Shown: piece after piece, positions 1 through 64,000 of the stretch
Layout of the letters: the number at the start of each line of letters is the position of its first letter
How positions within the stretch are numbered: the first letter of the stretch is position 1
Notes under the pieces: model-generated
The model's database searches: none
Told to the model about the DNA's origin: nothing
What the model saw: the letters and a program-made list of their open reading frames with translations, nothing else
NCBI GenBank assembly: GCA_964187785.1
Contig: OZ076409.1
Span: forward strand, 47,742,001 to 47,806,000
DNA from: Amphiscolops sp. MND2022
Taxonomy: Eukaryota
Direction of reading: 5' to 3'
DNA: 64,000 nt
Translations under genes and position numbers: made by a program

Positions 1-227
1 AAAGGGTACCTTTGTACTTTTTCGGCACTATGAGACAGTTTCAAACACCTCATTTCCCACCTGTAATTAGGTTTTCTCAATATATATTCACAGATAATTT
101 TTTTCACAACTGTTAGAATTTTTGACATTATATACTTACTATATTGCGGAGAAAAATTAGGCTTTTAAAAAACTTTGCGTTTTTGAGGCTTAAGTGGGGC
201 GACGATTTGAGACGTTCCCGTCTTGTT
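1..227 (-). repeat. Partial copy of dispersed non-autonomous repeat family (CAAGCC/AGTCGGCGC-ended)
   Basis: Ends in GACGTTCCCGTCTTGTT, the reverse complement of the terminus of copies at 14008, 18028 and 20587; contains the TTCGGCACTATGAGAC core. Confidence 0.55.
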
Positions 228-730
228 GTAATTTTTCGTTTTTCAATACGGTCGAAGTGACTATTTCATGCCAAACGCAAATGTTTTACGGAATTCCTAC
301 TAACTAGCAAATTGTTCGTACGAGTCCTTTCAAACTTTGACAAAAGGATTTGAATAAAAACGAGTTTTAAGCTTTATTTTCCGTGTTTTTTGGTAAAGAC
401 TTCATTCGGATATATTTCAATAATTCAAAGAGGCCCGTTTTAGTTTTTTTGGACAATTTTGATAGAGAAAAAAAACCATTTTAAATCACAAAGGGTCAAT
501 TTGTTTTTTTTCGGCACTGTGGAACTTTTTTGAGAAAATTTTCATTTCCGAAAAGGCTCTCGCCTTGGCTTTTAACGTTTCGGGTGGGAAAAAACTTGGG
601 TTTCCTAATGTTTTTGGTGAGAATTAGAGCACTTTTAAGCCAAAAGGTTCCCCTTTTGATTTTGTTTCAGTAGTGCGAAATTCAGATTCATTCAAACGAG
701 AATCCTTGACGCTTTGAAGTACTTCTGCTG

Positions 731-1190
731 TTTTTAGTCGGCGTTTTTTGAAGAAAATGAACGACTCTTACAGTGGCTAGTTTTTCTTCGTCAGTTCAAC
801 GCGATCGGTCCACTTTTTCTGCTCATTCAGACTTTTTCTGTTCAGACTTTCAGAAGCTTCAGACTTTCAGAAGGAGAACGTAGGGTTTGAGTCTCGCACT
901 AAACCACAAGTTTTTTACTGTTTCCAAAAGTAGAGGGTAGACCAGAGGATCCCCCCATTGGATTTTTTCGGCACTATGCGACTTTTTCCCGAAATTTGAA
1001 TTTTATCAATGGGTACCCCCTTGAATTTTTTTGAAGTTACCGGTTTGTAAAAAACGTTTATTGAGCCTAAAGGGTCTCTTTTTGGGTTTTTCGGCATTAT
1101 GCAACTTTCTTTACCAAATCCTTTTTTGAAAAATTTGAATTTTTCTCTCAGGCAAATTTTATGATGTTTCCAGTAAACTGGGACCATTCC
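731..1190 (-). repeat. Copy of the same dispersed repeat family
   Basis: Starts TTTTTAGTCGGCG; contains CGGCACTATGCGACTTTT and GGGTACCCCC cores shared with other copies. Confidence 0.55.
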
Positions 1191-1412
1191 TGGCTTGTTC
1201 AGGCTAATAATAACTACTTAGGTCGCTGCCAGCTTGTTCAACTCTGATGTTAATCGTTTCCACGAAAGCATTTGAAACGTGGAACTGAAAAACATCTGAA
1301 AAAAATACAATCTAAAATAGTACTGAATTTTTTTGAGTTTTGGTAAGTTTTTAAGGGTATTTTTTAGGCTTTTTAAGAATGTCCTCGGATGAGTGAGACA
1401 TTTTTCTTTATA

Positions 1413-2613
1413 CACTATGGTATTGAAAAAGAGGTACCCTTGGAGAACTTTTGAAAAAAGGAACATTTTAACAAAAAACATACTTTATTCAAACAAATTA
1501 GCAGTTTAGTATCCAAATGGTGTGCTTTTCACCCGGGACACCTTTTCAATTCTACTTTCCATAGATTAATATAGTTTTGCTAGTTTCTTGATCAATATTG
1601 TTCAAAATTTCTAGTAATTGTTCTTCTAAATTTTCCCGAGAATCTGTCTGTTTGCGCAATCGTTCTTTAATAATGGCCCATAAATTCTCAATAGGGTTCA
1701 GGTCAGGGCTATATGCGAGGTAATCCGAGATTTTCCAGCTGTTTTCAGCAAAGTACTCCATAATTTTCGTCGCTTTATGGATAGGGGCGTTGCCTTCCTG
1801 ACAATCTAAAGCTTCAAAATGGAGAGTTTCTTGGTTTTCTGCAACACTTTCAGATATTCATCACTGTTCATGTTGTTCGAGCATTTAATAGGCATTTTGC
1901 GGTCATCAAATCGTATTGTTCCTCGAAATATAAGCGATTCTTTGTCTCTGCTAATTTTTAAAAAGTTTTCTTCATTTTACCTTGTTCCATTCTTCTTAAA
2001 ACTCATCATCCCATCACTTGTTAGTCTTACACGATTTTCGTCGGTAAAGACCACTTTCTGCCAGTAACTGAAAGCCTTATTTTTCATCAATTCACACCAA
2101 TTTGGACGGTTGATCTTGTGTTCGCGCTTTAAATTTAACTTTTGAGCTGCAATCCGGCTTTAGTTCTGTGTTTTTTAAAATCTTTCGAACTGTCTACCTC
2201 GAAATGAAGGTCGAGAATGAGTTATAGTGTACTCACTTTTTCCAAACTCACCATCGGGTTCTTTAAAACATCGGTCACGAAATTCTTTTAGTCTTTTTCT
2301 GTTAGTTTTTTTGGCCTGTTAGTAGGTTTCTTAGGGTTGTAAGAATTTTTTTGTAACGTAAATAAGCATTTGAAACTGTAGATTTTGATTCAATTTTAAG
2401 CTTCTCTTGTTTCTCTCGGTAAGAAAATACAACACTTTTAATGTAGCAAATTGGCAAACAAAATAAGGGTCATTTTCGTATTTTCATGAGAAAAACAACG
2501 TTTGAACTGTAAGCTTTGAGCTGTTTGAACAATGTGAACTTCCGTTTTGAAACTGAGGCTGAACTAAAAAGTTGTTCTAAACTTGAGGTACCTATCTTTT
2601 CAATACCATAGTG
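1413..2613 (-). mobile_element. Degenerate Tc1/mariner DNA transposon
   Basis: TIRs CACTATGGTATTGAAAA..GGTACC at 1413 and reverse complement ending 2613, flanked by TA (1411-1412, 2614-2615); minus-strand transposase remnant with YSPDLNPIENLW (1552-1761); ORF broken. Confidence 0.9.
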
Positions 2614-3665
2614 TATCTAATCTAGTTAATTGTTAGTTTCGATAGACGTGATCCAGAAATTTGGATCAAGTCGAGAACCAACTATGTTGTTTCAGTCTAC
2701 GGTTGATTTCACCTGCGATTGCTTCACCCAGTGATTTATTCTTTTGAAGAACTTATTTGAGATATGAACACATGCCTCGTGGCAAGAACATTAAGAACCC
2801 TAAACGAATTTTATGCAGCCCTCTTGTCTTAACATCTCATCGGCGCACATGAGTGTAGGCGCACATTGAACGAATGATACAGTAAGTTTGGTCAATTAGG
2901 CGAGGTTTTGATGGGCTATGAAATGAGCTACAGGGTCTTTCAGAAATTATGTCAAAACTATCTTCAAATAATGAGAAATTGTTCAAACTCAACGAGAATG
3001 TTTTCAGGTTTTTATAGAGAAACATTGAAACTTTTGATGTTTTGGTTCACTCATTATTAACAAATTTCAATTTTTCACTTCCTTTTTCCGGTTATGAACC
3101 AAGTTATTCAATATTCGGAAACCATTACACCTGTGTGAAGATCAGAATGGAGGTCCTTTCCAGCACCTAATGTAGATGAAAAAAATTTCAAAATATCAAA
3201 AATAAAAGTTCCATATATTGTTGAAAATCTGTTGAAAAATAGTTACGTTTTGAGTTATTGAGATATTTGAAATTAAAGTTGACAAATAATTTCTGAAAAA
3301 CCCTGTCTTTCAGCGTTTTCAAGTGAAAATTTGATTCATTATAGATACGTCAATATTTGTGGACTGAAATTCGAGCTATTTTTGTAATGTTCTTCTACAA
3401 ATGCTTCAGAAAATCAAGTTTTGGACTGAAATATTGGATTCCATTGCGGAACTATCATTGATGTAAAAGAACAACTTCGGTAGGTTCTGAAAATTTTCCA
3501 AGAAACAGCATTCACAGTTGGGAGATTTTAGCTTGAATAAAGGATAAAAAATATAATAAACCTTATGGTTCAGTGTGTTTTCAAGAGTTTTATGAACAGA
3601 TGAAAAATAAATGAAACATCTAAAATGCACATAACGAAAGGCTGTTTATTTTGCCGAATTTTTCA

Positions 3666-4463
3666 TCAGGCAAGGAGTCCGGAGTCCAAGAATAAACCGG
3701 AGCCTGTGATCATCCTGGAGCTATCGCTAAGAAGGAAGGCTACAGCTCTGGACACGTCTGCACTTTCCGCCATTCTTCCCAGAGGATGTCGCTTCATGAA
3801 GTTCTCTATGAAATCTTGCACTTGCCTCGTTTTTTGGTTTAAAAGCATGCCTGTCATAACAAATGTGGGACACAGTGCCACAGAACGGATTCCATGTTCA
3901 CCCAGCTCCAGTGCCATACATTTAGTCAACATCTGCAGAGCCGCTTTCGAACAACAGTAAGTGGTGGATTTAGTGAGGGCCTTCTGAGAAGCAACACTAC
4001 CCATGTTTATGATGACACCTTTGATGTTGTTTTTGATCATATTTTTAGCAGCCAGTTGGCCAAAATGTAACTGAGCACTGAAGTTGGTGTTAAGAACCAG
4101 GTCTAGGTTCTCCTTGGATATGTCGAGAAAATGCTCTGCACGTACAATGGCCGCATTGTTGACCAAAAAATGGACGGGAGGCAAAGTCTGGAACCATTCC
4201 TCGACAAGCTGCCAATCAGTGATATCCAGAGACTTGGTGATGATGCGACACTCATCCGAAAACTGTTTGTATAGAGAGTCCAGGTCTGCTTGAGTTCTGC
4301 TCACGGCAATGATGTCACAACCTTGGTCGACCAGCTCTTGCACACACTCACGACCTATGCTTTTACCAGCTCCAGTGATCAGCGCAGTTTTGCCCTTCAA
4401 GTCTGGGTAAATTACTTTAGCGATGGGTTCTGCATCATCTGGAGGTGTTACTGCAGTCGCCAT
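3666..4463 (-). CDS. DCXR: Short-chain dehydrogenase/reductase, L-xylulose reductase-like, single exon, 265 aa
   Basis: TGAGKSIG cofactor motif, LVNNAA, S-x12-YCCSK catalytic residues, KCMALELGEHGIR and ITGSGLFLDSG C-terminus; orthology to DCXR is by recalled similarity. Confidence 0.8.
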   Translation of the reverse strand: MATAVTPPDDAEPIAKVIYPDLKGKTALITGAGKSIGRECVQELVDQGCDIIAVSRTQADLDSLYKQFSDECRIITKSLDITDWQLVEEWFQTLPPVHFLVNNAAIVRAEHFLDISKENLDLVLNTNFSAQLHFGQLAAKNMIKNNIKGVIINMGSVASQKALTKSTTYCCSKAALQMLTKCMALELGEHGIRSVALCPTFVMTGMLLNQKTRQVQDFIENFMKRHPLGRMAESADVSRAVAFLLSDSSRMITGSGLFLDSGLLA

Positions 4464-5260
4464 CTTGTTTCACGGTGATTTCAGTTAACAACCACGCTTA
4501 ACAACAAAGAAAGAACGAATGCAAAGATACGGCAGCCTCCAGTGGGTTGCTGTTGGGTTTGAATCACCGTTGGATGCAAATGAGGGGGGCCTCTGCAGAT
4601 TGGTTTGCAAGACTGGAATTAGCGTGAACAGACAGATAACAGTGTTTGGAGAGCTTTGACACAGTTTGAATTACTGTCGACTTGCAAATGTCGTGAGTGC
4701 TTCAACACACGTTGAGACAAGGTCGGCCAAGGCGGCAGGAAGAAAAGAGGTCAACAATTAGTCAAGAGTCGTCGCCAAAGATGCAACAATCATCGTCAAG
4801 GGGTACATGCCCTGTGAGCTAGAAAGCCGACAAACAAGCCATATTTGCCTGTATACAACTTCAAACGATCTTCGTACCATTATAACTTGATATTAACATG
4901 CAAGAGCAATTGAAACAAGACCAACTGATCAACAGATTTTGTTCATTAAACTTAATGGTTTCCTTAAATAAAGACCTGATTTGTTTTGTTATTATTAAAT
5001 AATGATAAAGTCTAGGTTTTACAGAGCAAAGCAAGTATTTCGTGGGCGGTTCTTTTACGCACCTAGAAACATATCTCATAGAAAAGACAGACAGAAGAAA
5101 TGTTTTTTGATATATATAATTTGCGAGAAAGTAAGATTGAAATTTACAGGATGCCGGCACAAATTGAAGTCAAATATGAATAAACTTTTAATTCAAAGGA
5201 CTGAGAAATCTGGAATGAAATATTGAACACAATGCAAAAATTGAATGATTCAATAAATAC

Positions 5261-8200
5261 TCAGAAGTCAGAGACAGGTTTTATTCCTCTAGGAAGAATA
5301 GTTTGATTTCTTGCAGCAGGTTGGTTGAAAGGAGGGCGCATACGCATTGGAACTCCTCCTCTAAAAACACCAATACCGCCATTCATTGCAGATGGGGGCC
5401 GGATTGCGACATTTCGCTGAAACAATAAACACCATTCAATCAATGATCAACGGATGCTAATAGATGGCATCTGAGATTTAAGTTGAGTGAAACGATGCAA
5501 AGAATTCAAATTTTCGAGTTTTGAATTAGGCTCATTTTAACCCTAAATAGCCTAGCGGTCTTTAAAGCAGCCTACCTTTTTTGAACTTCTGACCAGTTAT
5601 GCCAGTAGCTCATATTCTCTAGCACAGTTTTAATTTAACAATTCGTTGGTACCGTGTTTGGTTTGAGCCGCACAAGCATTAGAAAAGGTGAATTTGTCTA
5701 CAAAACAAATGATTATACTTTTCCAAAAGCCCTTTTCGGCAAAATCCAGTTGTCTCAAAAGTCCTTGACCCAGAAAAGAGCAATCCCACACCCTTCCACA
5801 AAGAACCCTCCCACAGAAATATCTCCCAGTCGGTGTTTAGAAACGGTCAATTTTAGCCGAAATTGTTTTCCTCCCCACCTTCTGCCAATAGATACTAGAA
5901 GCGCTGATGGAGAGCCGGAAAGTACCTTCCACTTGGCCTGACGGTTTAATGTGAGTTTCTCCACGTGGTGAGTGAGTTCCTCTGTGTTGCGTTTAGGTGG
6001 GTTGCAGGAAAAACGAAAGGGTCCCTCTTTGGTTTTTTTGCGGCACTACTCGACTTTTCCAATTTTTTAGAACCGAAGGCCTCATTTCGTTGGCTACGCT
6101 CTAGCCCTAAATTATGTTGCTAAAACATTTCAGGCTAAAATCTTGCAAAAAAACCGCTCAATGTTTGAGGTTATAAATTCTTTCAAGCCACTAGTAGGTC
6201 AGGTTCTACAAACTTCCCCAATAAACCCGGTAAAAAATGAGAAACACCTTTATAAGCACAAAAAAACCACCGCAGAATCAAAATTTAACTCACATTTGGC
6301 TGATGAGGCTGTACATGATGGATTGGCTGTTGTTGTCTCAAACTGGATGTTCGCTGTGAGAACTGAGTCATAGAATTCGGCATAGCACCACTTGCAAACC
6401 CTGCGGCTCTTGGACTCATGAAATTAGAAGACATCGACATCTGAGGGCGCATGAACCTGTCAGTAGGCGCAGAAACCCGTGGCCTGAATTGAGGGGACAT
6501 TGAGTTGAAGGGGCTGTAGGTAGACCCAGAAGCAGCACCCATCACTTGTTGCTGGTAGAGAGGCGCCCTGTTGGCACCAGTTGCAGCTCGATGAGTAAAT
6601 TGAGACTGGTTAGGTGGTAAGGGACCTTCGAAGTCGGCAGCACCTCCCCTGTTACCCATCACAGCAGGGTCCGGTGCAACTACTGAATTTCTCATTCCGT
6701 ACAATCTGTTCTCTGCCACAAACTCTAATTCTTCTGAAATACAATATCCACTGTGTTTAGACAAAGTACTTTCAGTTTGCAGCGACCAACGCTTGGATGG
6801 ACTACTAGTATTAACACAGAGGCGAAGCCGTGCTTCGCAAAGACTTGCGAACTTTTGAAGAGAAAACCAAATTTGAAGCAATATCATACAGAGAACCAAG
6901 GGTAAAAGGACTTTATTTCATCAATTTTACAGCGCCAAAAAATACCCGAAGGGATACGTTTAAGACTCGAAAACCATTTTCCCCCAACTGGAAAAACCAA
7001 TCTTTCTCAACCAAAAACCTTTCAAAAAACGAAAAATTAAGGAAAAAAAGTTTTTGAAGTTTCTATAATTTTTTATGAAGGTCTCCGGTAAGTCGCATAG
7101 TGCCTAAAACCGCGAAGAGTCCTTTATGCTCGTAAAACGTTTCGTTCCTAGTAAAAATTGAAGGGGAGCTTCGATTGAAAAATTAGGAAAAAGTGTGCAT
7201 AAAAAAACGCCGGTCTTTAAAAAAATAAAATTCGGATATAGCGTGCTGGGCATAAGAAAACCTAACTTCAAGAAAAATATTCATTTTGAAAAATCTCAAT
7301 GCCGAAAACTGTGAAAGAGGGGACCCTGTTACATTTTTTAACATCCATTCTGTTGCAAAATATCAAAAAATTGAAGGGGGCTTTATGTAGACTTTAAAAA
7401 ATTTTCGCAAAAAAACAAATGACAATTTTGAAGCGGGAAAAAGGGGAAGTATCATGGTGCCGAAAAAACTGGAAACATTCTGCTTCAGAATGCTTGTAAT
7501 AAGAAAATTAGCACATACGCACCGGTTCGAACACGAACCCTCTGAGTTGAAAAGCAAGCATCTTACCACTAGACCACGAACGCCTGAACTGTGCTACTTG
7601 CCGACTGAACCGAGAGAGTTGTCGCGCGGAAAAAAAAGCACCCGCACTTTACCATAACACTTGCTTATCGCAAGTGCAATAATCTCGTTATCTAAGTTCG
7701 ACATTTCTCAACTATCCATTTCCATTCATTTGGAACCTTTTTTCACCATATATTAGCTACTACACCTTGATGTTTCGGCTCTCAGCAATTTTAATCGAAT
7801 CAGGATAACTCGCTTATAAATCTTCATTTCATCGAAACATACCAGATTACTCTTGTGAGAGAAAATCATTTATGCATGATCAAAGTGCCAAGCTTAGTAT
7901 TGCATGTGGCCCCAAGTGTTAATATTTCAGAGCCGCATGTGCGGTTAATAAATTCGGATTAAAATGTTGAAAAACAAATTCTGTACTTTATTGTCGTGCA
8001 TTTAGGACATGAGAAACCTCTTAGCTAGCCAAAGGAAAACATTACTCAACCAAATTTCGGAAACCTGTGAAATTGATACGAATTTAAATCTTACAGGCAA
8101 TTAGATATACGACGAAAGATTTACGACATGAAGACAAATTGAACTATTTTTCGATCAAATTAGGTCCAAGGAGATTGATTGTCTTTTAATTGGTTTATTT

Positions 8201-11200
8201 TTGTTAACGAAGGACAAGGGTCCGATCCGGAGAGCTGCTTAAGCTCGTTCCTTGTCCAAATTGGGTGATTAATTGAATGTTTCTATTTTGCTTATGTAAT
8301 GAGCCAAATTAAATAAATTATCATTAATATTAGGCACCAGAACGTAGCTGATCATGTATATCATGCATGTGCAATTTGGGGTATTTTATCACATTGGTTA
8401 TATGCAACGGATATCATCTTTGGCACCGTCGCATCAGCCAAGTTTGATACTTTTCATTCAGCAGCTGAAAGGTGCAAAAACCCAATAATTGTGGTCTATT
8501 ATAGTACCCAATAATACGTCTTGGCCGTTCATGAACACATGTTTGAGAAGCAAATACTTTGACTAATGACTTTACCACTTCAGGAAAAATGATTTACTTC
8601 ACAAGGAGAAAAAATTGACCGGAAATGAAAACAGCGCAAAAAATACTCACCAGGATTCTGTTCGGTTATTTTCACTTGTAAGCCTTTCGCAGTGAGTTCC
8701 TTGACGGCCATGGTAGCATCTTTATTACTTTCGAAGACAATGTAGGCGTGATATGACTGAACAAGGATTTTCATAATGCGACCGTAGCTCGAAAAGTGCT
8801 CCCTCAATTCTTCTTCGCTTGTGTTCAGCTTCAAGTGTTTGACCAGAATTGTGCTAGATGCCTCTTGCTTCTTGTCATGCAACACCTAATCAAATTGCTT
8901 CATGAGCGTGTTTGCAATGCTTATAAATGCAACGAGAACATTTCTCACACATTCTAAAACTGAGTAATAAATGCCATACGATACTCAATCCACGGCGACT
9001 GTAGGAAAAATGCTAATGTATACGCAAAGTTTTTTCTACACAACTAAATATTGAGTGCAGCATTTCGACTCACTAAATTTGTCCGCTAAATAAAGTACTA
9101 TTCCGCATACGTAGTAATAATTTACCATCTTACCCTTTCAACTTTTTTTTGACAGTGTGAGACAGTTTTTTATATTTTGCGATTTAACAATAACCCATAC
9201 TATTTTTCCTCCAAAAGAAAATCAGGACCAAGGGTCAAATCAACCATTCGATTTGACCTCAGAAATTAAGGGTTTGCTACATTGAAACTATGCAAACTTC
9301 AGATTTTAAAAATCGTTTGAAATCAATCTTTAAAAAAACCATTAAAAAAACAAACATAAGCAAAAACTTCTAGCTGATAGTCATTTTAAAAATGAAGCAA
9401 GCTTTTGTTCCATTTGCCAAGTGATCAATCAACCATCTGCACTTCAGACTGAAGATTAAATACGTTCTACTATTAAACGGAAAACCAAAAGTATAATTTC
9501 ACTACCTCGTTAGGAATAGCCCAATCAGCACAGTAGTCCCTGTAGTTGCTCCAAGACTCGATTGGATAAGGATTCGACTGGATGATGTCCCTAACATTCC
9601 TGGCAGCTTCAAACGACTCAAATGAAAAAATACAGAACCCAGAGTTTCCACAGTCCTTGGACTTGTAAACAAGATCCAGTTCAGTTATCCCGGTGTAGAT
9701 CTTGGAAAAAGCTTCAGCAATTTCTTCCTCAGTCTTTTCCGTTGGCAAGTTTCCGATGAACAATTGGTTGAACTTGATTTCTCGTCTGACAATCATTTTG
9801 TGTCTGGGCTTTATGAGGCGCCCGTGCAGTAATTTGATAGCCCTATCTGTTTCTATTCTAGTGCACATTGTGACAAAACAAAACCCTTTGTTTAGACTTG
9901 TTACTTCATCAACGAGAACTCGCATTTCGTAGACATTTCCAGCCTCGAAGAAAACTGGAATAAGATCATCTTCAAAAACGTCACAGGGCAGCTTTCCCAC
10001 AAATAGCTTGCAATCCTGGCTCGGAGGCGGTCCTTGCCAATCCAATGGAGGACCGAAGCATCTGACGAATGGGTTTGACGTGTCGAAGTTGTATTGTGTA
10101 ACTTGGATGATATGCTGCAGTTTGTGGTAATCGGGGTTCACTTTTGTGGGGGTATACTGGCCTTCTTGGTGGGGCACGTAGTTCGAAGGCCCGGCGCCAC
10201 AAAACAGAATTTGATTCAAAACGGCCACTTCATCATTGAACATTTGAGCTTCTTCTCGCTCACTGCCAACTTTTTTCTCTCGAAGTTCAGTCAGCTCTGG
10301 TTTCGCTTTCATAGTCACTGCTTTAACGCCTACCTTCGCAAAAGGTGCAGTACTGGCGGTAACTTTCGAACTTTCTGCAACTGAAGGCTTTGTTGCAACT
10401 TTTGTACATTTGAAGACTAACGATTCCTCAGAGGTAGTTTTTGTGACAGAAGGACGTGAATTTTCAGAAACATCAGTTTTGACAGGTTTTTCCGTGTCGA
10501 AAACATCTGGCATGAAATCACTTTGTTGCTTGTCCTCGGAAGTAGCAAAATCATTAAATTTAGAATTGCTCTTATGATCAGGCTGATTTGGTTTTTGTGG
10601 AGCTGAATCTCGAGATTCCAGCTTAGGTGGAAAAACAGGTTCACCAGCAAGTTCAGATTTATTTTCTAACACCATCTCTGATTTCGGTACGCTTTCCTCT
10701 TCTTCTTTCAATATTTCCGATTCTGTTGTTTCTTCTAATTCTTCTGCTTTTGGTTCAGGATCATTCAAAACTTCAGGGTTCTGTTCTCCTGTTTTAGAGC
10801 CATCATCTTCAGGAGCGATACCAGATGATGGCACAACCTCTGAGCCTGAATGTTCAGGCAAAGGTCCAGGAGAAGGAGTTTCGTTATTGCCTACTGGAAA
10901 CGGAGGACTAACTTTGTCAATCTCCTCGCTATTTTTTAGGGCTTGAGCTGAAAGAATCTTAGCTTTCTGAAGAGCTATTTCTTTTGCTGGCTTCGCTTTA
11001 GCACTACCGTCCATCAAAGAGTTGCCTTTCAAAGTAGCTAACTTCACCTTTCCTTTGAAAAACAATCCATTATTTCTGACTTTGGTGAAATCACTGTCAC
11101 GGAATTGCTGCATAATGAAAAGGCTCAGCTCTTCGCTCAACTTGCTAAGGTTGTCGATGACATCAAGAGACAGGGGATCGGTCAAAAAACCATCTGCATA

Positions 11201-13822
11201 GAGCTGGTCTAGTTCCAAAACAACATCCTCAGTAAGACCACTTTTGAGAAACTCTTGAGCCTGGGCACAGAAATAATTGATTTCTTCTTCACTGTCGGAA
11301 GCTGCTTCTTCTTCCACATCTTCTTGTTCAAACTGTTCTCCGTTTTCACCACTTGCTTGCATCTCAAATTCTTGGCTGACTCGGGAGCCAGTCAGTGCTT
11401 CTTCTGGAGAATGCGCGTGATCTCTGTCATCGTCAGACTGCTGTGATTCCACAAATTCTGATGGTTCTTTCTGGCCATTGATATCTCCTGGCTTTGCAAA
11501 AGGTGGTGGAGGTTTAAGAGAGTTCAGAACAAACGACAAACTTCCAAGTTGCTTGTCTGAATGCTGAACTTCCTCTTCACTGGGTTCCGTCATTAGGTTG
11601 GCACAACCTTGGTAAACGCGTGCCTCTGATTCTTCTTCTGACTCTTCGTCAGATTCTTCTTTCTTCTCAACTTTCCTTGACGAACCCTTTTCCTTGGGAA
11701 TTACAATTTCGGGTTTGCTAGTTAGCATTTCTTTACGAGCCGTTGACAAAAAGTTGCTGAGTGCTAAATTCTTTTTGATCGTAGGTTGGGTTGCACTCGG
11801 AGATTTCACTGATATGGAGAGAGGTTTACGAGAAGGTCGTTCAATCGGAACAATAGAATTCAACACTGCAGAGGTCTCGGGTTTCACGTCGATCTTGACA
11901 TTTCTGAAAGGCACTTCAGGTTGCAAGGGATTCAAATTTTTCTTCTCTAGAAGAGGCTTCAGTCGTTCTCGTAGCGTAGATTTTTCGTCTCCGCAATCAG
12001 GTGACTCCGTCTTCAGAGGTTGGTTGAACTGATCTTCATGCGGATGAACAGCACCAATATCAGCTTCCTCAGATTTGATCCGATGTTGGGAAGGTATAGT
12101 TTGATTTTGATCTGTCTTGACTTCGGTTGAGTGCCTCATTTCTAGCTTGGATTCAACCTTTTCTGTTGTAGGCGAGTAATTACTAACTATTTCTTTATTG
12201 GCGGTTGATGCAGAGATCGAAGTTACCGGCACCGATTTTTCAGGAAGAACAGTAAGAGTGATTTTTGTTGATTTGAAAGTCGGCTCGTCGTCTTCGGAAT
12301 CTTTTGTTCGTTTTCTTTTCTTTTTGGCCATTTCTCGAGATTGAATCTTCTTAGAAGAGACATTACTTCGGTCTGAATCACTGCTGTTAGAACTGGAAGA
12401 TCTTTTTCGACGATGGGATTTAGACCGGGATCGCTTCTTTCGTTTAGTTTCTTCCTTTTTTCTAGATGTCACAGATGTTCTACCTTTCCTGGGACGACTG
12501 TGAGAAGAGCTGCTTTTTCTCCTTGTCCGATCGCCTCGGCTCTTCTTATCCTTGTTTCTTATTCTCTCACGAGGAGAAGACGACCGACTTTTCCCTCCCA
12601 AATGTTCGTTTTTCATCAACCGTCGGGATGAGTCTTTATTCAACTCAATTCTTCTCTCCAAACTTTCATCTCTAAAATGTTTCTTGTTCCTGCCGTAAAA
12701 ATGTTCGCCCGAAGTTTTCTCACTGCGTTTTTTGGATTTCTCGTCTTCTGACCAACTATCTTTTCTACCTCTGTTTGTCTCTCGGTGCTTCTCATTTTTG
12801 TCTTTGAAATCCTTCTTTGGCGAAATTCTGCCTTTCTTGGGAATATGTTCTGGAGATGATTTTTGAGAATGGTATTTGACGTCATTGAGAAAGTCTTCAC
12901 GACTATGCATGTTTTTGCCACTGACAGGAGGCTCACACACAGCTGGAATATAATTTTGGATGAAGCTGGTACTGCTCACGCGGGTATATTCAGGCGATGA
13001 TTTTCTTCTACTTGGATGATTGTCATTGGCAAGGTGAGTTCTCGCCAAACTAACGGTATCTCTGTCACCTTCTTTCAATTCTCTGGCTCCCTTTCTCTGC
13101 TTGTATTTTAACTTTTGGATGATTTCATCATCACTGGACGAGGACGACTGGTTTCGAACAACCCTTTCAATCCTCTCCAAATTGGGTTTGCTCTCATGAG
13201 CACCAAATCTTCCCACATGTTGTCTTGGAGACACTTCTGGAAGGCATTTTGCTCTGGAATTGGAAGAGAACATTATGTTTTTATGGTTGCTGTCATAACT
13301 GTCATTGGAATACACGGAAGCATCACTTTGATCATAGGCTCTCTCACTCTCGCTGCTTGAGGGCTGTGGTCTTCGCGAAGAGGTATCTTGGTCTATTTTG
13401 TTTCTTCGCTTGTCTATTTTCTTTGACTTCTCCTCTATCTTTTTAGACAACTTCTGATTTTTGGCAGATACTTTGTGCAAGGTAGAAGGAACAGGCTCTT
13501 TGCTTGTTTCTCTCACTATTGAAGCCGAGGAACCTGGTCGTGTAATGGTAGTTACCTGTAACAAAAAATTGCGAATCAGAAAAATCTTAAGCTCATGCAT
13601 TTCTCGAAAATTTTGAATCAAGCATAGAGATAAACGTAAAAACTCATAACCAGATTCAATTTAATATCAGACCTGGAGGCCACTGTCAGTGGTGTTGTTG
13701 AAGATGGCGTCAAGAAGTACATCATTTTCTACGTCCTTTTCTTTAATCCCGGATTTCTTCTTTGATTTCTTCTTTTTCAACTTTTTCCTAATAATTCTTT
13801 CTTCTTCGTCTGAAAGCATCAT
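5261..13822 (-). CDS. hnRNP Q/R (SYNCRIP)-like RNA-binding protein with long RS/K-rich N-terminal extension, 5 exons, ~1676 aa
   Basis: Exons 13822-13673, 13555-9506, 8885-8651, 6733-6294, 5416-5261, all GT-AG and phase-compatible (0,0,1,0). AcD/NURR-like block GLTEDVVLELDQLY..QQFRDSDFTKV; RRM1 LFVGKLPCDVFEDDLIPVF..NKGFCFV; RRM2 LFIGNLPTEKT..DWA; RRM3 ILVKHL..HAYIVF. Confidence 0.85.
6812..7700 (+). repeat. Intronic copy of dispersed repeat family with an embedded tRNA-like segment
   Basis: AGTCGCATAGTGCC and AATGCCGAAAACTGTGAAAGAGGGGACCC cores; AAATTCGGATATAGCG shared with 20830; boundaries approximate. Confidence 0.5.
7522..7580 (-). pseudogene. tRNA-derived sequence (SINE head or tRNA pseudogene)
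   Basis: Minus strand reads GTGGTCTAGTGGTAAG (A box)...GGTTCGTGTTCGAACC (B box); stems do not pair fully. Confidence 0.5.
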
Positions 13823-14007
13823 TTTCTTGAGTAAATCACAGGATTGAGTCAGCAATCATTGCAAGATACAAAATCGCAACAATGGGAGATGTGGACGAAA
13901 TTGATGGTCTGGAGATTTCAACTTGGAGTTCTCAAAACATTTTATCTAGAAGAGAATTTAGAAAATCAACTACGAAAGATCGAGTACATAAGTCCAAAGT
14001 GAAAACA

Positions 14008-14433
14008 AACAAGCCAAGACGGGCCCAAGTCGGCGCCATATCTAAGGCTCAAAATAGCAAAAGGACTTCAAAGTCTCAAAGTATTGGTGAATTGGGGACC
14101 CTTTGGTGAAAAAAAATTGAAACGTTTCACAATGCCGAAAAAAAACTGGAAGGGGGGTCCTTTGGGATTTTCCAACATCTATTCTGTCGCAAAACTCCAA
14201 AAAATGAAGGGGGACCCTTTGGGGATTTTTTTCGAAAAAAGTCTCACAATGCCGAAAAAAACTGAAAGGTGGAAAACCTTTTTGGTTCAGTTCCCTGGGC
14301 CAACAGGTACAATTTGGGGCCTTCCTTTAAATTTTGTAGAACTATTTTGGTCACTTCACGTGTATCGAAAAAAAAAAACACTGACGAAAAGCCATGACTA
14401 TAGTCGACTCTTCCTTAAGAAAAGCGCCGACTA
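14008..14433 (+). mobile_element. Non-autonomous dispersed element, possibly Helentron/HINE-like
   Basis: 5' ACAAGCC..AGTCGGCGCCATATCTAAGGCTCAAAA; 3' TAGTCG..GCGCCGACTA stem; subterminal inverted AGTCGGCGC; A-rich flanks, no clear TSD. Confidence 0.6.
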
Positions 14434-14999
14434 AGAAGTGGATTAAAAAGGATTATGAACTAATTGTATCCACGGAAATTTCATTTTCAGTCTGTGGTAA
14501 CCTCCAGAAATATTTCCAAGTGCTTTTGTCTTTGCTTGCATCATTGCTTCACATCTACAATAATTTATCATTTTGCGGGGTGTTAAAAGTAGATTACCCC
14601 GGGAGCGGAGCTGTGATATTTATGCTTTGACAACAATCACCATCAACTTCAATGTTCAATATAGAATTGAACACTGTCGCTGCTACCGGAATTGGCGACA
14701 AAACAGATCAATTAAAGTTAACATTAACAAGACGCCCGTTGACAAGCAGGATGTTTTCCGTCCAAACTGTTCGAGCAACGACATAATTTTGAAGCTCAAG
14801 AGTAGCTAATGCAGTATTAAAATGCATAGATGTTTGCAGAAAAAAGTTTTCCGCTTTGTGGTAAAAAATCCAGATCAACTCAACATAGTCCAAAATCCGT
14901 TTATTTTATATATTCGTCCTTTTCCGGTGAAATTTTTCGGCAACTTCAGAGAGAGTTCGTGGAAATAAAATCTAAAAGTATTCAACAACGAATGGAGTA

Positions 15000-15655
15000 C
15001 AGTAGTGACATTATTAAAAGCAACAAAGCACGCGTAAAGAGTGCAAATAAACAAATCTCATTGGCTAAATAACGTCTCACGCGCTCATTTCATTGGTCGA
15101 GAGCGATTTCCAAAACATCATTTTTTAGTTTTTTTGACCCACTTACAATTTTTTCATTTCAAAATAATTTTGACAGAAAAATTCTCCCATTTTGAATCTG
15201 ACAATATAATTTTTTCTCGAAAATATTGTAAATTGTATCAGTACGAGCTTGTTTTAAGTGGTTATATTTCAAAATCGTATCTTATTACATGTATTTTCGA
15301 AAAAGCTTGATTTTACAACCTATTTTCTTTGAGATTTTAGAATGATTTCTCAATCAAAACATATCAGGGGCTTAAGTAAAATCAGGGGGGTCAAATGAAC
15401 ATAAAATTTTTCAAAAATTTTGAGCAAAAGTTAATCAAAAGTGAGAAAAAACCTCAATTTTGGCCTAAATTTGGCTAAAAATGGCCTATCGTGACTTCTA
15501 AAATTTTCATCGCATAATATTCAAACAAACATATTTGTAAACTAGATAAAAATCTAAGAAACTTTCACTTTTATCATTTTTCAAAAATCGCTGCTGTTTC
15601 AAAGATATTCGATTTTGAGATTTGCCTTTTGTTGCTTTTAATAATATCACTACTG
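15000..15655. mobile_element. MITE, Tc1/mariner-type
   Basis: ~28-bp TIRs CAGTAGTGA(C/T)ATTATTAAAAGCAACAAA with TA on both sides (14998-14999, 15656-15657); non-coding interior. Confidence 0.85.
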
Positions 15656-16339
15656 TAGTTATCCAGTTGGCTTTTCTGTAGAGATACTTGCTGTTTGTGA
15701 TTGCAGAGAAATTTCGTAATTGAGAAGTTTCAAAAAGCTCTAAACTATATAATTAGGTATGCAGTACGTTTTTGAGAGAGAAATTTGCAATTTCCTTTGG
15801 AGAAAATTAAACCAGAATGACCCAAACTAATAGTAAAATCCAGAAATTTCGAGTTTTTGACTTGATGCAATTTTTGTAAATTTTTCGAACAACTTCACGT
15901 GTAAGCAAGCATTCAACAACGACTGAACCCGGTTTCTAGTAGGCATTTTGGACGAAATATCTGCAGTTTTTGTTCAAAAAGACTGGTCGCTTTACAATAA
16001 TACCCTAGCTTACAGAGATGTTAAAAACGGAAGACGAAATCATTAACGAGAACAAATTGAAAACTCTGCCTTCAAAATTATCATTTCACTTCAGAACATT
16101 CAATAAAATCATATTTTATATACTAATTATTAGACGAATCCCATGCACCCAAGCACAAGAATACTAGTACTTCTTGACTGCCGTAGCTTGTAAGCATTTC
16201 AGGAGTAGCTCCACATTCAATCAACCTCTTCACCGAGAATAAAGAAAACAGTTTCGCCACGTCATCTCTTCGAAAGCCATGACGTCACCAACAGGAATGC
16301 AACACAGCACGAATTGATTGATGAGGAAGGATGACAAAA

Positions 16340-17198
<859 letters not shown>

Positions 17199-17462
17199 TC
17201 ATAACTGGCCATCATAACGGGAAATCATCGGGACTTTCACAAACGAGCACTTGATAACTTGCTTCTAAAGGATCACTTATAAGCAGCCTTAAAAACCTGA
17301 TCAAAACATTTCATTGATTTCAATCGTGGAAAGCACTTGAAGCACTAACGCAAAACAGTAGAAATCTCAAAAACTTTAAGAACACAAATTGCATGGGGAG
17401 ATTGAAGCATTTCTACAATAAATTAAACTATAGGACACTCATTTGATATGTTCTTCGAGAGT

Positions 17463-20400
17463 TCATGCTTGTTTTACAGCTTTGCGCACAAGAGCGTTGC
17501 CGTCTGGGTAAAGTTTGTTGAAACTTTCAATCACGTTTGGGTCGTACAGTCTGACTCCGTCTGTCTGGTTACCCAAAGTGATCCAATTGGGTCTGGTGTT
17601 ATGCATTCTACCGAACAACTCCAGTTTGCGGGTGCCAGGAGACAGTCTTTCTAATAACCCGTAAATTTCATCCGGCTTGTGAGAAGTCTCCCTCACCTCA
17701 GAAATCAACACGTCTGTATCGAGACATGATGTGTGGCCTTTCGGATTGCCTTTGATGCCCACTAGACAATGCTCTTTTCCATGGTTTATCCAGTGACCTA
17801 AAACATCACATTTAAAGATACATAGCGTCTCATTTTAAAACAGCACTTTCGAAAAAAAGCACAGTACAATAGTGACCTTCTAAGACCTTTAAATAATTTC
17901 AATGTATTTATTTTGAGAGAAATCACTAATTGCAGGTTCATATTTGATAAGCCTTAGGTTCAAATCCAGCTAGGGCTACAATTTAGGAAACCGGTTACGG
18001 AAGCATACAGGCCGCTTTTTCCTATAAAACAAGCCGGGACCGGCCCAAGTCGGCACCATATCCAAGGCTCAAACATAGCAAAAAGACTTCCAAGTGTCAA
18101 GTACTCTTTTACAGTACTCGAAAATCGAAATTAAAAAAAAATTCGAAAAAAATTACATACTCAAAAAATGGACCGAGTGGCGCGCCGGGGCTCGCTAGCG
18201 CGAGCCCCTGGCGCGCTAAAGTCTCACAATGCCGAAAAACTGAAAGGGGGGACCCTTTGAGGTTTTTCAACATCCATTGTCGCAAAACATGAAAAAATTG
18301 AAGAAAACAAAAATTTTCATTTTCGGGAAAAAATCTCACAATGCCGAAAAAAACTGAAAGGGGGGACCCTTTGGGATTTTTCAACATCCATTCTGTCGCA
18401 AAACATAAAAAAAATGCAGGGGGACCCTTTGGGGAAAAATTTTTTTTTCGAAAAAATAAGTCTCGCAGTGCCGAAAAAAATGAAAGGGTCTTTGGTCTCG
18501 CCCGGTATGGTATGTTACGCGGAAAAACAGGAAAAACCTTTTTGGTTCAGTTCGCTAGACTAAATAGTGCATTTTGATGCAATAATATTTTGTAGAACTT
18601 TTGTAGAACTATTTTGGTCAGTTCGTGTGGATAGAAAAAAAAGTCACTATAATAGTCGCGTTTCACTTCATGAAGCGCCGACTAAAAAACAGCCCACAGG
18701 GTCTCAACTGGATATTTCAGAATAATTTCATTCTCGAAAAAAACCTTGAGACTAAATGTCTCAATTTTTTAATGAAACTACACTCAACTCCGCTTATAAC
18801 GATTGCCCGGTGACCGGCGTTTTTTAATCGTTATATCCGAATATCGCTATAGGCGAAAATCGTTATATACTAGCATCGTGGTCGGGACCGTGGAACTCTA
18901 TCGCTATAACCGGAATATCTTTATAAACGTAATCGTTATAAACGGAGTTGAGTGTACTGAGCGCATGTTATGCTATAAATTCTGACCCACCTGTTCTGCC
19001 CGTTCGAATGAGTTTGCCGAGTTGGTTGATCTTTACCCAAATGAGATCTTCTGACCTCGTGTAGCCCCATTCCTTTAGGCATTCCCGGCCGACTTCCATG
19101 GCCCGGCCAGTGACCCAGAGAAATATGAAACCCTCGTCCTGTAAAGCAGGAATAGGCAGCGCTACCATCTCTTTATCAGACATTGTCCCATAAGGCAGCT
19201 CCATGTGGATATCCCAGGGTGGATCAGCCATGATGACTGAGAACTTTCCGAGACATGACATGTCAAAGTGCCTGACATCACACTGAATCCATTGACGAGG
19301 ATAAAGAAGGATGCTTTTGTCAGGAATACCTAAAGTATCAAGCATTTCTATTTTAAAAACGTTTTCTAAAAAAATAGCTCCCTGTTCGTGTCACTTGCGC
19401 ACCAAATTAAATTTGAAACTCATTGAAAAGTTTCAGATAAACAAAAAAAACGACTTCAACTTGCTTTGATTCACATTTTGACTCCTGGGCAGCCGGTCGT
19501 GTCTACATATCCACTTGTTTTATGGACATCTTGACTCCTCTCAAATCAAGCTACGACCTCTTACCTATTTCACACTTATGGTTTTTAGTCGGCGCTTTTC
19601 CATTAAGGGAAAAATGCCCGACTATAACAGTGACTGTTTTTTTTAGTCGGCGCGTTTTCCTTTTAAGGAAAAATGCCCGACTATAGCAGTGACCTTTTTT
19701 TTCTTCAGACTACAATCCTCACACTGATCGGTCCAATTTTCTTACAATTCTTACAATCTTAAAATCTTACAATTCTTAGCAAATTTAAATAAGATACTTT
19801 AAAAGCTTGCGAAGTAGTATTTTTACATCATCTAAGAAACTCAAAGGGACCAAAGGAACTTAGAGTACTTTCGGCTCTGTGAGACTTTTCGAAAAAAAAA
19901 TTTCCCAAAGGGTCCCCCCTTCAATTTTTTTGGAGTTTTCCGACAGAACGGATGTTGAAAAATCCCAAAGGGTCCCCCTTTCAGTTTTTTCGGCATTGTG
20001 AGACTTTTAAAAAAAATTCACCAAAAGTGCCGCTCCTTCAATTTTTTTGATGATTTGCGACAGAACGGATGAAAAATTTCAAAGTGTCGCCTCTGGTGTG
20101 CCAATTCGGTTCAACTTTTGAGTTTTTCCGGTACCGTAGAAGAGAATACTTGGAAGTCCTTTTGCTGTTTTTGAGCCTTAGATATGGCGCCGACTTGGGC
20201 CGTTCCCGGCTTGTTTCTTCAGACTACAATCCTCACACTGATCGGTCCACTTTTCTTACAATTCTTACTTGGCAAATTTAAAATACTGGCGCAAAAGCTT
20301 GCGTAGTATTTTTACATCATCTAAGAAACTCAAAGGGACCAAAGGGTACGCACTCCTTAGAGTATCTTCGGCTCTGTGAGACTTTTTCGAAAAAAAATTT

Positions 20401-23400
20401 TAATGTCCCAAAAGGTCCCCCTTCTACATTTTTCGGCACTATGCGACTTTTTTTGAAAGAAATTTTTTTCAAAAATTACAAGTTTTTTTCCAAAAAAAAA
20501 GTTTTGCGCTTTTTGAGCCTTAGATATGGCGCCGACTTTAGACGTTCTCGTCTTGTTTTACTTTCAATTCCATCTCTTAAACACAGAACAAGCCGAGAAC
20601 GGCCAAAGTCGGCGCTATATCTAAGGCTCAAAAAGTGCAAAATTTTCAAAATATGCTCATGACGTTTTTTATGAAAAACTCACAAAAAAGTTTCACCCAA
20701 AGGAAGCCTTCCGTGCTGGGAAAACGCTTCAGAAGTTCGGATATAGCGGCTGTGACAAATGCGAGCACTTGTTTTCGAACCTCCGCCTCCTCCTCAGTGA
20801 AACATAACTTACTTCGGAAATAACATCAAAAATTCGGATATAGCGCTTTACTCCGGATATTACGTTCGAATTTCGGATAGTATTGAAAAAAAATTAGTGG
20901 ATATGTATTGAGAAAACCTAATGTCAGATGAAAAATGACAATTTTGAACAGTCTCATAGTGCCGAAAAATCTGGAAGGGGGTACCCTTTGGGATTTTCAA
21001 ACATCTATGATGTTCCAAAATATCAAAAAAATGAAGGGGGACCCTTTGGTACAATCAAAAAATTTTCGAAAAAGTCTCATAGTGCCGAAAAAAAGTTAAA
21101 AACACCCAGATAGCCAAAGTGGGGATCCTTAGTTGTTTCCGAGGTTCTGAACGTCGGTTTTATAATTTTGGATGAGGTTCTAAGGTTTGCGGTATGTTTT
21201 GGTCAAACTGAACAAAAAAGTGGACCTTACGCGAGTAAAAAAAACTACCCACTGTAAGAGTCGGGCACATTTTCTACTAAAATGCGCCGACTAAAAACAC
21301 TTAAAATTTACTTCTATTTCTGGGTTGAGTTCAAAAAATCATTGAAAATCATCATCATCAAAAAATCGGGTGTTTTGAGATCGAACTAAATCTTTTGTTA
21401 AGGATCTCTCTGATCGAGAAAACTTCGATGCTTGAAGAAATATCGACAAAAAAGAAAGCGGCTAACTAAATAGGGTCCATTCGGAAACAAAAACAAGCAC
21501 AACCTTCTTTAATTTGAGAGTGCTTTTTCAGGTTATATACTTTGCAGTATCACGTTCAGGGCATCCTCATGTGGTTTGGCTTCTCCTGAGGCTTAATACC
21601 TTGTAGTACTGAGGAATACTGTGTGAAATGGTTGAATAGAAGGTTGTGAAATGGATGATCAATGCACTTTGACAATGGCGGAACCGGTTTACCGTTCTAC
21701 TGTATTGCCTGTGGCGATAGCATGCTCTTGACTAAACACTGCACGGGCAGGACTGAAGCTACCATTCATTTAATCAAAACGTATAATCATATGCGATGCT
21801 TTTTGAGATATTCCGACTGTTTTTTGAGATGAAAAGAAGTATTTGCGAACTGATTCGAATAATTTAAAGGAACCTGGTGTAGTGAAAATGAAATACCTCT
21901 AAACGACGAAAATGGCAATGATAGAGCTGTTCATTGAATAAAACGAATATTTCAGAGAACAACTTCGAAGTTTAAAATATTATTTCACCGCAGCTCCATT
22001 TTCATAATTATTAAAACAGGCGCAAAGGATCTTTCCGCAAGGCTCGCGTTAAATATGGGCCCACATTGGCATGCACGCAAAACCTATGAAAAGCTTAATA
22101 GATACAGCTAACGGTGGTGAGATATGCATCAGTAGAATTCAAACTACCTTTAGAGAAAATGGACCAATTTTCATGTTACGTTTTCTCTAAACTTTTTATG
22201 CCTACTTCCGACGTCCCCCGAATCTAATGTCTGAAAAGGACGATAAATCGTCTACGTAAATATATCACTGCGAGGTAAAAACCAAAAACTTTTTTGAGAC
22301 ACAAGTTACATGAATATTTGCAGCATTTCTTGGCGCATTGCTTCTCATAACTCCCGAGATAAAAAGATGCCTTATTGGAGCTTTAATTTCAATCAAAAAA
22401 CTTTCAGCAGAAGGTCTTCATTCGACAAAAAATTGCTCTCAACTATCATTTTCAAGTTTCCGGCACAGAAAAAACGATTGCGACCTTGCGGTTTTTTTTC
22501 GAAAATATAAAACGCTCCGATTAATGCGCTTCAAAGAAAAGCAACGGAGAGGGATGTCACTTTCAGGCGGTAAGATTAAGCAAACCGGGAACGGCCCAAG
22601 TCGGTGCCCCGCTAATGTTACAAAAAGGAAAGTTTTGAATATGCAAAAGGACACTATTGTAAATATAGTAGGTCGTATAGTGCCTAAAACCCCAATGAGG
22701 TGACCCTCTGGGGTTTTTTAACATCCATTCTGTTGCAAAATAACTTTGAAGGCGGACCCTTTGGAGACATTGGAATTTTTTTGAAAATAGTCTCAGAAAG
22801 CCGGAAAAAGGGGAGAGGACTCAGTGTCAAAAAAGTGGAAAGGGGGATCTTTTACTTTGGAATGGTTTTCTATTTCTTGTTAGAGGCTTTGGATGCGTTC
22901 AAAATCCACTAAACCCCTATGGTAAAAAGGCACAGTGCACAAAAAGTGGACCGATATGTTGGAGTGACGAAAAGACTAGCCACTGGAAGAGTCGTGCTCT
23001 TTCTTCACAAACAGTCAGTTCGTTCAATTTTCAGAGCGAATCGTGGCAAAAGGCTCCGCTCCGGTTATGCTACGCTCGCCTAAGAAGCACTTCAAACATG
23101 GCTTGCAAACAAATCTACTTTGAAAGAAAGCAATTTTCAGATCCTGGATCAGTGTGAAGAAATTAGGCCCCTGCGAGGCACATTATTATTTCTGCTTTTA
23201 AGCTTTCAAGTTCAATAATAGAAGCATATCTGGAATAACTAAACACTCCTGTTTAATCATTATATAACGCGCAATTAATGAATGAACTAGTTTACACCGC
23301 CTTTGATTCTTCTCTCACTAAAGAAAATATAACTACAAAGTGTAGACGAAGTTTCGCATTCATCTCAATAATTCGCTTCATCTGAATAACTCCGCGTACG

Positions 23401-24842
23401 AAAGCATAATTGCGAACATTCGCTCGTTTCAAGGAATTGTCGTCGGCAGCTTCAGAAATTTGAATCTCACCTTCATACTCACTGCCGAACAAATCATCTA
23501 AATGCCCTGATGAACAATCGCTGACATCAAAATGGAAACTTTTGTTCAAAGAAGGATCAAAATGGAAACAAAGAAGGATCTGGTAAAGCCAGAAAATGAT
23601 CGAGAGGAGACATGACTGTTTGAAGACTAAGATAGAAGAAGTCGATTGCTACTTCAATTACTATACTCTGGTCCACTTTTTGAATTTATATGCCGTAAAA
23701 ATACCATACTTAATAGCACTGAAATTCTAGGAAAAAATATCCCCAACTTCTGGTAGCTTAAAGAAATACGATAGCCAAGGAAGGCTACAACAGTGTACCC
23801 ATTTGGGACATTCCTGATTTGTTCAAATGAATGCCAATCATAGAATTATGAAGAAAATACCTTTGGAAACGTTCTTCTTGTCTTGCTCCAAAAAATTTGG
23901 CATCTGATAATCTTTGAGATCTAGTTCATAATGAACATACTTGCAAACTTCCATATGAAAGCAAGTATTCAAAAAAGAGCAATCTCCCAGTTTCCATTCG
24001 GTGGAGGCGTTATTGACTGGCCTGTAGTGTAATTTGCGGCAGATTTCGTATCGTTGGTTGACTTGTTGTTTCATCCCATCTCGAAAACGTCTCTTATTAA
24101 AGTCACATTCAGATCTGGTCAAGTAAGTGCAAAACTCAATTATCCTCTGTTCTTGACTTTTGAATTTTTCCAAGTTCATTAAATCTCCAGCTGAAGGCAT
24201 CGAGATCAAGTCATGAATTTGTCGAGCCATATCAGAATGTTGCCTCTCATTAAAACTTTTTGTGTTAATAAGCTCTATGGCTTTCTCCTTCCAATAAGTT
24301 GAGTAATGCTTGGAAGATTTCGGAGGGATGTCATTGAAGACTTCAACTAGCTTGCGTTTTCTTGTAGGTTCAATAAAATTTCCACAATCAAAAGAATCAG
24401 CGGTCTCCTCTTGGTACTGATAAACATCTTTCAATACAAAGTAATTGATGAAAATCACTTTCCTGTCTTTTATATCGAATTCTATCAAGTTCTGACAACC
24501 TAATTTTTCGAGGGTACAGCAAATGGAATCTTCGAGATTACTATAGCTATTTTCTCCGTTCAGCTGATACATCTTGACAATTTCAGTAACAGATAATGGG
24601 ATCTTAATTTCATCTTTGAGCAATATGCGCATCAGACATAATTCTCCTTCCAGTTTCAAAGGTTCAAACAATACAGGTTCTCGATTCAGTGAAGAGGTGG
24701 TGTCCAGTGTAACAGAAAACCCTGGAATTAAATCTTTGATGGACTTCAAATCACTAGCTAAAGAATTCCGGAGACTATGAATAGATTTCGTGATTTCGGC
24801 TGTCTGTCGTCGAACAGAACATAATTGATCCCAGGCACTCAT
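17463..24842 (-). CDS. METTL3: mRNA m6A methyltransferase catalytic subunit, 3 exons
   Basis: Exons 24842-23861, 19347 (or 19329)-18991, 17797-17463, phase-1 GT-AG introns; tandem CCCH fingers ([20 protein letters not shown]), catalytic [51 protein letters not shown]. Confidence 0.96.
18028..18684 (+). mobile_element. Intronic copy of the non-autonomous dispersed element
   Basis: Same termini as 14008-14433; internal repeats of TCTCACAATGCCGAAAAAACTGAAAGGGGGGACCCTTTG. Confidence 0.65.
18781..18954. mobile_element. 174-bp MITE with TA target duplication
   Basis: TIR CACTCAACTCCG(C/T)TTATAACGATT at both ends; TA at 18779-18780 and 18955-18956. Confidence 0.85.
19583..21293. repeat. Cluster of three dispersed-element copies (minus ~19583-20215, minus ~20217-20556, plus 20587-21293)
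   Basis: Repeated termini TTTTGAGCCTTAGATATGGCGCCGACTT..CTTGTT and GCGCCGACTAAAAA; duplicated terminal hairpin at 19583-19695; 19701-19900 recurs at 20216-20400. Confidence 0.65.
22580..23010 (+). repeat. Older diverged copy of the dispersed element
   Basis: CAAACCGGGAACGGCCCAAGTCGGTGCC start; ACATCCATTCTGTTGCAAAA and AAAAAGTGGACCGAT cores. Confidence 0.5.
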
Positions 24843-25488
24843 ACCTTCTGAAAAAGTAGAGATTAAAACGTTAGAAACAAAAGTTGGAGTCAAGATTATA
24901 CACAGCTCCTGCTTTATACCGGGGATGGTACTAAATCTCACCCTTGAAGTGTCATAACTTTGTGTGCTATTTTTGCCGAGATAAAATATTTCAAGGTTTT
25001 CGTATTTTCATTTGAACTTTCAGTGTAAATAGTCTGAAACTTTCAAAAAACATTTTTGATGATGTCAATTTTCGTTTCGTCGATCTCGAAAAAAACTTGC
25101 CAATCAATAATTGCAATAATGAGTTCTGAAAAACTACGCCAATCAATTAATTGTTGCAAATAACTGCAATTAATTGAACACCTAATATGTAATAGCCAAC
25201 CCCTGGGCGGCTCATTGAAATCGACTTCAGGAGTAACCTCTTCCAAGCAAAGTAACCCGCGCCGCTATTGAACGTCTACCGCCGCTATTGAGTTTCTGGG
25301 GAAGAAATGCAAAGAGAAACAAGCTCATATTGAGGTAAATTGAAGTGACAAAAACTACACATAGGCAGAGCACTTTCAGCAAGCGAAGGTCCAGTACCAA
25401 AAAATGGAGACCTCGCAGGAGTCATCTCACAGAGCTGTGCCAAATGAAGGGACGAAGATACCCGCACGCCCAAAATTATCTCTAATCC

Positions 25489-28249
25489 TCAAGAGGAACT
25501 GAAGCAGATACAAAGCCAGAAATCAACTGAATCAGATGCGTCTCGCCATGGCGGTGTATTGATATCTGTGAAGAAAACTATCAAATCCGAGGAAGTTAGT
25601 GTTGACGAATTACCTCTACCAGTTCAATCTTCACTTCGCGTTACTAAACTGATTGGCTTAGAACCTTTGTACGTTGCAGTTCTCTACAATCCTCCGGAGA
25701 ACAGCAAATACCGGATATCTATTGAGGACTTACAGAAGTTATTCCGCTTCTTTGAGGAAACGTGCTCCGTCTCCTCTTTACCGGTGACTTCAACATGCCT
25801 CGCACTAATTGGAGTTCCTACGATTCTGTCGATGATTATGAAAATCAGATCGCTTCGCTAGTGTTCGATTTGAACTTAAAACAATACATTTCAATACAAC
25901 AAAGAAAAGTTGTCTTGATCTTGTGTTTTGCAATGAAGATTCAATCATTAATGATACAAAGCTGTGCGGAAAGCTATCTCGGTTCTCAATCCATTTTCCT
26001 ATCACCATCAATGTGTCCATAAATAGTAAAGTTCCAGAGAAATTGTCAACGAGATACTTTAGTTACTGCAATTGTGATTTCGATGCGCTGAATGAAGATA
26101 TCATTACCAATCCTTTCGAACCGTACTGCTATAGCAATGTGGATGTTAACACGAATCTCTGGTATGAATGGATTTTTCAATTGATCGAAAAACATGTTCC
26201 TATCCGAACTAAAAACAGGAAACTACTGCCTCCATGGACATCTGCTGGGACATCACATCACATGATTAAAACAGAGCGAAGAAAACTGCGGGAAAAAAGG
26301 ACTGTGTACGTCTGAAAAACTGGAAAGGCTAACCGAAGAATGTGATCAACTGCAAACAAATGATAGAGTCGATTACGAACAAAAGGTTTTTGCCAGCAGA
26401 CTCAAAGGACGAATTTTCAAATATTTCAAAAGCCTGAAAAAGGACAGTCTACCGCCAGTTATAAAATCCGAGAGCTTGAAAAAGGAAGCTACCACAGATC
26501 TTGAGAAGGCAAACCTTTTTAACAATTACTTTGCTACGGTAGTGACTGACGATGATTATGAATACTTCCAACCAAGCGAACAGCATATTTACGGGGAAAA
26601 TGACATCAAGATTACGGAAGATTTGATAAAAACAGAGCTACGGTCACTTAACATCTCGAAGATCAGAGGTCACGATTCGATACCACCCATATTGTATAAA
26701 AAATGCGGGGGAACAATCGCTACGTCCCTTCGAAATTTGTTCAATAATATCAAGCGATTGCGCAAATTTCCATCTGCATGGAAGACTGGAATTGTCAGTC
26801 CGATATACAAAGATGGTGACAAAAGAGAAGTTTCGAACTACAGGCCAGTTACTCTCCTGAACATAATCTCAAAATCAATTGGAAAATTCATCTCTGCACC
26901 AATTTATACTGCGTTTGCTAGTTTAATAAGTAGTTTCCAATTTGGTTTCAGGCCAAGACGTTCAGTTGCACTGCAATTATTATACAGCTTATCTCATATT
27001 TACTCACACTTGAACTCGAGAGAGTCTGTTAATTTATTAGTCCTATTTGATTTCTCTAAAGCGTTTGATAAAATAAAGCATAGTATCCTCATGAAAAAGT
27101 TGCTGCAAATTCCCATCTCCAAAGCGTTATTTGAGCTAATACAAGACTACCTATTGGGAAGAACACAGAAAGTGCGAGTAGGTGACCAGTTATCGAATGA
27201 GCGGGCTGTAACATCTGGAGTCCCACAGGGATCGGTGTTGGGACCATTACTCTTCTTGATTTATATAAACGATCTCCCCACTGTTGTTTTCTCATCGTTG
27301 GCTTTACTAATAGCCGACGATTTGAAACTGATTTTCAATGGAAGAGCTGAACAAGAATCCTTAGAGAAACTACAAATCGACTTACAAGCCCTTCACAACT
27401 GGAGTGTGCAAAATCATCTACTATTCAATTTGAAAAAGTGTTCAATCAGCGAATTTCAGTTCGGCAGAAATAAGAACACTCTGGAAGGAGTTTGTTTCAT
27501 TATAGAGGGTCGAAGTTTAAACCACAAAAGCCTTGTTCGTAACGTCGGCCTGATGATAGACGAATCACTAAACTGGACCGAGCACGTCAAAGTTAGAGTT
27601 GGGAAGGCAGCAAAATCTTTCTTTCTGCTAAGAAGAAGTTCGTCCCTGATCATTTGTACCCAAAGTAAAGCCCATCTCTATCGAACAATAATAACATCGT
27701 CGTTTATTTTTGCATCCTCCGAATGCTGGGAACTAAGAAAAACTAGTTTCAAAATCCTTGAAACATTCAACAAAAAAGTTTTGAAGTGGATTTGCGGGAA
27801 CTTGGATTATAAGGATGCTTTGGTCCAATCAAACTTATTACCACCACTCTACTTTAAAGTGCTCAAAGACCTTTTACTTTTCAGTAACATACTAGAAGGA
27901 AGATACAGTGTGGATTTTTCGAAAGAATTCAAAATCACAAACAGCGGTAGAAGGAGACGTGTTGTGCTTCCAGACACTAGATATGAAATACAGAGGCAGA
28001 ATTTTTGGTACAGAACTGGATTCAGAATAAACGTCGTGCAAAGAACTCTCGATTTCTTCAACCCGGAGAATCTCAAGAAGAAACTACTTGAATATATGTG
28101 GATGTATTTTAACAGACATTATACTGAAAACAATCCCTGTACTTGGATATTTATTTGCTTATGTGTGGACTGTCGTGCCAATCCTAGATTGTAATAGCGG
28201 GGTATAATTCCCCAGTGGCATATCCACGAAGCCCTATTAATAATATAAA
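25489..28249 (+). mobile_element. 5'-truncated CR1/L2-group LINE
   Basis: Frameshifted APE endonuclease remnant (HGGVLI, YNPP, TGDFNMP), RT domain, short 3' UTR with TAA-rich tail; TAATCC on both sides (25483-25488, 28250-28255); empty site present at ~30302. Confidence 0.92.
26476..28194 (+). CDS. LINE ORF2 reverse transcriptase portion (open segment of a disrupted ORF)
   Basis: NYRPVTLL, QFGFRP, DFSKAFDKI, SGVPQGSVLGPLLFLIYINDLP, IADD (variant of F/YADD), C-terminal PCTW..CLCVDCR. Confidence 0.88.
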   Translation: MKKEATTDLEKANLFNNYFATVVTDDDYEYFQPSEQHIYGENDIKITEDLIKTELRSLNISKIRGHDSIPPILYKKCGGTIATSLRNLFNNIKRLRKFPSAWKTGIVSPIYKDGDKREVSNYRPVTLLNIISKSIGKFISAPIYTAFASLISSFQFGFRPRRSVALQLLYSLSHIYSHLNSRESVNLLVLFDFSKAFDKIKHSILMKKLLQIPISKALFELIQDYLLGRTQKVRVGDQLSNERAVTSGVPQGSVLGPLLFLIYINDLPTVVFSSLALLIADDLKLIFNGRAEQESLEKLQIDLQALHNWSVQNHLLFNLKKCSISEFQFGRNKNTLEGVCFIIEGRSLNHKSLVRNVGLMIDESLNWTEHVKVRVGKAAKSFFLLRRSSSLIICTQSKAHLYRTIITSSFIFASSECWELRKTSFKILETFNKKVLKWICGNLDYKDALVQSNLLPPLYFKVLKDLLLFSNILEGRYSVDFSKEFKITNSGRRRRVVLPDTRYEIQRQNFWYRTGFRINVVQRTLDFFNPENLKKKLLEYMWMYFNRHYTENNPCTWIFICLCVDCRANPRL

Positions 28250-31200
28250 TAATCCCCGATAACGATTGAAGCCCACTTCATTCTCGATGACAAGACTAAT
28301 CAGGGGAAATTTCTTTACAGAGCCGAGCTTAAATTATAAGCACCTCCGAGGAACTAATAACGATTCGAATCCATTCGCAAAAATGTTAATACAAAAAAAC
28401 CACGAAGCGAAAGTTAAGCCACGGATATTACAAGCAATCAGGAAAACGAAAACTATTGTTTGTGTAGGAGCGTACTGAGGACCATTCAGTGAGCATTTCT
28501 TAAAAATTTTTAAAGACGAACTCCGGTAACGTAACAACCAGATACTACGGAATATAAGAAGTGCCTCTCACGCTTATAACTCGAAGACAATGGCTCTTTT
28601 CAAAAAGTGTTAAACAAACTGAAAGTACCAAATGAAACTCAATCCAAAAGTCAAATAATAAAAAGTAAGTTCAGCAGACAGATGAAGAGAAAAGATTATA
28701 TTGTCTAGGTTGCCTAAGTATAAAAATCATCAGAGCCATTTCACACACACGTTAGACCTCGAGCGCTAGAGGACAAAAATGCCAAAATTTTCAGATCTTA
28801 GGTTTCAGATATTCTCATTTTCTTTAAAAACGAAAAATTTTAGTTTTACCAGCGGACTTTTGTGTACGTGGGATCGAGTCCTGTACAAACAAACTTTTTC
28901 TTTTCATCTATCACTATCAGATATCATGGATCATCGTCATCAATCAAGTGTCATGTGTATCATTATGTTGGGAGAAGATACACACCCGTGGTCTGCAACG
29001 AAAGCAGGAAACCCCATACCAGCCCCTATCCCAGTCGACCAATAAAAACAAAATTTTCAGAAAAAAGCTGCAATGATATACAGGTTTTGAAAATAATCAA
29101 ATATAAACTTATTAAATATATAAACTTGTTTAACTAATATAAACTTAATAAAGTTTGTGATAAAATGCATGCTGTACAAGGACGAGGACGTTTGCCTAGC
29201 AAAACCCACAAGTGTGAAAAATGTACAACCAGTGTGGCCGACAACTCTGATGCAGTTGTGCTCAAAGTGCGTGAACTGGATCCATCTGGCCTGCAGTGAC
29301 GTGACGAAAGAAGTATACCCCCGTCTCGGAAGAATCAAGGGATGCCTATGGTTCTGTGAGTCGGCTACGTGGAATCAGGTCTAATGAAATAGATCTAAGA
29401 GAGAGGGCAAAACTGAAATCTAAATAAATTGATCTAAATAATCAGGTCTAAAAATCTCTTCTAATTTGAGGAAAAAAATCAATTAGGATCTAAAACTAAA
29501 AAGTGATATAAAGTATAAAACGTGCCTCGGATATGTCCCCATTTCCTCTTGGGGCCGCATTTATTCCCATCTTGCTAAGCGAGGTCGAACAGGAGCAAAG
29601 ACATAGCGGGAACGGAGATCGCGAAGCGATCGTAGTGGGAGCTGGTCTTTGCGACGGTGAGGGCGAGCGTGCATACATCGCATATGCCCCACATTATATT
29701 TTCGCTTTCAGAACACACATTAGTTCATAAAGGGGTTAGACCTAAGTATTTTAGATAAAATTAGATCTGAGAGTTAGACCTAAGTTAGATCTAATTCCAT
29801 TAGACCCAAGCAATTAGATCAAAGGCGTACACTCCCTGTGAGTCCTACTTACAACTGGCCGAGGCATTCCGGACCCTTCGGCAAAAACATGCCGGCGGAC
29901 GTTTCGGCAAAAAAAAATATGCCGAAACGTCTCAGGCTAAAAACATTTGCCGAAACGTTTCGTATGATATGTGGGGCATATCCGGTGGGTGGGCGGAAAT
30001 AGGTCGAAGGAACGGGATCGAAAATCAGAGTTAGTCCTCAGGCCGACATACCAAATTTTTGAATGGGATCGAAACAACTCGGATCGAAATTTTTATAACG
30101 TAGTCAGATATGTTCACATACCCCTAGTGCCCTGAATGCTGGAGCGAAGCGAAGCGACGTGCCATATGGCCATGCCTCAATGTTGCTACTTGGCGAAGGG
30201 AGCGAAGGTCCAGTACCAAAAAATGGAGACCTCGCAGGAGTCATCTCACACAGCTGTGCCAAATGAAGGGACGAAGATACCCGCACGCCCAAAATTATCT
30301 CTAATCCCCGATAACGATTGAAGCCCACTTCATTCTCGATGACAATACCAATCAGGGGAAATTTCTTTACGGAGCCGAGCTTAAATTATAAGCACCTCCG
30401 AGGAACTAATAACGATTCGAATCCATTCGCAAAAATGTTAATACTAAAAAACCACGAAGCGAAAGTTAAGCCACGGATATTACAAGCAATCAGGAAAACG
30501 AAAACTATTGTTTGTGTAGGAGCGTACTGAGGACCATTCAGTGAGCATTTCTTAAAAATCTTAAAGACGAACTCCGGTAACGTAACAACCAGATACTACG
30601 GAATATAAGAAGTGCCTCTCACGCTTATAACTCGAAGACAATGGCTCTTTTCAAAAAGTGTTAAACAAACTGAAAGTACCAAATGAAACTCAATCCAAAA
30701 TTCAAATAATAAACAGTAAGTTCAGCAGACAGATGAAGAGAAAGGATTATATTGTCTAGGTTGCTTAAGTATAAAAATCATCAGAGCCATTTCACACACA
30801 CGTTAGACCTCGAGCGCTAGAGGACAAAAATGCCAAAATTTTCAGATCTTAGGTTTCAGATATTCTCATTTTCTTTAGAAACGAAAAATTTTAGTTTTAC
30901 CAGCGGACTTTTGTCCATTCCTCATCAGTTCTACCAGAACTTGAAGAACATTCACTCAATTCACATGCTGCTACTTGGCATTTAACGAGGAGTAAACTCG
31001 GTTTTCAATAGGTGAATGTGTTCCTCTGAGTGTACGTGGGATCGAGTCCTGTACAAACAAACTTTTTTCTTTTCATCTATCACTATCAGATATCATGGAT
31101 CATCGTCATCAATCAAGTGTCATGTGTATCATTATGTTGGGAGAAGATACACACCCGTGGTCTGCAACGAAAGCAGGAAACCCCATACCAGCCACTATCC

Positions 31201-31325
31201 CAGTCGACCAATAAAAACAAAATTTTCAGAAAAAAGCTGCAATGATATACAGGTTTTGAAAATAATCAAATATAAACTTATTAAATATATAAACTTGTTT
31301 AACTAATATAAACTTAATAAAGTTT

Positions 31326-31553
31326 GTGATAAAATGCATGCTGTACAAGGACGAGGACGTTTGCCTAGCAAAACCCACAAGTGTGAAAAATGTACAACCA
31401 GTGTGGCCGACAACTCTGATGCAGTTGTGCTCAAAGTGCGTGAACTGGATCCATCTGGCCTGCAGTGACGTGACGAAAGAAGTATACCCCCGTCTCGGAA
31501 GAATCAAGGGATGCTTACGGTTCTGTGAGTCGGCTACGTGGAATCAGGTCTAA
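31326..31553 (+). pseudogene. PHD-finger remnant, probably ORF1 of an old CR1/L2 LINE (second copy at 29157-29384)
   Basis: CSKCVNWIHLACSDV..WFC / RFC spacing matches the second half of a PHD finger; co-linear with ORF1/endonuclease remnants at 33562-34546. Confidence 0.55.
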
Positions 31554-31684
31554 TGAAATAGATCTAAGAGAGAGGGCAAAACTGAAATCTAAATAAATTG
31601 ATCTAAATAATCAGGTCTAAAAATCTCTTCTAATTTGAGGAAAAAAATCAATTAGGATCTAAAACTAAAAAGTGATATAAAGTA

Positions 31685-33560
31685 TAAAACGTGCCTCGGA
31701 TATGTCCCCATTTCCTCTTGGGGCCGCATTTATTCCCATCTTGCTAAGCGAGGTCGAACAGGAGCAAAGACCTAGTGGGAACGGAGATCGCGAAGCGATC
31801 GTAGTGGGAGCTGGTCTTTGCGACGGTGAGGGCGAGCGTGCATACATCGCATATGCCCCACATTATATTTTCGCTTTCAGAACACACATTAGTTCATAAA
31901 GGGGTTAGACCTAAGTATTTTAGATAAAATTAGATCTGAGAGTTAGACCTAAGTTAGATCTAATTCCATTAGACCCAAGCAATTAGATCAAAGGCGTACA
32001 CTCCCTGTGAGTCCTACTTACAACTGGCCGAGGCATTCCGGACCCTTCGGCAAAAACATGCCGGCGGACGTTTCGGCAAAAAAACATGCCGAAACGTCTC
32101 AGGCTAAAAACATTTGCCGAAACGTTTCGTATGATATGTGGGGCATATTCGGTGGGTGGGCGGAAATAGGTCGAAGGAACGGGATCGAAAATCAGAGTTA
32201 GTCCTCAGGTCGACATACCAAAGTTTTTGAATGGGATCGAAACAACTCGGATCGAAATTTTTTCAACGTAATCAGATATGTTCACATATCCCTAGTGCCC
32301 TGAATGCAGGAGCGAAGCGGAGCGACGTGCCACATGGCCATGCCTCAATGTTGCTACTTGGCGAAGGGAGCGAAGCGACCGAGCCATACAACAAATACGA
32401 TAAAATTCGACCGCATTCCATTCGATCTCTGCAATTCGATCAAAAGGTTCGACCTCTGTCCTTTCGACCAGAAAAATTCGACCTATTTACAGCCACCCGC
32501 TTAGCAAGATGGGAATATAAGCGGCCCCAAGGGGCCGCGGGGCACTAGAGGAAATGGGGACATATATGGGGCACGTTTCATACTAAAGAAAACTACAGAT
32601 TATTCTTCTTGTTGCCGAAACGTCTTTGGTGCCGAAACGTCTTCACATCAGGTGAAAGACGTTTCGGCAACATTTTGTTGCCGAAACGTCTTCCGCCATC
32701 TTGTTGCCGAAACGTCTTGTGCCGAAACGTCTTGTTCCCATCAAAAGGTTCGACCTCTGTCCTTTTGACCAGAAAATTTCCACCTATTTACAGCCAGCCA
32801 TATCCGGTGTATGCACGCTCGCCCTCACCGTCGCAAAGACCAGCTCCGACTACGATCGCTCCGCGATCTCCGTTCCCGCTAGGTCTTTACTCCTGTTCGA
32901 CCTCGCTTAGCAAGATGGGAATATAAGCGGCCCCAAGGGGCCGCTGGGCACTAGAAGAAATGGGGACATATCCGAGGCACGTTTTATGCTTTGCATCATC
33001 CTATATTAATGGTCTTATCGTTTTTCTACAAAATTCCGGAATTCTACAAACTGGTGTTCTACAGACTGGACCTAACCAGTTTGGGACAGGGACGTTTCGT
33101 CACCAACCAGTTGGGCGACAAAATTTTCAGCCCTTTTCGGCGACAATAATGTTGCCCAAATGTCCCGTCGACTAAATGGCCAAATATGTTCACATACCCC
33201 TAGTGCCCTATATGCAGGAGCGAAGCGAAGAGGAGCGACGTGCCAATGGCCATGCCTCAATGTTGCTACTTGGCGAAGGGAGCGAAGCGACCGAGCCATA
33301 CAACAAAGATGCTAACCTCTTCAAATATATCAGTTAACTGATCAATTTGATCAACCCATTTGGTCGACACTTTTGTCGCCCATGTGACCGACGCCATTTT
33401 ATCGCCCAAATGGCTGGTGACCAATTGTCCCTGACACACCACTTTGTAGAAAACCAAAAACAAAACCAAGATAATACGGGACGTTTCGGCATGAAAAATT
33501 TGCCAAAACGTCTCGAGTTTTTTTTGCGGAAACGTCTTTGCCGAAACGTCCTGTTCCCCC
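31685..33560. repeat. Nest of MITE-like and short dispersed repeats
   Basis: ~170-bp inverted pair 31685-31847 / 32808-32987; many GCCGAAACGTC subrepeats; TIR-like GGGACAGGGACGTTTCG (33083) and CCGAAACGTCCTGTTCCCC (33541); ~125-bp repeat at 32273 and 33181. Confidence 0.6.
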
Positions 33561-33561
33561 C

Positions 33562-34546
33562 GTCGAGTATGATCTACAACAACCAGGTGTGACCAAACCT
33601 TTTATTGATTCCCTTCAGGAATGTACTGATTCGACTGTCGGAGCATCTATAAAGCCTCATGATAAGATAAAACAATTATCAAGCAACATGTCAGAGTGCA
33701 AAGAAGAAATTGCGAAAAATCAAATCCAAGCGCCGGAAAAATCATTCATCAACATTTTTTCCAGAAAGAAGATACTAGTTTACAAACAAAAAATTGACGG
33801 TATGCCCGAAGCAGATAAAGAGCATAAACAAGTTTTAAACTACGAAGAACAAAAAGTGGACGGTATCATGAAAATCCTCAAAAAATATCCAACTCTGAGC
33901 GGAATCCGACGTATTGGAAAATTTGATTCGCTCAAGGAGCGACCAAGGTCGTTGATGTGGAGCTCAGTAACACATGGGATGTCAGAAGATTAGCAAAGCC
34001 AGATGAACTCAAAACTGCTAACGAAGGAAATAATGGATGGCGAACTTCATTCCACCCAAAATAGCCTAATACGTGAGCGGAAAAAGAAAGCAAACTCAAC
34101 ACAATCGCACATGGTGGAGTTCAATTGGAGTTCACAAAGATCTCAAATATTCCCGTTCCCATTACCCACTGAAGTACAAACCTCAAGTGCGGCTGTAGCG
34201 TTATTAAAAGTGCAGTAATAATAGTGTTTCTTTTTTCGAATCGATAATAAACAGGCAGTCGATTCCATTTTGATAACGAGGCATTTCAATATGAAGAAAA
34301 CCAATCGGGTTTCTATGACCTCGAGTGACGTGTATGAATACAAGATCTTGTATGAAGTAGATATATTCAATCTTACAGAAGTAATAGACTTCCTCATCGA
34401 CAAGCGGAACACTTTGGACTTTGTGCTTGTCAACAACCCTGACTATGTAGACGCTCCACGAGTTTATCGCAAGTTTTTGAACTCTTGTGTGAAATCATTT
34501 CTTTTTCCCATATTTTTCACAGCTTGTTTGCCATCTACTCGACATG
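33562..34546 (+). pseudogene. Old LINE ORF1 / endonuclease remnant, 5' part of the element interrupted by the Gypsy
   Basis: IDGMPE..IRRIGKFD..RPRSLM (ORF1-like), HFNM..NTLDFVLVNNP (APE C-terminal motif). Confidence 0.6.
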
Positions 34547-34551
34547 ATTAC

Positions 34552-36303
34552 TGTCGCAGGCTGCCGCCTGTGATGGCACATTAATAACGACGTCGGCGGA
34601 AAATCAAGAAATCATCCCGGGTACCCTACCCACGTTTTAAACTTTCCCTTGCTGAAACTTATATTTATTTGTTAATCACATTCATTTTTGTTTATTCAAG
34701 TGCATTTTATATAAGTGTTCGTGATATTAGTCTGTTAAAATTACGATTTGGAACTATCCAAATCAGGTTGTGATTTGAGATGTGTAAAAGGAAGTTTGTT
34801 GTATTACAAATAGAGTGTTGAAATTAATCAAAGCGGTAACGTACAATAAGCAGGTTGATCGCGAGAAGGAAACGTGTTCAAGTAAGAAAACGTCCCTTCT
34901 CGGCGATGTAACTTTCAGTACAATTATTAGCCAATCAGAGCTCTCCTTTTGCTAATTATGAGTGCTTTATTTATGATGGCCGGATATGGCTAATTGACTA
35001 AGCGGTGCTAATTTATATCAGTCCCCCAGTCAAATGGACGGCTTCGGCCAATTCGAGCATAATGATACTTTGTTGCCTAATTGGATCAATACTTACGCGG
35101 AGTTATTAGAATCATGTTTTTAGTTTAAATAAATACGTTTGTGATGTTTTGATGTTTGTATACCTTTAACTTGGATAAAGGGACGGTTAAGGCCTTTTAC
35201 CATGTCTTTCATATGCGCAGTACATGTTATGGATTTGGGCCTATTCCGGCCCTGATATGCGAGTGTATTTTCGTGAATATCGATGCAGTATTAGGATTCC
35301 ACACATAGTAATACATTCCGTTTTCAGCTTTATTTGCAGTAAACTTGTGCCGGCACGTGCCTTCAATTTACATCACAATAAAATATGTAAGTTGTGGTAT
35401 TTGTTTACATCACACTTGAAGTAGGTCTAACCGACAAATTGTTTGAAGTTGCTACTTAAAATGATGACTCCGAATACCATTCCTAAAATGTCCCCCGGAA
35501 ATATGTAGTTGTCGGGGATTTTCCTATGATGATTGTAAAATCCTATGATTTGTCTTGATCAAAGTATGTAAAAAATGTGTGTGTCATCCTTTCAGGGGTA
35601 TAAATACCCATACCCCTGCAGGAAGACTCATACTTTGTACTTCTCCCCATTTGATAAAGACGTTCACAATACAAACGGTTTCACTGTTAATTTTCCGGAA
35701 TTGATAATTCTAGTCTTGAACCCGGTTCAGTCTTAATGCCTACTACAAGAAAGCAAAAGAAAGCAAGAAAATCTAGAGGATTAGAAATTCTCTCTGACAT
35801 TGAAAACCTTGACATAATGTTAGGTGAAAATCACTTCAATGATACGAGGAGAGACGAAAGTCTCGATGGAAATTCCATTAGAAGGCAAGAAAGTATTATA
35901 AGTAATAACTTGGAAAATGAGGAAATGGATCTCCATTCTGACCATAGAAATCTTGGAGTTGGGACTAGTACCGGGTACGACCGAAATTCAGCAAGTATAG
36001 ATTCTCAAGCTGATATCAATAAGTTGACGAGTGAATTGAACTCTAGAATATCTAGAGAAATGGATGTAATGATGGACAGTGTTAGTTCTCAGATTCAGAG
36101 AGCCATAAGTGACGCTATAAATAATCAGGTTTTGCCCCAAATTCAAAACGTCATTATGGCCGGTTCAGGACAGGAGACTAGAAGGGGATGGGAGAGATCT
36201 GACGAGAGACCGGAAAGTTATTCCGAAGTTCAGTACAACGCGAAAACTAGAACTACCCTCAATAATGAACACGGTGATAAACCACACCGTTATGTTCATG
36301 ACA
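34552..36303 (+). repeat. 5' LTR (1752 bp)
   Basis: TGTCGCAGG...TTCATGACA; matches 55052-56804 at roughly 98% by manual comparison. Confidence 0.95.
35593..35635 (+). promoter_or_regulatory. LTR core promoter (TATA box and Inr-like site)
   Basis: TATAAATA at 35599-35606 between inverted CAGGGGTA/TACCCCTG; TCATACT ~29 nt downstream; AGCCAATCAG CCAAT box at 34929. Confidence 0.6.
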
Positions 36304-37429
36304 TGGTGACAAGAGACAACGAATCTCCAAATCAAGTTCCTGAGTTTCTCACAGGACGAATCTCATCCAGAAATCACCTCGACAGGTCCTTTGAGGACAT
36401 CAACCTTGACACGACGATCCCAGCACAAGAGAGAATCACTACGGCTGCTGACTCTGACCCCAACACTCGACTGGCAGACGTCTTGACTACAATGCAGAAT
36501 AGACCGACAGCCCAACAACTTACCATACGCCCAGTCAACTCAAATACCATGACATTCGATGGCAAAAGCGAAAAATTCGAGCTGTTCGAAGACCTATTTC
36601 ACACTATGATCAAGATGCAGCCAGAAATGACTGAGCAAATGAAGATCAACCACCTCCACTCTTTATTGAGGAAGAATGCTCTTCAGACATTCAGAAATAT
36701 CAGCTCAAGCAACCGACAAACTCTAGAGGACGTATTAGTCATTTTTAGACGAAAATACGTCAAGCCCGAGTCACAGGCGACTGCCAAACATAAATGGCAC
36801 CGTCTGGTCTTCGATCCCAATACGATGAAACTGCCTGATTTTCTCGAAGAATTAAACCAGGGAGCCGAGAAGGCGTTTGGTGATCATGCGCAGAAAATGA
36901 TTGACAGCTTGCTTTATGCAAAACTGCCACCAAAACTGAAGCGGTCCGTCAACATGGCCAGATTAGAAAATGGCTCCTACGATGAGATAGTTGCTCATTT
37001 GGAGAGAGAATTAGAGCTTAACGCCCTCGAGGAGTCAGATGACCTACCAATGGCCACAATGACCTCCTCGACTACAAAATCTAAAACTCCTCTGTCAACT
37101 GGGCAAATGTCAGACATTACTTGCAATTACTGCAAGGCAAGGGCCACATGGTCAAGGACTGCGAAAAACTGAAAAAGAAAAAAGAAAAAGATGCCCAACA
37201 AAGCAAGTCGACGCTGAAGAAAACATATCCGGAGTGTGGCACTTGTGGGAAAAAGAACCACCCGGAGGAGAGATGTTGGCAAGGTGCTGGTGCACATCTT
37301 AAACCCAAGCGCACTAGACCTGAGGACTCAACTGACAAAAAGCCCAATCCCAAGGCTCAGAAACCTCAGACCAAACCGACATCATCGGGCTCCCAATCCT
37401 CATATTCTAATGATGAGTCAAAAAACTAA
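35736..37429 (+). CDS. gag: Gag with two CCHC knuckles; one 1-nt frameshift near 37137
   Basis: ORFs 35736-37172 and 37121-37429 join at CNYCK/GKGHMVKDC; second knuckle CGTCGKKNHPEERC; capsid-like TFDGKSEKFELFEDLF region. Confidence 0.88.
36304..36318 (+). promoter_or_regulatory. Putative primer-binding site
   Basis: TGGTGACAAGAG directly after the LTR-terminal CA; TGG pairs with tRNA CCA; cognate tRNA not identified. Confidence 0.6.
37420..37426 (+). promoter_or_regulatory. -1 ribosomal frameshift slippery site (gag-pol)
   Basis: A AAA AAC immediately before the gag TAA; the -1 frame is open from here into pol. Confidence 0.8.
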
Positions 37430-40400
37430 CTTCGCCACGACTCCAATATAACGAATTAATATCTGTCCGACAATACATCAGATCGGACCCTCCAATGCAG
37501 ACGTTCCACCAATACAATCAGCAATTGATGGGCTATCCCTCTGTTGTCTGGCAGCAGCAGATGGAAAAAGCTACCATCATCACCTTCAATAACACCCATT
37601 TGTTCCAGAAACCAATTCCTGTTTGGGACCCTGATTACACCACCACCTTCACTACCCGGTTCAGGCCCATTCCCCTGATCGATGATTACAATCCAACATA
37701 CATCGATCCAGACTACAACAGAGATCCCTACTGGGACACCGAGCTTTACAACCAAGATTCACTACAATTTCAATATGTCCTGGACGATATTGAACACTAT
37801 AATAGAACAGTCCACGAGAACCCTCCAATTACCCATAACAAGAAAACAAGAGCGCTAATTGAAAACTGGCAAATGAATGATGGCACAAACCATCCAGTGT
37901 TCCCAAACCCATTGGGGACCGAGACCCATGACAGCAATGCTGAACCCATACCACAATCATTGATAGACGAAAAACAGTTCCAAAATGTCTTAATCACTAG
38001 AGACGGTGAACCAGACTGTATACCCCTGTCAACCAACGTCAACCTCAAATGCAAAAAACGCATGTTGTATTTCCCAATGGACTTTGGGGAATTGACCATT
38101 GACGGACTCATTGACACTGGAGCGCTGTCCAGTGCAATTCCTGAAATGGACCTCCGGAAAATTCGACTTTTATCTCCACAATCCGTTATCCGGGAATGTC
38201 CGCCTCCGAACTTCCAAATCATGGTCGCTAATGGGCAACTGGAAACTCCTAAGAGTACCATAGAGCTCAAATTCGAAGTTGGTGACATTGAGTTCCATGA
38301 AATCTTCATAGTGATGGAACATCTGACAGGTCCGATCATTGGACTAATGTTCCTTCAAAGAAACCATACAGTTCTGGACATGAGACAAGGGATACTGAAT
38401 TTCCCGTTCTTTTCGATGCAGCTCAAAACGGCTGACCATAAATACTCAAATGTATTAGAACCAATTCTCAATCCTACTGAGATAACTATTCCGCCAAATG
38501 ATAAAGTCCTAATTAAGACCAATTCCCTACTCTACCCTGAGAATGCTGTCACTGGAATTCTGCAACCGAGCGACCTTCTACATGAAGAAGGCGACATCAC
38601 CTTTTGCCCAGCTTTGGTCACTCTGAATGATGGCAATATATTGATACCAGTGAACAATTTCACAGAACACCCCTATAAACTCAAAAAGGGACTACATATT
38701 GCCAATTTCTCCGTCATGACGCCAGAACAGATGAAGTATGTCAAACCGGTAGATCCGGCATCAACCTGGCACCTGTTGCAGAATGACCAGGAGCAAGCAG
38801 CCCATTACGTCAGCAGTCTCATCAAGACCAATAGAAATCCGCAAAACTCTGAAAATTATTGGTTCCCAACTCCAGAAAATCCTGGAAATCCGGAGGAACA
38901 CACACCTATACAAAAACGAATCCTACGCGAGTTACAGGCCCTACAGGACCTGGAGACACTCGACCCCACTACAGATGCAGAATCGCGTGCAAAATTCTTA
39001 GAAAACTTTGACTGGAAAGATTCCACACTTACTCCTGAAGAGAAGGAGAAAATTGAGGAATTGTTAGTGGAATTCCATGACATCTTTGCACGACACCGCT
39101 TTGATATAGGCATGAACGAGGTATTCAAGGTGAAACTGACGCCTAAGGACGATTCCCCAGCCTATAGTCAAAACCTTCCAGTTCCTATCAACTTGAAGGA
39201 GGACATCCTAGTCGAATTAGCCAGGTTACACAAATATGGCATAATAACCACACTGCCATTCTCGAAATATGCAAGTCCAATATTCGCACAAAAGAAGCCG
39301 AATGGGAAACTCCGACTCTTGGTTGACTTGAGAAAAATCAACAACCCCATCTCGGATGATTATATCAACAATAATCACCCCGTCAGTACACTAGTTGATG
39401 CTGCCCAACACTTGGCAGGCAAAAAACTGTTCTGTAAATTAGACTGCTCGCAGGCATACCACTGCCTACCAATGGCTGACCAACGTTCAATCGAAATGTT
39501 GGCTTTCAATTTTGCCAGTCGCACATTCGCTTACAGACGTTTGGCACAAGGCCTTAGTCGGTCACTATCCGCATTCTCGAGTTTTATTAGAGAATACCTT
39601 GACAAAGTCATTAAAGCGGATCAGTGTGCCCAGTATGTGGACGATATCGGCATTGCAGCCAATGATGTTGACCACCTCATGATGAACCTGAGAGCTACGT
39701 TCAAATGCATTCAGGAAGAAGGCCTTAAGTTAACAATGCACAAATGTCACTTCGGTGCAAAAGAAATTGATTTTCTCGGACGGACTATTACCCCACAAGG
39801 CGTCAAACCCCAGAAACAGAATGTGCACAACTTTCTGGAAAAGACTAAATTCTCGAAGTCGAAAAAGGCTTTACAGCGCTATTTGCGATTCCTAAACTAC
39901 TACAGGAATTATGTCCCAAGACTCTCCGAACGCCTTGCTCCATTCTACAAGATGCTCAAAAGTGACGAAAAGGTCCTAGTATCGAAAGAATTAGTCCAAC
40001 AATTCGAAGAAATCAATAGAGCACTAGACAAATGTTGCGACTTGGCCCTACAGCAACCCATTCCGAACAAGCAAATAGCACTAATGACTGATGCAAGTTT
40101 TGGTGCAGCCGGGTACGCGGTCCTAATCGAAGACGACCCAAGCCAGAAATTTACGTCACTCAGAAAAGCGTATGCACCAGTCGCTTATGGATCAAAAACT
40201 TTCACCCCAGCACAGATCAAAATGTCATATTATGCCAAATAATTCCTTGCAATTTATTTTGCATTCAAAGAATTCGGACATATTTTCTGGGGTGCGCCGA
40301 AACCGGTCATCATCCTTACAGACAACAAAGCTGTCACGAGATTTTTTCAAACAAAAATAATACCCCCAGCCCTGTGGAACGCGTGTGATTATGTCATTCA

Positions 40401-42633
40401 ATTCAATTTTGTCATAGCGCACATCCCGGGGGCACAAAATACCGCTGCTGACTATTTGTCCCGATTGGAAGCAGATCCGAAGGACAAATTGGTGATGAAA
40501 ATTCGCGAAGATGTACAAACACTACCAATCGAAATCAATGTCCAATCCGCAGGGGTGTCACAAGAAGAACAGATCTTCTACACCAATGACGACGATGAGA
40601 CAGAAGAACAGTATTGGGCAAGACAAGAAGCAATCAGAAAAAATCCAGCAACTGATGAGCCCACTGTTACTATACAAACTCTGTCAACAAATCTGGTCAA
40701 GCAACACCCCGATATACAAGTCCGATTGAGGAAGACGAACCAGATCATTATCGAGCAATCCAAAGATGCGGTACTAAAACAATTGAAAGCGAAACTGCTT
40801 CATGAAGAGTATTCAGAAAATCTACTGCACCAGGATGCCCGAAACAGACATTACGCAAACAATCTGGAACGAATTGTACATAAGGACGAAATCCCGACAA
40901 GGCAATACTTTGATGAAACAGGGAACGTTAAATACCATCAAATTCTGCTCCCGCAACATTTACTACAGGAATTGCTTCAGTCTCTTCACGGGACAGCGCA
41001 TAAACATCCTGGCATTTCGAAAAAGTTGCAGGAAATCCGACAAAGGTATTACTACCCTAGCATGGCTAAACACGTCAAAAAGTGGGTAGAAGGGTGCGAA
41101 CAATGTGCCAGAGACAAAAGAGTCCCTAACGCAACGATCACACCTGAACTGCTCAACTTGCCCGAATGGGACCTTGGACCTGAAGACGCCATGCAAATCG
41201 ACCTATTGCCGAACCTTCCGCCAAGTGGAGGATATGAAAATGTCCTAACGGCAATTGATGTATTCTCCAGATATTTGTTCGCCTATCCCCTTACGGACGC
41301 ATCAGCGATCAATGTAGCAAAAGCGCTCATTGACATTATGACTAAACACTCATATCTACCAACGACCCTTATCACTGATAAAGGTACTGCATTTACTTCT
41401 ACAATTATTGCGGAGGTTACGCAGATTTTGGGCATCACACTCAAATGCGCAACGACGAAACACCCGCAGACAATTGGGAAATTGGAGCGTACTCATGCCT
41501 CATTGAAAACAAATCTCAAAATGGCATGTGGAGAATATCGCCGCCAATGGCACAAATACTTGCCATTAGCAGTACTGAATCATAATACTAGTTATCACGC
41601 CAGCATCGGTTGTGAGCCAACGAGAATATTTCATGGAAGAAATCCAGTTAATATTTTGGATCACAAGCTTGGAAATAATCCAAGCGAGCAAATTAACCCC
41701 ACAACCGAATTTGCTGAAGAAATCCAAAACCGGACAAAAATCCTGATTGACAAAACGAAACAGAACATTATTCAGTCGTATATTAAGTACAAAGAATATT
41801 ATGACCGCAAAGCAAAAGCCGCTCCACTAAAGGAGAACGAATACTGTTTTGTCTTACAGCCGAAAGCGGATAATCAAGGATCAAAAATTCCATTCCGCGA
41901 TTACCGTTGGGTTGGACCATTTGTAGTCCAAAATGTTTTGCCAAATGAAAACTATATAGTACGACGGATCAATACGAACAAAACTCAAATTTTGCATCGC
42001 ATTCGTCTTAAGAAGTTTGTCCCCAATCAACCGCTTGAGGATAATTTCCTAGAACAACAGTTGCAGCCAGATGAAGAAATTGTCATTCCGCAAGATGATT
42101 TATATGTCATAACGTGGGAAACCGACTTTGGCGAGCAACTAGTTACACGAGGCAACGAGACTATTCCGACCAGCATGCCGAATGGCGAACAGCCTAATGC
42201 GCCAGAAGCGAATACAAATGACGTAGCCGGGAACGAAGCGGATTACATAACCACGAGTGACGAAACAAGTTACGCTGACCACGCGGCGCGAAGCCGGAAT
42301 GAAAGATTAAATCATGACGTCACAAAAAGGAATGAAGATAGTGAAGCGGCTAGCAATGACAAATCTCATTGGCCGAATCCGGCCGTTCACCCGAAAAATC
42401 AAGAAAAAACTTTGGCGAATACGGATGAAAGACCAAAAAATGACGAAATTCCCTCAGAAAGAAATTTGACGAATGAAAACGACGCACAAAATTCTCCAAA
42501 AAGGGGGGATGATATTATCGTGCCCGAAATATCTGAAAGCGATGCTAGAAATGAGAGTCTGAGCCCTAGAGGAGGGAAATATAATCTCAGACCTAACCCC
42601 AACCCAAACTACTCAGAAGACTACAGATACTAG
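37420..42633 (+). CDS. pol: Pol polyprotein (protease, dUTPase-like spacer, RT, RNase H, integrase); one premature stop at 40240-40242
   Basis: LIDTGA; LRLLVDLRKIN, KLDCSQAY, QYVDD; TDASF..AK*FLA..LTDNKA..AADYLSR; H-H-C-C, QIDLL, ITDKG, KLERTH, GPF; ORFs 37495-40242 and 40456-42633 are in the same frame. Confidence 0.95.
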
Positions 42634-42880
42634 AGAAAATTAAATTCGGTTCAGGAATTAGCCCTGAACTGTTCTGCTTTTTCTCTTTTATTCTCTTTTG
42701 TATCAGTCCCATACAGCAGTATCTTTTGAATAAATAATGGGACGTATGAAAAATCCCTCACAAAGGAAATAACCCGGGATCAAGAAATCAAAAGAAAGAA
42801 ATGTATATAAATAAGGCAACAAATGAAACAGAAAATAAACAAAGTTTACAGTCTTGGTGTACACGTATACATATGTACAA

Positions 42881-45800
42881 TTAGTCTTTAGTAACGCTAG
42901 ACTGAGGAGATACAGTAGCAGAAGAAGCAGAGGACCGAGACGCCCTGCGTTCCATCTTCCTTCGTTTCTTACTACTAGGGGCCTTTACAGCAGGATCATC
43001 AGCGACAGAACCAGCATCCCCGGAATCAATTTGGACAGAGATTCTCTCTGGAGTAGATGACGCAATGCGGCAGGAAGCCAACAAGGACTTGTAAGTTTTT
43101 GAGCGCCCAAAGGTGTCAACATATGTCCAGGGGTCATATTCTTCAGCAAAAGCGGAACGTCCAAAGGAAGAAGATAGAAGGGAAAAGCTAGCCAAGTTGT
43201 CATCATTACTACAGAAAGGCACGGAATCACGGACATTGGCAAGATAACTTTGGCAAGGGAGAATGACATCGGTGAAGCGATTCTGACAGTGGTAACTGTG
43301 CCAAACGTAACGTCAGGGAGGGCTAAACTCACAGAGGTTGCACATAGACAGCACAGCTTGAATAAGTGGAACAGGTGCGCCCGGTCCTGCAAGAACTCAA
43401 GTCCAACCAGGAACTCTATCAGATCTGAGGAGGTACTAGTCAGATCGAAATTGGGACCATAACTAGTCCGTAAGTGGTCCAGTAGCTGCATGTACTGGTC
43501 CCGGCACAGAGACTCATTGGCACTTGGGACCCAAGAACGGAGGGCAAAGGTGTTATACAGCATGTCAAAATGCTTCAGAGCAACGTCCATCGGCCTTTTA
43601 AACATGATGAATGGGTCGAAAGCAGCCAACCCTTTTGCTATGTTGCTTGTCAGCCCAACTCGTTTCAGGACCTCATTGATGAGGAACTGCACATACTGCT
43701 GGCTGTCCTTGACGAAGGCTGTTTTTACCGTCCCTGCGGTGGCCTGTATGGCTGGACGCTCAGACTTCTTTCCAAAGTGGATGCCCTCTGCTCGAGCCCT
43801 GCTAGCTGTCCCTACGCGATTAGACAATTTGAGCCTGACCAGGTATTCATCTTCAGGCAGGAATGTCCCTTCACTGGTCTGGAATCGGAGGAGCAAGAAC
43901 CAGGCATTCTCTAAGGGAACTGTGTCTGGAGTGTAGACCCGGGAACAGAGCAGGCTGACGAATCGACTGACTTCCCCGCAGAGATAGAATGAGGCGTCAC
44001 GCTTATACTGCAGATTCACAGCGAAACTGGTGACATCTAGAAACACAAAATAATGCCCAAATACGAAATGTAACCTAACACAACCTCCCCGCCGAAATAT
44101 ACTCACAGTCACTGACGAGCTTGCGGAAGAATTCCAGTTTGACGACAAAGAATTCGTCACAAATCAAGGACCATTCGAAGCTCTGCACCTGGAATGAAAG
44201 ATCACCCTTACTACGGCGCATAAAGTCCGAAGGACAAACAAGGACTAGGGAAACCCCTTATGAATAAGCCTGTCTAACTGGAATAAAACGTATGGCTCAA
44301 CAGAAAGCTAACCCTGTTGCGAGATCCTTGGCCTTCCTGCAGGGGAGCGTGTGCCGTCAGGTAGCGTAGCACTGACTTCCATTCATCTAACAATGCCTGG
44401 CAAAGAGTGGGCAAGGTTTTGACCTCGAGCTGACAGGTGGTGATAGCCTGTAAACCCACATGGCCAGATGAACTTTGAATATTAGATCCCGAGACTCGCT
44501 ACCCCCATCCCTTTTACCAATTAGGACCACAAAAGAAAGGAAATGTGCCATTGGTTTACTTACCCTAACGAGTTCCGGATGACGCATCACCCAATCTTCG
44601 ACAAGGGAACCACCCAGACTGACCATCAGGGCTTGCAACACCGAGAAGAAGTCTATGTGCCCAAACACGGAGTAGCTCGTCTTATGCATGAGTCTTGCCA
44701 GCGAAAGGTGCTCAAAACGGAAACAACTCTGGACTCCTTGGGTGAAGTACTCTGATTGGTCGATCGTTTTGGCGAATTCAACTGGGCACCCTGAGCATGC
44801 GACCATATCGGGCCGTGTGGAAACTGCTGACTGGAATCGAGCTAGTGACCCCAGTTCCCCAGTCACATCAGTCGCGGGAAGAGAACTTCGGCAGACGTAG
44901 ACCCTACAGAGCTCTAGCTGCTTCCAGTATTTGACTGACATGCATTGGTTGGAACCAATCGTCTCGAATTCGACTGGGAAGCACTGTTGAGTGGACACTT
45001 GCTCAGCGATGTCATGTAGTGCACAGATGAAGAAGTGCTGGAATATGGCCTGAAACGGAACCTAAACCTCAGTACAGGGTAAAGTTCGGAAGAAACATTG
45101 AGGCTTAAAAGACACTACTTACAGTGAGGCGTTCCTCCCCCCAATCGAAATCAGTCACCGTGGCTTGATGGTTGGTGAATGACCCCATCCGTGACCATAA
45201 GTTTCTCAATACCATCATGTCTCCTTGGGTTTTCGCAAAATCTCCCACGAGACAGAGTTGAGTTTTGGCTCTGGATTCTGCTGTGACCAGTGCTGTGGTG
45301 GAGCCCTTGATGTAGTCATCATAAAAGGGGAACCGTTCCCCGATGTCCACCAGTTCTTCATTGATGAAATGAGGAAGTGCCTTTGCCAGCTCCATTTTAC
45401 TCAAGATCTTCCCATTGGCTCCTCGGACTCTATGTTGCACCTTACCCGTGACAGGATCCGTGCTTCGCAGGTGCTCATACCGCCAACGCTGGTTGCGGCG
45501 TAAATGCCGTTGCGTGCGATGATGTCTAAGGATTTCATACGGGCCTTTCGATCTGATAGAAAAGTTCTTTTTACAAATGTGGCACCAGACCATCAAAGGA
45601 TTGTGGACAGGATCGGCAGGTCCTGAGATGAAAGATCTAGTCGAACCTATTTTTGAGAAGAACTCCTCTTTCATGGGACTCCCCGTCTTGAGGGCCTCCG
45701 GTCATTTTTTCCGTTTTTTGGGCCTGGAGGTGGTCCGTGCCGTGGTCCGAGTTTGCTCCCTCAGCTCCTGTAGGGTGGTGTCTTGACTGCTGAACTCTGA

Positions 45801-47277
45801 TGTGTCCGGCTCATTCTGCTGCTGACCAGAAGAAGGTTGGGCTTCGGTTGAAACTTGCAGTGGGGCAGCAGGTTTTTTGAAGGACCGATTTATTAGGTCC
45901 ATCTCTGTGGCACTGTCGCTCTCCTCATAATAAGATGACTCCCCAGTGCCCTCTGAAGATGAGTCAGGTTGGCGTGTAGTAGTTGCTGTTCCTTCTCCTT
46001 CGGATTCCGTCCCACTTGAATCGCTAGAAACTCTGCGCATGGGGGTCTGACAACGACCCTTGGAAAGGAAATGAGCAGTGCGGGAAGGAGCGACGGTGGG
46101 AGAACCCCGAACAGCGTCAATAACCATTCGCTCCATGGTAGAAAATGACCGGTTGAGCGTCTCATCAGTCATAACCCTGAGAAGGTGATATATTTGAGGC
46201 TCAGTGAAGGCAACGGTGGAATGCCCCACAGGAAGACGGATTGGGGCGGCTTCATCAAAATACTCCTTCAAAATTGCCCTACTCCGCCAGGAGAGGTCTG
46301 AAGGCCTACTTTGGGTAGGTTGTGCTCGGGGTGCAAAGTCCTTGCTTGTTCCAGGAATCAGCATCTCGGAACTTGTATCATCTCCGCCTTCAGTTCCCGA
46401 CTCAGGGTGAAAGGGGTTAAAGCCATACAAGGCAACAGGATTCACTTGGCTGACTTCATCGGCAGTTTTCTCCTCATCACTCTGTCCCCCTAGGAAGTGG
46501 ACATGAGGTGCCATTCCAGGCAGAGCGGGCACGTCACAGATTGATGAAGCATTCTCATCGTCCGTTCTGGAAGGAGCCCCGCTAATGTTGGCCATCTCAG
46601 GGTCAGTTCTGTCCCGCAACTCTGGTAGCTGAGACTCAGATGTCACGATAATTTGGAGTGCCGACTCTAAGGCTGACAAATCAGCTTGACAGGGCTCTTC
46701 ATCTTCCTCGGACATGATGGGGGTACTTGACCTCCGGACCGCGGGGTCATCGGATGTTGCCGGAGTAGCTTCAACGGTTGGAGGGATTTCGGCGTTCGTA
46801 CCAGAGGGCGAACCGCCCACTTGTTGTGGGGCAGATTCTTGGTGTCGTTCCATCTTCTGGACCATAGCTTCGGCATATGCAGTGACGTCAGTGCTGCTGC
46901 CCTGACTGTTGATGGGACTGTCTTTCTCAATAGTTGCTGGAGACAGGCCTGCATTGTCTACTTGAGGCCTTACAGGATCAGAAGATGAACCTTCTGGATT
47001 GGCATGGACACTGGCTTGGGACGTGGTTGGCTCGAGAGCATTCTTTTTCGGAAGATTTTCTAAACGAAAAGGAATGAAATTTAGCGGTGTACTTCCTTGA
47101 TATGAATCCATTTTACCGCGATTAGAAACCTTCCGGAAGTGTCTGACAAATTCGAATGAAACGTGTTATCACGTGTTTAGTGATGGAAACAGGAAGTGTA
47201 TTTTGAACAAATTTGACCCTGATCAAGTTAAATGAGTTCTAAAATGAAAATCCAAACCAACCTGAGTCAGAAGACAT
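42881..47277 (-). CDS. Antisense spliced accessory gene: disordered N-terminus, BED zinc finger, hAT-transposase-like body, ~1270 aa; two lesions in this copy
   Basis: Exons 47277-47262, 47059-45123, 45049-44564, 44447-44313, 44188-44107, 44036-42881; GT-AG introns of 202, 73, 116, 124 and 70 bp, all phase-compatible; VWCHICKKNFSI..EILRHHRTQRH; in-frame TGA at 45702-45704 and frameshift near 43288. Confidence 0.78.
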
Positions 47278-48174
47278 GTCGCTGGGGTTCTGATCTGCTA
47301 AACGCTGGTCCAAGCGGGAACGATTGCTGGAAACTGGGGAAATGGCCGGGTATGGCAAGAAAGGAAGAGATTATTCCGACGAAGAAAGAAATACAGCTAA
47401 GACGGGGATAAGAATGGGGTAAATGTTGATGAAGCAAATCCAAAGTGAAAGGAACAAATGAAATATAAATAGAATTGAAATGGAATTAAAATTGGGTAAA
47501 GAATTGAAGAAATTGGGAAGTTGGAGTTCGTGGCTGAAGATTATTACCAGACTAATATTATGGATTATCTACACATTTATTCTGTACATGGAGTCTGCCA
47601 GCGAAGTGTACAAAGGACTTTGTTATTTACAGCCTATTTAATTAAAAGCCAGTTATGGCCGTTTGCCCTGTTTTGTTTTGTTGTTTCGTCCAGTTGCCCT
47701 AGTTACCCTTAGTTAGAATTTTCGCCATCTTGGATTATCCAGATTTATTATTTTCGCCATTTTTGTTATTTAATTTTACAATTTATCGAAGCTTAACGCT
47801 GATTGGATGAATCCATTACGAGAAATTTTGGTGACGCGTGCCGCTAATTGCTTACAAGCGGTCCGTTAATTACCCACTTGAGACGGGTGTAGTTGATATT
47901 CGTAGGACGAGCGTCATTCACACCTCTTCTAGTGATGACACTGATAAGGGGTAAACATCAGGTTATCAAAGGGAGCCGCCTAATCATGGAATTCCATTCA
48001 GAAAAGTTTACGATGGATCGGGACGATTAACCTAAGGTTCTCCCGCCGAGCTGGAAAGTTCGGGAAAAGGCCTGATTCGGCTAAATTATTAAAACTGACA
48101 AATTCATTCTACTACAAACTCCTCTTCGATACAGTCACTACGAATAGCTTCAAAAATATAAAAAAAAGATAATC
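47278..48174. promoter_or_regulatory. Divergent intergenic region between the antisense gene and ORF3
   Basis: Two TTTTCGCCAT(C/T)TT motifs (47719, 47751), CTGATTGG at ~47800; CTGAC branch-like site (48095), pyrimidine tract and CAG (48134) upstream of the ORF3 ATG. Confidence 0.45.
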
Positions 48175-48960
48175 ATGAGCAAATACAACTTAGCTAGAAG
48201 ATTGTTCGAGCTGGAGGAATACGACTCAGATGATTCTGAAAGATCAGTAATATACATTTCCAGCAGTGAGGAAGAGTCATCAAACTGGGAAACCGACTGC
48301 TCCACAGACACGGAGCAGCTTATCGCAAGAATCGAAAGGGAGGTCACCTCCAGCCCCATGCTAATTGGGGGCCGCATAATGACTATGGAGGAACCTTTAG
48401 GAGACGAATCAGAAGCTGGCCCCAGTTCTTCCCAGATGCGAACAGATGTGACTCCGAAATTTGACCACAGGTACTTTGACCAGGAGATGTGTTATGCTCC
48501 CACAATGAAGTTGGGAAAGTCAAGGATAGAGGTTTGCAAGACTCTATTACCAGTGCCAGAGTCACCCATGTCACCGCCTGACCATGAGAGAGGGCCAAGT
48601 TTGGACACCCCCCTGATGCAGCCTACAATAGGTGGTTTTCACGCGTCGTTCCACGTACAGAACACAAGGCCGTACGAGGACGTGAGCAACAAACTGTATT
48701 CTGGTTGTATGGTGTGTGGCAGATCCTCAGAAGCAATAAAGAAAGAGAAAGTAGAATGGTATGTTGCAAGGTCCAAGCCACGAGGAGAGCCTGAGTACAT
48801 CACGAAAATCAGAATAGAAGCATACGAGAACGGTCTCAACGCCGGGGCATTCCTCTTCATAACACCCGCAGTGTCGCAGGCTGCCGCCTGTGATGGCACA
48901 TTAAAAACGACGTCGGCAGAAAATCAAGAAATCATCCCGGGTACCCTACCCACGTTTTAA
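48175..48960 (+). CDS. Retrotransposon accessory ORF3, 261 aa, unknown function, copy 1
   Basis: Intact ATG-TAA ORF in env position, ending inside LTR sequence; acidic Ser-rich N-terminus, CMVC motif; no signal peptide or transmembrane helix seen. Confidence 0.75.
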   Translation: MSKYNLARRLFELEEYDSDDSERSVIYISSSEEESSNWETDCSTDTEQLIARIEREVTSSPMLIGGRIMTMEEPLGDESEAGPSSSQMRTDVTPKFDHRYFDQEMCYAPTMKLGKSRIEVCKTLLPVPESPMSPPDHERGPSLDTPLMQPTIGGFHASFHVQNTRPYEDVSNKLYSGCMVCGRSSEAIKKEKVEWYVARSKPRGEPEYITKIRIEAYENGLNAGAFLFITPAVSQAAACDGTLKTTSAENQEIIPGTLPTF

Positions 48961-49719
48961 ACTTTCCCTTGCTGAAACTTATATTTATTTGTTAATCACA
49001 TCCATTTTTGTTTATTCAAGTGCATTTTATATAAGTGTTCGTGATATTAGTCTGTTAAAATTACGATTTGGAACTATCCAAATCAGGTTGTGATTTGAGA
49101 TGTGTAAAAGGACGTTTGTTGTATTACAAATAGAGTGTTGAAATTAATCAAAGCGGTAACGTACAATAAGCAGGTTGATCGCGAGAAGGAAACGTGTTCC
49201 AGTAAGAAAACGTCCCTTCTCGGCGATGTAACTTTCAGTACAATTATTAGCCAATCAGAGCTCTCCTTTTGCTAATTATGAGTGCTTTATTTATGATGGC
49301 CGGATATGGCTAATTGACTAAGCGGTGCTAATTTATATCAGTCCCCCAGTCAAATGGACGGCTTCGGCCAATTCGAGCATAATGATACCTTTGTTGCCTA
49401 ATTGGACCAATACTTACGCGGAGTTATTAGAATCATGTTTTTAGTTTAAATAAATACGTTTGTGATGTTTTGATGTTTGTATACCTTTAACTTGGATAAA
49501 GGGACGGTTAAGGCCTTTTACCATGTCTTTCATATGCGCAGTACATGTTATGGATTTGGGCCTATTCCGGCCCTGATATGCGAGTGTATTTTCATGAATA
49601 TCGATGCAGTATTAGGATTCCACACATAGTAATACATTCCGTTTTCAGCTTTATTTGCAGTAACTCCTCTTCGATACAGTCACTACGAATAGCTTCAAAA
49701 ATATAAAAAAAAGATAATC

Positions 49720-50505
49720 ATGAGCAAATACAACTTAGCTAGAAGATTGTTCGAGCTGGAGGAATACGACTCAGATGATTCTGAAAGATCAGTAATATAC
49801 ATTTCCAGCAGTGAGGAAGAGTCATCAGACTGGGAAACCGACTGCTCCACAGACACGGAGCAGCTTATCGCAAGAATCGAAAGGGAGGTCACCTCCAGCC
49901 CCATGCTAATTGGGGGCCGCATAATGACTATGGAGGAACCTTTAGGAGACGAATCAGAAGCTGGCCCCAGTTCTTCCCAGATGCGAACAGATGTGACTCC
50001 GAAATTTGACCACAGGTACTTTGACCAGGAGATGTGTTATGCTCCCACAATGAAGTTGGGAAAGTCAAGGATAGAGGTTTGCAAGACTCTATTACCAGTG
50101 CCAGAGTCACCCATGTCACCGCCTGACCATGAGAGAGGGCCAAGTTTGGACACCCCCCTGATGCAGCCTACAATAGGTGGTTTTCACGCGTCGTTCCACG
50201 TACAGAACACAAGGCCGTACGAGGACGTGAGCAACAAACTGTATTCTGGTTGTATGGTGTGTGGCAGATCCTCAGAAGCAATAAAGAAAGAGAAAGTAGA
50301 ATGGTATGTTGCAAGGTCCAAGCCACGAGGAGAGCCTGAGTACATCACGAAAATCAGAATAGAAGCATACGAGAACGGTCTCAACGCCGGGGCATTCCTC
50401 TTCATAACACCCGCAGTGTCGCAGGCTGCCGCCTGTGATGGCACATTAAAAACGACGTCGGCAGAAAATCAAGAAATCATCCCGGGTACCCTACCCACGT
50501 TTTAA
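49720..50505 (+). CDS. Accessory ORF3, copy 2
   Basis: Same protein as copy 1 except N>D in SSDWE. Confidence 0.72.
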   Translation: MSKYNLARRLFELEEYDSDDSERSVIYISSSEEESSDWETDCSTDTEQLIARIEREVTSSPMLIGGRIMTMEEPLGDESEAGPSSSQMRTDVTPKFDHRYFDQEMCYAPTMKLGKSRIEVCKTLLPVPESPMSPPDHERGPSLDTPLMQPTIGGFHASFHVQNTRPYEDVSNKLYSGCMVCGRSSEAIKKEKVEWYVARSKPRGEPEYITKIRIEAYENGLNAGAFLFITPAVSQAAACDGTLKTTSAENQEIIPGTLPTF

Positions 50506-51264
50506 ACTTTCCCTTGCTGAAACTTATATTTATTTGTTAATCACATCCATTTTTGTTTATTCAAGTGCATTTTATATAAGTGTTCGTGATATTAGTCTGT
50601 TAAAATTACGATTTGGAACTATCCAAATCAGGTTGTGATTTGAGATGTGTAAAAGGACGTTTGTTGTATTACAAATAGAGTGTTGAAATTAATCAAAGCG
50701 GTAACGTACAATAAGCAGGTTGATCGCGAGAAGGAAACGTGTTCCAGTAAGAAAACGTCCCTTCTCGGCGATGTAACTTTCAGTACAATTATTAGCCAAT
50801 CAGAGCTCTCCTTTTGCTAATTATGAGTGCTTTATTTATGATGGCCGGATATGGCTAATTGACTAAGCGGTGCTAATTTATATCAGTCCCCCAGTCAAAT
50901 GGACGGCTTCGGCCAATTCGAGCATAATGATACCTTTGTTGCCTAATTGGACCAATACTTACGCGGAGTTATTAGAATCATGTTTTTAGTTTAAATAAAT
51001 ACGTTTGTGATGTTTTGATGTTTGTATACCTTTAACTTGGATAAAGGGACGGTTAAGGCCTTTTACCATGTCTTTCATATGCGCAGTACATGTTATGGAT
51101 TTGGGCCTATTCCGGCCCTGATATGCGAGTGTATTTTCATGAATATCGATGCAGTATTAGGATTCCACACATAGTAATACATTCCGTTTTCAGCTTTATT
51201 TGCAGTAACTCCTCTTCGATACAGTCACTACGAATAGCTTCAAAAATATAAAAAAAAGATAATC

Positions 51265-52050
51265 ATGAGCAAATACAACTTAGCTAGAAGATTGTTCGAG
51301 CTGGAGGAATACGACTCAGATGATTCTGAAAGATCAGTAATATACATTTCCAGCAGTGAGGAAGAGTCATCAGACTGGGAAACCGACTGCTCCACAGACA
51401 CGGAGCAGCTTATCGCAAGAATCGAAAGGGAGGTCACCTCCAGCCCCATGCTAATTGGGGGCCGCATAATGACTATGGAGGAACCTTTAGGAGACGAATC
51501 AGAAGCTGGCCCCAGTTCTTCCCAGATGCGAACAGATGTGACTCCGAAATTTGACCACAGGTACTTTGACCAGGAGATGTGTTATGCTCCCACAATGAAG
51601 TTGGGAAAGTCAAGGATAGAGGTTTGCAAGACTCTATTACCAGTGTCAGAGTCACCCATGTCACCGCCTGACCATGAGAGAGGGCCAAGTTTGGACACCC
51701 CCCTGATGCAGCCTACAATAGGTGGTTTTCACGCGTCGTTCCACGTACAGAACACAAGGCCGTACGAGGACGTGAGCAACAAACTGTATTCTGGTTGTAT
51801 GGTGTGTGGCAGATCCTCAGAAGCAATAAAGAAAGAGAAAGTAGAATGGTATGTTGCAAGGTCCAAGCCACGAGGAGAGCCTGAGTACATCACGAAAATC
51901 AGAATAGAAGCATACGAGAACGGTCTCAACGCCGGGGCATTCCTCTTCATAACACCCGCAGTGTCGCAGGCTGCCGCCTGTGATGGCACATTAAAAACGA
52001 CGTCGGCAGAAAATCAAGAAATCATCCCGGGTACCCTACCCACGTTTTAA
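51265..52050 (+). CDS. Accessory ORF3, copy 3
   Basis: As copy 2 with P>S (PVSES). Confidence 0.72.
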   Translation: MSKYNLARRLFELEEYDSDDSERSVIYISSSEEESSDWETDCSTDTEQLIARIEREVTSSPMLIGGRIMTMEEPLGDESEAGPSSSQMRTDVTPKFDHRYFDQEMCYAPTMKLGKSRIEVCKTLLPVSESPMSPPDHERGPSLDTPLMQPTIGGFHASFHVQNTRPYEDVSNKLYSGCMVCGRSSEAIKKEKVEWYVARSKPRGEPEYITKIRIEAYENGLNAGAFLFITPAVSQAAACDGTLKTTSAENQEIIPGTLPTF

Positions 52051-52809
52051 ACTTTCCCTTGCTGAAACTTATATTTATTTGTTAATCACATCCATTTTTG
52101 TTTATTCAAGTGCATTTTATATAAGTGTTCGTGATATTAGTCTGTTAAAATTACGATTTGGAACTATCCAAATCAGGTTGTGATTTGAGATGTGTAAAAG
52201 GACGTTTGTTGTATTACAAATAGAGTGTTGAAATTAATCAAAGCGGTAACGTACAATAAGCAGGTTGATCGCGAGAAGGAAACGTGTTCCAGTAAGAAAA
52301 CGTCCCTTCTCGGCGATGTAACTTTCAGTACAATTATTAGCCAATCAGAGCTCTCCTTTTGCTAATTATGAGTGCTTTATTTATGATGGCCGGATATGGC
52401 TAATTGACTAAGCGGTGCTAATTTATATCAGTCCCCCAGTCAAATGGACGGCTTCGGCCAATTCGAGCATAATGATACCTTTGTTGCCTAATTGGACCAA
52501 TACTTACGCGGAGTTATTAGAATCATGTTTTTAGTTTAAATAAATACGTTTGTGATGTTTTGATGTTTGTATACCTTTAACTTGGATAAAGGGACGGTTA
52601 AGGCCTTTTACCATGTCTTTCATATGCGCAGTACATGTTATGGATTTGGGCCTATTCCGGCCCTGATATGCGAGTGTATTTTCATGAATATCGATGCAGT
52701 ATTAGGATTCCACACATAGTAATACATTCCGTTTTCAGCTTTATTTGCAGTAACTCCTCTTCGATACAGTCACTACGAATAGCTTCAAAAATATAAAAAA
52801 AAGATAATC

Positions 52810-53595
52810 ATGAGCAAATACAACTTAGCTAGAAGATTGTTCGAGCTGGAGGAATACGACTCAGATGATTCTGAAAGATCAGTAATATACATTTCCAGCA
52901 GTGAGGAAGAGTCATCAGACTGGGAAACCGACTGCTCCACAGACACGGAGCAGCTTATCGCAAGAATCGAAAGGGAGGTCACCTCCAGCCCCATGCTAAT
53001 TGGGGGCCGCATAATGACTATGGAGGAACCTTTAGGAGACGAATCAGAAGCTGGCCCCAGTTCTTCCCAGATGCGAACAGATGTGACTCCGAAATTTGAC
53101 CACAGGTACTTTGACCAGGAGATGTGTTATGCTCCCACAATGAAGTTGGGAAAGTCAAGGATAGAGGTTTGCAAGACTCTATTACCAGTGCCAGAGTCAC
53201 CCATGTCACCGCCTGACCATGAGAGAGGGCCAAGTTTGGACACCCCCCTGATGCAGCCTACAATAGGTGGTTTTCACGCGTCGTTCCACGTACAGAACAC
53301 AAGGCCGTACGAGGACGTGAGCAACAAACTGTATTCTGGTTGTATGGTGTGTGGCAGATCCTCAGAAGCAATAAAGAAAGAGAAAGTAGAATGGTATGTT
53401 GCAAGGTCCAAGCCACGAGGAGAGCCTGAGTACATCACGAAAATCAGAATAGAAGCATACGAGAACGGTCTCAACGCCGGGGCATTCCTCTTCATAACAC
53501 CCGCAGTGTCGCAGGCTGCCGCCTGTGATGGCACATTAAAAACGACGTCGGCAGAAAATCAAGAAATCATCCCGGGTACCCTACCCACGTTTTAA
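52810..53595 (+). CDS. Accessory ORF3, copy 4
   Basis: Same protein as copy 2. Confidence 0.72.
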   Translation: MSKYNLARRLFELEEYDSDDSERSVIYISSSEEESSDWETDCSTDTEQLIARIEREVTSSPMLIGGRIMTMEEPLGDESEAGPSSSQMRTDVTPKFDHRYFDQEMCYAPTMKLGKSRIEVCKTLLPVPESPMSPPDHERGPSLDTPLMQPTIGGFHASFHVQNTRPYEDVSNKLYSGCMVCGRSSEAIKKEKVEWYVARSKPRGEPEYITKIRIEAYENGLNAGAFLFITPAVSQAAACDGTLKTTSAENQEIIPGTLPTF

Positions 53596-54354
53596 ACTTT
53601 CCCTTGCTGAAACTTATATTTATTTGTTAATCACATCCATTTTTGTTTATTCAAGTGCATTTTATATAAGTGTTCGTGATATTAGTCTGTTAAAATTACG
53701 ATTTGGAACTATCCAAATCAGGTTGTGATTTGAGATGTGTAAAAGGACGTTTGTTGTATTACAAATAGAGTGTTGAAATTAATCAAAGCGGTAACGTACA
53801 ATAAGCAGGTTGATCGCGAGAAGGAAACGTGTTCCAGTAAGAAAACGTCCCTTCTCGGCGATGTAACTTTCAGTACAATTATTAGCCAATCAGAGCTCTC
53901 CTTTTGCTAATTATGAGTGCTTTATTTATGATGGCCGGATATGGCTAATTGACTAAGCGGTGCTAATTTATATCAGTCCCCCAGTCAAATGGACGGCTTC
54001 GGCCAATTCGAGCATAATGATACCTTTGTTGCCTAATTGGACCAATACTTACGCGGAGTTATTAGAATCATGTTTTTAGTTTAAATAAATACGTTTGTGA
54101 TGTTTTGATGTTTGTATACCTTTAACTTGGATAAAGGGACGGTTAAGGCCTTTTACCATGTCTTTCATATGCGCAGTACATGTTATGGATTTGGGCCTAT
54201 TCCGGCCCTGATATGCGAGTGTATTTTCATGAATATCGATGCAGTATTAGGATTCCACACATAGTAATACATTCCGTTTTCAGCTTTATTTGCAGTAACT
54301 CCTCTTCGATACAGTCACTACGAATAGCTTCAAAAATATAAAAAAAAGATAATC

Positions 54355-55140
54355 ATGAGCAAATACAACTTAGCTAGAAGATTGTTCGAGCTGGAGGAAT
54401 ACGACTCAGATGATTCTGAAAGATCAGTAATATACATTTCCAGCAGTGAGGAAGAGTCATCAGACTGGGAAACCGACTGCTCCACAGACACGGAGCAGCT
54501 TATCGCAAGAATCGAAAGGGAGGTCACCTCCAGCCCCATGCTAATTGGGGGCCGCATAATGACTATGGAGGAACCTTTAGGAGACGAATCAGAAGCTGGC
54601 CCCAGTTCTTCCCAGATGCGAACAGATGTGACTCCGAAATTTGACCACAGGTACTTTGACCAGGAGATGTGTTATGCTCCCACAATGAAGTTGGGAAAGT
54701 CAAGGATAGAGGTTTGCAAGACTCTATTACCAGTGTCAGAGTCACCCATGTCACCGCCTGACCATGAGAGAGGGCCAAGTTTGGACACCCCCCTGATGCA
54801 GCCTACAATAGGTGGTTTTCACGCGTCGTTCCACGTACAGAACACAAGGCCGTACGAGGACGTGAGCAACAAACTGTATTCTGGTTGTATGGTGTGTGGC
54901 AGATCCTCAGAAGCAATAAAGAAAGAGAAAGTAGAATGGTATGTTGCAAGGTCCAAGCCACGAGGAGAGCCTGAGTACATCACGAAAATCAGAATAGAAG
55001 CATACGAGAACGGTCTCAACGCCGGGGCATTCCTCTTCATAACACCCGCAGTGTCGCAGGCTGCCGCCTGTGATGGCACATTAAAAACGACGTCGGCAGA
55101 AAATCAAGAAATCATCCCGGGTACCCTACCCACGTTTTAA
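54355..55140 (+). CDS. Accessory ORF3, copy 5 (runs into the complete 3' LTR)
   Basis: Same protein as copy 3; last 89 nt lie within the 3' LTR. Confidence 0.72.
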   Translation: MSKYNLARRLFELEEYDSDDSERSVIYISSSEEESSDWETDCSTDTEQLIARIEREVTSSPMLIGGRIMTMEEPLGDESEAGPSSSQMRTDVTPKFDHRYFDQEMCYAPTMKLGKSRIEVCKTLLPVSESPMSPPDHERGPSLDTPLMQPTIGGFHASFHVQNTRPYEDVSNKLYSGCMVCGRSSEAIKKEKVEWYVARSKPRGEPEYITKIRIEAYENGLNAGAFLFITPAVSQAAACDGTLKTTSAENQEIIPGTLPTF

Positions 55141-56804
55141 ACTTTCCCTTGCTGAAACTTATATTTATTTGTTAATCACATCCATTTTTGTTTATTCAAG
55201 TGCATTTTATATAAGTGTTCGTGATATTAGTCTGTTAAAATTACGATTTGGAACTATCCAAATCAGGTTGTGATTTGAGATGTGTAAAAGGACGTTTGTT
55301 GTATTACAAATAGAGTGTTGAAATTAATCAAAGCGGTAACGTACAATAAGCAGGTTGATCGCGAGAAGGAAACGTGTTCCAGTAAGAAAACGTCCCTTCT
55401 CGGCGATGTAACTTTCAGTACAATTATTAGCCAATCAGAGCTCTCCTTTTGCTAATTATGAGTGCTTTATTTATGATGGCCGGATATGGCTAATTGACTA
55501 AGCGGTGCTAATTTATATCAGTCCCCCAGTCAAATGGACGGCTTCGGCCAATTCGAGCATAATGATACCTTTGTTGCCTAATTGGACCAATACTTACGCG
55601 GAGTTATTAGAATCATGTTTTTAGTTTAAATAAATACGTTTGTGATGTTTTGATGTTTGTATACCTTTAACTTGGATAAAGGGAGGGTTAAGGCCTTTTA
55701 CCATGTCTTTCATATGCGCAGTACATGTTATGGATTTGGGCCTATTCCGGCCCTGATATGCGAGTGTATTTTCATGAATATCGATGCAGTATTAGGATTC
55801 CACACATAGTAATACATTCCGTTTTCAGCTTTATTTGCAGTAAACTTGTGCCGGCACGTGCCTTCGTTTTACATCACAATAAAATATGTAAGTTGTGGTA
55901 TTTGTTTACATCACACTTGAAGTAGGTCTAACCGACAAATTGTTTGAAGTTGCTACTTAAAATGATGACTCCGAATACCATTCCTAAAATGTCCCCCGGA
56001 AATATGTAGTTGTCGGGGATTTTCCTATGATGATTGTAAAATCCTATGATTTGTCTTGATCAAAGTATGTAAAAATTGTGTGTGTCATCCTTTCAGGGGT
56101 ATAAATACCCATACCCCTGCAGGAAGACTCATACTGTGTACTTCTCCCCATTTGATAAAGACGTTCATAATGCAAACGGTTTCACTGTTAATTTTCCGGA
56201 ATTGATAATTCAAGTCTTCAACCCGGTTCAGTCTTAATGCCTACTACAAGAAAGCAAAAGAAAGCAAGGAAAACTAGACGATTAGAAATTCTCTCTGACA
56301 TTGAAAACCTTGACATAATGTTGGGTGAAAATCACTTCAATGACACGAGGAGAGACGAAAGTTTCGATGGAACTTCCATTAGAAGGCAAGAAAGTATTAT
56401 AAGTAATAACTTGGAAAATGAGGAAATGGATTTCCATTCTGACCATAAAAATCTTGGAGTTGGGACTAGTACCGGGTACGACCGAAATTCAGCAAGTATA
56501 GATTCTCAAGCTGAGATCAATAAGTTGTCGAGTGAATTGAACTCTAGAATATCTAGAGAAATGGATGTAATGAGGGACAGTGTTAGTTCTCAGATTCAGA
56601 GAGCCATGAGTGACGCCATAAATAATCAGGTTTTGCCCCAGATTCAAAACGTCATTATGGCCGGTTCAGGACAGGAGACTGGAAGGGGATGGGAGAGATC
56701 TGACGAGAGACCGGAAAGTTATTCCGAAGTTCAGTACAACGCGAAAACTAGAACTACCCTCAATAATGAACACGGTGATAAACCACACCGTAATGTTCAT
56801 GACA
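55052..56804 (+). repeat. 3' LTR (1753 bp)
   Basis: TGTCGCAGG...TTCATGACA followed by ATTAC. Confidence 0.95.
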
Positions 56805-56860
56805 ATTACCAATCAAGCCCATTATCTCGTACTACTTATTCTTTTACCAGATGTGATTAA
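56237..56860 (+). other. LTR-encoded copy of the Gag N-terminus reading into flanking DNA (207 aa)
   Basis: First ~189 aa nearly identical to the 35736 ORF; diverges exactly at the LTR end. Confidence 0.8.
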
Positions 56861-58465
56861 GACATGCTGGATGCACTTATAATTGAACAACCTTTTATGC
56901 ACAAGTGTTATAGCACTAGTGACCAAACATTTGAAGAATGGAATGCGTGGATTTCTGAAAAACTGAATTCTACCACTGCAAGGCGAACGCAACACTGAAC
57001 AATTTTCCTTCCATGGATTACACCTGATACCTCGAAGATACCTTGAATTTAATGAATAGACTCTCAACATTCAAAAAAGTGTATGAAAAACAATCACAGA
57101 GTTTTTCAAAGCAAAATCATTATGAGCTGAAGAAAAAGAGATTGATATTGAATTTTTGGGACCTTTCTACTTATCAAGAGAAAGTCTTTGCATCCGAAAA
57201 TGGATCATGAATGTTTAAATACTTCAGACAGCCAAAGCACACTGCCATCTCGTCGGATGTAGAATAGAAGCACGAGTCTGCAAGAAGTTCTGAAGCCCGA
57301 GCTAGTTCACTAATGAAGTACTTTGCAATCTTTTATGGAGCAACCAGCGCAACAACTATGCCAGAATACACTGAGTCGGGATCCTTTGACTTCAAAAATT
57401 GTAGAAATGAGATAAGTCAAATTGCAAACGTTTTCTTTCTGCCAAATTTCACAAACTCTTCGAATCATATTTATGTAATCGCTGTATGAGGTTCCAAATT
57501 GGTGATGCTTTATCTGTATCCAGTAGAGTAGAGAAAGGAGTTCCCCAGGGTTCTTTTCTTGGTTCTTCATTCTTTTTTGTGTTATTCATCGACGACTTGC
57601 CTGGTATTGTATTTCTGTTTTCAAACCTGTTTGCTGACGACCTTTTTTCACTGTACACAGGATCTAACAATGCAGCCTATCGTTTAAAGTCTAATTTATA
57701 CCAACTTCAGACTTGGAGTGAGTGCAATATGTTAATTTTCATTGCTGAAAAGTGCCAATATCTTATCGAAAACTATCTTTAGGTTTTGAACCAGAACTGT
57801 ACAAACGAAAAATTAAAAACATTAAATTGACGGACTTGGGGCTCGTTATAAAAAGCAACTTGAAATGGAACAACCACCTGGAGACACGACTATCTAAAAC
57901 CCAGCATATCTATCGAATGGTAAGGCGAATTTATGCATCGAATACATCAACTCAGCCAAAGCTGCTGGTATACAAATCCATTATCATTCCATCCCTACTG
58001 TACGGTTCAAAATGTTTGTTCCCGAATGAATCAGAACTGAAGAAATTGAAATCGTTTAATTCTAGAGTGACCAGATGGATCATATCAAGAGACGACTGCA
58101 AACAGAGATTATCAATCCTGAGAATTTACCCATATCTTATTTTATCGAGCTCAAAAAATTGATGATGTTCTCAAACATAATTGATGGTCGATTTGATGTA
58201 GATATTCAAAGATTTTACCACTTGAAGCAAAGCAAAAGAAGACGAATTCCTTCTGTACTTCCAAAAGTAACCTGCGATACATTGCGACTAAACTTTTAGC
58301 ATCGAGCAACCTTTAGGGCTAATTTTTTTAGCAAAGGGTATCAATATTACAGATCCAACATCAATCAAGAACAATTTACTTACCTTAAAGTGAAAAAAAT
58401 CAACTCTACTTTCAATGAAGATATTTTTTGCACTTACAGCTTCATGTTTATGCGACACCTACAGA
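56810..58465 (+). pseudogene. Old CR1/L2 LINE ORF2 remnant, 3' part of the interrupted element
   Basis: GVPQGSFLG..FIDDLP..LFADD, DLGLVIKSNLKWNNH, VYKSIIIPSLLYGS; many stops and frameshifts. Confidence 0.8.
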
Positions 58466-58499
58466 AAGGCTGTGGCTAATTTCAATTGAAGGGAGAAAT

Positions 58500-59400
58500 C
58501 CCACCGTCAAACAGATGGAAATCCATCCTGAGACGCGTGATAGAAATTTCACTGCTCTTCCCTAATGAACACTGTACATAAATGGCCATCGGTTGAAAAA
58601 TGTATCCATTGTCTATTAGTTTGCGATACTTTTCAATTTTACGCGCTTCCGCCTCGGTGGCGGTGGTTCCTGGGATGGATACGGAGCCTTGATTCAGGCG
58701 ACTGGGTGCAAGAGCATCCACAAACGTGACATCCCACACCATCTATTAACCCTTTTCCTGAGGAATCATAGCAACACCGTCTGGGCGTTTGCTATCAGTT
58801 CGGTACAGTCCACGCGCCTCGAGCATTGGAGGCAAGTCGAGAGATCCCAACTTCTGCTATATGAGAGAACTGAAAGTAGGATGACGTGAGAAGCAACCAG
58901 CACTATTGGTGCAAGAAAGACTGTGTAAACTGTCGCGTTCAACTCTTTCACCACAGTGGCTATGCGTAGCACAGATGGTGGCTCCGAGACATGAACCAGT
59001 TGAAATCCGAAGCTGCTGGTCATCAAGTTTCAGGCCTAGTTTCTTGCAAGCAATGACGTTTAGCCACTCAGACCCGTTTCGGCCTTGATGAAGGGTAAAA
59101 ATTTTTGAACGTTTGTCATCCATTCTAGAAATCAAATCTTGGGCGGCTTTGATGTAAACAGGTCTATATTTTCTGGGTCCTTCTAGAGGACATTCGTGTT
59201 CGTTGGTCAAAATTAACCATTTCGCCTATGTGAACGACACATCTTCGAAGTTTTCCGGGAAAATCATCGTGAGAAAGTCACTCAACAAAAGCTGCGGCCG
59301 AAAAAGCGGGAAGTGCTAATAATGATGCAGATGAAACCCCAAGACCACCCATTTCAACGGGCAGAGCCAGCTGAGAAACCTTTAAGGCTAAGATTGGAGA
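58500..59400 (-). mobile_element. 3' fragment of an RLE-type (CRE-like) non-LTR retrotransposon
   Basis: Across frames: LALPVEMGGLGV, GSEWLNVIACKKLGLKLDDQQLRIS, HCG..HSLSC knuckle, RTDSKRPDG, VWDVTFVDALAPS..AEARKIEKY. Confidence 0.75.
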
Positions 59401-59829
59401 AAAAACCAACGAGTCGCTCATTTAAGCACCGTAGAGTCCATTTTTAAGCAGCGAATTTTTTTTCGAAACATGCTTTTCAAAAGCAATTGTAACGAAAACA
59501 ACTACTACAGCTACGAAACTAAAACGCAATGATCATTCACAAGGCGAAAAACAATTTTTAACTGCCAATAACTGTGATTACCATTCTTTGGGAAAAAGAT
59601 ATTCAAAGCTCTCAGATGTAATTGCTTTTCGAGAATCGGTGAAAGCATAACTAAATCTAAAAAAGGCGAAATTGAAAATCCTACCTTGACAATTTTTGGC
59701 ATTTACAAAACAAACATCTAGAACATTTTGACATTTTGGTGTCCCTTGACAAAAAGAAGTCCCGTGGCCCGCACGGATTACCACCTGCCTTCTTCCATAG
59801 ACTTCCAGGAACATAAGCAAAATCATAGA

Positions 59830-60325
59830 CTTATTTATGAAAAAAATAAAAAAGATACCGACTCTTCTTGGAAACTTGCCGCAGTGTCATCGATTCACTA
59901 GAAAGGAGACAGACGAAACGTTGTGAGTTACAGATCAGTATCTCTCCTAAACTCTGAGCGCAAAGTACTTGAGAATTGTATATACAAAGCTCTGAATCCC
60001 CATTTTTGCAAAAATTTCTCCGAAACACAATATTTTTTGGAAGAAGTTTTGTTTCGTTAGAGGAAGATTAATCCTGACAAATATTCTAAGTTTCTTGAAG
60101 AAAATCGAAACAGTACTGGCTGAGAATCAGAGCAACGAAGTAACTTTTACAAAGATTTTTCAAAAGCATTTGGTAAAGTACCCCAGTAAGAATTGATCCA
60201 AAGACTTGCAAAATCGGAGTCGTGGGATGTCTACTCGAGGTTTTAGTCACTTGTCTGGAAAACAGAAAGCAATTGTCAGAGTCGACAACACAAGTTCGAA
60301 AACACTTGACATGACAAGTGGTGTG
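59830..60325 (+). pseudogene. Decayed LINE RT fragment
   Basis: KGDRRNVVSYRSVSLL, DFSKAFGKVP and VRVDNTSSKTLDMTSGV in broken frames. Confidence 0.65.
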
Positions 60326-60544
60326 TGGTTACATGTGGGTTACAAGTCACTTGTCCTAAAGTTATTTGACTTCAAATTTTCATCGAGTCATTTGCGATCA
60401 TGTTTTTTATTGCCAAAGGACCAGAAAAGTAAGCAGAGTCCATTCCAATTTAAGCAATTGCTAAAAACAAATTTTAAAAGACTCAATTTGAACTGAATTT
60501 TTAACGAAATGATTAGGATACGAAGAAAAACCAAATGTTCAGCA

Positions 60545-60670
60545 TATTTGTCGCCCGGCTTGGTCGCTTCGCTCCATTCGTTAAGTAGCAACATTGAGGC
60601 ATGGCCATATGGAACGTCGCTCCGCTTCACTTCGCTCTTGCATTTAGGGCACTAGGAGTATGTAAACATA
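60545..60670 (-). repeat. Inverted copy of the ~125-bp dispersed repeat
   Basis: Reverse complement of ATGTTCACATACCCCTAGTGCCC..GGCCATGCCTCAATGTTGCTACTT..GAGCGAAGCGACC seen at 30110, 32277 and 33186. Confidence 0.75.
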
Positions 60671-61814
60671 GCTCACTACAAAATGATAATGACAAAAGTT
60701 GCCGCCGTGGAAGGGCAGCCCCTTCTACTAAACTATCAGAGACCTGGTTGATGGTCAACCTAAACTTTTGGTTTCCCCAAAACACGCACTGAGAAAGCAA
60801 GAGGAGAATTCACGTTTCGTCCGTGCAAAAGTACAAAATTCTCAACAGATACACAAATCTCAGACATGTGATGGGACTGAAGAATAGAACTATCAGCTTG
60901 ATGTGGGAATTTGTCGACAAAAGATTCGCTGAAAAGGACGTCTGCACATGGCAAATCTTCTCTCATTGCATTTTGTGTAGAAACAAAAGGAAGCTTCTCT
61001 AGACGACCATGACCAGTGCTGTTAAGCTACTTGCTGCAAATCCGCCAAAACAAACAAACAATAAAGAAACAAGGCAAAGCAAGGTTTACTGAAGAGTCGT
61101 TCATTTTTTTGCTTGTAGAAAAAAAACATTTGATATACAATGAACAGCTTTTTCTTTCACATATGTTTCAGTTTCGAGCTTCGAGCGTTTCAATATGTTA
61201 TTTGAGGAGATTGTTTTTGTCAAATTTCCGCTGAAAGTGTTTCTTAAAACGTAAATGCAAAACAAGCCAAGCAAAACTTCTGCTGCTGTCGTTTTGGAAG
61301 AAAACGTGTTTCGTTAATCGCACCCTTGTACTTCAAATTTGTTAGACTTTTTTGGAGTCCAAACAAGCAGCAACAATGAAGTTATAAAGGGTTGCAAATG
61401 TTAGTCTCAATACACCCCACTTTTTTCCACTTCCTTTGCCTCGTCCAGTCATTGCTTCAACATGTTGTTCAAAAAACGACTTCTTGTCGACTCCTAGTAT
61501 TCCGGTGTGCTATTTTAGAATGCAAATTTCCTTGTCGAGGTAGAAAACTGGCTGCATGCCTCTTTGGTGTTAACCAGTACGATGTCTAATATCGAGCCCT
61601 TAATCCGGAGACGCCAATGGCAACACTGTTGTTTGAATGGCCAGGTTCATTTGAATGATTTGCTGAAGGCTTTGCTAGTCATTCCCAGTAACAGAAAAAA
61701 CACGAAGTTGCGAGTCATTCGCATATTTGAATCATTCGCCACAGAAAGCTTTTGTATTGGAAATAAATGAAAAGGGAAAAAGGACATTCCCCTGCACAAA
61801 GCCTTGTTTTGAAG

Positions 61815-62099
61815 CTAAGGCAGTGCCGTATGAACAAACACTAGATTTCTACGTACGCGACAATTTTTGAGGTACGTTGCGATGAATTTGAAAATTTCTT
61901 TTCTACACCAGCGCTCCAGAGCCCATGAGAAACCATGTTGCCAAACTCTGTCGAAACTTGTCTCTAAGTCCAAAATTATCAGTCCTGTTTTTTTCTTCTC
62001 GTGTTCAAGTTTAATCTGAAAATTTATCGGTTTCGATCTTGTCAGGAAGAACCTTCTTGTCCAGCGTGAATCATGATTACCTGTCAGATAGGTGGTCAT
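61815..62099 (-). pseudogene. Decayed non-LTR RT fragment
   Basis: TGLIILDLETSFDRVWQHG resembles LDxxKAFDxVWH. Confidence 0.5.
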
Positions 62100-62377
62100 G
62101 CGTCAGTTGAGAATCTGTTGAGACTTTGCCGGTGTATTCCGCTTATGAGGGCTTCTTGACAAAAGGGAGCATAAAAGACACCACACTGAGTCAAAGGTCA
62201 GTTTATGAAAAATGTTTAGTTCATAACAGCTGTCATTAATTTTGCTATAGAGAGATAATTTTCTGGGTCTGAAACAGAATAAAAAACGACCTAGAAACAG
62301 AAATACGATACAAACGAAAACAAGACGCCCGCTAAGCACTAAGATATTTTCCGCTATAAATGTAACGCATCAGCCCA

Positions 62378-62437
62378 ATTTCGAACCCGGAACCTTGTGT
62401 CTGTGAGGCAAACGCACTACCAACAGCGCCATGGAGG
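62378..62437 (-). other. tRNA-derived SINE-like head
   Basis: Minus strand TGGCGCTGTTGG (A box)...GGGTTCGAAA (B box); cloverleaf incomplete. Confidence 0.5.
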
Positions 62438-62737
62438 AGATTTGGCCAGTGGAGTTCAAGCAACTTACTTGAACTCCACTAGCCAAATCCACTCAACTAC
62501 TTGACTAATATATATAGTTACTTGACTATTTTAGTTGAACTGAAATAGTCAAGTAACTATATGAAATAGTCAAGTAGTGAAGTCTATTAAGGAACTGGGA
62601 GATTTGGCAGAATTTGGAAAAAAAACGCAAACACAGATTATGATTTTCTTCCCCCAGTAAATGTGGGCGGAAAATAAAAGGACGAAAAGACAGGCAGGCG
62701 GCCACAGACAGAGAGGAAGAGGGTGGGAGAGATAAAG

Positions 62738-62743
<6 letters not shown>

Positions 62744-62775
<32 letters not shown>
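62744..62775 (+). repeat. (GA)n microsatellite
   Basis: ~16 AG units within a purine-rich tract. Confidence 0.9.
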
Positions 62776-62778
<3 letters not shown>

Positions 62779-64000
62779 GGTGGAGAAACAAGGAGTTAGA
62801 GAACCAAACTAGATGCAGCAAGGACAGCGGAGATCTAAAACGATAAGGCACGCTTTTTAGAGAGACGCCTTTTAAAGACACGTTTTTAAGACGCAAGAAA
62901 GATGCGGACAAAAAGGTGCAACAAAGATAAAGGGCAAAAGATTACAATTTAAACCAGTAGACAAATCAGTAAACAGCATACAGTGACAAATGAAATCGAA
63001 TGAGGTAACGAGCAAAGGGCATGAAGATAGAATTTTGACATGTGGATGAAATCAACATTTGTGAATCTCGAAGGAGATTGCACAAGAAAACGTTTGGAAG
63101 AGGGAGAGGCGAAACGAAGAAAGTAGAGAGAAGGAGAAGGAGAAGGAAAAAGAGAGTGGAAGAGAAAGCGAGTTCATAGAGAGAAGAAGACAATTGAAAT
63201 CAAGAACAATCAGACAAAAAAGTTATATTGAGACATTTATGACGATGAAACTGGTTTCGAGACATTTATATAGTATGCGTATGCTACTATCTTCTTTGCA
63301 TCGGTTTTTGAGGGTCAGAATCTCCGGTTCCACATTCTGCTTTTGCAGCCGAAATCCTTTCTATTCGAGACGTTTTTCCGAAAACAAACCCTGCTCTTTT
63401 AAGTTGAGTTCGGTAATTTATTAGAGTCATAAATAAAGTCATAAAACCATACACAAAGCGTGAATATCATTCAACGAAAACCCTAGTCGAACGCCCCTAC
63501 ATTTCTTGCAAGAATCTTGCTGAAATGATATGTATCAGACACTAATCTGGAAGAATCTTGCAGGTATCTTACATTTCAGGCAAAGCTGTCAGATTCTGGC
63601 AGATTCGAAATTATTTGCAGATTCGGACGTTTCTCGCAAGATGTTTGCAGGTCAAGTTGATTCTTGCAAGCTACTTGGACGAATCTTGGACGACAATGTC
63701 TGGAAATTGAAAAAAACAATTCTGCAAGAAAATGCCTGGAAAGTTGTTTGTTGCCTCATCCAAATTGTTTTTTCAATTTTGCAATTTTAAACCCCAGAAT
63801 ATGTTCAAATTGAATGTAAACATGTAAATGTCTCGTTATGGAGTCGCGGACTTGAATGTGACCGAAGTTGTTGAAATATGATTTGTATATTTTAGAACTA
63901 CCGGTTTTGGGAGCTGCACGTTTGCGACGATGGTGACCTAGGACAACTGGTTCAGCCGCGTCCTAATTTAATGAAGGAACTACTCAAGTGTACATGTACG

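Follow-up and report, generated by a model that had tools for sequence, protein, structure and literature searches.

Antisense accessory genes are already known in plant and fungal Gypsy elements. Retand/Tat elements of plants are described as having, between pol and the 3' LTR, an antisense gene that is conserved and has been proposed to encode a DNA-binding regulator; the accessory gene of maize Grande is reported to have a nuclear product and its own promoter, and TRP28 (PF04195) is given as confined to flowering plants (PMC11963269). In Botrytis, the Boty-like (BcGypsy1) Gypsy elements are reported to contain an additional antisense gene, brtn (PMC8365987).

Captured non-env ORF3s (GDSL, DEDDy) are common to several types of LTR retrotransposons in bdelloid rotifers, and according to the account in PMC5408684 they lie downstream of pol, encode enzymes with intact catalytic residues, are family-specific and show no significant non-neutrality within the genome. 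The Burro elements of planarians are described as exceeding 30 kb, with extra regulatory domains in a huge polyprotein, and the criterion used there for a giant LTR element is an internal region over 20 kb (PMC6431247). Few TE-encoded anti-silencing proteins are known. The best case is said to be in plants, where VANC21 and VANC6 of the Arabidopsis VANDAL DNA transposons are reported as element-borne, trans-acting anti-silencing proteins (PMC6719617).

Here we describe a Ty3/Gypsy LTR retrotransposon in Amphiscolops sp. MND2022 (contig OZ076409.1), in which gag-pol is joined by an antisense gene convergent with it and by ORF3 in sense orientation. The window, i.e. the whole stretch of DNA that was analysed, is 64,000 nucleotides long. 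As in Retand/Tat, the antisense gene lies between pol and the 3' LTR, and as with brtn an extra antisense gene is found in a Gypsy family (PMC8365987). However, the gene differs from that of Retand/Tat in having five exons, a product of about 1,290 aa and descent from a DDE transposase, and a second, sense ORF runs into the LTR; Pfam gave no match to PF04195 (TRP28) in the window element or its sister sequences. In contrast to the bdelloid ORF3s as described in PMC5408684, the present gene runs antisense, has lost the catalytic residues, occurs across the clade and is strongly selected. Burro is likewise an animal Gypsy element with extras, but the present element is 16 kb and its extras are separate genes (compare PMC6431247). 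In a literature search we found no report of a transposase-derived antisense accessory gene in a Gypsy element. Transposase domestication is usually told of hosts, while here a retrotransposon clade appears responsible; the sequences suggest that the element uses another parasite's enzyme as its own DNA-binding helper.

Structure of the element

The features are as follows (positions in the window).

34547..34551, + strand: left target-site duplication (TSD), ATTAC
34552..36303, + strand: 5' LTR, 1752 bp, TGTC...GACA, with the first ~570 nt of gag inside
35736..37429, + strand: gag, beginning in the LTR and reading through the PBS; frame change near 37140
36304..36321, + strand: primer-binding-site-like sequence TGGTGACA.., immediately 3' of the 5' LTR
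37417..42633, + strand: pol (PR-RT-RNase H-IN), -1 frame relative to gag; stop at 40240-40242
42881..44036, - strand: antisense exon 5, ~385 codons; frame change near 43285 in the window copy
44107..44188, - strand: antisense exon 4, 82 nt
44313..44447, - strand: antisense exon 3, 135 nt
44564..45049, - strand: antisense exon 2, 486 nt, aligned to the part of the transposases that holds the first two catalytic Asp, neither kept
45123..47111, - strand: antisense exon 1; stop at 45702-45704 in the window copy
47112..48174, no strand: spacer, 1063 bp from ATG to ATG
47130-47139: palindrome CTTCCGGAAG, in the spacer
near 47261-47219, - strand: conserved small donor/acceptor-like pair, in the spacer
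47723 and 47755: CGCCAT[CT]TT, in the spacer
48106 (the A of the motif): TCATTC, with AGTCA at +28, in the spacer
48175..48960, + strand: ORF3, 261 aa from the first ATG; the last 89 nt are the beginning of the 3' LTR
48117..55841, + strand: five tandem 1545-bp units, each made of ORF3 and ~790 bp from the LTR start
55052..56804, + strand: complete 3' LTR
56805..56809, + strand: right target-site duplication, ATTAC

ATTAC flanks the element on each side as a 5-bp TSD. Counted with one tandem unit the element is 16,073 bp long, with an internal region of 12,568 bp, which bears out the first-pass annotation of a TSD-bounded element of 16.1 kb without its extra units; the 22 kb span is this element plus a local tandem array. 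The same annotation had called it giant, a label that has to be dropped, as the internal 12.6 kb is under the 20 kb threshold given in PMC6431247. The 30 sister copies measured are 14.7-18.5 kb long, mostly about 16 kb; 21 of them have an exact 5-bp TSD, and the TSDs are without an obvious common sequence. Both LTRs begin with TGTC and finish with GACA (TG..CA ends), and the 5' LTR and the last 3' LTR are about 1.9% apart, through 33 substitutions and 1 indel. A TATA-like box is found at 35599 in the 5' LTR.

Gag, pol, the convergent spliced antisense gene and the sense non-env ORF3, all named in the first reading of this DNA, were found again. The order of domains in pol is PR-RT-RH-IN, downstream of gag. 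The window copy is damaged in gag, in pol and twice in the antisense gene, at the sites listed above; the gag frames are open in sister copies (570-610 aa). The PBS-like sequence directly follows the 5' LTR in all 17 copies listed, one with a change. As a polypurine candidate, GGGGAG occurs as a short run in 9 of the 16 copies listed and in none of the group of 7 to which the window copy belongs; the site for a polypurine tract before the 3' LTR is ORF3 coding sequence. Further, the LTR start (~18 nt) is kept even at third codon positions (16 copies listed), and VSQAAAC was rejected as a protein motif, its conservation being that of the LTR end at the DNA level.

The tandem units mutually differ by 0-3 nt, with short microhomology at the unit junction, and the array is more recent than the insertion of the element. 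Neither TCATTC nor the TATA box of the LTR is present in the extra units; ORF3 is open in all five window copies.

The antisense gene and its transposase ancestry

Five exons, separated by four GT-AG introns, make up the antisense gene, whose predicted product is about 1,290 aa. The first part of exon 1 encodes a ~480-aa acidic low-complexity region that includes one conserved block. It is followed by a basic patch, then by the C2H2 finger (C-x2-C-x16-H-x5-H) and by ~130 aa that are highly conserved. Exon 5 encodes a helical region that resembles DDE transposases in their C-terminal half. Models with three or four exons were rejected, as the first donor guess is not conserved. Intron positions are identical by codon in all families examined, with GT or AG at matching codon positions in the 12 copies examined, and a single open spliced frame of 1,202-1,336 aa is present at 11 of 44 loci.

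The introns are down to 46-67% identity while exon dN is still 0.06-0.31 outside the N-terminal region. For the pairs where it was measurable, dN/dS of the antisense gene is 0.008-0.19 (loci L077/78 versus L081/82) and 0.05-0.18 (L037/38 versus L045/46); the corresponding figure for pol is 0.045-0.12. The antisense gene is under strong purifying selection.

A profile of the antisense protein matches 11 metagenomic DDE ORFs that have a D-D-CxxH-RW-E signature (HHalign 95.5%, E 1.5e-8; 94.5% when repeated), against controls of <1% for gag and ORF3 and <0.3% for shuffled and reversed sequences. With hmmsearch, 9 of the 11 DDE ORFs pass in forward and 0 of 11 in reversed orientation. A global alignment to the transposases is collinear from the zinc finger onward. 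Exon 2 alone (0.7%) and the finger region alone (4%) do not match the transposase profile, and the position of the second catalytic Asp is therefore uncertain. All 11 antisense proteins aligned are without Asp at the first and second sites, the latter placed with doubt, and without Glu at the third; the column of the first site reads E/A, with V or I in other rows. They also retain the W of RW, have the R replaced and are without CxxH. The CxxH and RW motifs are part of the hAT transposase signature. The C2H2 finger is invariant in 13 of 13 proteins and aligns with the finger of the transposases. The first-pass annotation had called this a BED-finger gene: the zinc finger is there, but Pfam classifies it as ZN292-like C2H2 in 9 of 13, with no match to zf-BED, and the gene, judged from these alignments, is a whole DDE transposase descendant minus the catalytic residues.

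It is likely, but not proven, that the protein belongs to hAT. Hermes (residues 358-609) is the sole full-span structural match, at a level below the trust limit of the tool (VIA: Z 5.6, rmsd 6.6, 167 residues), and atlas features match the PF05699 and PF27046 clusters at 0.90, which is weak by the atlas's own caveats. Pfam gave no hAT match for the antisense exons, a sequence search of PDB no match for the protein, and Foldseek against PDB and viral libraries none either, as was the case in a second VIA structural comparison. HHalign against the canonical hAT (PF05699-type) fragments of this genome gave 0.08%, i.e. no match. A search for longer homologues of exon 5 found none, a metagenome scan for the finger region gave 329 pattern matches with 0 confirmed, and a motif scan over viral contigs found nothing. 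The matched DDE ORFs themselves conserve D206, D270, C300/H303, R358/W359 and E638, have one weak zf-BED match among 6 scanned, and match canonical hAT at 1.7%, centred on the Glu motif; a TIR plus TSD was not found around them.

The antisense protein has in common with hAT (Hermes) and this Pfam-less DDE group, which has an HGQA.VERGFS motif, a zinc finger, a core that is collinear and a C-terminal half that is helical. It differs in being without the catalytic D, D and E, CxxH and the R of RW, in the added ~480-aa N-terminal region, and in its location inside an LTR element.

ORF3, the spacer and exchange of accessory genes

The ORF3 protein is acidic and largely disordered, and the reading frame ends 83-89 nt into the 3' LTR (10 copies measured). 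No membrane segment was seen in 12 copies (top 19-residue hydropathy 0.6-1.35), and no env match in Pfam, where 4 of 42 ORF3s have a weak zf-C2H2_12 match. The predicted structure is poor (pLDDT 53.5) and atlas matches are 0.82 or lower. Of the motif-mimic adaptor that had been proposed, one half survives: a SIM-like motif occurs in 11 of 11 ORF3s, with a pattern that was defined post hoc and also appears in 6-15% of shuffles, but the RxL-like motif is missing in 9 of 11, and RxL cyclin-motif mimicry was rejected as a general property.

The shared spacer of the earlier reading is present between the divergent genes, but at 1,063 bp from ATG to ATG rather than 0.9 kb. Promoter-like motifs are conserved at each end, which we take to be of the YY1, ETS, Inr and DPE kinds. 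In 15 of 16 elements the palindrome is present just once, and in 13 of 14 spacers it is 16-21 nt away from the antisense ATG.

Across 44 loci, all picked by the antisense gene, the full layout of gag, RT, IN, exon 5, finger and ORF3 in this order is found at 36, and it persists to about 25% protein identity. When loci are picked by RT instead, at least 21 of 40 (the window copy included) can be linked to an accessory gene lying as far away as expected, among the matches listed. Two of the 44 loci have the antisense gene without gag, RT, IN or ORF3. The clade is very abundant (7,553-7,805 first-look candidates, which are not copy numbers) and contains several young families with LTR identity of 99.3-100%; hAT loci are also numerous in the genome (150 scored matches).

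Trees of RT, exon 5 and ORF3, built from copies of this genome only, return the same deep clades, and the divergence of the accessory proteins far outpaces that of RT. In one pair U3 is 96% and gag-pol 97% alike while the antisense region is only 69% alike. The antisense gene and ORF3 have been exchanged between families independently of each other, and the cassette has been swapped independently of U3; recognition of a family-specific U3 was rejected on this pair. Thus the two-gene module of the first-pass annotation is stable and selected but not a locked pair. Whether the accessory genes recur in family copies, a check that it had proposed, is answered by the 36 complete loci and the low dN/dS of the antisense gene (0.008-0.19), and these same data rule against the one-off nested insertion that it had feared. 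The results support the accessory genes as a stable, selected part of the element across the clade, which appears to have kept a captured gene together with its introns while diverging to about 25% identity.

Proposed role and alternative explanations

Our best explanation, which we hold tentatively at a little under an even chance, is that the captured transposase is a trans-acting nuclear helper (activation or anti-silencing) of the elements of the clade. An ancestor of the clade would have acquired a spliced cut-and-paste (DDE, hAT-like) transposase gene behind pol, in reversed orientation. From the biology of retroelements, antisense introns should be unspliceable from genomic RNA; they would stay in it, and the gene would therefore move intact with each new copy. 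Its transcription would start at an internal bidirectional promoter, within the spacer. The ~1,290-aa protein may have lost DNA cutting and retained the zinc finger and helical scaffold. It would be a nuclear, trans-acting helper, bound to DNA or chromatin, and would maintain transcription of the clade's elements, with the added acidic N-terminal region as its effector part. ORF3, with its own Inr/DPE-like start, might conceivably be an acidic SIM-bearing cofactor or a decoy for SUMO-dependent repression.

The target of the helper would be a feature conserved in the clade, for example the palindrome by the gene's own start, and not the family-specific U3; recognition of family-specific promoters is disfavoured because the cassette swaps independently of U3. 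VANC is the model for the proposed function, by analogy of role, and it differs in sitting in a DNA transposon and in having family-specific repeated target motifs (PMC6719617). Against the helper model, VANC-type systems use repeated motifs and the palindrome CTTCCGGAAG is single.

The wider claim is that a whole radiation of animal LTR retrotransposons domesticated a cut-and-paste transposase as a factor working in trans to activate or to counter silencing, partnered by a SUMO decoy, in a cassette exchanged between families; this is a possibility that we consider doubtful. If true, VANC would have a counterpart in animals, one class of transposon would have domesticated another, and this might help to account for an LTR-dominated genome. 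Since the clade is high-copy and includes young copies that are open, the question can be tested directly, and the antisense introns are a natural marker telling accessory mRNA from genomic RNA.

Among the alternatives, self-restraint is unlikely, though the best of them: the dead transposase would bind its own promoter or the elements of the clade and repress them, limiting copy number or timing activity, and convergent antisense transcription may contribute. Domesticated hAT proteins include repressors, and a single conserved palindrome beside the protein's own start codon fits autoregulation. Self-control by TEs is, in the account of PMC6719617, common and anti-silencing rare. However, the clade is very abundant with several young families, and cheating copies should drop a trans-acting brake that young copies still hold open.

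We consider it rather improbable that the protein is a cofactor of integration or of the particle, tethering the integration complex to chosen chromatin or shielding cDNA ends through a DNA-end-binding scaffold of transposase origin. Hermes is reported to bind ends through its BED domains with higher-order assembly (PMC10368747), and a role on conserved ends, such as the LTR start described above, is compatible with free swapping of the cassette. But integrase alone predicts that LTR ends are conserved, the TSDs have no obvious common sequence, and the long acidic N-terminal region looks like a transcription effector.

A decoy role, against host defence or rival DNA transposons, has a poor chance of being right; the protein would form mixed oligomers that poison active transposases or the hAT-derived repressors of the host, and the element itself would offer it no DNA target. 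The loss of catalytic sites with fold and finger retained would suit it, as would the fast divergence of the accessory proteins relative to RT and the many hAT loci. Yet the protein has no detectable profile match to the PF05699-type fragments of the genome, and an arms race is not apparent from dN/dS, which is low over the distances measured.

Finally, a neutral passenger, i.e. a DNA transposon nested within one Gypsy lineage and co-copied, is hardly credible. The selection data refute it unless they stem from a host gene, and no single-copy host gene of this kind was seen. In its favour, the loci were selected via the antisense gene and two of them hold it without gag, RT, IN or ORF3, but dN/dS is far under 1, intron positions are conserved though the introns have diverged, catalytic residues are lost in all families, and the deep trees agree.

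Structure and distribution of the element

The Gypsy element of the window combines gag and pol with a convergent antisense gene and a sense ORF3, and this layout is a feature of a clade. Its location was correctly given in the first-pass annotation, and both outer LTRs are bounded by ATTAC.

Outer LTRs of the element
34552-36303: 5' LTR, starts TGTC, ends GACA, ATTAC flank
55052-56804: last 3' LTR, starts TGTC, ends GACA, ATTAC flank

Between these LTRs there are 33 substitutions and one indel. The pol domains follow the Gypsy order, PR-RT-RH-IN. Counted with one unit of its tandem array the element measures 16,073 bp; its internal region of 12,568 bp falls below the 20 kb of internal sequence used as threshold in PMC6431247, so the earlier label "giant" does not hold. 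Gag, pol and the antisense gene are all broken in this copy, while its ORF3 copies are open.

We fetched 44 loci, every one picked via antisense-gene hits: 20 from DNA likeness, 8 from the region of the C2H2 finger and 16 from distant exon-5 homologues. Gag, RT, IN, exon 5, finger and ORF3 keep a constant order and orientation in 36 of the 44 antisense-chosen loci, and one part is missing in six. In two loci (L089/90 and L091/92) the antisense gene occurs with none of gag, RT, IN and ORF3; this is possibly a non-autonomous family bearing the accessory gene alone. At L089/90 just the last ~60 codons of pol are left, and its score in the distant exon-5 search is common to four loci. Exact 5-bp TSDs are found at 21 of the 30 loci with measurable ends, and several families show LTR identities of 99.3-100% together with open frames.

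Among loci chosen by RT, at least 21 of 40 (window copy counted) were paired by eye, among the matches listed, with a hit to ORF3 or to the antisense gene at the distance expected, the other 19 being unjudged; this sample removes the selection bias only partly. Further, one distant homologue of the antisense gene reaches only 38-40% identity with the best match that this genome offers; other species may therefore carry the gene.

A captured and disarmed transposase

The antisense gene was captured from a DDE transposase, disarmed, and retained under selection. This transposase origin is the surprising part of the element; the function proposed for the gene is putative. No match was found in Pfam, PDB sequences or Foldseek. 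Two weak leads towards hAT came from atlas feature hits (score 0.90) and from the good exon-5 model (pLDDT 78.9), whose sole full-span structural match is Hermes (Z 5.6, rmsd 6.6, 167 residues). The accessory profile does not match the canonical hAT fragments of this genome (0.08%). It does match 11 metagenomic DDE ORFs (95.5%, E 1.5e-8; repeat run 94.5%), which are the ORFs of at least 300 aa from 11 of 79 loci gathered by a motif. Forward ORFs pass hmmsearch with this profile in 9 of 11 cases and reversed ORFs in 0 of 11, and all controls (gag, ORF3, shuffled, reversed) stay below 1%. The significance is located in exons 4-5, with 0.7% for exon 2 alone and 4% for the finger region alone, and the two align globally in collinear order from the finger onward.

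The matched ORFs retain D, D, CxxH, RW and E, presumably the hAT signature; of these residues the accessory proteins keep just the W, in 11 of 11. The matched ORFs are candidate hAT members: a zf-BED hit, weak, is seen in 1 of 6, their profile match to canonical hAT is 1.7%, and a search for a TIR together with a TSD found no case. An abundant DDE transposase group (L133, L136, L149, L167, L173, L182) with the motif HGQA.VERGFS has no Pfam family above threshold.

The exon chain, five exons in all, is located in 18 of 44 loci; in 11 of 44 it reads as a single open frame of 1,202-1,336 aa whose first exon is long. GT donors and AG acceptors stand at identical codon positions in the 12 copies examined, apart from two sites that escaped the search patterns and from the fourth acceptor, which is outside this comparison; this conservation points to splicing. 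Because the search preset how long exons 3 and 4 are, their lengths are not independent evidence. Introns antisense to an LTR element survive reverse transcription, as follows from established LTR biology. Between families, intron identity drops to 46-67%, and exon dN past the N-terminal region is only 0.06-0.31. Upstream of the main ATG (47219-47277, minus strand), 10 of 11 copies shown have a conserved ATG, replaced by GTG in one copy, just before CAG|GTTGG, then a conserved AACTTGATCAG ~40 nt further; the set is a possible micro-exon, uORF or 5' UTR intron.

Seven pairs were compared for dN/dS. In the three with measurable dS, the other four being saturated, the antisense gene has 0.008-0.19, 0.05-0.18 and 0.06-0.19; pol has 0.045-0.12 and ORF3 0.08 and 0.20 (upper bound 0.51). 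Where measurable, both accessory genes are thus below one.

Trees of RT, exon 5 and ORF3 contain identical deep groups (RT support is low inside groups), and the accessory proteins diverge ~10 times as much as RT. Within groups the parts are reshuffled: in one pair, identity reaches 96% for U3, 97% for gag-pol and 98% for ORF3, yet it is 69% for the antisense region; between the window copy and L041/42 it is 89% for the antisense region against 74% for U3. The antisense protein is therefore not matched to family-specific U3 sequence, which argues against its recognition of such a sequence.

Antisense accessory genes are already published for the Retand and Grande elements of plants (PMC11963269) and for Botrytis brtn (as cited in PMC8365987), and non-env ORF3s for rotifers (PMC5408684). 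Term searches found no element like ours in the accessible parts of PMC13524379, PMC13317346, PMC6238403 and PMC9911081. Among titles and abstract starts in the literature searched, no Gypsy element bears an antisense gene derived from a transposase; an entry could exist in Repbase, Dfam, GyDB, subscription journals or supplements, which lie outside this scope.

ORF3, the spacer and possible functions

ORF3 is acidic, mostly disordered and without a membrane segment; it has 184 homologues, of one source type throughout the 120 listed. An acid-flanked SIM-like motif is present in 11 of 11 copies, which are kin, and in 6-15% of shuffles, the pattern being defined post hoc on data already seen. 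An RxL-like motif is limited to the window's group. ORF3 ends 83-89 nt into the LTR, whose first ~18 nt are conserved at the DNA level, so the apparent protein motif is partly LTR end.

Upstream of ORF3, TCATTC is followed by AGTY at +27 to +29 in 12 of 16 copies (in 7 of them precisely at +28; shuffles 0.4%), which we liken to an Inr/DPE promoter. An in-frame KIAKK-like peptide ahead of the first ORF3 ATG in 15 of 16 copies suggests an earlier start, possibly non-AUG. A single perfect palindrome per element, adjoining the antisense start codon, is kept in 15 of 16.

Our preferred reading, held tentatively at somewhat below even chances, is that the spacer between the two genes would drive expression of the antisense gene, that its protein may act in trans in the nucleus as a DNA- or chromatin-binding helper, and that ORF3 would be its cofactor or a SUMO decoy. 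The anti-silencing protein taken as model is VANC (PMC6719617), and Hermes binds by its BED domain (PMC10368747). Self-restraint of the element by the antisense protein is unlikely, a role as integration cofactor slightly more so, and a decoy against hAT-type proteins is less likely again. A mere passenger, with the dN/dS values of this gene, is very improbable.

Tandem array and other observations

The array has five 1545-bp units, each made of ORF3 and the first ~790 bp of the LTR; they differ mutually by 0-3 nt, which places the origin of the array after the insertion. Paired ORF3 hits 2.6-3.4 kb apart occur at five other loci (C3:63.21, C7:39.62, C4:72.82, C4:57.98 and C2:3.07 Mb), so local ORF3-LTR duplication seems recurrent outside the window. 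Spacings of ~14.4 kb between hits, at C12:14.85-14.87 Mb and other loci, suggest head-to-tail elements with a common LTR.

About 190 gag codons lie within the LTR (35736-36303), and every 3' LTR and solo LTR therefore carries a promoter and a truncated gag frame. A plus-strand AATAAA at most 330 nt past the pol stop (42634-42880) is seen in 16 of 17 copies, a count without control in an A/T-rich stretch; it could terminate the gag-pol mRNA ahead of the antisense cassette.

Other features of the window
3669-4469, minus strand: open frame, probably a host gene, which we take to be short-chain dehydrogenase-like
9476-13660, minus strand: 1,395-aa open frame, probably a host gene
17466-19390, minus strand: m6A methyltransferase exons with DPPW motif, presumably METTL3-like
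25448-28191 and 57411-58162, plus strand: endonuclease and RT remnants, presumably LINE-like

Duplications of ~2.1 kb lie at 28.2-32.4 kb.

Follow-up and report, generated by a model that had tools for sequence, protein, structure and literature searches.

A Ty3/gypsy element in the genome of Amphiscolops sp. MND2022 carries, on the strand opposite to gag and pol, what family comparisons indicate is almost certainly a real gene, kept by selection and spliced from six exons. The window, the whole stretch of DNA that was analysed, covers 64,000 nt of contig OZ076409.1 in an assembly of 1.07 Gb. Within it the gene runs on the minus strand from 47277 to 42881, with five GT-AG introns, and lies between the integrase and the 3' LTR. 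The gene is present throughout a large clade of Ty3/gypsy elements in this genome.

The surrounding element is bounded by two long terminal repeats whose limits were set by comparison with 20 close copies. The 5' LTR (34552..36303, plus strand) is 1752 bp long, has TG...CA ends and is 98.1% identical (1719/1752) to the 3' LTR (55052..56804, plus strand); a 5-bp target duplication, ATTAC, flanks the whole. Directly 3' of the 5' LTR is a TGG motif resembling a primer-binding site (36304..36315, plus strand). The gag frame (35691..37172, plus strand) encodes a DUF1759 region and CCHC knuckles and is broken close to its 3' end; its start falls inside the 5' LTR because this LTR is longer than it appears at first sight. 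On the same strand, pol (37417..42633) encodes protease, reverse transcriptase, RNase H and integrase in the Ty3/gypsy order, as found by Pfam on the window ORFs, and is interrupted by one stop near 40240. The 20 nt preceding the 3' LTR were examined for a polypurine tract and are not purine-rich. Five tandem 1545-bp units (48117..55841, plus strand), each composed of a 261-aa ORF and the 5' part of the LTR, precede the 3' LTR; no such array was seen in any of the other 20 close copies. None of the 25 longest inverted repeats listed for the window forms terminal inverted repeats around the antisense gene.

All parts of the antisense gene are encoded on the minus strand. Exon 1 (47262..47277) comprises only 16 nt, beginning with an ATG; this ATG, the 16-nt length and the GT donor are kept in 19 of 19 aligned sequences. 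Intron 1 (47060..47261, 202 nt) is unusually conserved. Exon 2 (45123..47059), which is broken near 45,700, encodes an acidic S/T/P-rich N-terminal region, a basic stretch and a C2H2 finger, and is separated by intron 2 (45050..45122; 73 nt here, 69–100 nt across families) from the strand-rich exon 3 (44564..45049). Intron 3 (44448..44563) measures 116 nt and ranges from 74 to 146 nt across families. Exon 4 (44313..44447, 135 nt) and exon 5 (44107..44188, 82 nt) keep these lengths in 15 of 15 distant copies; between them lies intron 4 (44189..44312, 124 nt), which is precisely missing from one family. Intron 5 (44037..44106, 70 nt) is followed by exon 6 (42881..44036), which encodes a helical domain and then a basic S-rich tail and is broken near 43,290. 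An earlier note on this DNA had proposed five GT-AG introns joined in phase, and its coordinates, donors and AG acceptors all proved exact, with intron phases (1, 0, 0, 0, 1) that fit. Its expectation that family comparison would restore a frame of about 1270 aa was also borne out: the shared exon columns add up to 3819 nt, which is divisible by three and corresponds to about 1270 codons.

Splicing is indicated indirectly, through conservation of the predicted sites and the precise absence of an intron. The sites are kept in both close and distant family copies: splice dinucleotides are retained at 196 of 200 positions in the 20 close copies and, for introns 2–5, at 118 of 120 in 15 distant copies. 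As a control, 49 other GT or AG dinucleotides inside introns 2–5 of the same 15 distant copies are kept in only 122 of 735 cases. A chance joining of ORFs was rejected on this evidence and on the findings for intron interiors and intron 4 that follow. Identity within the interiors of introns 2–5 falls to 26–58%, compared with 56–84% in the exons, and the introns vary in length while exon 4, exon 5 and the portion of exon 6 that was tested each have a single length in all 15 distant copies. Intron positions are also identical in 16 loci of five more distant groups, whose exon-6 proteins are 52–60% identical and whose introns range from 71 to 146 nt; three sites in these loci are off register, all in damaged copies. 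In 3 of 36 distant loci, all of one family (L093–L095), intron 4 is missing and exon 4 joins exon 5 exactly, and a far relative (P0166) likewise reads exon 4 straight into exon 5. This exact difference implies that either a cDNA made from spliced antisense mRNA recombined with the element or an intron was gained inside the retroelement. Introns 2–5 thus have GT-AG ends, freely varying interiors, consistent phase and exact presence or absence, as spliceosomal introns do, whereas intron 1 combines conserved ends with a constrained interior. Introns that lie antisense in the genomic RNA are not spliced from it and survive reverse transcription. The proposal that orientation allows the element to keep its introns fits their persistence at the same positions in families only 52–60% identical, and antisense orientation would account for intron retention.

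The pattern of substitution indicates that the gene is kept by purifying selection. Within codons, variation at the third position is two to three times that at the first and second positions, and exon dN/dS is 0.04–0.31 by region when the window copy is compared with six diverged copies. The window copy itself is defective. Where two lesions had been reported, three are found, at two places: a compensating pair of small indels near 45,700, which produces a stop, and a small deletion near 43,290. Lesions are likewise present in the antisense gene of 20 of 20 close copies. This universal damage is what would be expected of a neutral passenger, a decaying DNA transposon or piece of a gene that is nested in the element and gets copied with it. 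The same 20 copies also carry lesions in pol, which is equally broken, and the lesions differ from copy to copy; damage to both gene and pol in every close copy fits decay after insertion. The LTR pairs are 98–99% identical in 13 of the 20 close copies, those with two whole LTRs, and the tested parts of exons 2–6 are all open in 21 of 36 distant loci. The copy-specific lesions, the equally broken pol and the open distant loci favor the earlier suggestion that the gene was intact at insertion. The low dN/dS, the conservation of the protein past synonymous saturation, the retention of splice sites relative to the control and the equal damage to pol all contradict a neutral passenger, and this very improbable explanation was rejected as refuted by the selection data.

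A genome search with exon 6 recovered at least 150 loci from 6721 candidates, and a search with another family recovered 101. The exon order is common to 36 of 36 distant loci, and the integrase adjoins the gene in opposite orientation in 35 of them (the exception is L047). Protein collections contain 197 near relatives and 663 clusters at 50% identity, the most distant relatives being 23–35% identical; the 120 listed and 10 checked relatives are unnamed ENA entries. A metagenome scan returned no relative. No longer homologs of exon 6 were found in the range searched (925–2640 aa), and the 13 longer homologs of exon 3 are all family members, most of which read through an in-frame intron 2.

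The 5' end of the gene is organized in an unusual manner. Intron 1 remains 74–97% identical while the other introns decay, and it contains conserved motifs that we take to be ETS-, E-box- and YY1-like sites. A second in-frame ATG, at 47111, opens the last 52 nt of this intron; all of the 19 sequences compared keep this 52-nt segment open and at a fixed length, and the part of the intron upstream of it varies from 146 to 151 nt. Intron 1 may therefore be alternatively used, given its high identity and the second ATG. Since the 47111 segment and exon 1 with its donor are each kept in all 19 sequences, the gene likely has two alternative N-termini. Upstream of exon 1 is a conserved promoter-like block (47520..47830, minus strand) with CCAAT and repeated AAAATGGCG sequences; the bin at 47500 is 76–94% identical across 19 loci. 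Beyond this block, and head to head with the antisense gene, is a second accessory ORF of 261 aa (48175..48960, plus strand), conserved, running into LTR sequence and matching no Pfam family.

Comparisons among elements indicate that the antisense gene moves between them as one block. Two loci, L052 and L060, are 82–97% identical to the window in pol, only 51–75% identical across the gene, and 89–94% identical beyond 47500; the drop in identity sets in near 42,700, and the recovery comes near 47,500. Many elements with integrase-core dS values of 0.13–0.5 have antisense exons that are synonymously saturated, with an exon protein that is still conserved. Adjacent pol and LTR sequence is 90–97% identical where the synonymous sites of the gene are saturated. 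Distances of one exon correlate with those of another (rho 0.74–0.81), while exon and integrase distances barely do so (rho 0.15–0.16; permutation p 0.05–0.08). Exon 6 is more than 25% apart in 30 of 45 pairs with near-identical integrase, and the integrase has diverged in 7 of 21 pairs with close exon 6, counts that do not represent genome frequencies because the loci were picked for exon 6 diversity. The promoter-like block tracks the integrase (rho 0.50) more than the gene (rho 0.24–0.33). An allele-specific DNA code, in which each allele would recognize its own element as a key fits a lock, is unlikely and was rejected, since no part of the protein is more conserved than the finger region and the promoter block follows the integrase more than the gene. 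The allelic diversity more likely arises from conflict with the host or rival elements, or from recombination confined to the conserved flanks.

The occurrence of very old alleles on backbones that are nearly identical, together with the head-to-head arrangement with a second conserved and variable ORF, would also suit a competition or addiction factor, whose alleles restrict rival elements or hinder loss of the element, possibly paired with the 261-aa ORF and maintained by balancing selection. The 261-aa ORF and the antisense gene do not travel together (rho 0.32–0.38), and L052 and L060 share the 261-aa ORF of the window at 92% identity yet do not share its antisense allele; such a role is quite unlikely.

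The predicted protein begins with the long acidic S/T/P-rich N-terminus and the basic stretch, followed by the finger, the strand-rich region of exon 3 and the helical region of exon 6. The C2H2 finger (CxxC...HxxxxxH, about 45590–45504) is near-invariant in 19 sequences and gives no zf-BED match in Pfam among 19 family members. For exon 3 the predicted pattern is helix, three strands, helix, helix and strand, an RNase H-like order of low confidence. Exon 6 encodes a helical domain that resembles the insertion and C-terminal regions of hAT transposases. Compared by eye, the finger, strand-rich core and helical domain follow the same order as in host hATs.

Two weak, independent methods suggest a hAT link, which is itself weak and not statistically established. 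In the Atlas, the feature matches that have families are hAT C-terminal or FAM200/GTF2IRD2 (0.90–0.91), with a recognition result of 2261, just below the mark of the tool; PF05699 is carried by these feature neighbours, with no direct Pfam match in family members. The structural model of exon 6 (residues 9–240) aligns to residues 377–573 of the transposase Hermes, with 138 residues matched at Z 4.8 and rmsd 4.3. Among the 50 rows listed no other alignment comes close in length, but this one ranks 30th, and such Z values are common by chance. The alignment ends at residue 573, which we take to be the third catalytic site. Foldseek and a second look with VIA at the exon-6 model gave nothing clear, Hermes appearing only in the wide search. 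For exon 3, the fold search reached a best Z of 4.2 with hAT not listed, from a poor model (pLDDT 44), and the Atlas yielded no usable match. Searches of PDB sequences with the protein gave no match.

The same evidence bears on whether the gene, although real and selected, stems from a host C2H2-finger gene or another source, its hAT resemblance being due to chance. Every sequence-profile test for hAT failed: Pfam gave no hAT match and no informative family in 71, 61, 19 or 82 family members, a profile search against host hAT ORFs found nothing above reversed decoys, and hhalign against a shallow host hAT alignment (12 sequences) returned probabilities of 0.2% and 0.1%. The introns, moreover, fit genomic-DNA capture of any gene. 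Against such an origin, the two independent weak methods both point to hAT, and at the expected C-terminal part, and no copy outside an element was seen among the 36 distant loci examined. A source other than a hAT is on balance unlikely, and the protein probably derives from a hAT transposase. It is not classified here as a hAT transposase. Canonical hAT motifs comprise the DDE triad (DxW/DE, TD), CxxH and ERxFS. These motifs are visible in the host hATs, and placement by eye finds DxW/DE, TD, CxxH and ERxFS missing at the matching places in the antisense protein, where the first catalytic position is Glu, the second is Ser-Gly and the third has no conserved acid nearby. An active hAT transposase was rejected since the catalytic motifs are not found at matching places; the protein is likely a hAT-type transposase that has lost its catalytic activity.

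What such a protein does can be proposed with some caution. It may, with a little less than even probability, act as a transcription regulator, a nuclear protein that binds DNA and either activates the element or counteracts its silencing. This proposal is made by analogy with accessory regulators that derive from transposases and with transposases that switch on their own copies (discussed in bioRxiv 10.64898/2026.08.24.746577), and with the antisense ORF products of Grande and HTLV, which are nuclear according to PMC7264820. In the full scheme, an ancestral element would have taken up, in reverse orientation, a hAT transposase gene with introns. Read backwards in genomic RNA, these introns would remain unspliced and survive reverse transcription. 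A separate promoter at about 47520–47830 would produce a spliced antisense mRNA, and the second start inside intron 1 would supply another N-terminus. The cutting chemistry would have been lost and the finger and scaffold retained. The finger would bind a motif common to families, and the acidic N-terminus would bring in the transcription machinery of the host. Whole alleles would be swapped by template switching within the conserved flanks, and old alleles would persist, perhaps via conflict with the host. Taken as a whole, this model of a six-exon, block-exchanged gene for a dead hAT transposase serving as a nuclear activator or anti-silencing factor is tentative, at somewhat less than even odds. 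A broader reading, more doubtful still, is that the clade domesticated a whole intron-containing transposase gene in antisense and disarmed it as a trans-acting regulator, with ancient alleles held by balancing selection and cassette-swapped among near-identical gag-pol backbones.

A role in integration or nuclear entry would assign the finger and dimer scaffold to tethering the pre-integration complex to chromatin or protecting cDNA ends. Transposase scaffolds bind DNA ends, and the basic stretches at both ends of the protein and the conserved finger would suit this role; a nuclear-import function has been proposed for plant antisense ORFs (PMC7264820). The gene is nevertheless decoupled from the integrase (rho 0.15), unlike a tight physical partner, and the long acidic N-terminus looks more like an activation domain, which together make this role improbable.

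PMC7264820 names as open questions where the antisense accessory ORFs of LTR retrotransposons come from and what they do, and the present case offers a transposase as a candidate origin. It further indicates that retroelements can hold multi-intron genes long enough for synonymous sites to saturate. Annotation tools that search for long ORFs alone would overlook genes of this kind. Numerous alleles and young copies are available for functional testing. If the domestication reading is true, a class I element would have domesticated a class II gene as a hypervariable accessory locus, and the hundreds of genomic copies would preserve a natural record of how a retroelement loses introns.

Several known systems share features with this gene. 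Among them are the plant and fungal antisense additional ORFs (aORF-3R), including gene23 of maize Grande, rice RIRE2, TRP28 (PF04195) of Retand/PRARE and Botrytis Boty, which likewise lie antisense in the interval from pol to the 3' LTR; the Amphiscolops gene belongs to this class by location. The main text of PMC11963269 mentions no introns in aORF-3R, and PMC7264820, in its available portion, does no more than recommend looking for spliced antisense transcripts. In contrast to these ORFs, the gene described here has about 1270 codons, five introns, a C2H2 finger, exchange as a block and no Pfam match to PF04195 in window ORFs or family members. Deltaretrovirus HBZ and APH-2/3/4 are produced from spliced antisense mRNA and are nuclear regulators of transcription of their own element (PMC10186651), and the spliced and unspliced forms of HBZ differ at the N-terminus (PMC10186651), much like the two starts predicted here. 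Whereas HBZ and APH are small proteins expressed from a 3' LTR promoter and overlapping sense genes, the Amphiscolops gene has an internal promoter-like block and dedicated introns that do not overlap sense genes, and it encodes a large protein unrelated to theirs. The hAT transposases (Hermes and the ZMYM1/ZNF862/FAM200/GTF2IRD2-like proteins) have in common with it the order of finger, strand-rich core and helical C-terminus; it differs in its missing catalytic motifs, the lack of a significant profile match and its carriage by a retroelement. VANC of VANDAL and TnpA of Spm are accessory factors proposed to activate their own family, and the DNA-binding domain of TnpA derives from a transposase (bioRxiv 10.64898/2026.08.24.746577); both belong to plant DNA transposons, and the likeness is one of proposed role. 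Bdelloid rotifer LTR elements are, like this one, animal elements with extra ORFs, in their case diverse captured ORF3s expressed from spliced messages like env, and the available portion of PMC5408684 describes no antisense intron-containing gene among them. Searches of the main texts of the open-access literature found no LTR retrotransposon with an antisense gene of several introns, nor is one described in the available portion of PMC13547354. Antisense accessory ORFs in plants and fungi and spliced antisense genes in deltaretroviruses are already known, and a multi-intron antisense gene of a retrotransposon appears to be new.

The Ty3/gypsy element carries a second accessory ORF (261 aa, window 48175-48960, + strand), which overlaps the start of the LTR. 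Pfam holds no family for this frame, its identity between families is 49-92%, and it is under purifying selection. The ORF, together with part of the LTR, is repeated in a tandem array of five near-identical 1545-bp units (48117-55841), the first four of which differ from each other at 0-2 positions. The array is found in the window copy of the element only, in a comparison with 20 other close copies, and may have arisen by recent amplification or be an artefact of the assembly. Some 570-610 nt into the 5' LTR, the gag frame opens (window 35691-36303) and then reads through the primer-binding site; a copy of this LTR-borne frame also lies in the 3' LTR (56192-56860). No purine-rich tract was found immediately 5' of the 3' LTR (55032-55051).

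Downstream of the stop codon of the antisense gene, the TGTACATATGTA motif and GTAAACTTTGTT (42880-42830, - strand) are present in 12 of the 13 diverged loci aligned, a block that is possibly a 3' UTR or RNA element. At one locus elsewhere in the genome (L043:1189-3428), the antisense gene is partly duplicated in tandem inside a single copy.

Other frames in the window include an intronless short-chain dehydrogenase (3666-4469, -), an uninterrupted 1395-aa frame with an hnRNP Q acidic domain and RRMs (9473-13660, -), and a further reverse transcriptase (26266-28194, +) close to duplicated 2-kb segments (28239-32400). Numerous copies of a short repeat, probably a MITE-like family, are scattered in either orientation through window 1-23000. 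In the host genome, hAT elements, the DNA-transposon superfamily considered as a source of the antisense-gene protein, are numerous, judged from a set of 150 loci, and several have open frames of 600-700 aa.

Follow-up and report, generated by a model that had tools for sequence, protein, structure and literature searches.

The window, which is the whole 64,000-nucleotide stretch of Amphiscolops sp. MND2022 DNA analyzed here, contains a 22-kb Ty3/Gypsy LTR retrotransposon carrying a five-exon cargo gene placed antisense between pol and the 3' LTR. This gene very probably both originated from a transposase of the hAT5/hAT6 type and lost catalysis. On balance, we favor its interpretation as a conserved, intron-containing accessory gene of the retrotransposon, which would encode a nuclear zinc-finger protein binding DNA or chromatin and aiding the transcription of its own element.

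The carrier element

The carrier of the cargo gene has TG...CA LTRs, a PBS, the PR-RT-RH-IN domain order and a short TSD. Its features, together with those of the cargo gene, are as follows.

34552..36303, plus strand: 5' LTR (TG...CA), followed by a PBS-like TGG; left TSD ATTAC at 34547-34551
35736..37429, plus strand: gag, beginning within the LTR and frame-shifted in the window copy; DUF1759, E 1.8e-6 (Pfam)
37417..42633, plus strand: pol (protease, RT, RNase H and integrase in Ty3/Gypsy order), with an in-frame stop at 40240-40242 in the window copy
42881..47111, minus strand: cargo gene of about 1280 codons in five exons, ATG at 47111, stop at 42881
45123..47111, minus strand: exon 1, with a S/T/E/P-rich region of about 470 residues, KKRK, the C2H2 finger and a putative hAT-dimerisation-like region
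45705..45722, minus strand: basic motif PKKRKK
45504..45587, minus strand: zinc finger W-C-x2-C-x16-H-x5-H
44564..45049, minus strand: exon 2, putative RNase H-like core region, with the D1 block at 44954-44983, the D2 block at 44783-44806 and the CxxH block at 44708-44731
44954-44983, minus strand: CFPVEFETIG
44783-44806, minus strand: MVACSGCP
44313..44447, minus strand: exon 3, corresponding by eye to the region of the RW motif in transposases; the motif is lost
44107..44188, minus strand: exon 4
44108-44143, minus strand: VKLEFFRKLVSD, spliced over the intron to VTSFAVNLQ at 44008-44034
42881..44036, minus strand: exon 5, all-helical insertion-domain-like and C-terminal part, with no conserved catalytic Glu (block 43300-43374) and a frameshift near 43287 in the window copy
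43327-43374, minus strand: LFHLFKLCCLCATSVS
48117..55845, plus strand: five tandem 1545-bp units (small ORF and first part of the LTR)
48175..48960, plus strand: 261-codon sense ORF, function not assigned, divergent from the cargo gene and terminating inside the LTR start
55052..56804, plus strand: 3' LTR; right TSD ATTAC at 56805-56809

The two LTRs are identical at 1719 of 1752 aligned bases (98.1%), and the element is flanked on either side by the 5-bp TSD ATTAC. The same element ends were found in ten other copies, seven of which have an exact 5-bp TSD and two a TSD with one mismatch, the remaining copy being not assessable. The window element is decayed, with a frameshift in gag, a stop in pol and indels in the cargo gene. 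The start of the gag frame falls within the 1.75-kb LTR, which places the PBS within the ORF, and about 200 gag codons are present in the 3' LTR.

The 261-codon sense ORF has no Pfam match and is found in most copies of the near clade. The five tandem units differ from each other by 0-3 bases, and a single unit is present in each of the nine other copies for which this region was mapped; the array represents either a recent tandem amplification or an assembly artefact. In one close copy (L231-L232), a different LTR element with 919-bp repeats is nested in exon 1 of the cargo gene. Elsewhere in the window are a 1395-codon frame that ends in hnRNP Q acidic and RRM domains (9473-13660, minus strand), a short-chain dehydrogenase frame (3666-4469, minus strand) and a second RT frame (26266-28194, plus strand).

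Structure of the antisense gene

The first-pass annotation had placed the coding region at 43290..45674. This is a genuine coding region, but the gene is larger and extends in five exons from 47111 to 42881. Every peptide block quoted in that annotation was located on the minus strand, all within this single gene. GT-AG borders are present at each of the eight splice sites in 27-28 of 28 close copies (30 loci minus two partial or duplicated ones), as well as in 74 of the 79 introns measured across 20 more diverged copies. In some lineages, single introns are missing exactly at the modelled borders, which provides an independent confirmation of the predicted exon model. The copy-specific indels of the window gene are located near 45710/45676 and near 43287.

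The intron content varies between lineages: L133 has neither intron 2 nor intron 4, L129 has no intron 3, L123 and L131 have no intron 4, and the distant copy L206 appears to have introns 1, 3 and 4 in common with the window gene. In one clade (L189-L198), the whole core is contained in a single frame of 781-838 codons (the one-exon type), which is linked to the exons of the window gene at 97-99% in profile comparison. The exact loss of introns between lineages suggests recombination with spliced antisense RNA.

Both Cys ligands and the first His of the zinc finger are conserved in 30 of 30 copies, and the last His in 29 of 30. The description of this finger as BED-type holds insofar as a conserved C2H2 finger occupies the BED position, but Pfam zf-BED was not matched and the sequence rather resembles the finger of hAT5-like transposases of the same genome (C-x2-C-x17-H-x5-H), to which it was aligned. 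The motif PKKRKK, which had been described as NLS-like, has a KKRK core in 20 of 26 readable copies, but PKKRKK followed by a stop was present in one of the 26, the window's own. In the Hermes transposase, a finger and an intertwined dimerisation domain precede the core (PMC10368747).

Probable relationship to hAT5/hAT6-like transposons

The same genome contains a family of DNA transposons with TIRs (L172-L183, L201, L202), whose TSDs are 5 bp long in nine and 6 bp long in three of 12 copies. hATs with 5-bp and 6-bp TSDs have been described as hAT5 and hAT6 within the lineage that contains Blackjack (PMC12730594); the name hAT5/hAT6-like that we use for this family is based on TSD length and motif order and not on comparison with Repbase entries. 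The family is young, with mixed 5- and 6-bp TSDs. Its catalytic motifs contain Asp in 11 of 13, Asp in 6 of 7 and Glu in 16 of 19 rows, and one of its members has a sub-threshold match to PF05699. The 12 copies that were mapped from end to end are without exception short (approximately 0.75-1.95 kb) and apparently internally deleted.

A genome-wide search with the C-terminal half of the donor-like transposase retrieved cargo ORFs with E values of 5e-5 to 9e-3, and all 13 ORFs fetched from this search were cargo genes. The cargo protein shares approximately 20-30% identity with the present hAT5-like transposases. When the cargo profile was compared with a transposase profile built without cargo rows, using reversed and block-shuffled profiles as controls, the score was 50.1 (probability 83%) with controls up to 20.4, and further comparisons gave scores of 30.8 (controls up to 17.2), 32.1 (up to 20.3) and 27.8 (up to 24.5). 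The matches are found in both halves of the protein and are collinear, running from the finger to the first strand and then through the helical domain. Two separate regions of the cargo protein each gave ESM Atlas leads to hAT families, with values of 0.81-0.86 to hAT RNase-H-like families for the core, where the profile match of exon 2 was not significant. The catalytic core alone showed no significant match; the global HMM alignment was degenerate and the pairwise z was at most 1.3.

With Pfam, nothing exceeded the curated cut-off for the window exons, 135 relatives or the one-exon ORF, and a sequence search of the PDB with the cargo protein gave nothing. Of the structural comparisons proposed in the first-pass annotation, Foldseek was run on the exon-5 model and yielded no informative match, also on a second look. 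A single-sequence fold was discarded (pLDDT 36). A word-indexed search for longer exon-5 relatives gave 0 of 6065 candidates, a PF14291 search of the genome and a search with one back-translated motif gave no match, and none of the 223 pattern matches from a metagenome scan was confirmed. Cargo profiles scored nothing above controls against either 961 ORFs from 50 canonical-hAT loci or a ZMYM1-like hAT profile of 117 proteins. The hAT origin suggested earlier is supported by retrieval, profiles and the TIRs and TSDs of the related family, and the closest donor type can be narrowed to the hAT5/hAT6-like transposons of the same genome.

Catalytic residues

The positions corresponding to the catalytic triad were analyzed across copies, with the D1 register taken from the profile alignments, the D2, CxxH, RW and E3 registers set by eye from motif spacing and the CxxH/RW register anchored on a core alignment match. 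At the D1 position, which corresponds to the second Glu in the window's FPVEFE, 36 copies have Glu (30), Ala (4) or Val (2), and Gln is found in a one-exon copy. Depending on the register, the D2 position in VACSGCP is occupied in 36 copies by Ser (32), Thr (3) or Leu (1), or by Gly in all 36, and is never acidic. The E3 region contains no conserved acidic residue; at one candidate position, Asp occurs in 22 of 41 genome copies but only in 15 of the 103 rows of a broader alignment, and the predicted structure model has a loop there. The CxxH and RW motifs have roles in hAT transposases (PMC4763223). In the cargo gene, the His position of CxxH is Phe in 36 of 36 copies, and the RW positions are D/E/N and V/I/L/M in 40 of 40.

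The earlier proposal that the acidic catalytic residues had been replaced is supported in that no register yields a conserved DDE triad, but D1 is still acidic (Glu) in the window clade. The gene also has no TIRs around it, as had been noted before: of the 49 inverted repeats in 42600-48200, the 25 longest include no pair that brackets it. With neither a conserved triad across copies nor a bracketing pair among these 25 repeats, the alternative of an intact nested transposon is contradicted.

Distribution, selection and reassortment

Relatives of the cargo gene were collected by a DNA search of the genome, in which 40 of 1718 candidates were scored and gave at least 43 matches, and by a protein search, in which the best 122 of 7442 candidates were scored. 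The 53 relatives examined comprised 20 with 72-90% identity, 20 with 29-69% (exon 5) and, with about 22%, the 13 fetched with the donor-like transposase query described above, and in all of them (20/20, 20/20 and 13/13) the gene is located antisense directly behind pol. As a control independent of the cargo gene, 20 of 150 integrase matches were picked at even steps. All 20 retain some part of the gene and 17 have the finger, exon 2 and exon 5, whereas in three copies it has been deleted or rearranged.

Median dN/dS values were 0.025 for the finger part (18 pairs), 0.059 for exon 2 (17 pairs), 0.199 for exon 3 (96 pairs), 0.037 for exon 5 (28 pairs) and 0.176 for the N-terminus (32 pairs), compared to 0.039 for RT (302 pairs) and 0.030 for integrase (240 pairs); only pairs with dS of 0.2-1.5 were used, and they are non-independent. 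The cargo gene is under purifying selection like RT, with the main core exons at dN/dS 0.025-0.06. Domestication by a retrotransposon, as put forward in the first-pass annotation, is thus borne out in its retention part, the gene being kept in the lineage under purifying selection (53/53 and 17/20 copies, and dN/dS).

In a 37-row RT tree, the near-spliced type and the one-exon type each fall on one side of a branch with 99% support. This is a quick version of the tree, rooted on one very long branch, so that intron gain and loss are not polarised; the split is consistent with one old capture without proving it.

At the tips of the tree, the cargo gene reassorts against pol. Nine copies have RT dS values of only 0.10-0.22 relative to the window, yet their exon-5 dS is saturated. 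Exon 5 and the integrase tail are uncorrelated (rho 0.02, 11 representatives), and exon-5 alleles only 53-73% identical are found on integrase cores that are 96-99% identical. Near-identical pol sequences with very different cargo alleles occur in L065-L077, L135 and L245-L264, with the reassortment strongest at the pol/cargo boundary. An apparent co-variation of finger and LTR (rho 0.78) vanished for the finger proper once near-identical copies had been collapsed and is consistent with simple linkage. The finger is nearly unchanged among elements with LTRs down to 52% identity. The best match in this genome to the database relative P0093 is only 29-31% identical, suggesting that the cargo gene family is probably also present in another genome.

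Possible functions and alternative explanations

The history that we propose begins with a hAT5-like transposon, which would have inserted once, antisense behind pol, in the ancestor of the lineage, and would have lost its TIRs and catalytic residues afterwards. Antisense orientation would preserve the introns through reverse transcription, because those of an antisense gene are not spliced from the genomic RNA. A promoter of its own may be located in the ~1-kb gap at 47111-48175, common to this gene and the divergent small ORF. The protein could enter the nucleus via the basic motif and bind DNA or chromatin via the finger on the transposase scaffold, and the long acidic low-complexity N-terminus, rich in S/T/E/P, may recruit cofactors, acting as an activator or in anti-silencing. 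The specific function of a nuclear DNA- or chromatin-binding regulator of the element's own transcription, for which Grande gene23 and Retand TRP28 serve as analogues, is assigned tentatively and has a little less than an even chance. The finger does not track the LTR sequence, which counts against a family-specific reading of the LTR. It is also conceivable, though somewhat doubtful, that a hAT5-type transposase with a traceable donor was domesticated once, long ago, and is now an exchangeable nuclear factor with many alleles (for anti-silencing, activation or targeting) underlying the success of the element.

Next in rank after a transcription regulator is an integration co-factor of the same origin, which would anchor the pre-integration complex on host chromatin or on a conserved target. 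A constant host target would fit a finger that hardly changes while the LTRs diverge to 52% identity, and the gene is kept in 17 of 20 integrase-selected copies. However, a tight partner of integrase would be expected to co-segregate with it, whereas the cargo gene reassorts freely against the integrase tail and has saturated exon-5 dS in nine copies whose RT is close to that of the window, making this role unlikely.

We consider it quite improbable that the protein, again of the same origin, serves as a decoy or weapon, which would poison active hAT5 transposases through mixed oligomers or titrate a host silencing factor instead of acting on its own DNA. Selection on the entire transposase scaffold, and not on the finger alone, agrees with such a role, and the divergent exon-5 alleles on nearly identical integrase cores are reminiscent of an arms race. 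Nevertheless, the identity of approximately 20-30% to the present hAT5-like transposases is low for mixed oligomers, all 12 of their end-to-end copies are short and apparently internally deleted, and positive selection was not seen in pairwise dN/dS.

The possibility that the resemblance to hAT proteins reflects chance or convergence in a captured host gene of another kind is very small: it would account for the blank Pfam, PDB sequence and Foldseek searches and for the core region having no significant match by itself, but not for the genome-wide retrieval of the cargo gene by a DDE transposase query, for collinear matches above all controls in both halves, or for the ESM leads to hAT families. 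An ordinary nested DNA transposon, active or recently so, is hardly credible and already contradicted, since Glu at D1 in 30 of 36 copies and Asp at the candidate E3 position in 22 of 41 are outweighed by the lack of a bracketing TIR pair among the 25 longest inverted repeats, a location and orientation shared by all 53 relatives, a D2 position that is non-acidic in either register and the absence of CxxH and RW.

Comparison with known systems

Compared with hAT5/hAT6 transposons, the cargo gene shows sequence similarity to the family of this genome with 5-6-bp TSDs, and its predicted domains follow one another in the same way: a C2H2 finger, a helical linker, a putative RNase H-like core, a putative helical insertion and a C-terminal part. 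Unlike them, it has no TIRs, no TSD of its own and no conserved DDE, CxxH or RW residues; it contains introns, its N-terminus has a long addition, and it moves only inside an LTR retrotransposon.

A parallel with host ZBED genes had been drawn in the first-pass annotation. It applies in that the cargo gene is hAT-derived, immobile as a DNA transposon and has a finger and scaffold under purifying selection, but it is loose, since ZBED genes conserve the DDE triad (PMC3606216). The host-domesticated hAT genes compared were ZBED1-6 and Buster/ZBED5 (PMC3606216) and the FAM200, GTF2IRD2 and ZMYM1-like groups. ZBED-type genes are single host loci, whereas the owner of the cargo gene is a multi-copy retrotransposon, with 53 of 53 relatives inside Gypsy elements. 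In sunflower Athila elements, an extra ORF bears a Transposase_32 (PF20167) label (PMC11728184). This represents a similar case, in which a Gypsy element has an extra ORF with nuclear signals and a domain named after a transposase; however, that ORF is on the plus strand, its partial domain match is related to ORF1 of Athila, and the available part of that report does not present a donor among DNA transposons (PMC11728184). No hAT-derived antisense gene in an LTR retrotransposon was found in searches of the open-access literature, and the accessible text of a review of giant transposons does not mention such a gene (PMC6431247).

Among the closest known systems are the aORF-3R antisense ORFs between pol and the 3' LTR, including Retand TRP28 (PF04195), maize Grande gene23, rice RIRE2 and Boty (PMC7264820, PMC11963269). 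Antisense ORFs located there in plants are nuclear, or DNA binding has been predicted for them, and in the sections available of these reports the origin and function of aORF-3R in plants and fungi are stated to be unknown, with no similarity to known TEs that would indicate an origin by nested insertion (PMC7264820, PMC11963269). According to these descriptions, the cargo gene resembles aORF-3R in position, orientation, near-universal presence, pol-like conservation and proposed nuclear regulatory role. It differs from these plant and fungal ORFs in having a traceable donor-like family, in being spliced, in its length of about 1280 codons and in its animal-type Gypsy lineage, and it differs from Retand TRP28 in that a Pfam search for PF04195 (Transposase_28) gave no match. 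The cargo gene is a variant of the known antisense accessory ORF, new in its traceable transposase origin, and is not an ordinary nested transposon.

A traceable donor type among DNA transposons makes the nested-insertion origin of antisense ORFs directly testable. The apparent owner of the domesticated transposase is a mobile element rather than the host and, if this is true, a class II enzyme has been domesticated by a class I element. The copies of the gene, approximately 22-99% identical and with differing intron sets, provide a natural allele series for asking why a dead transposase scaffold is kept.
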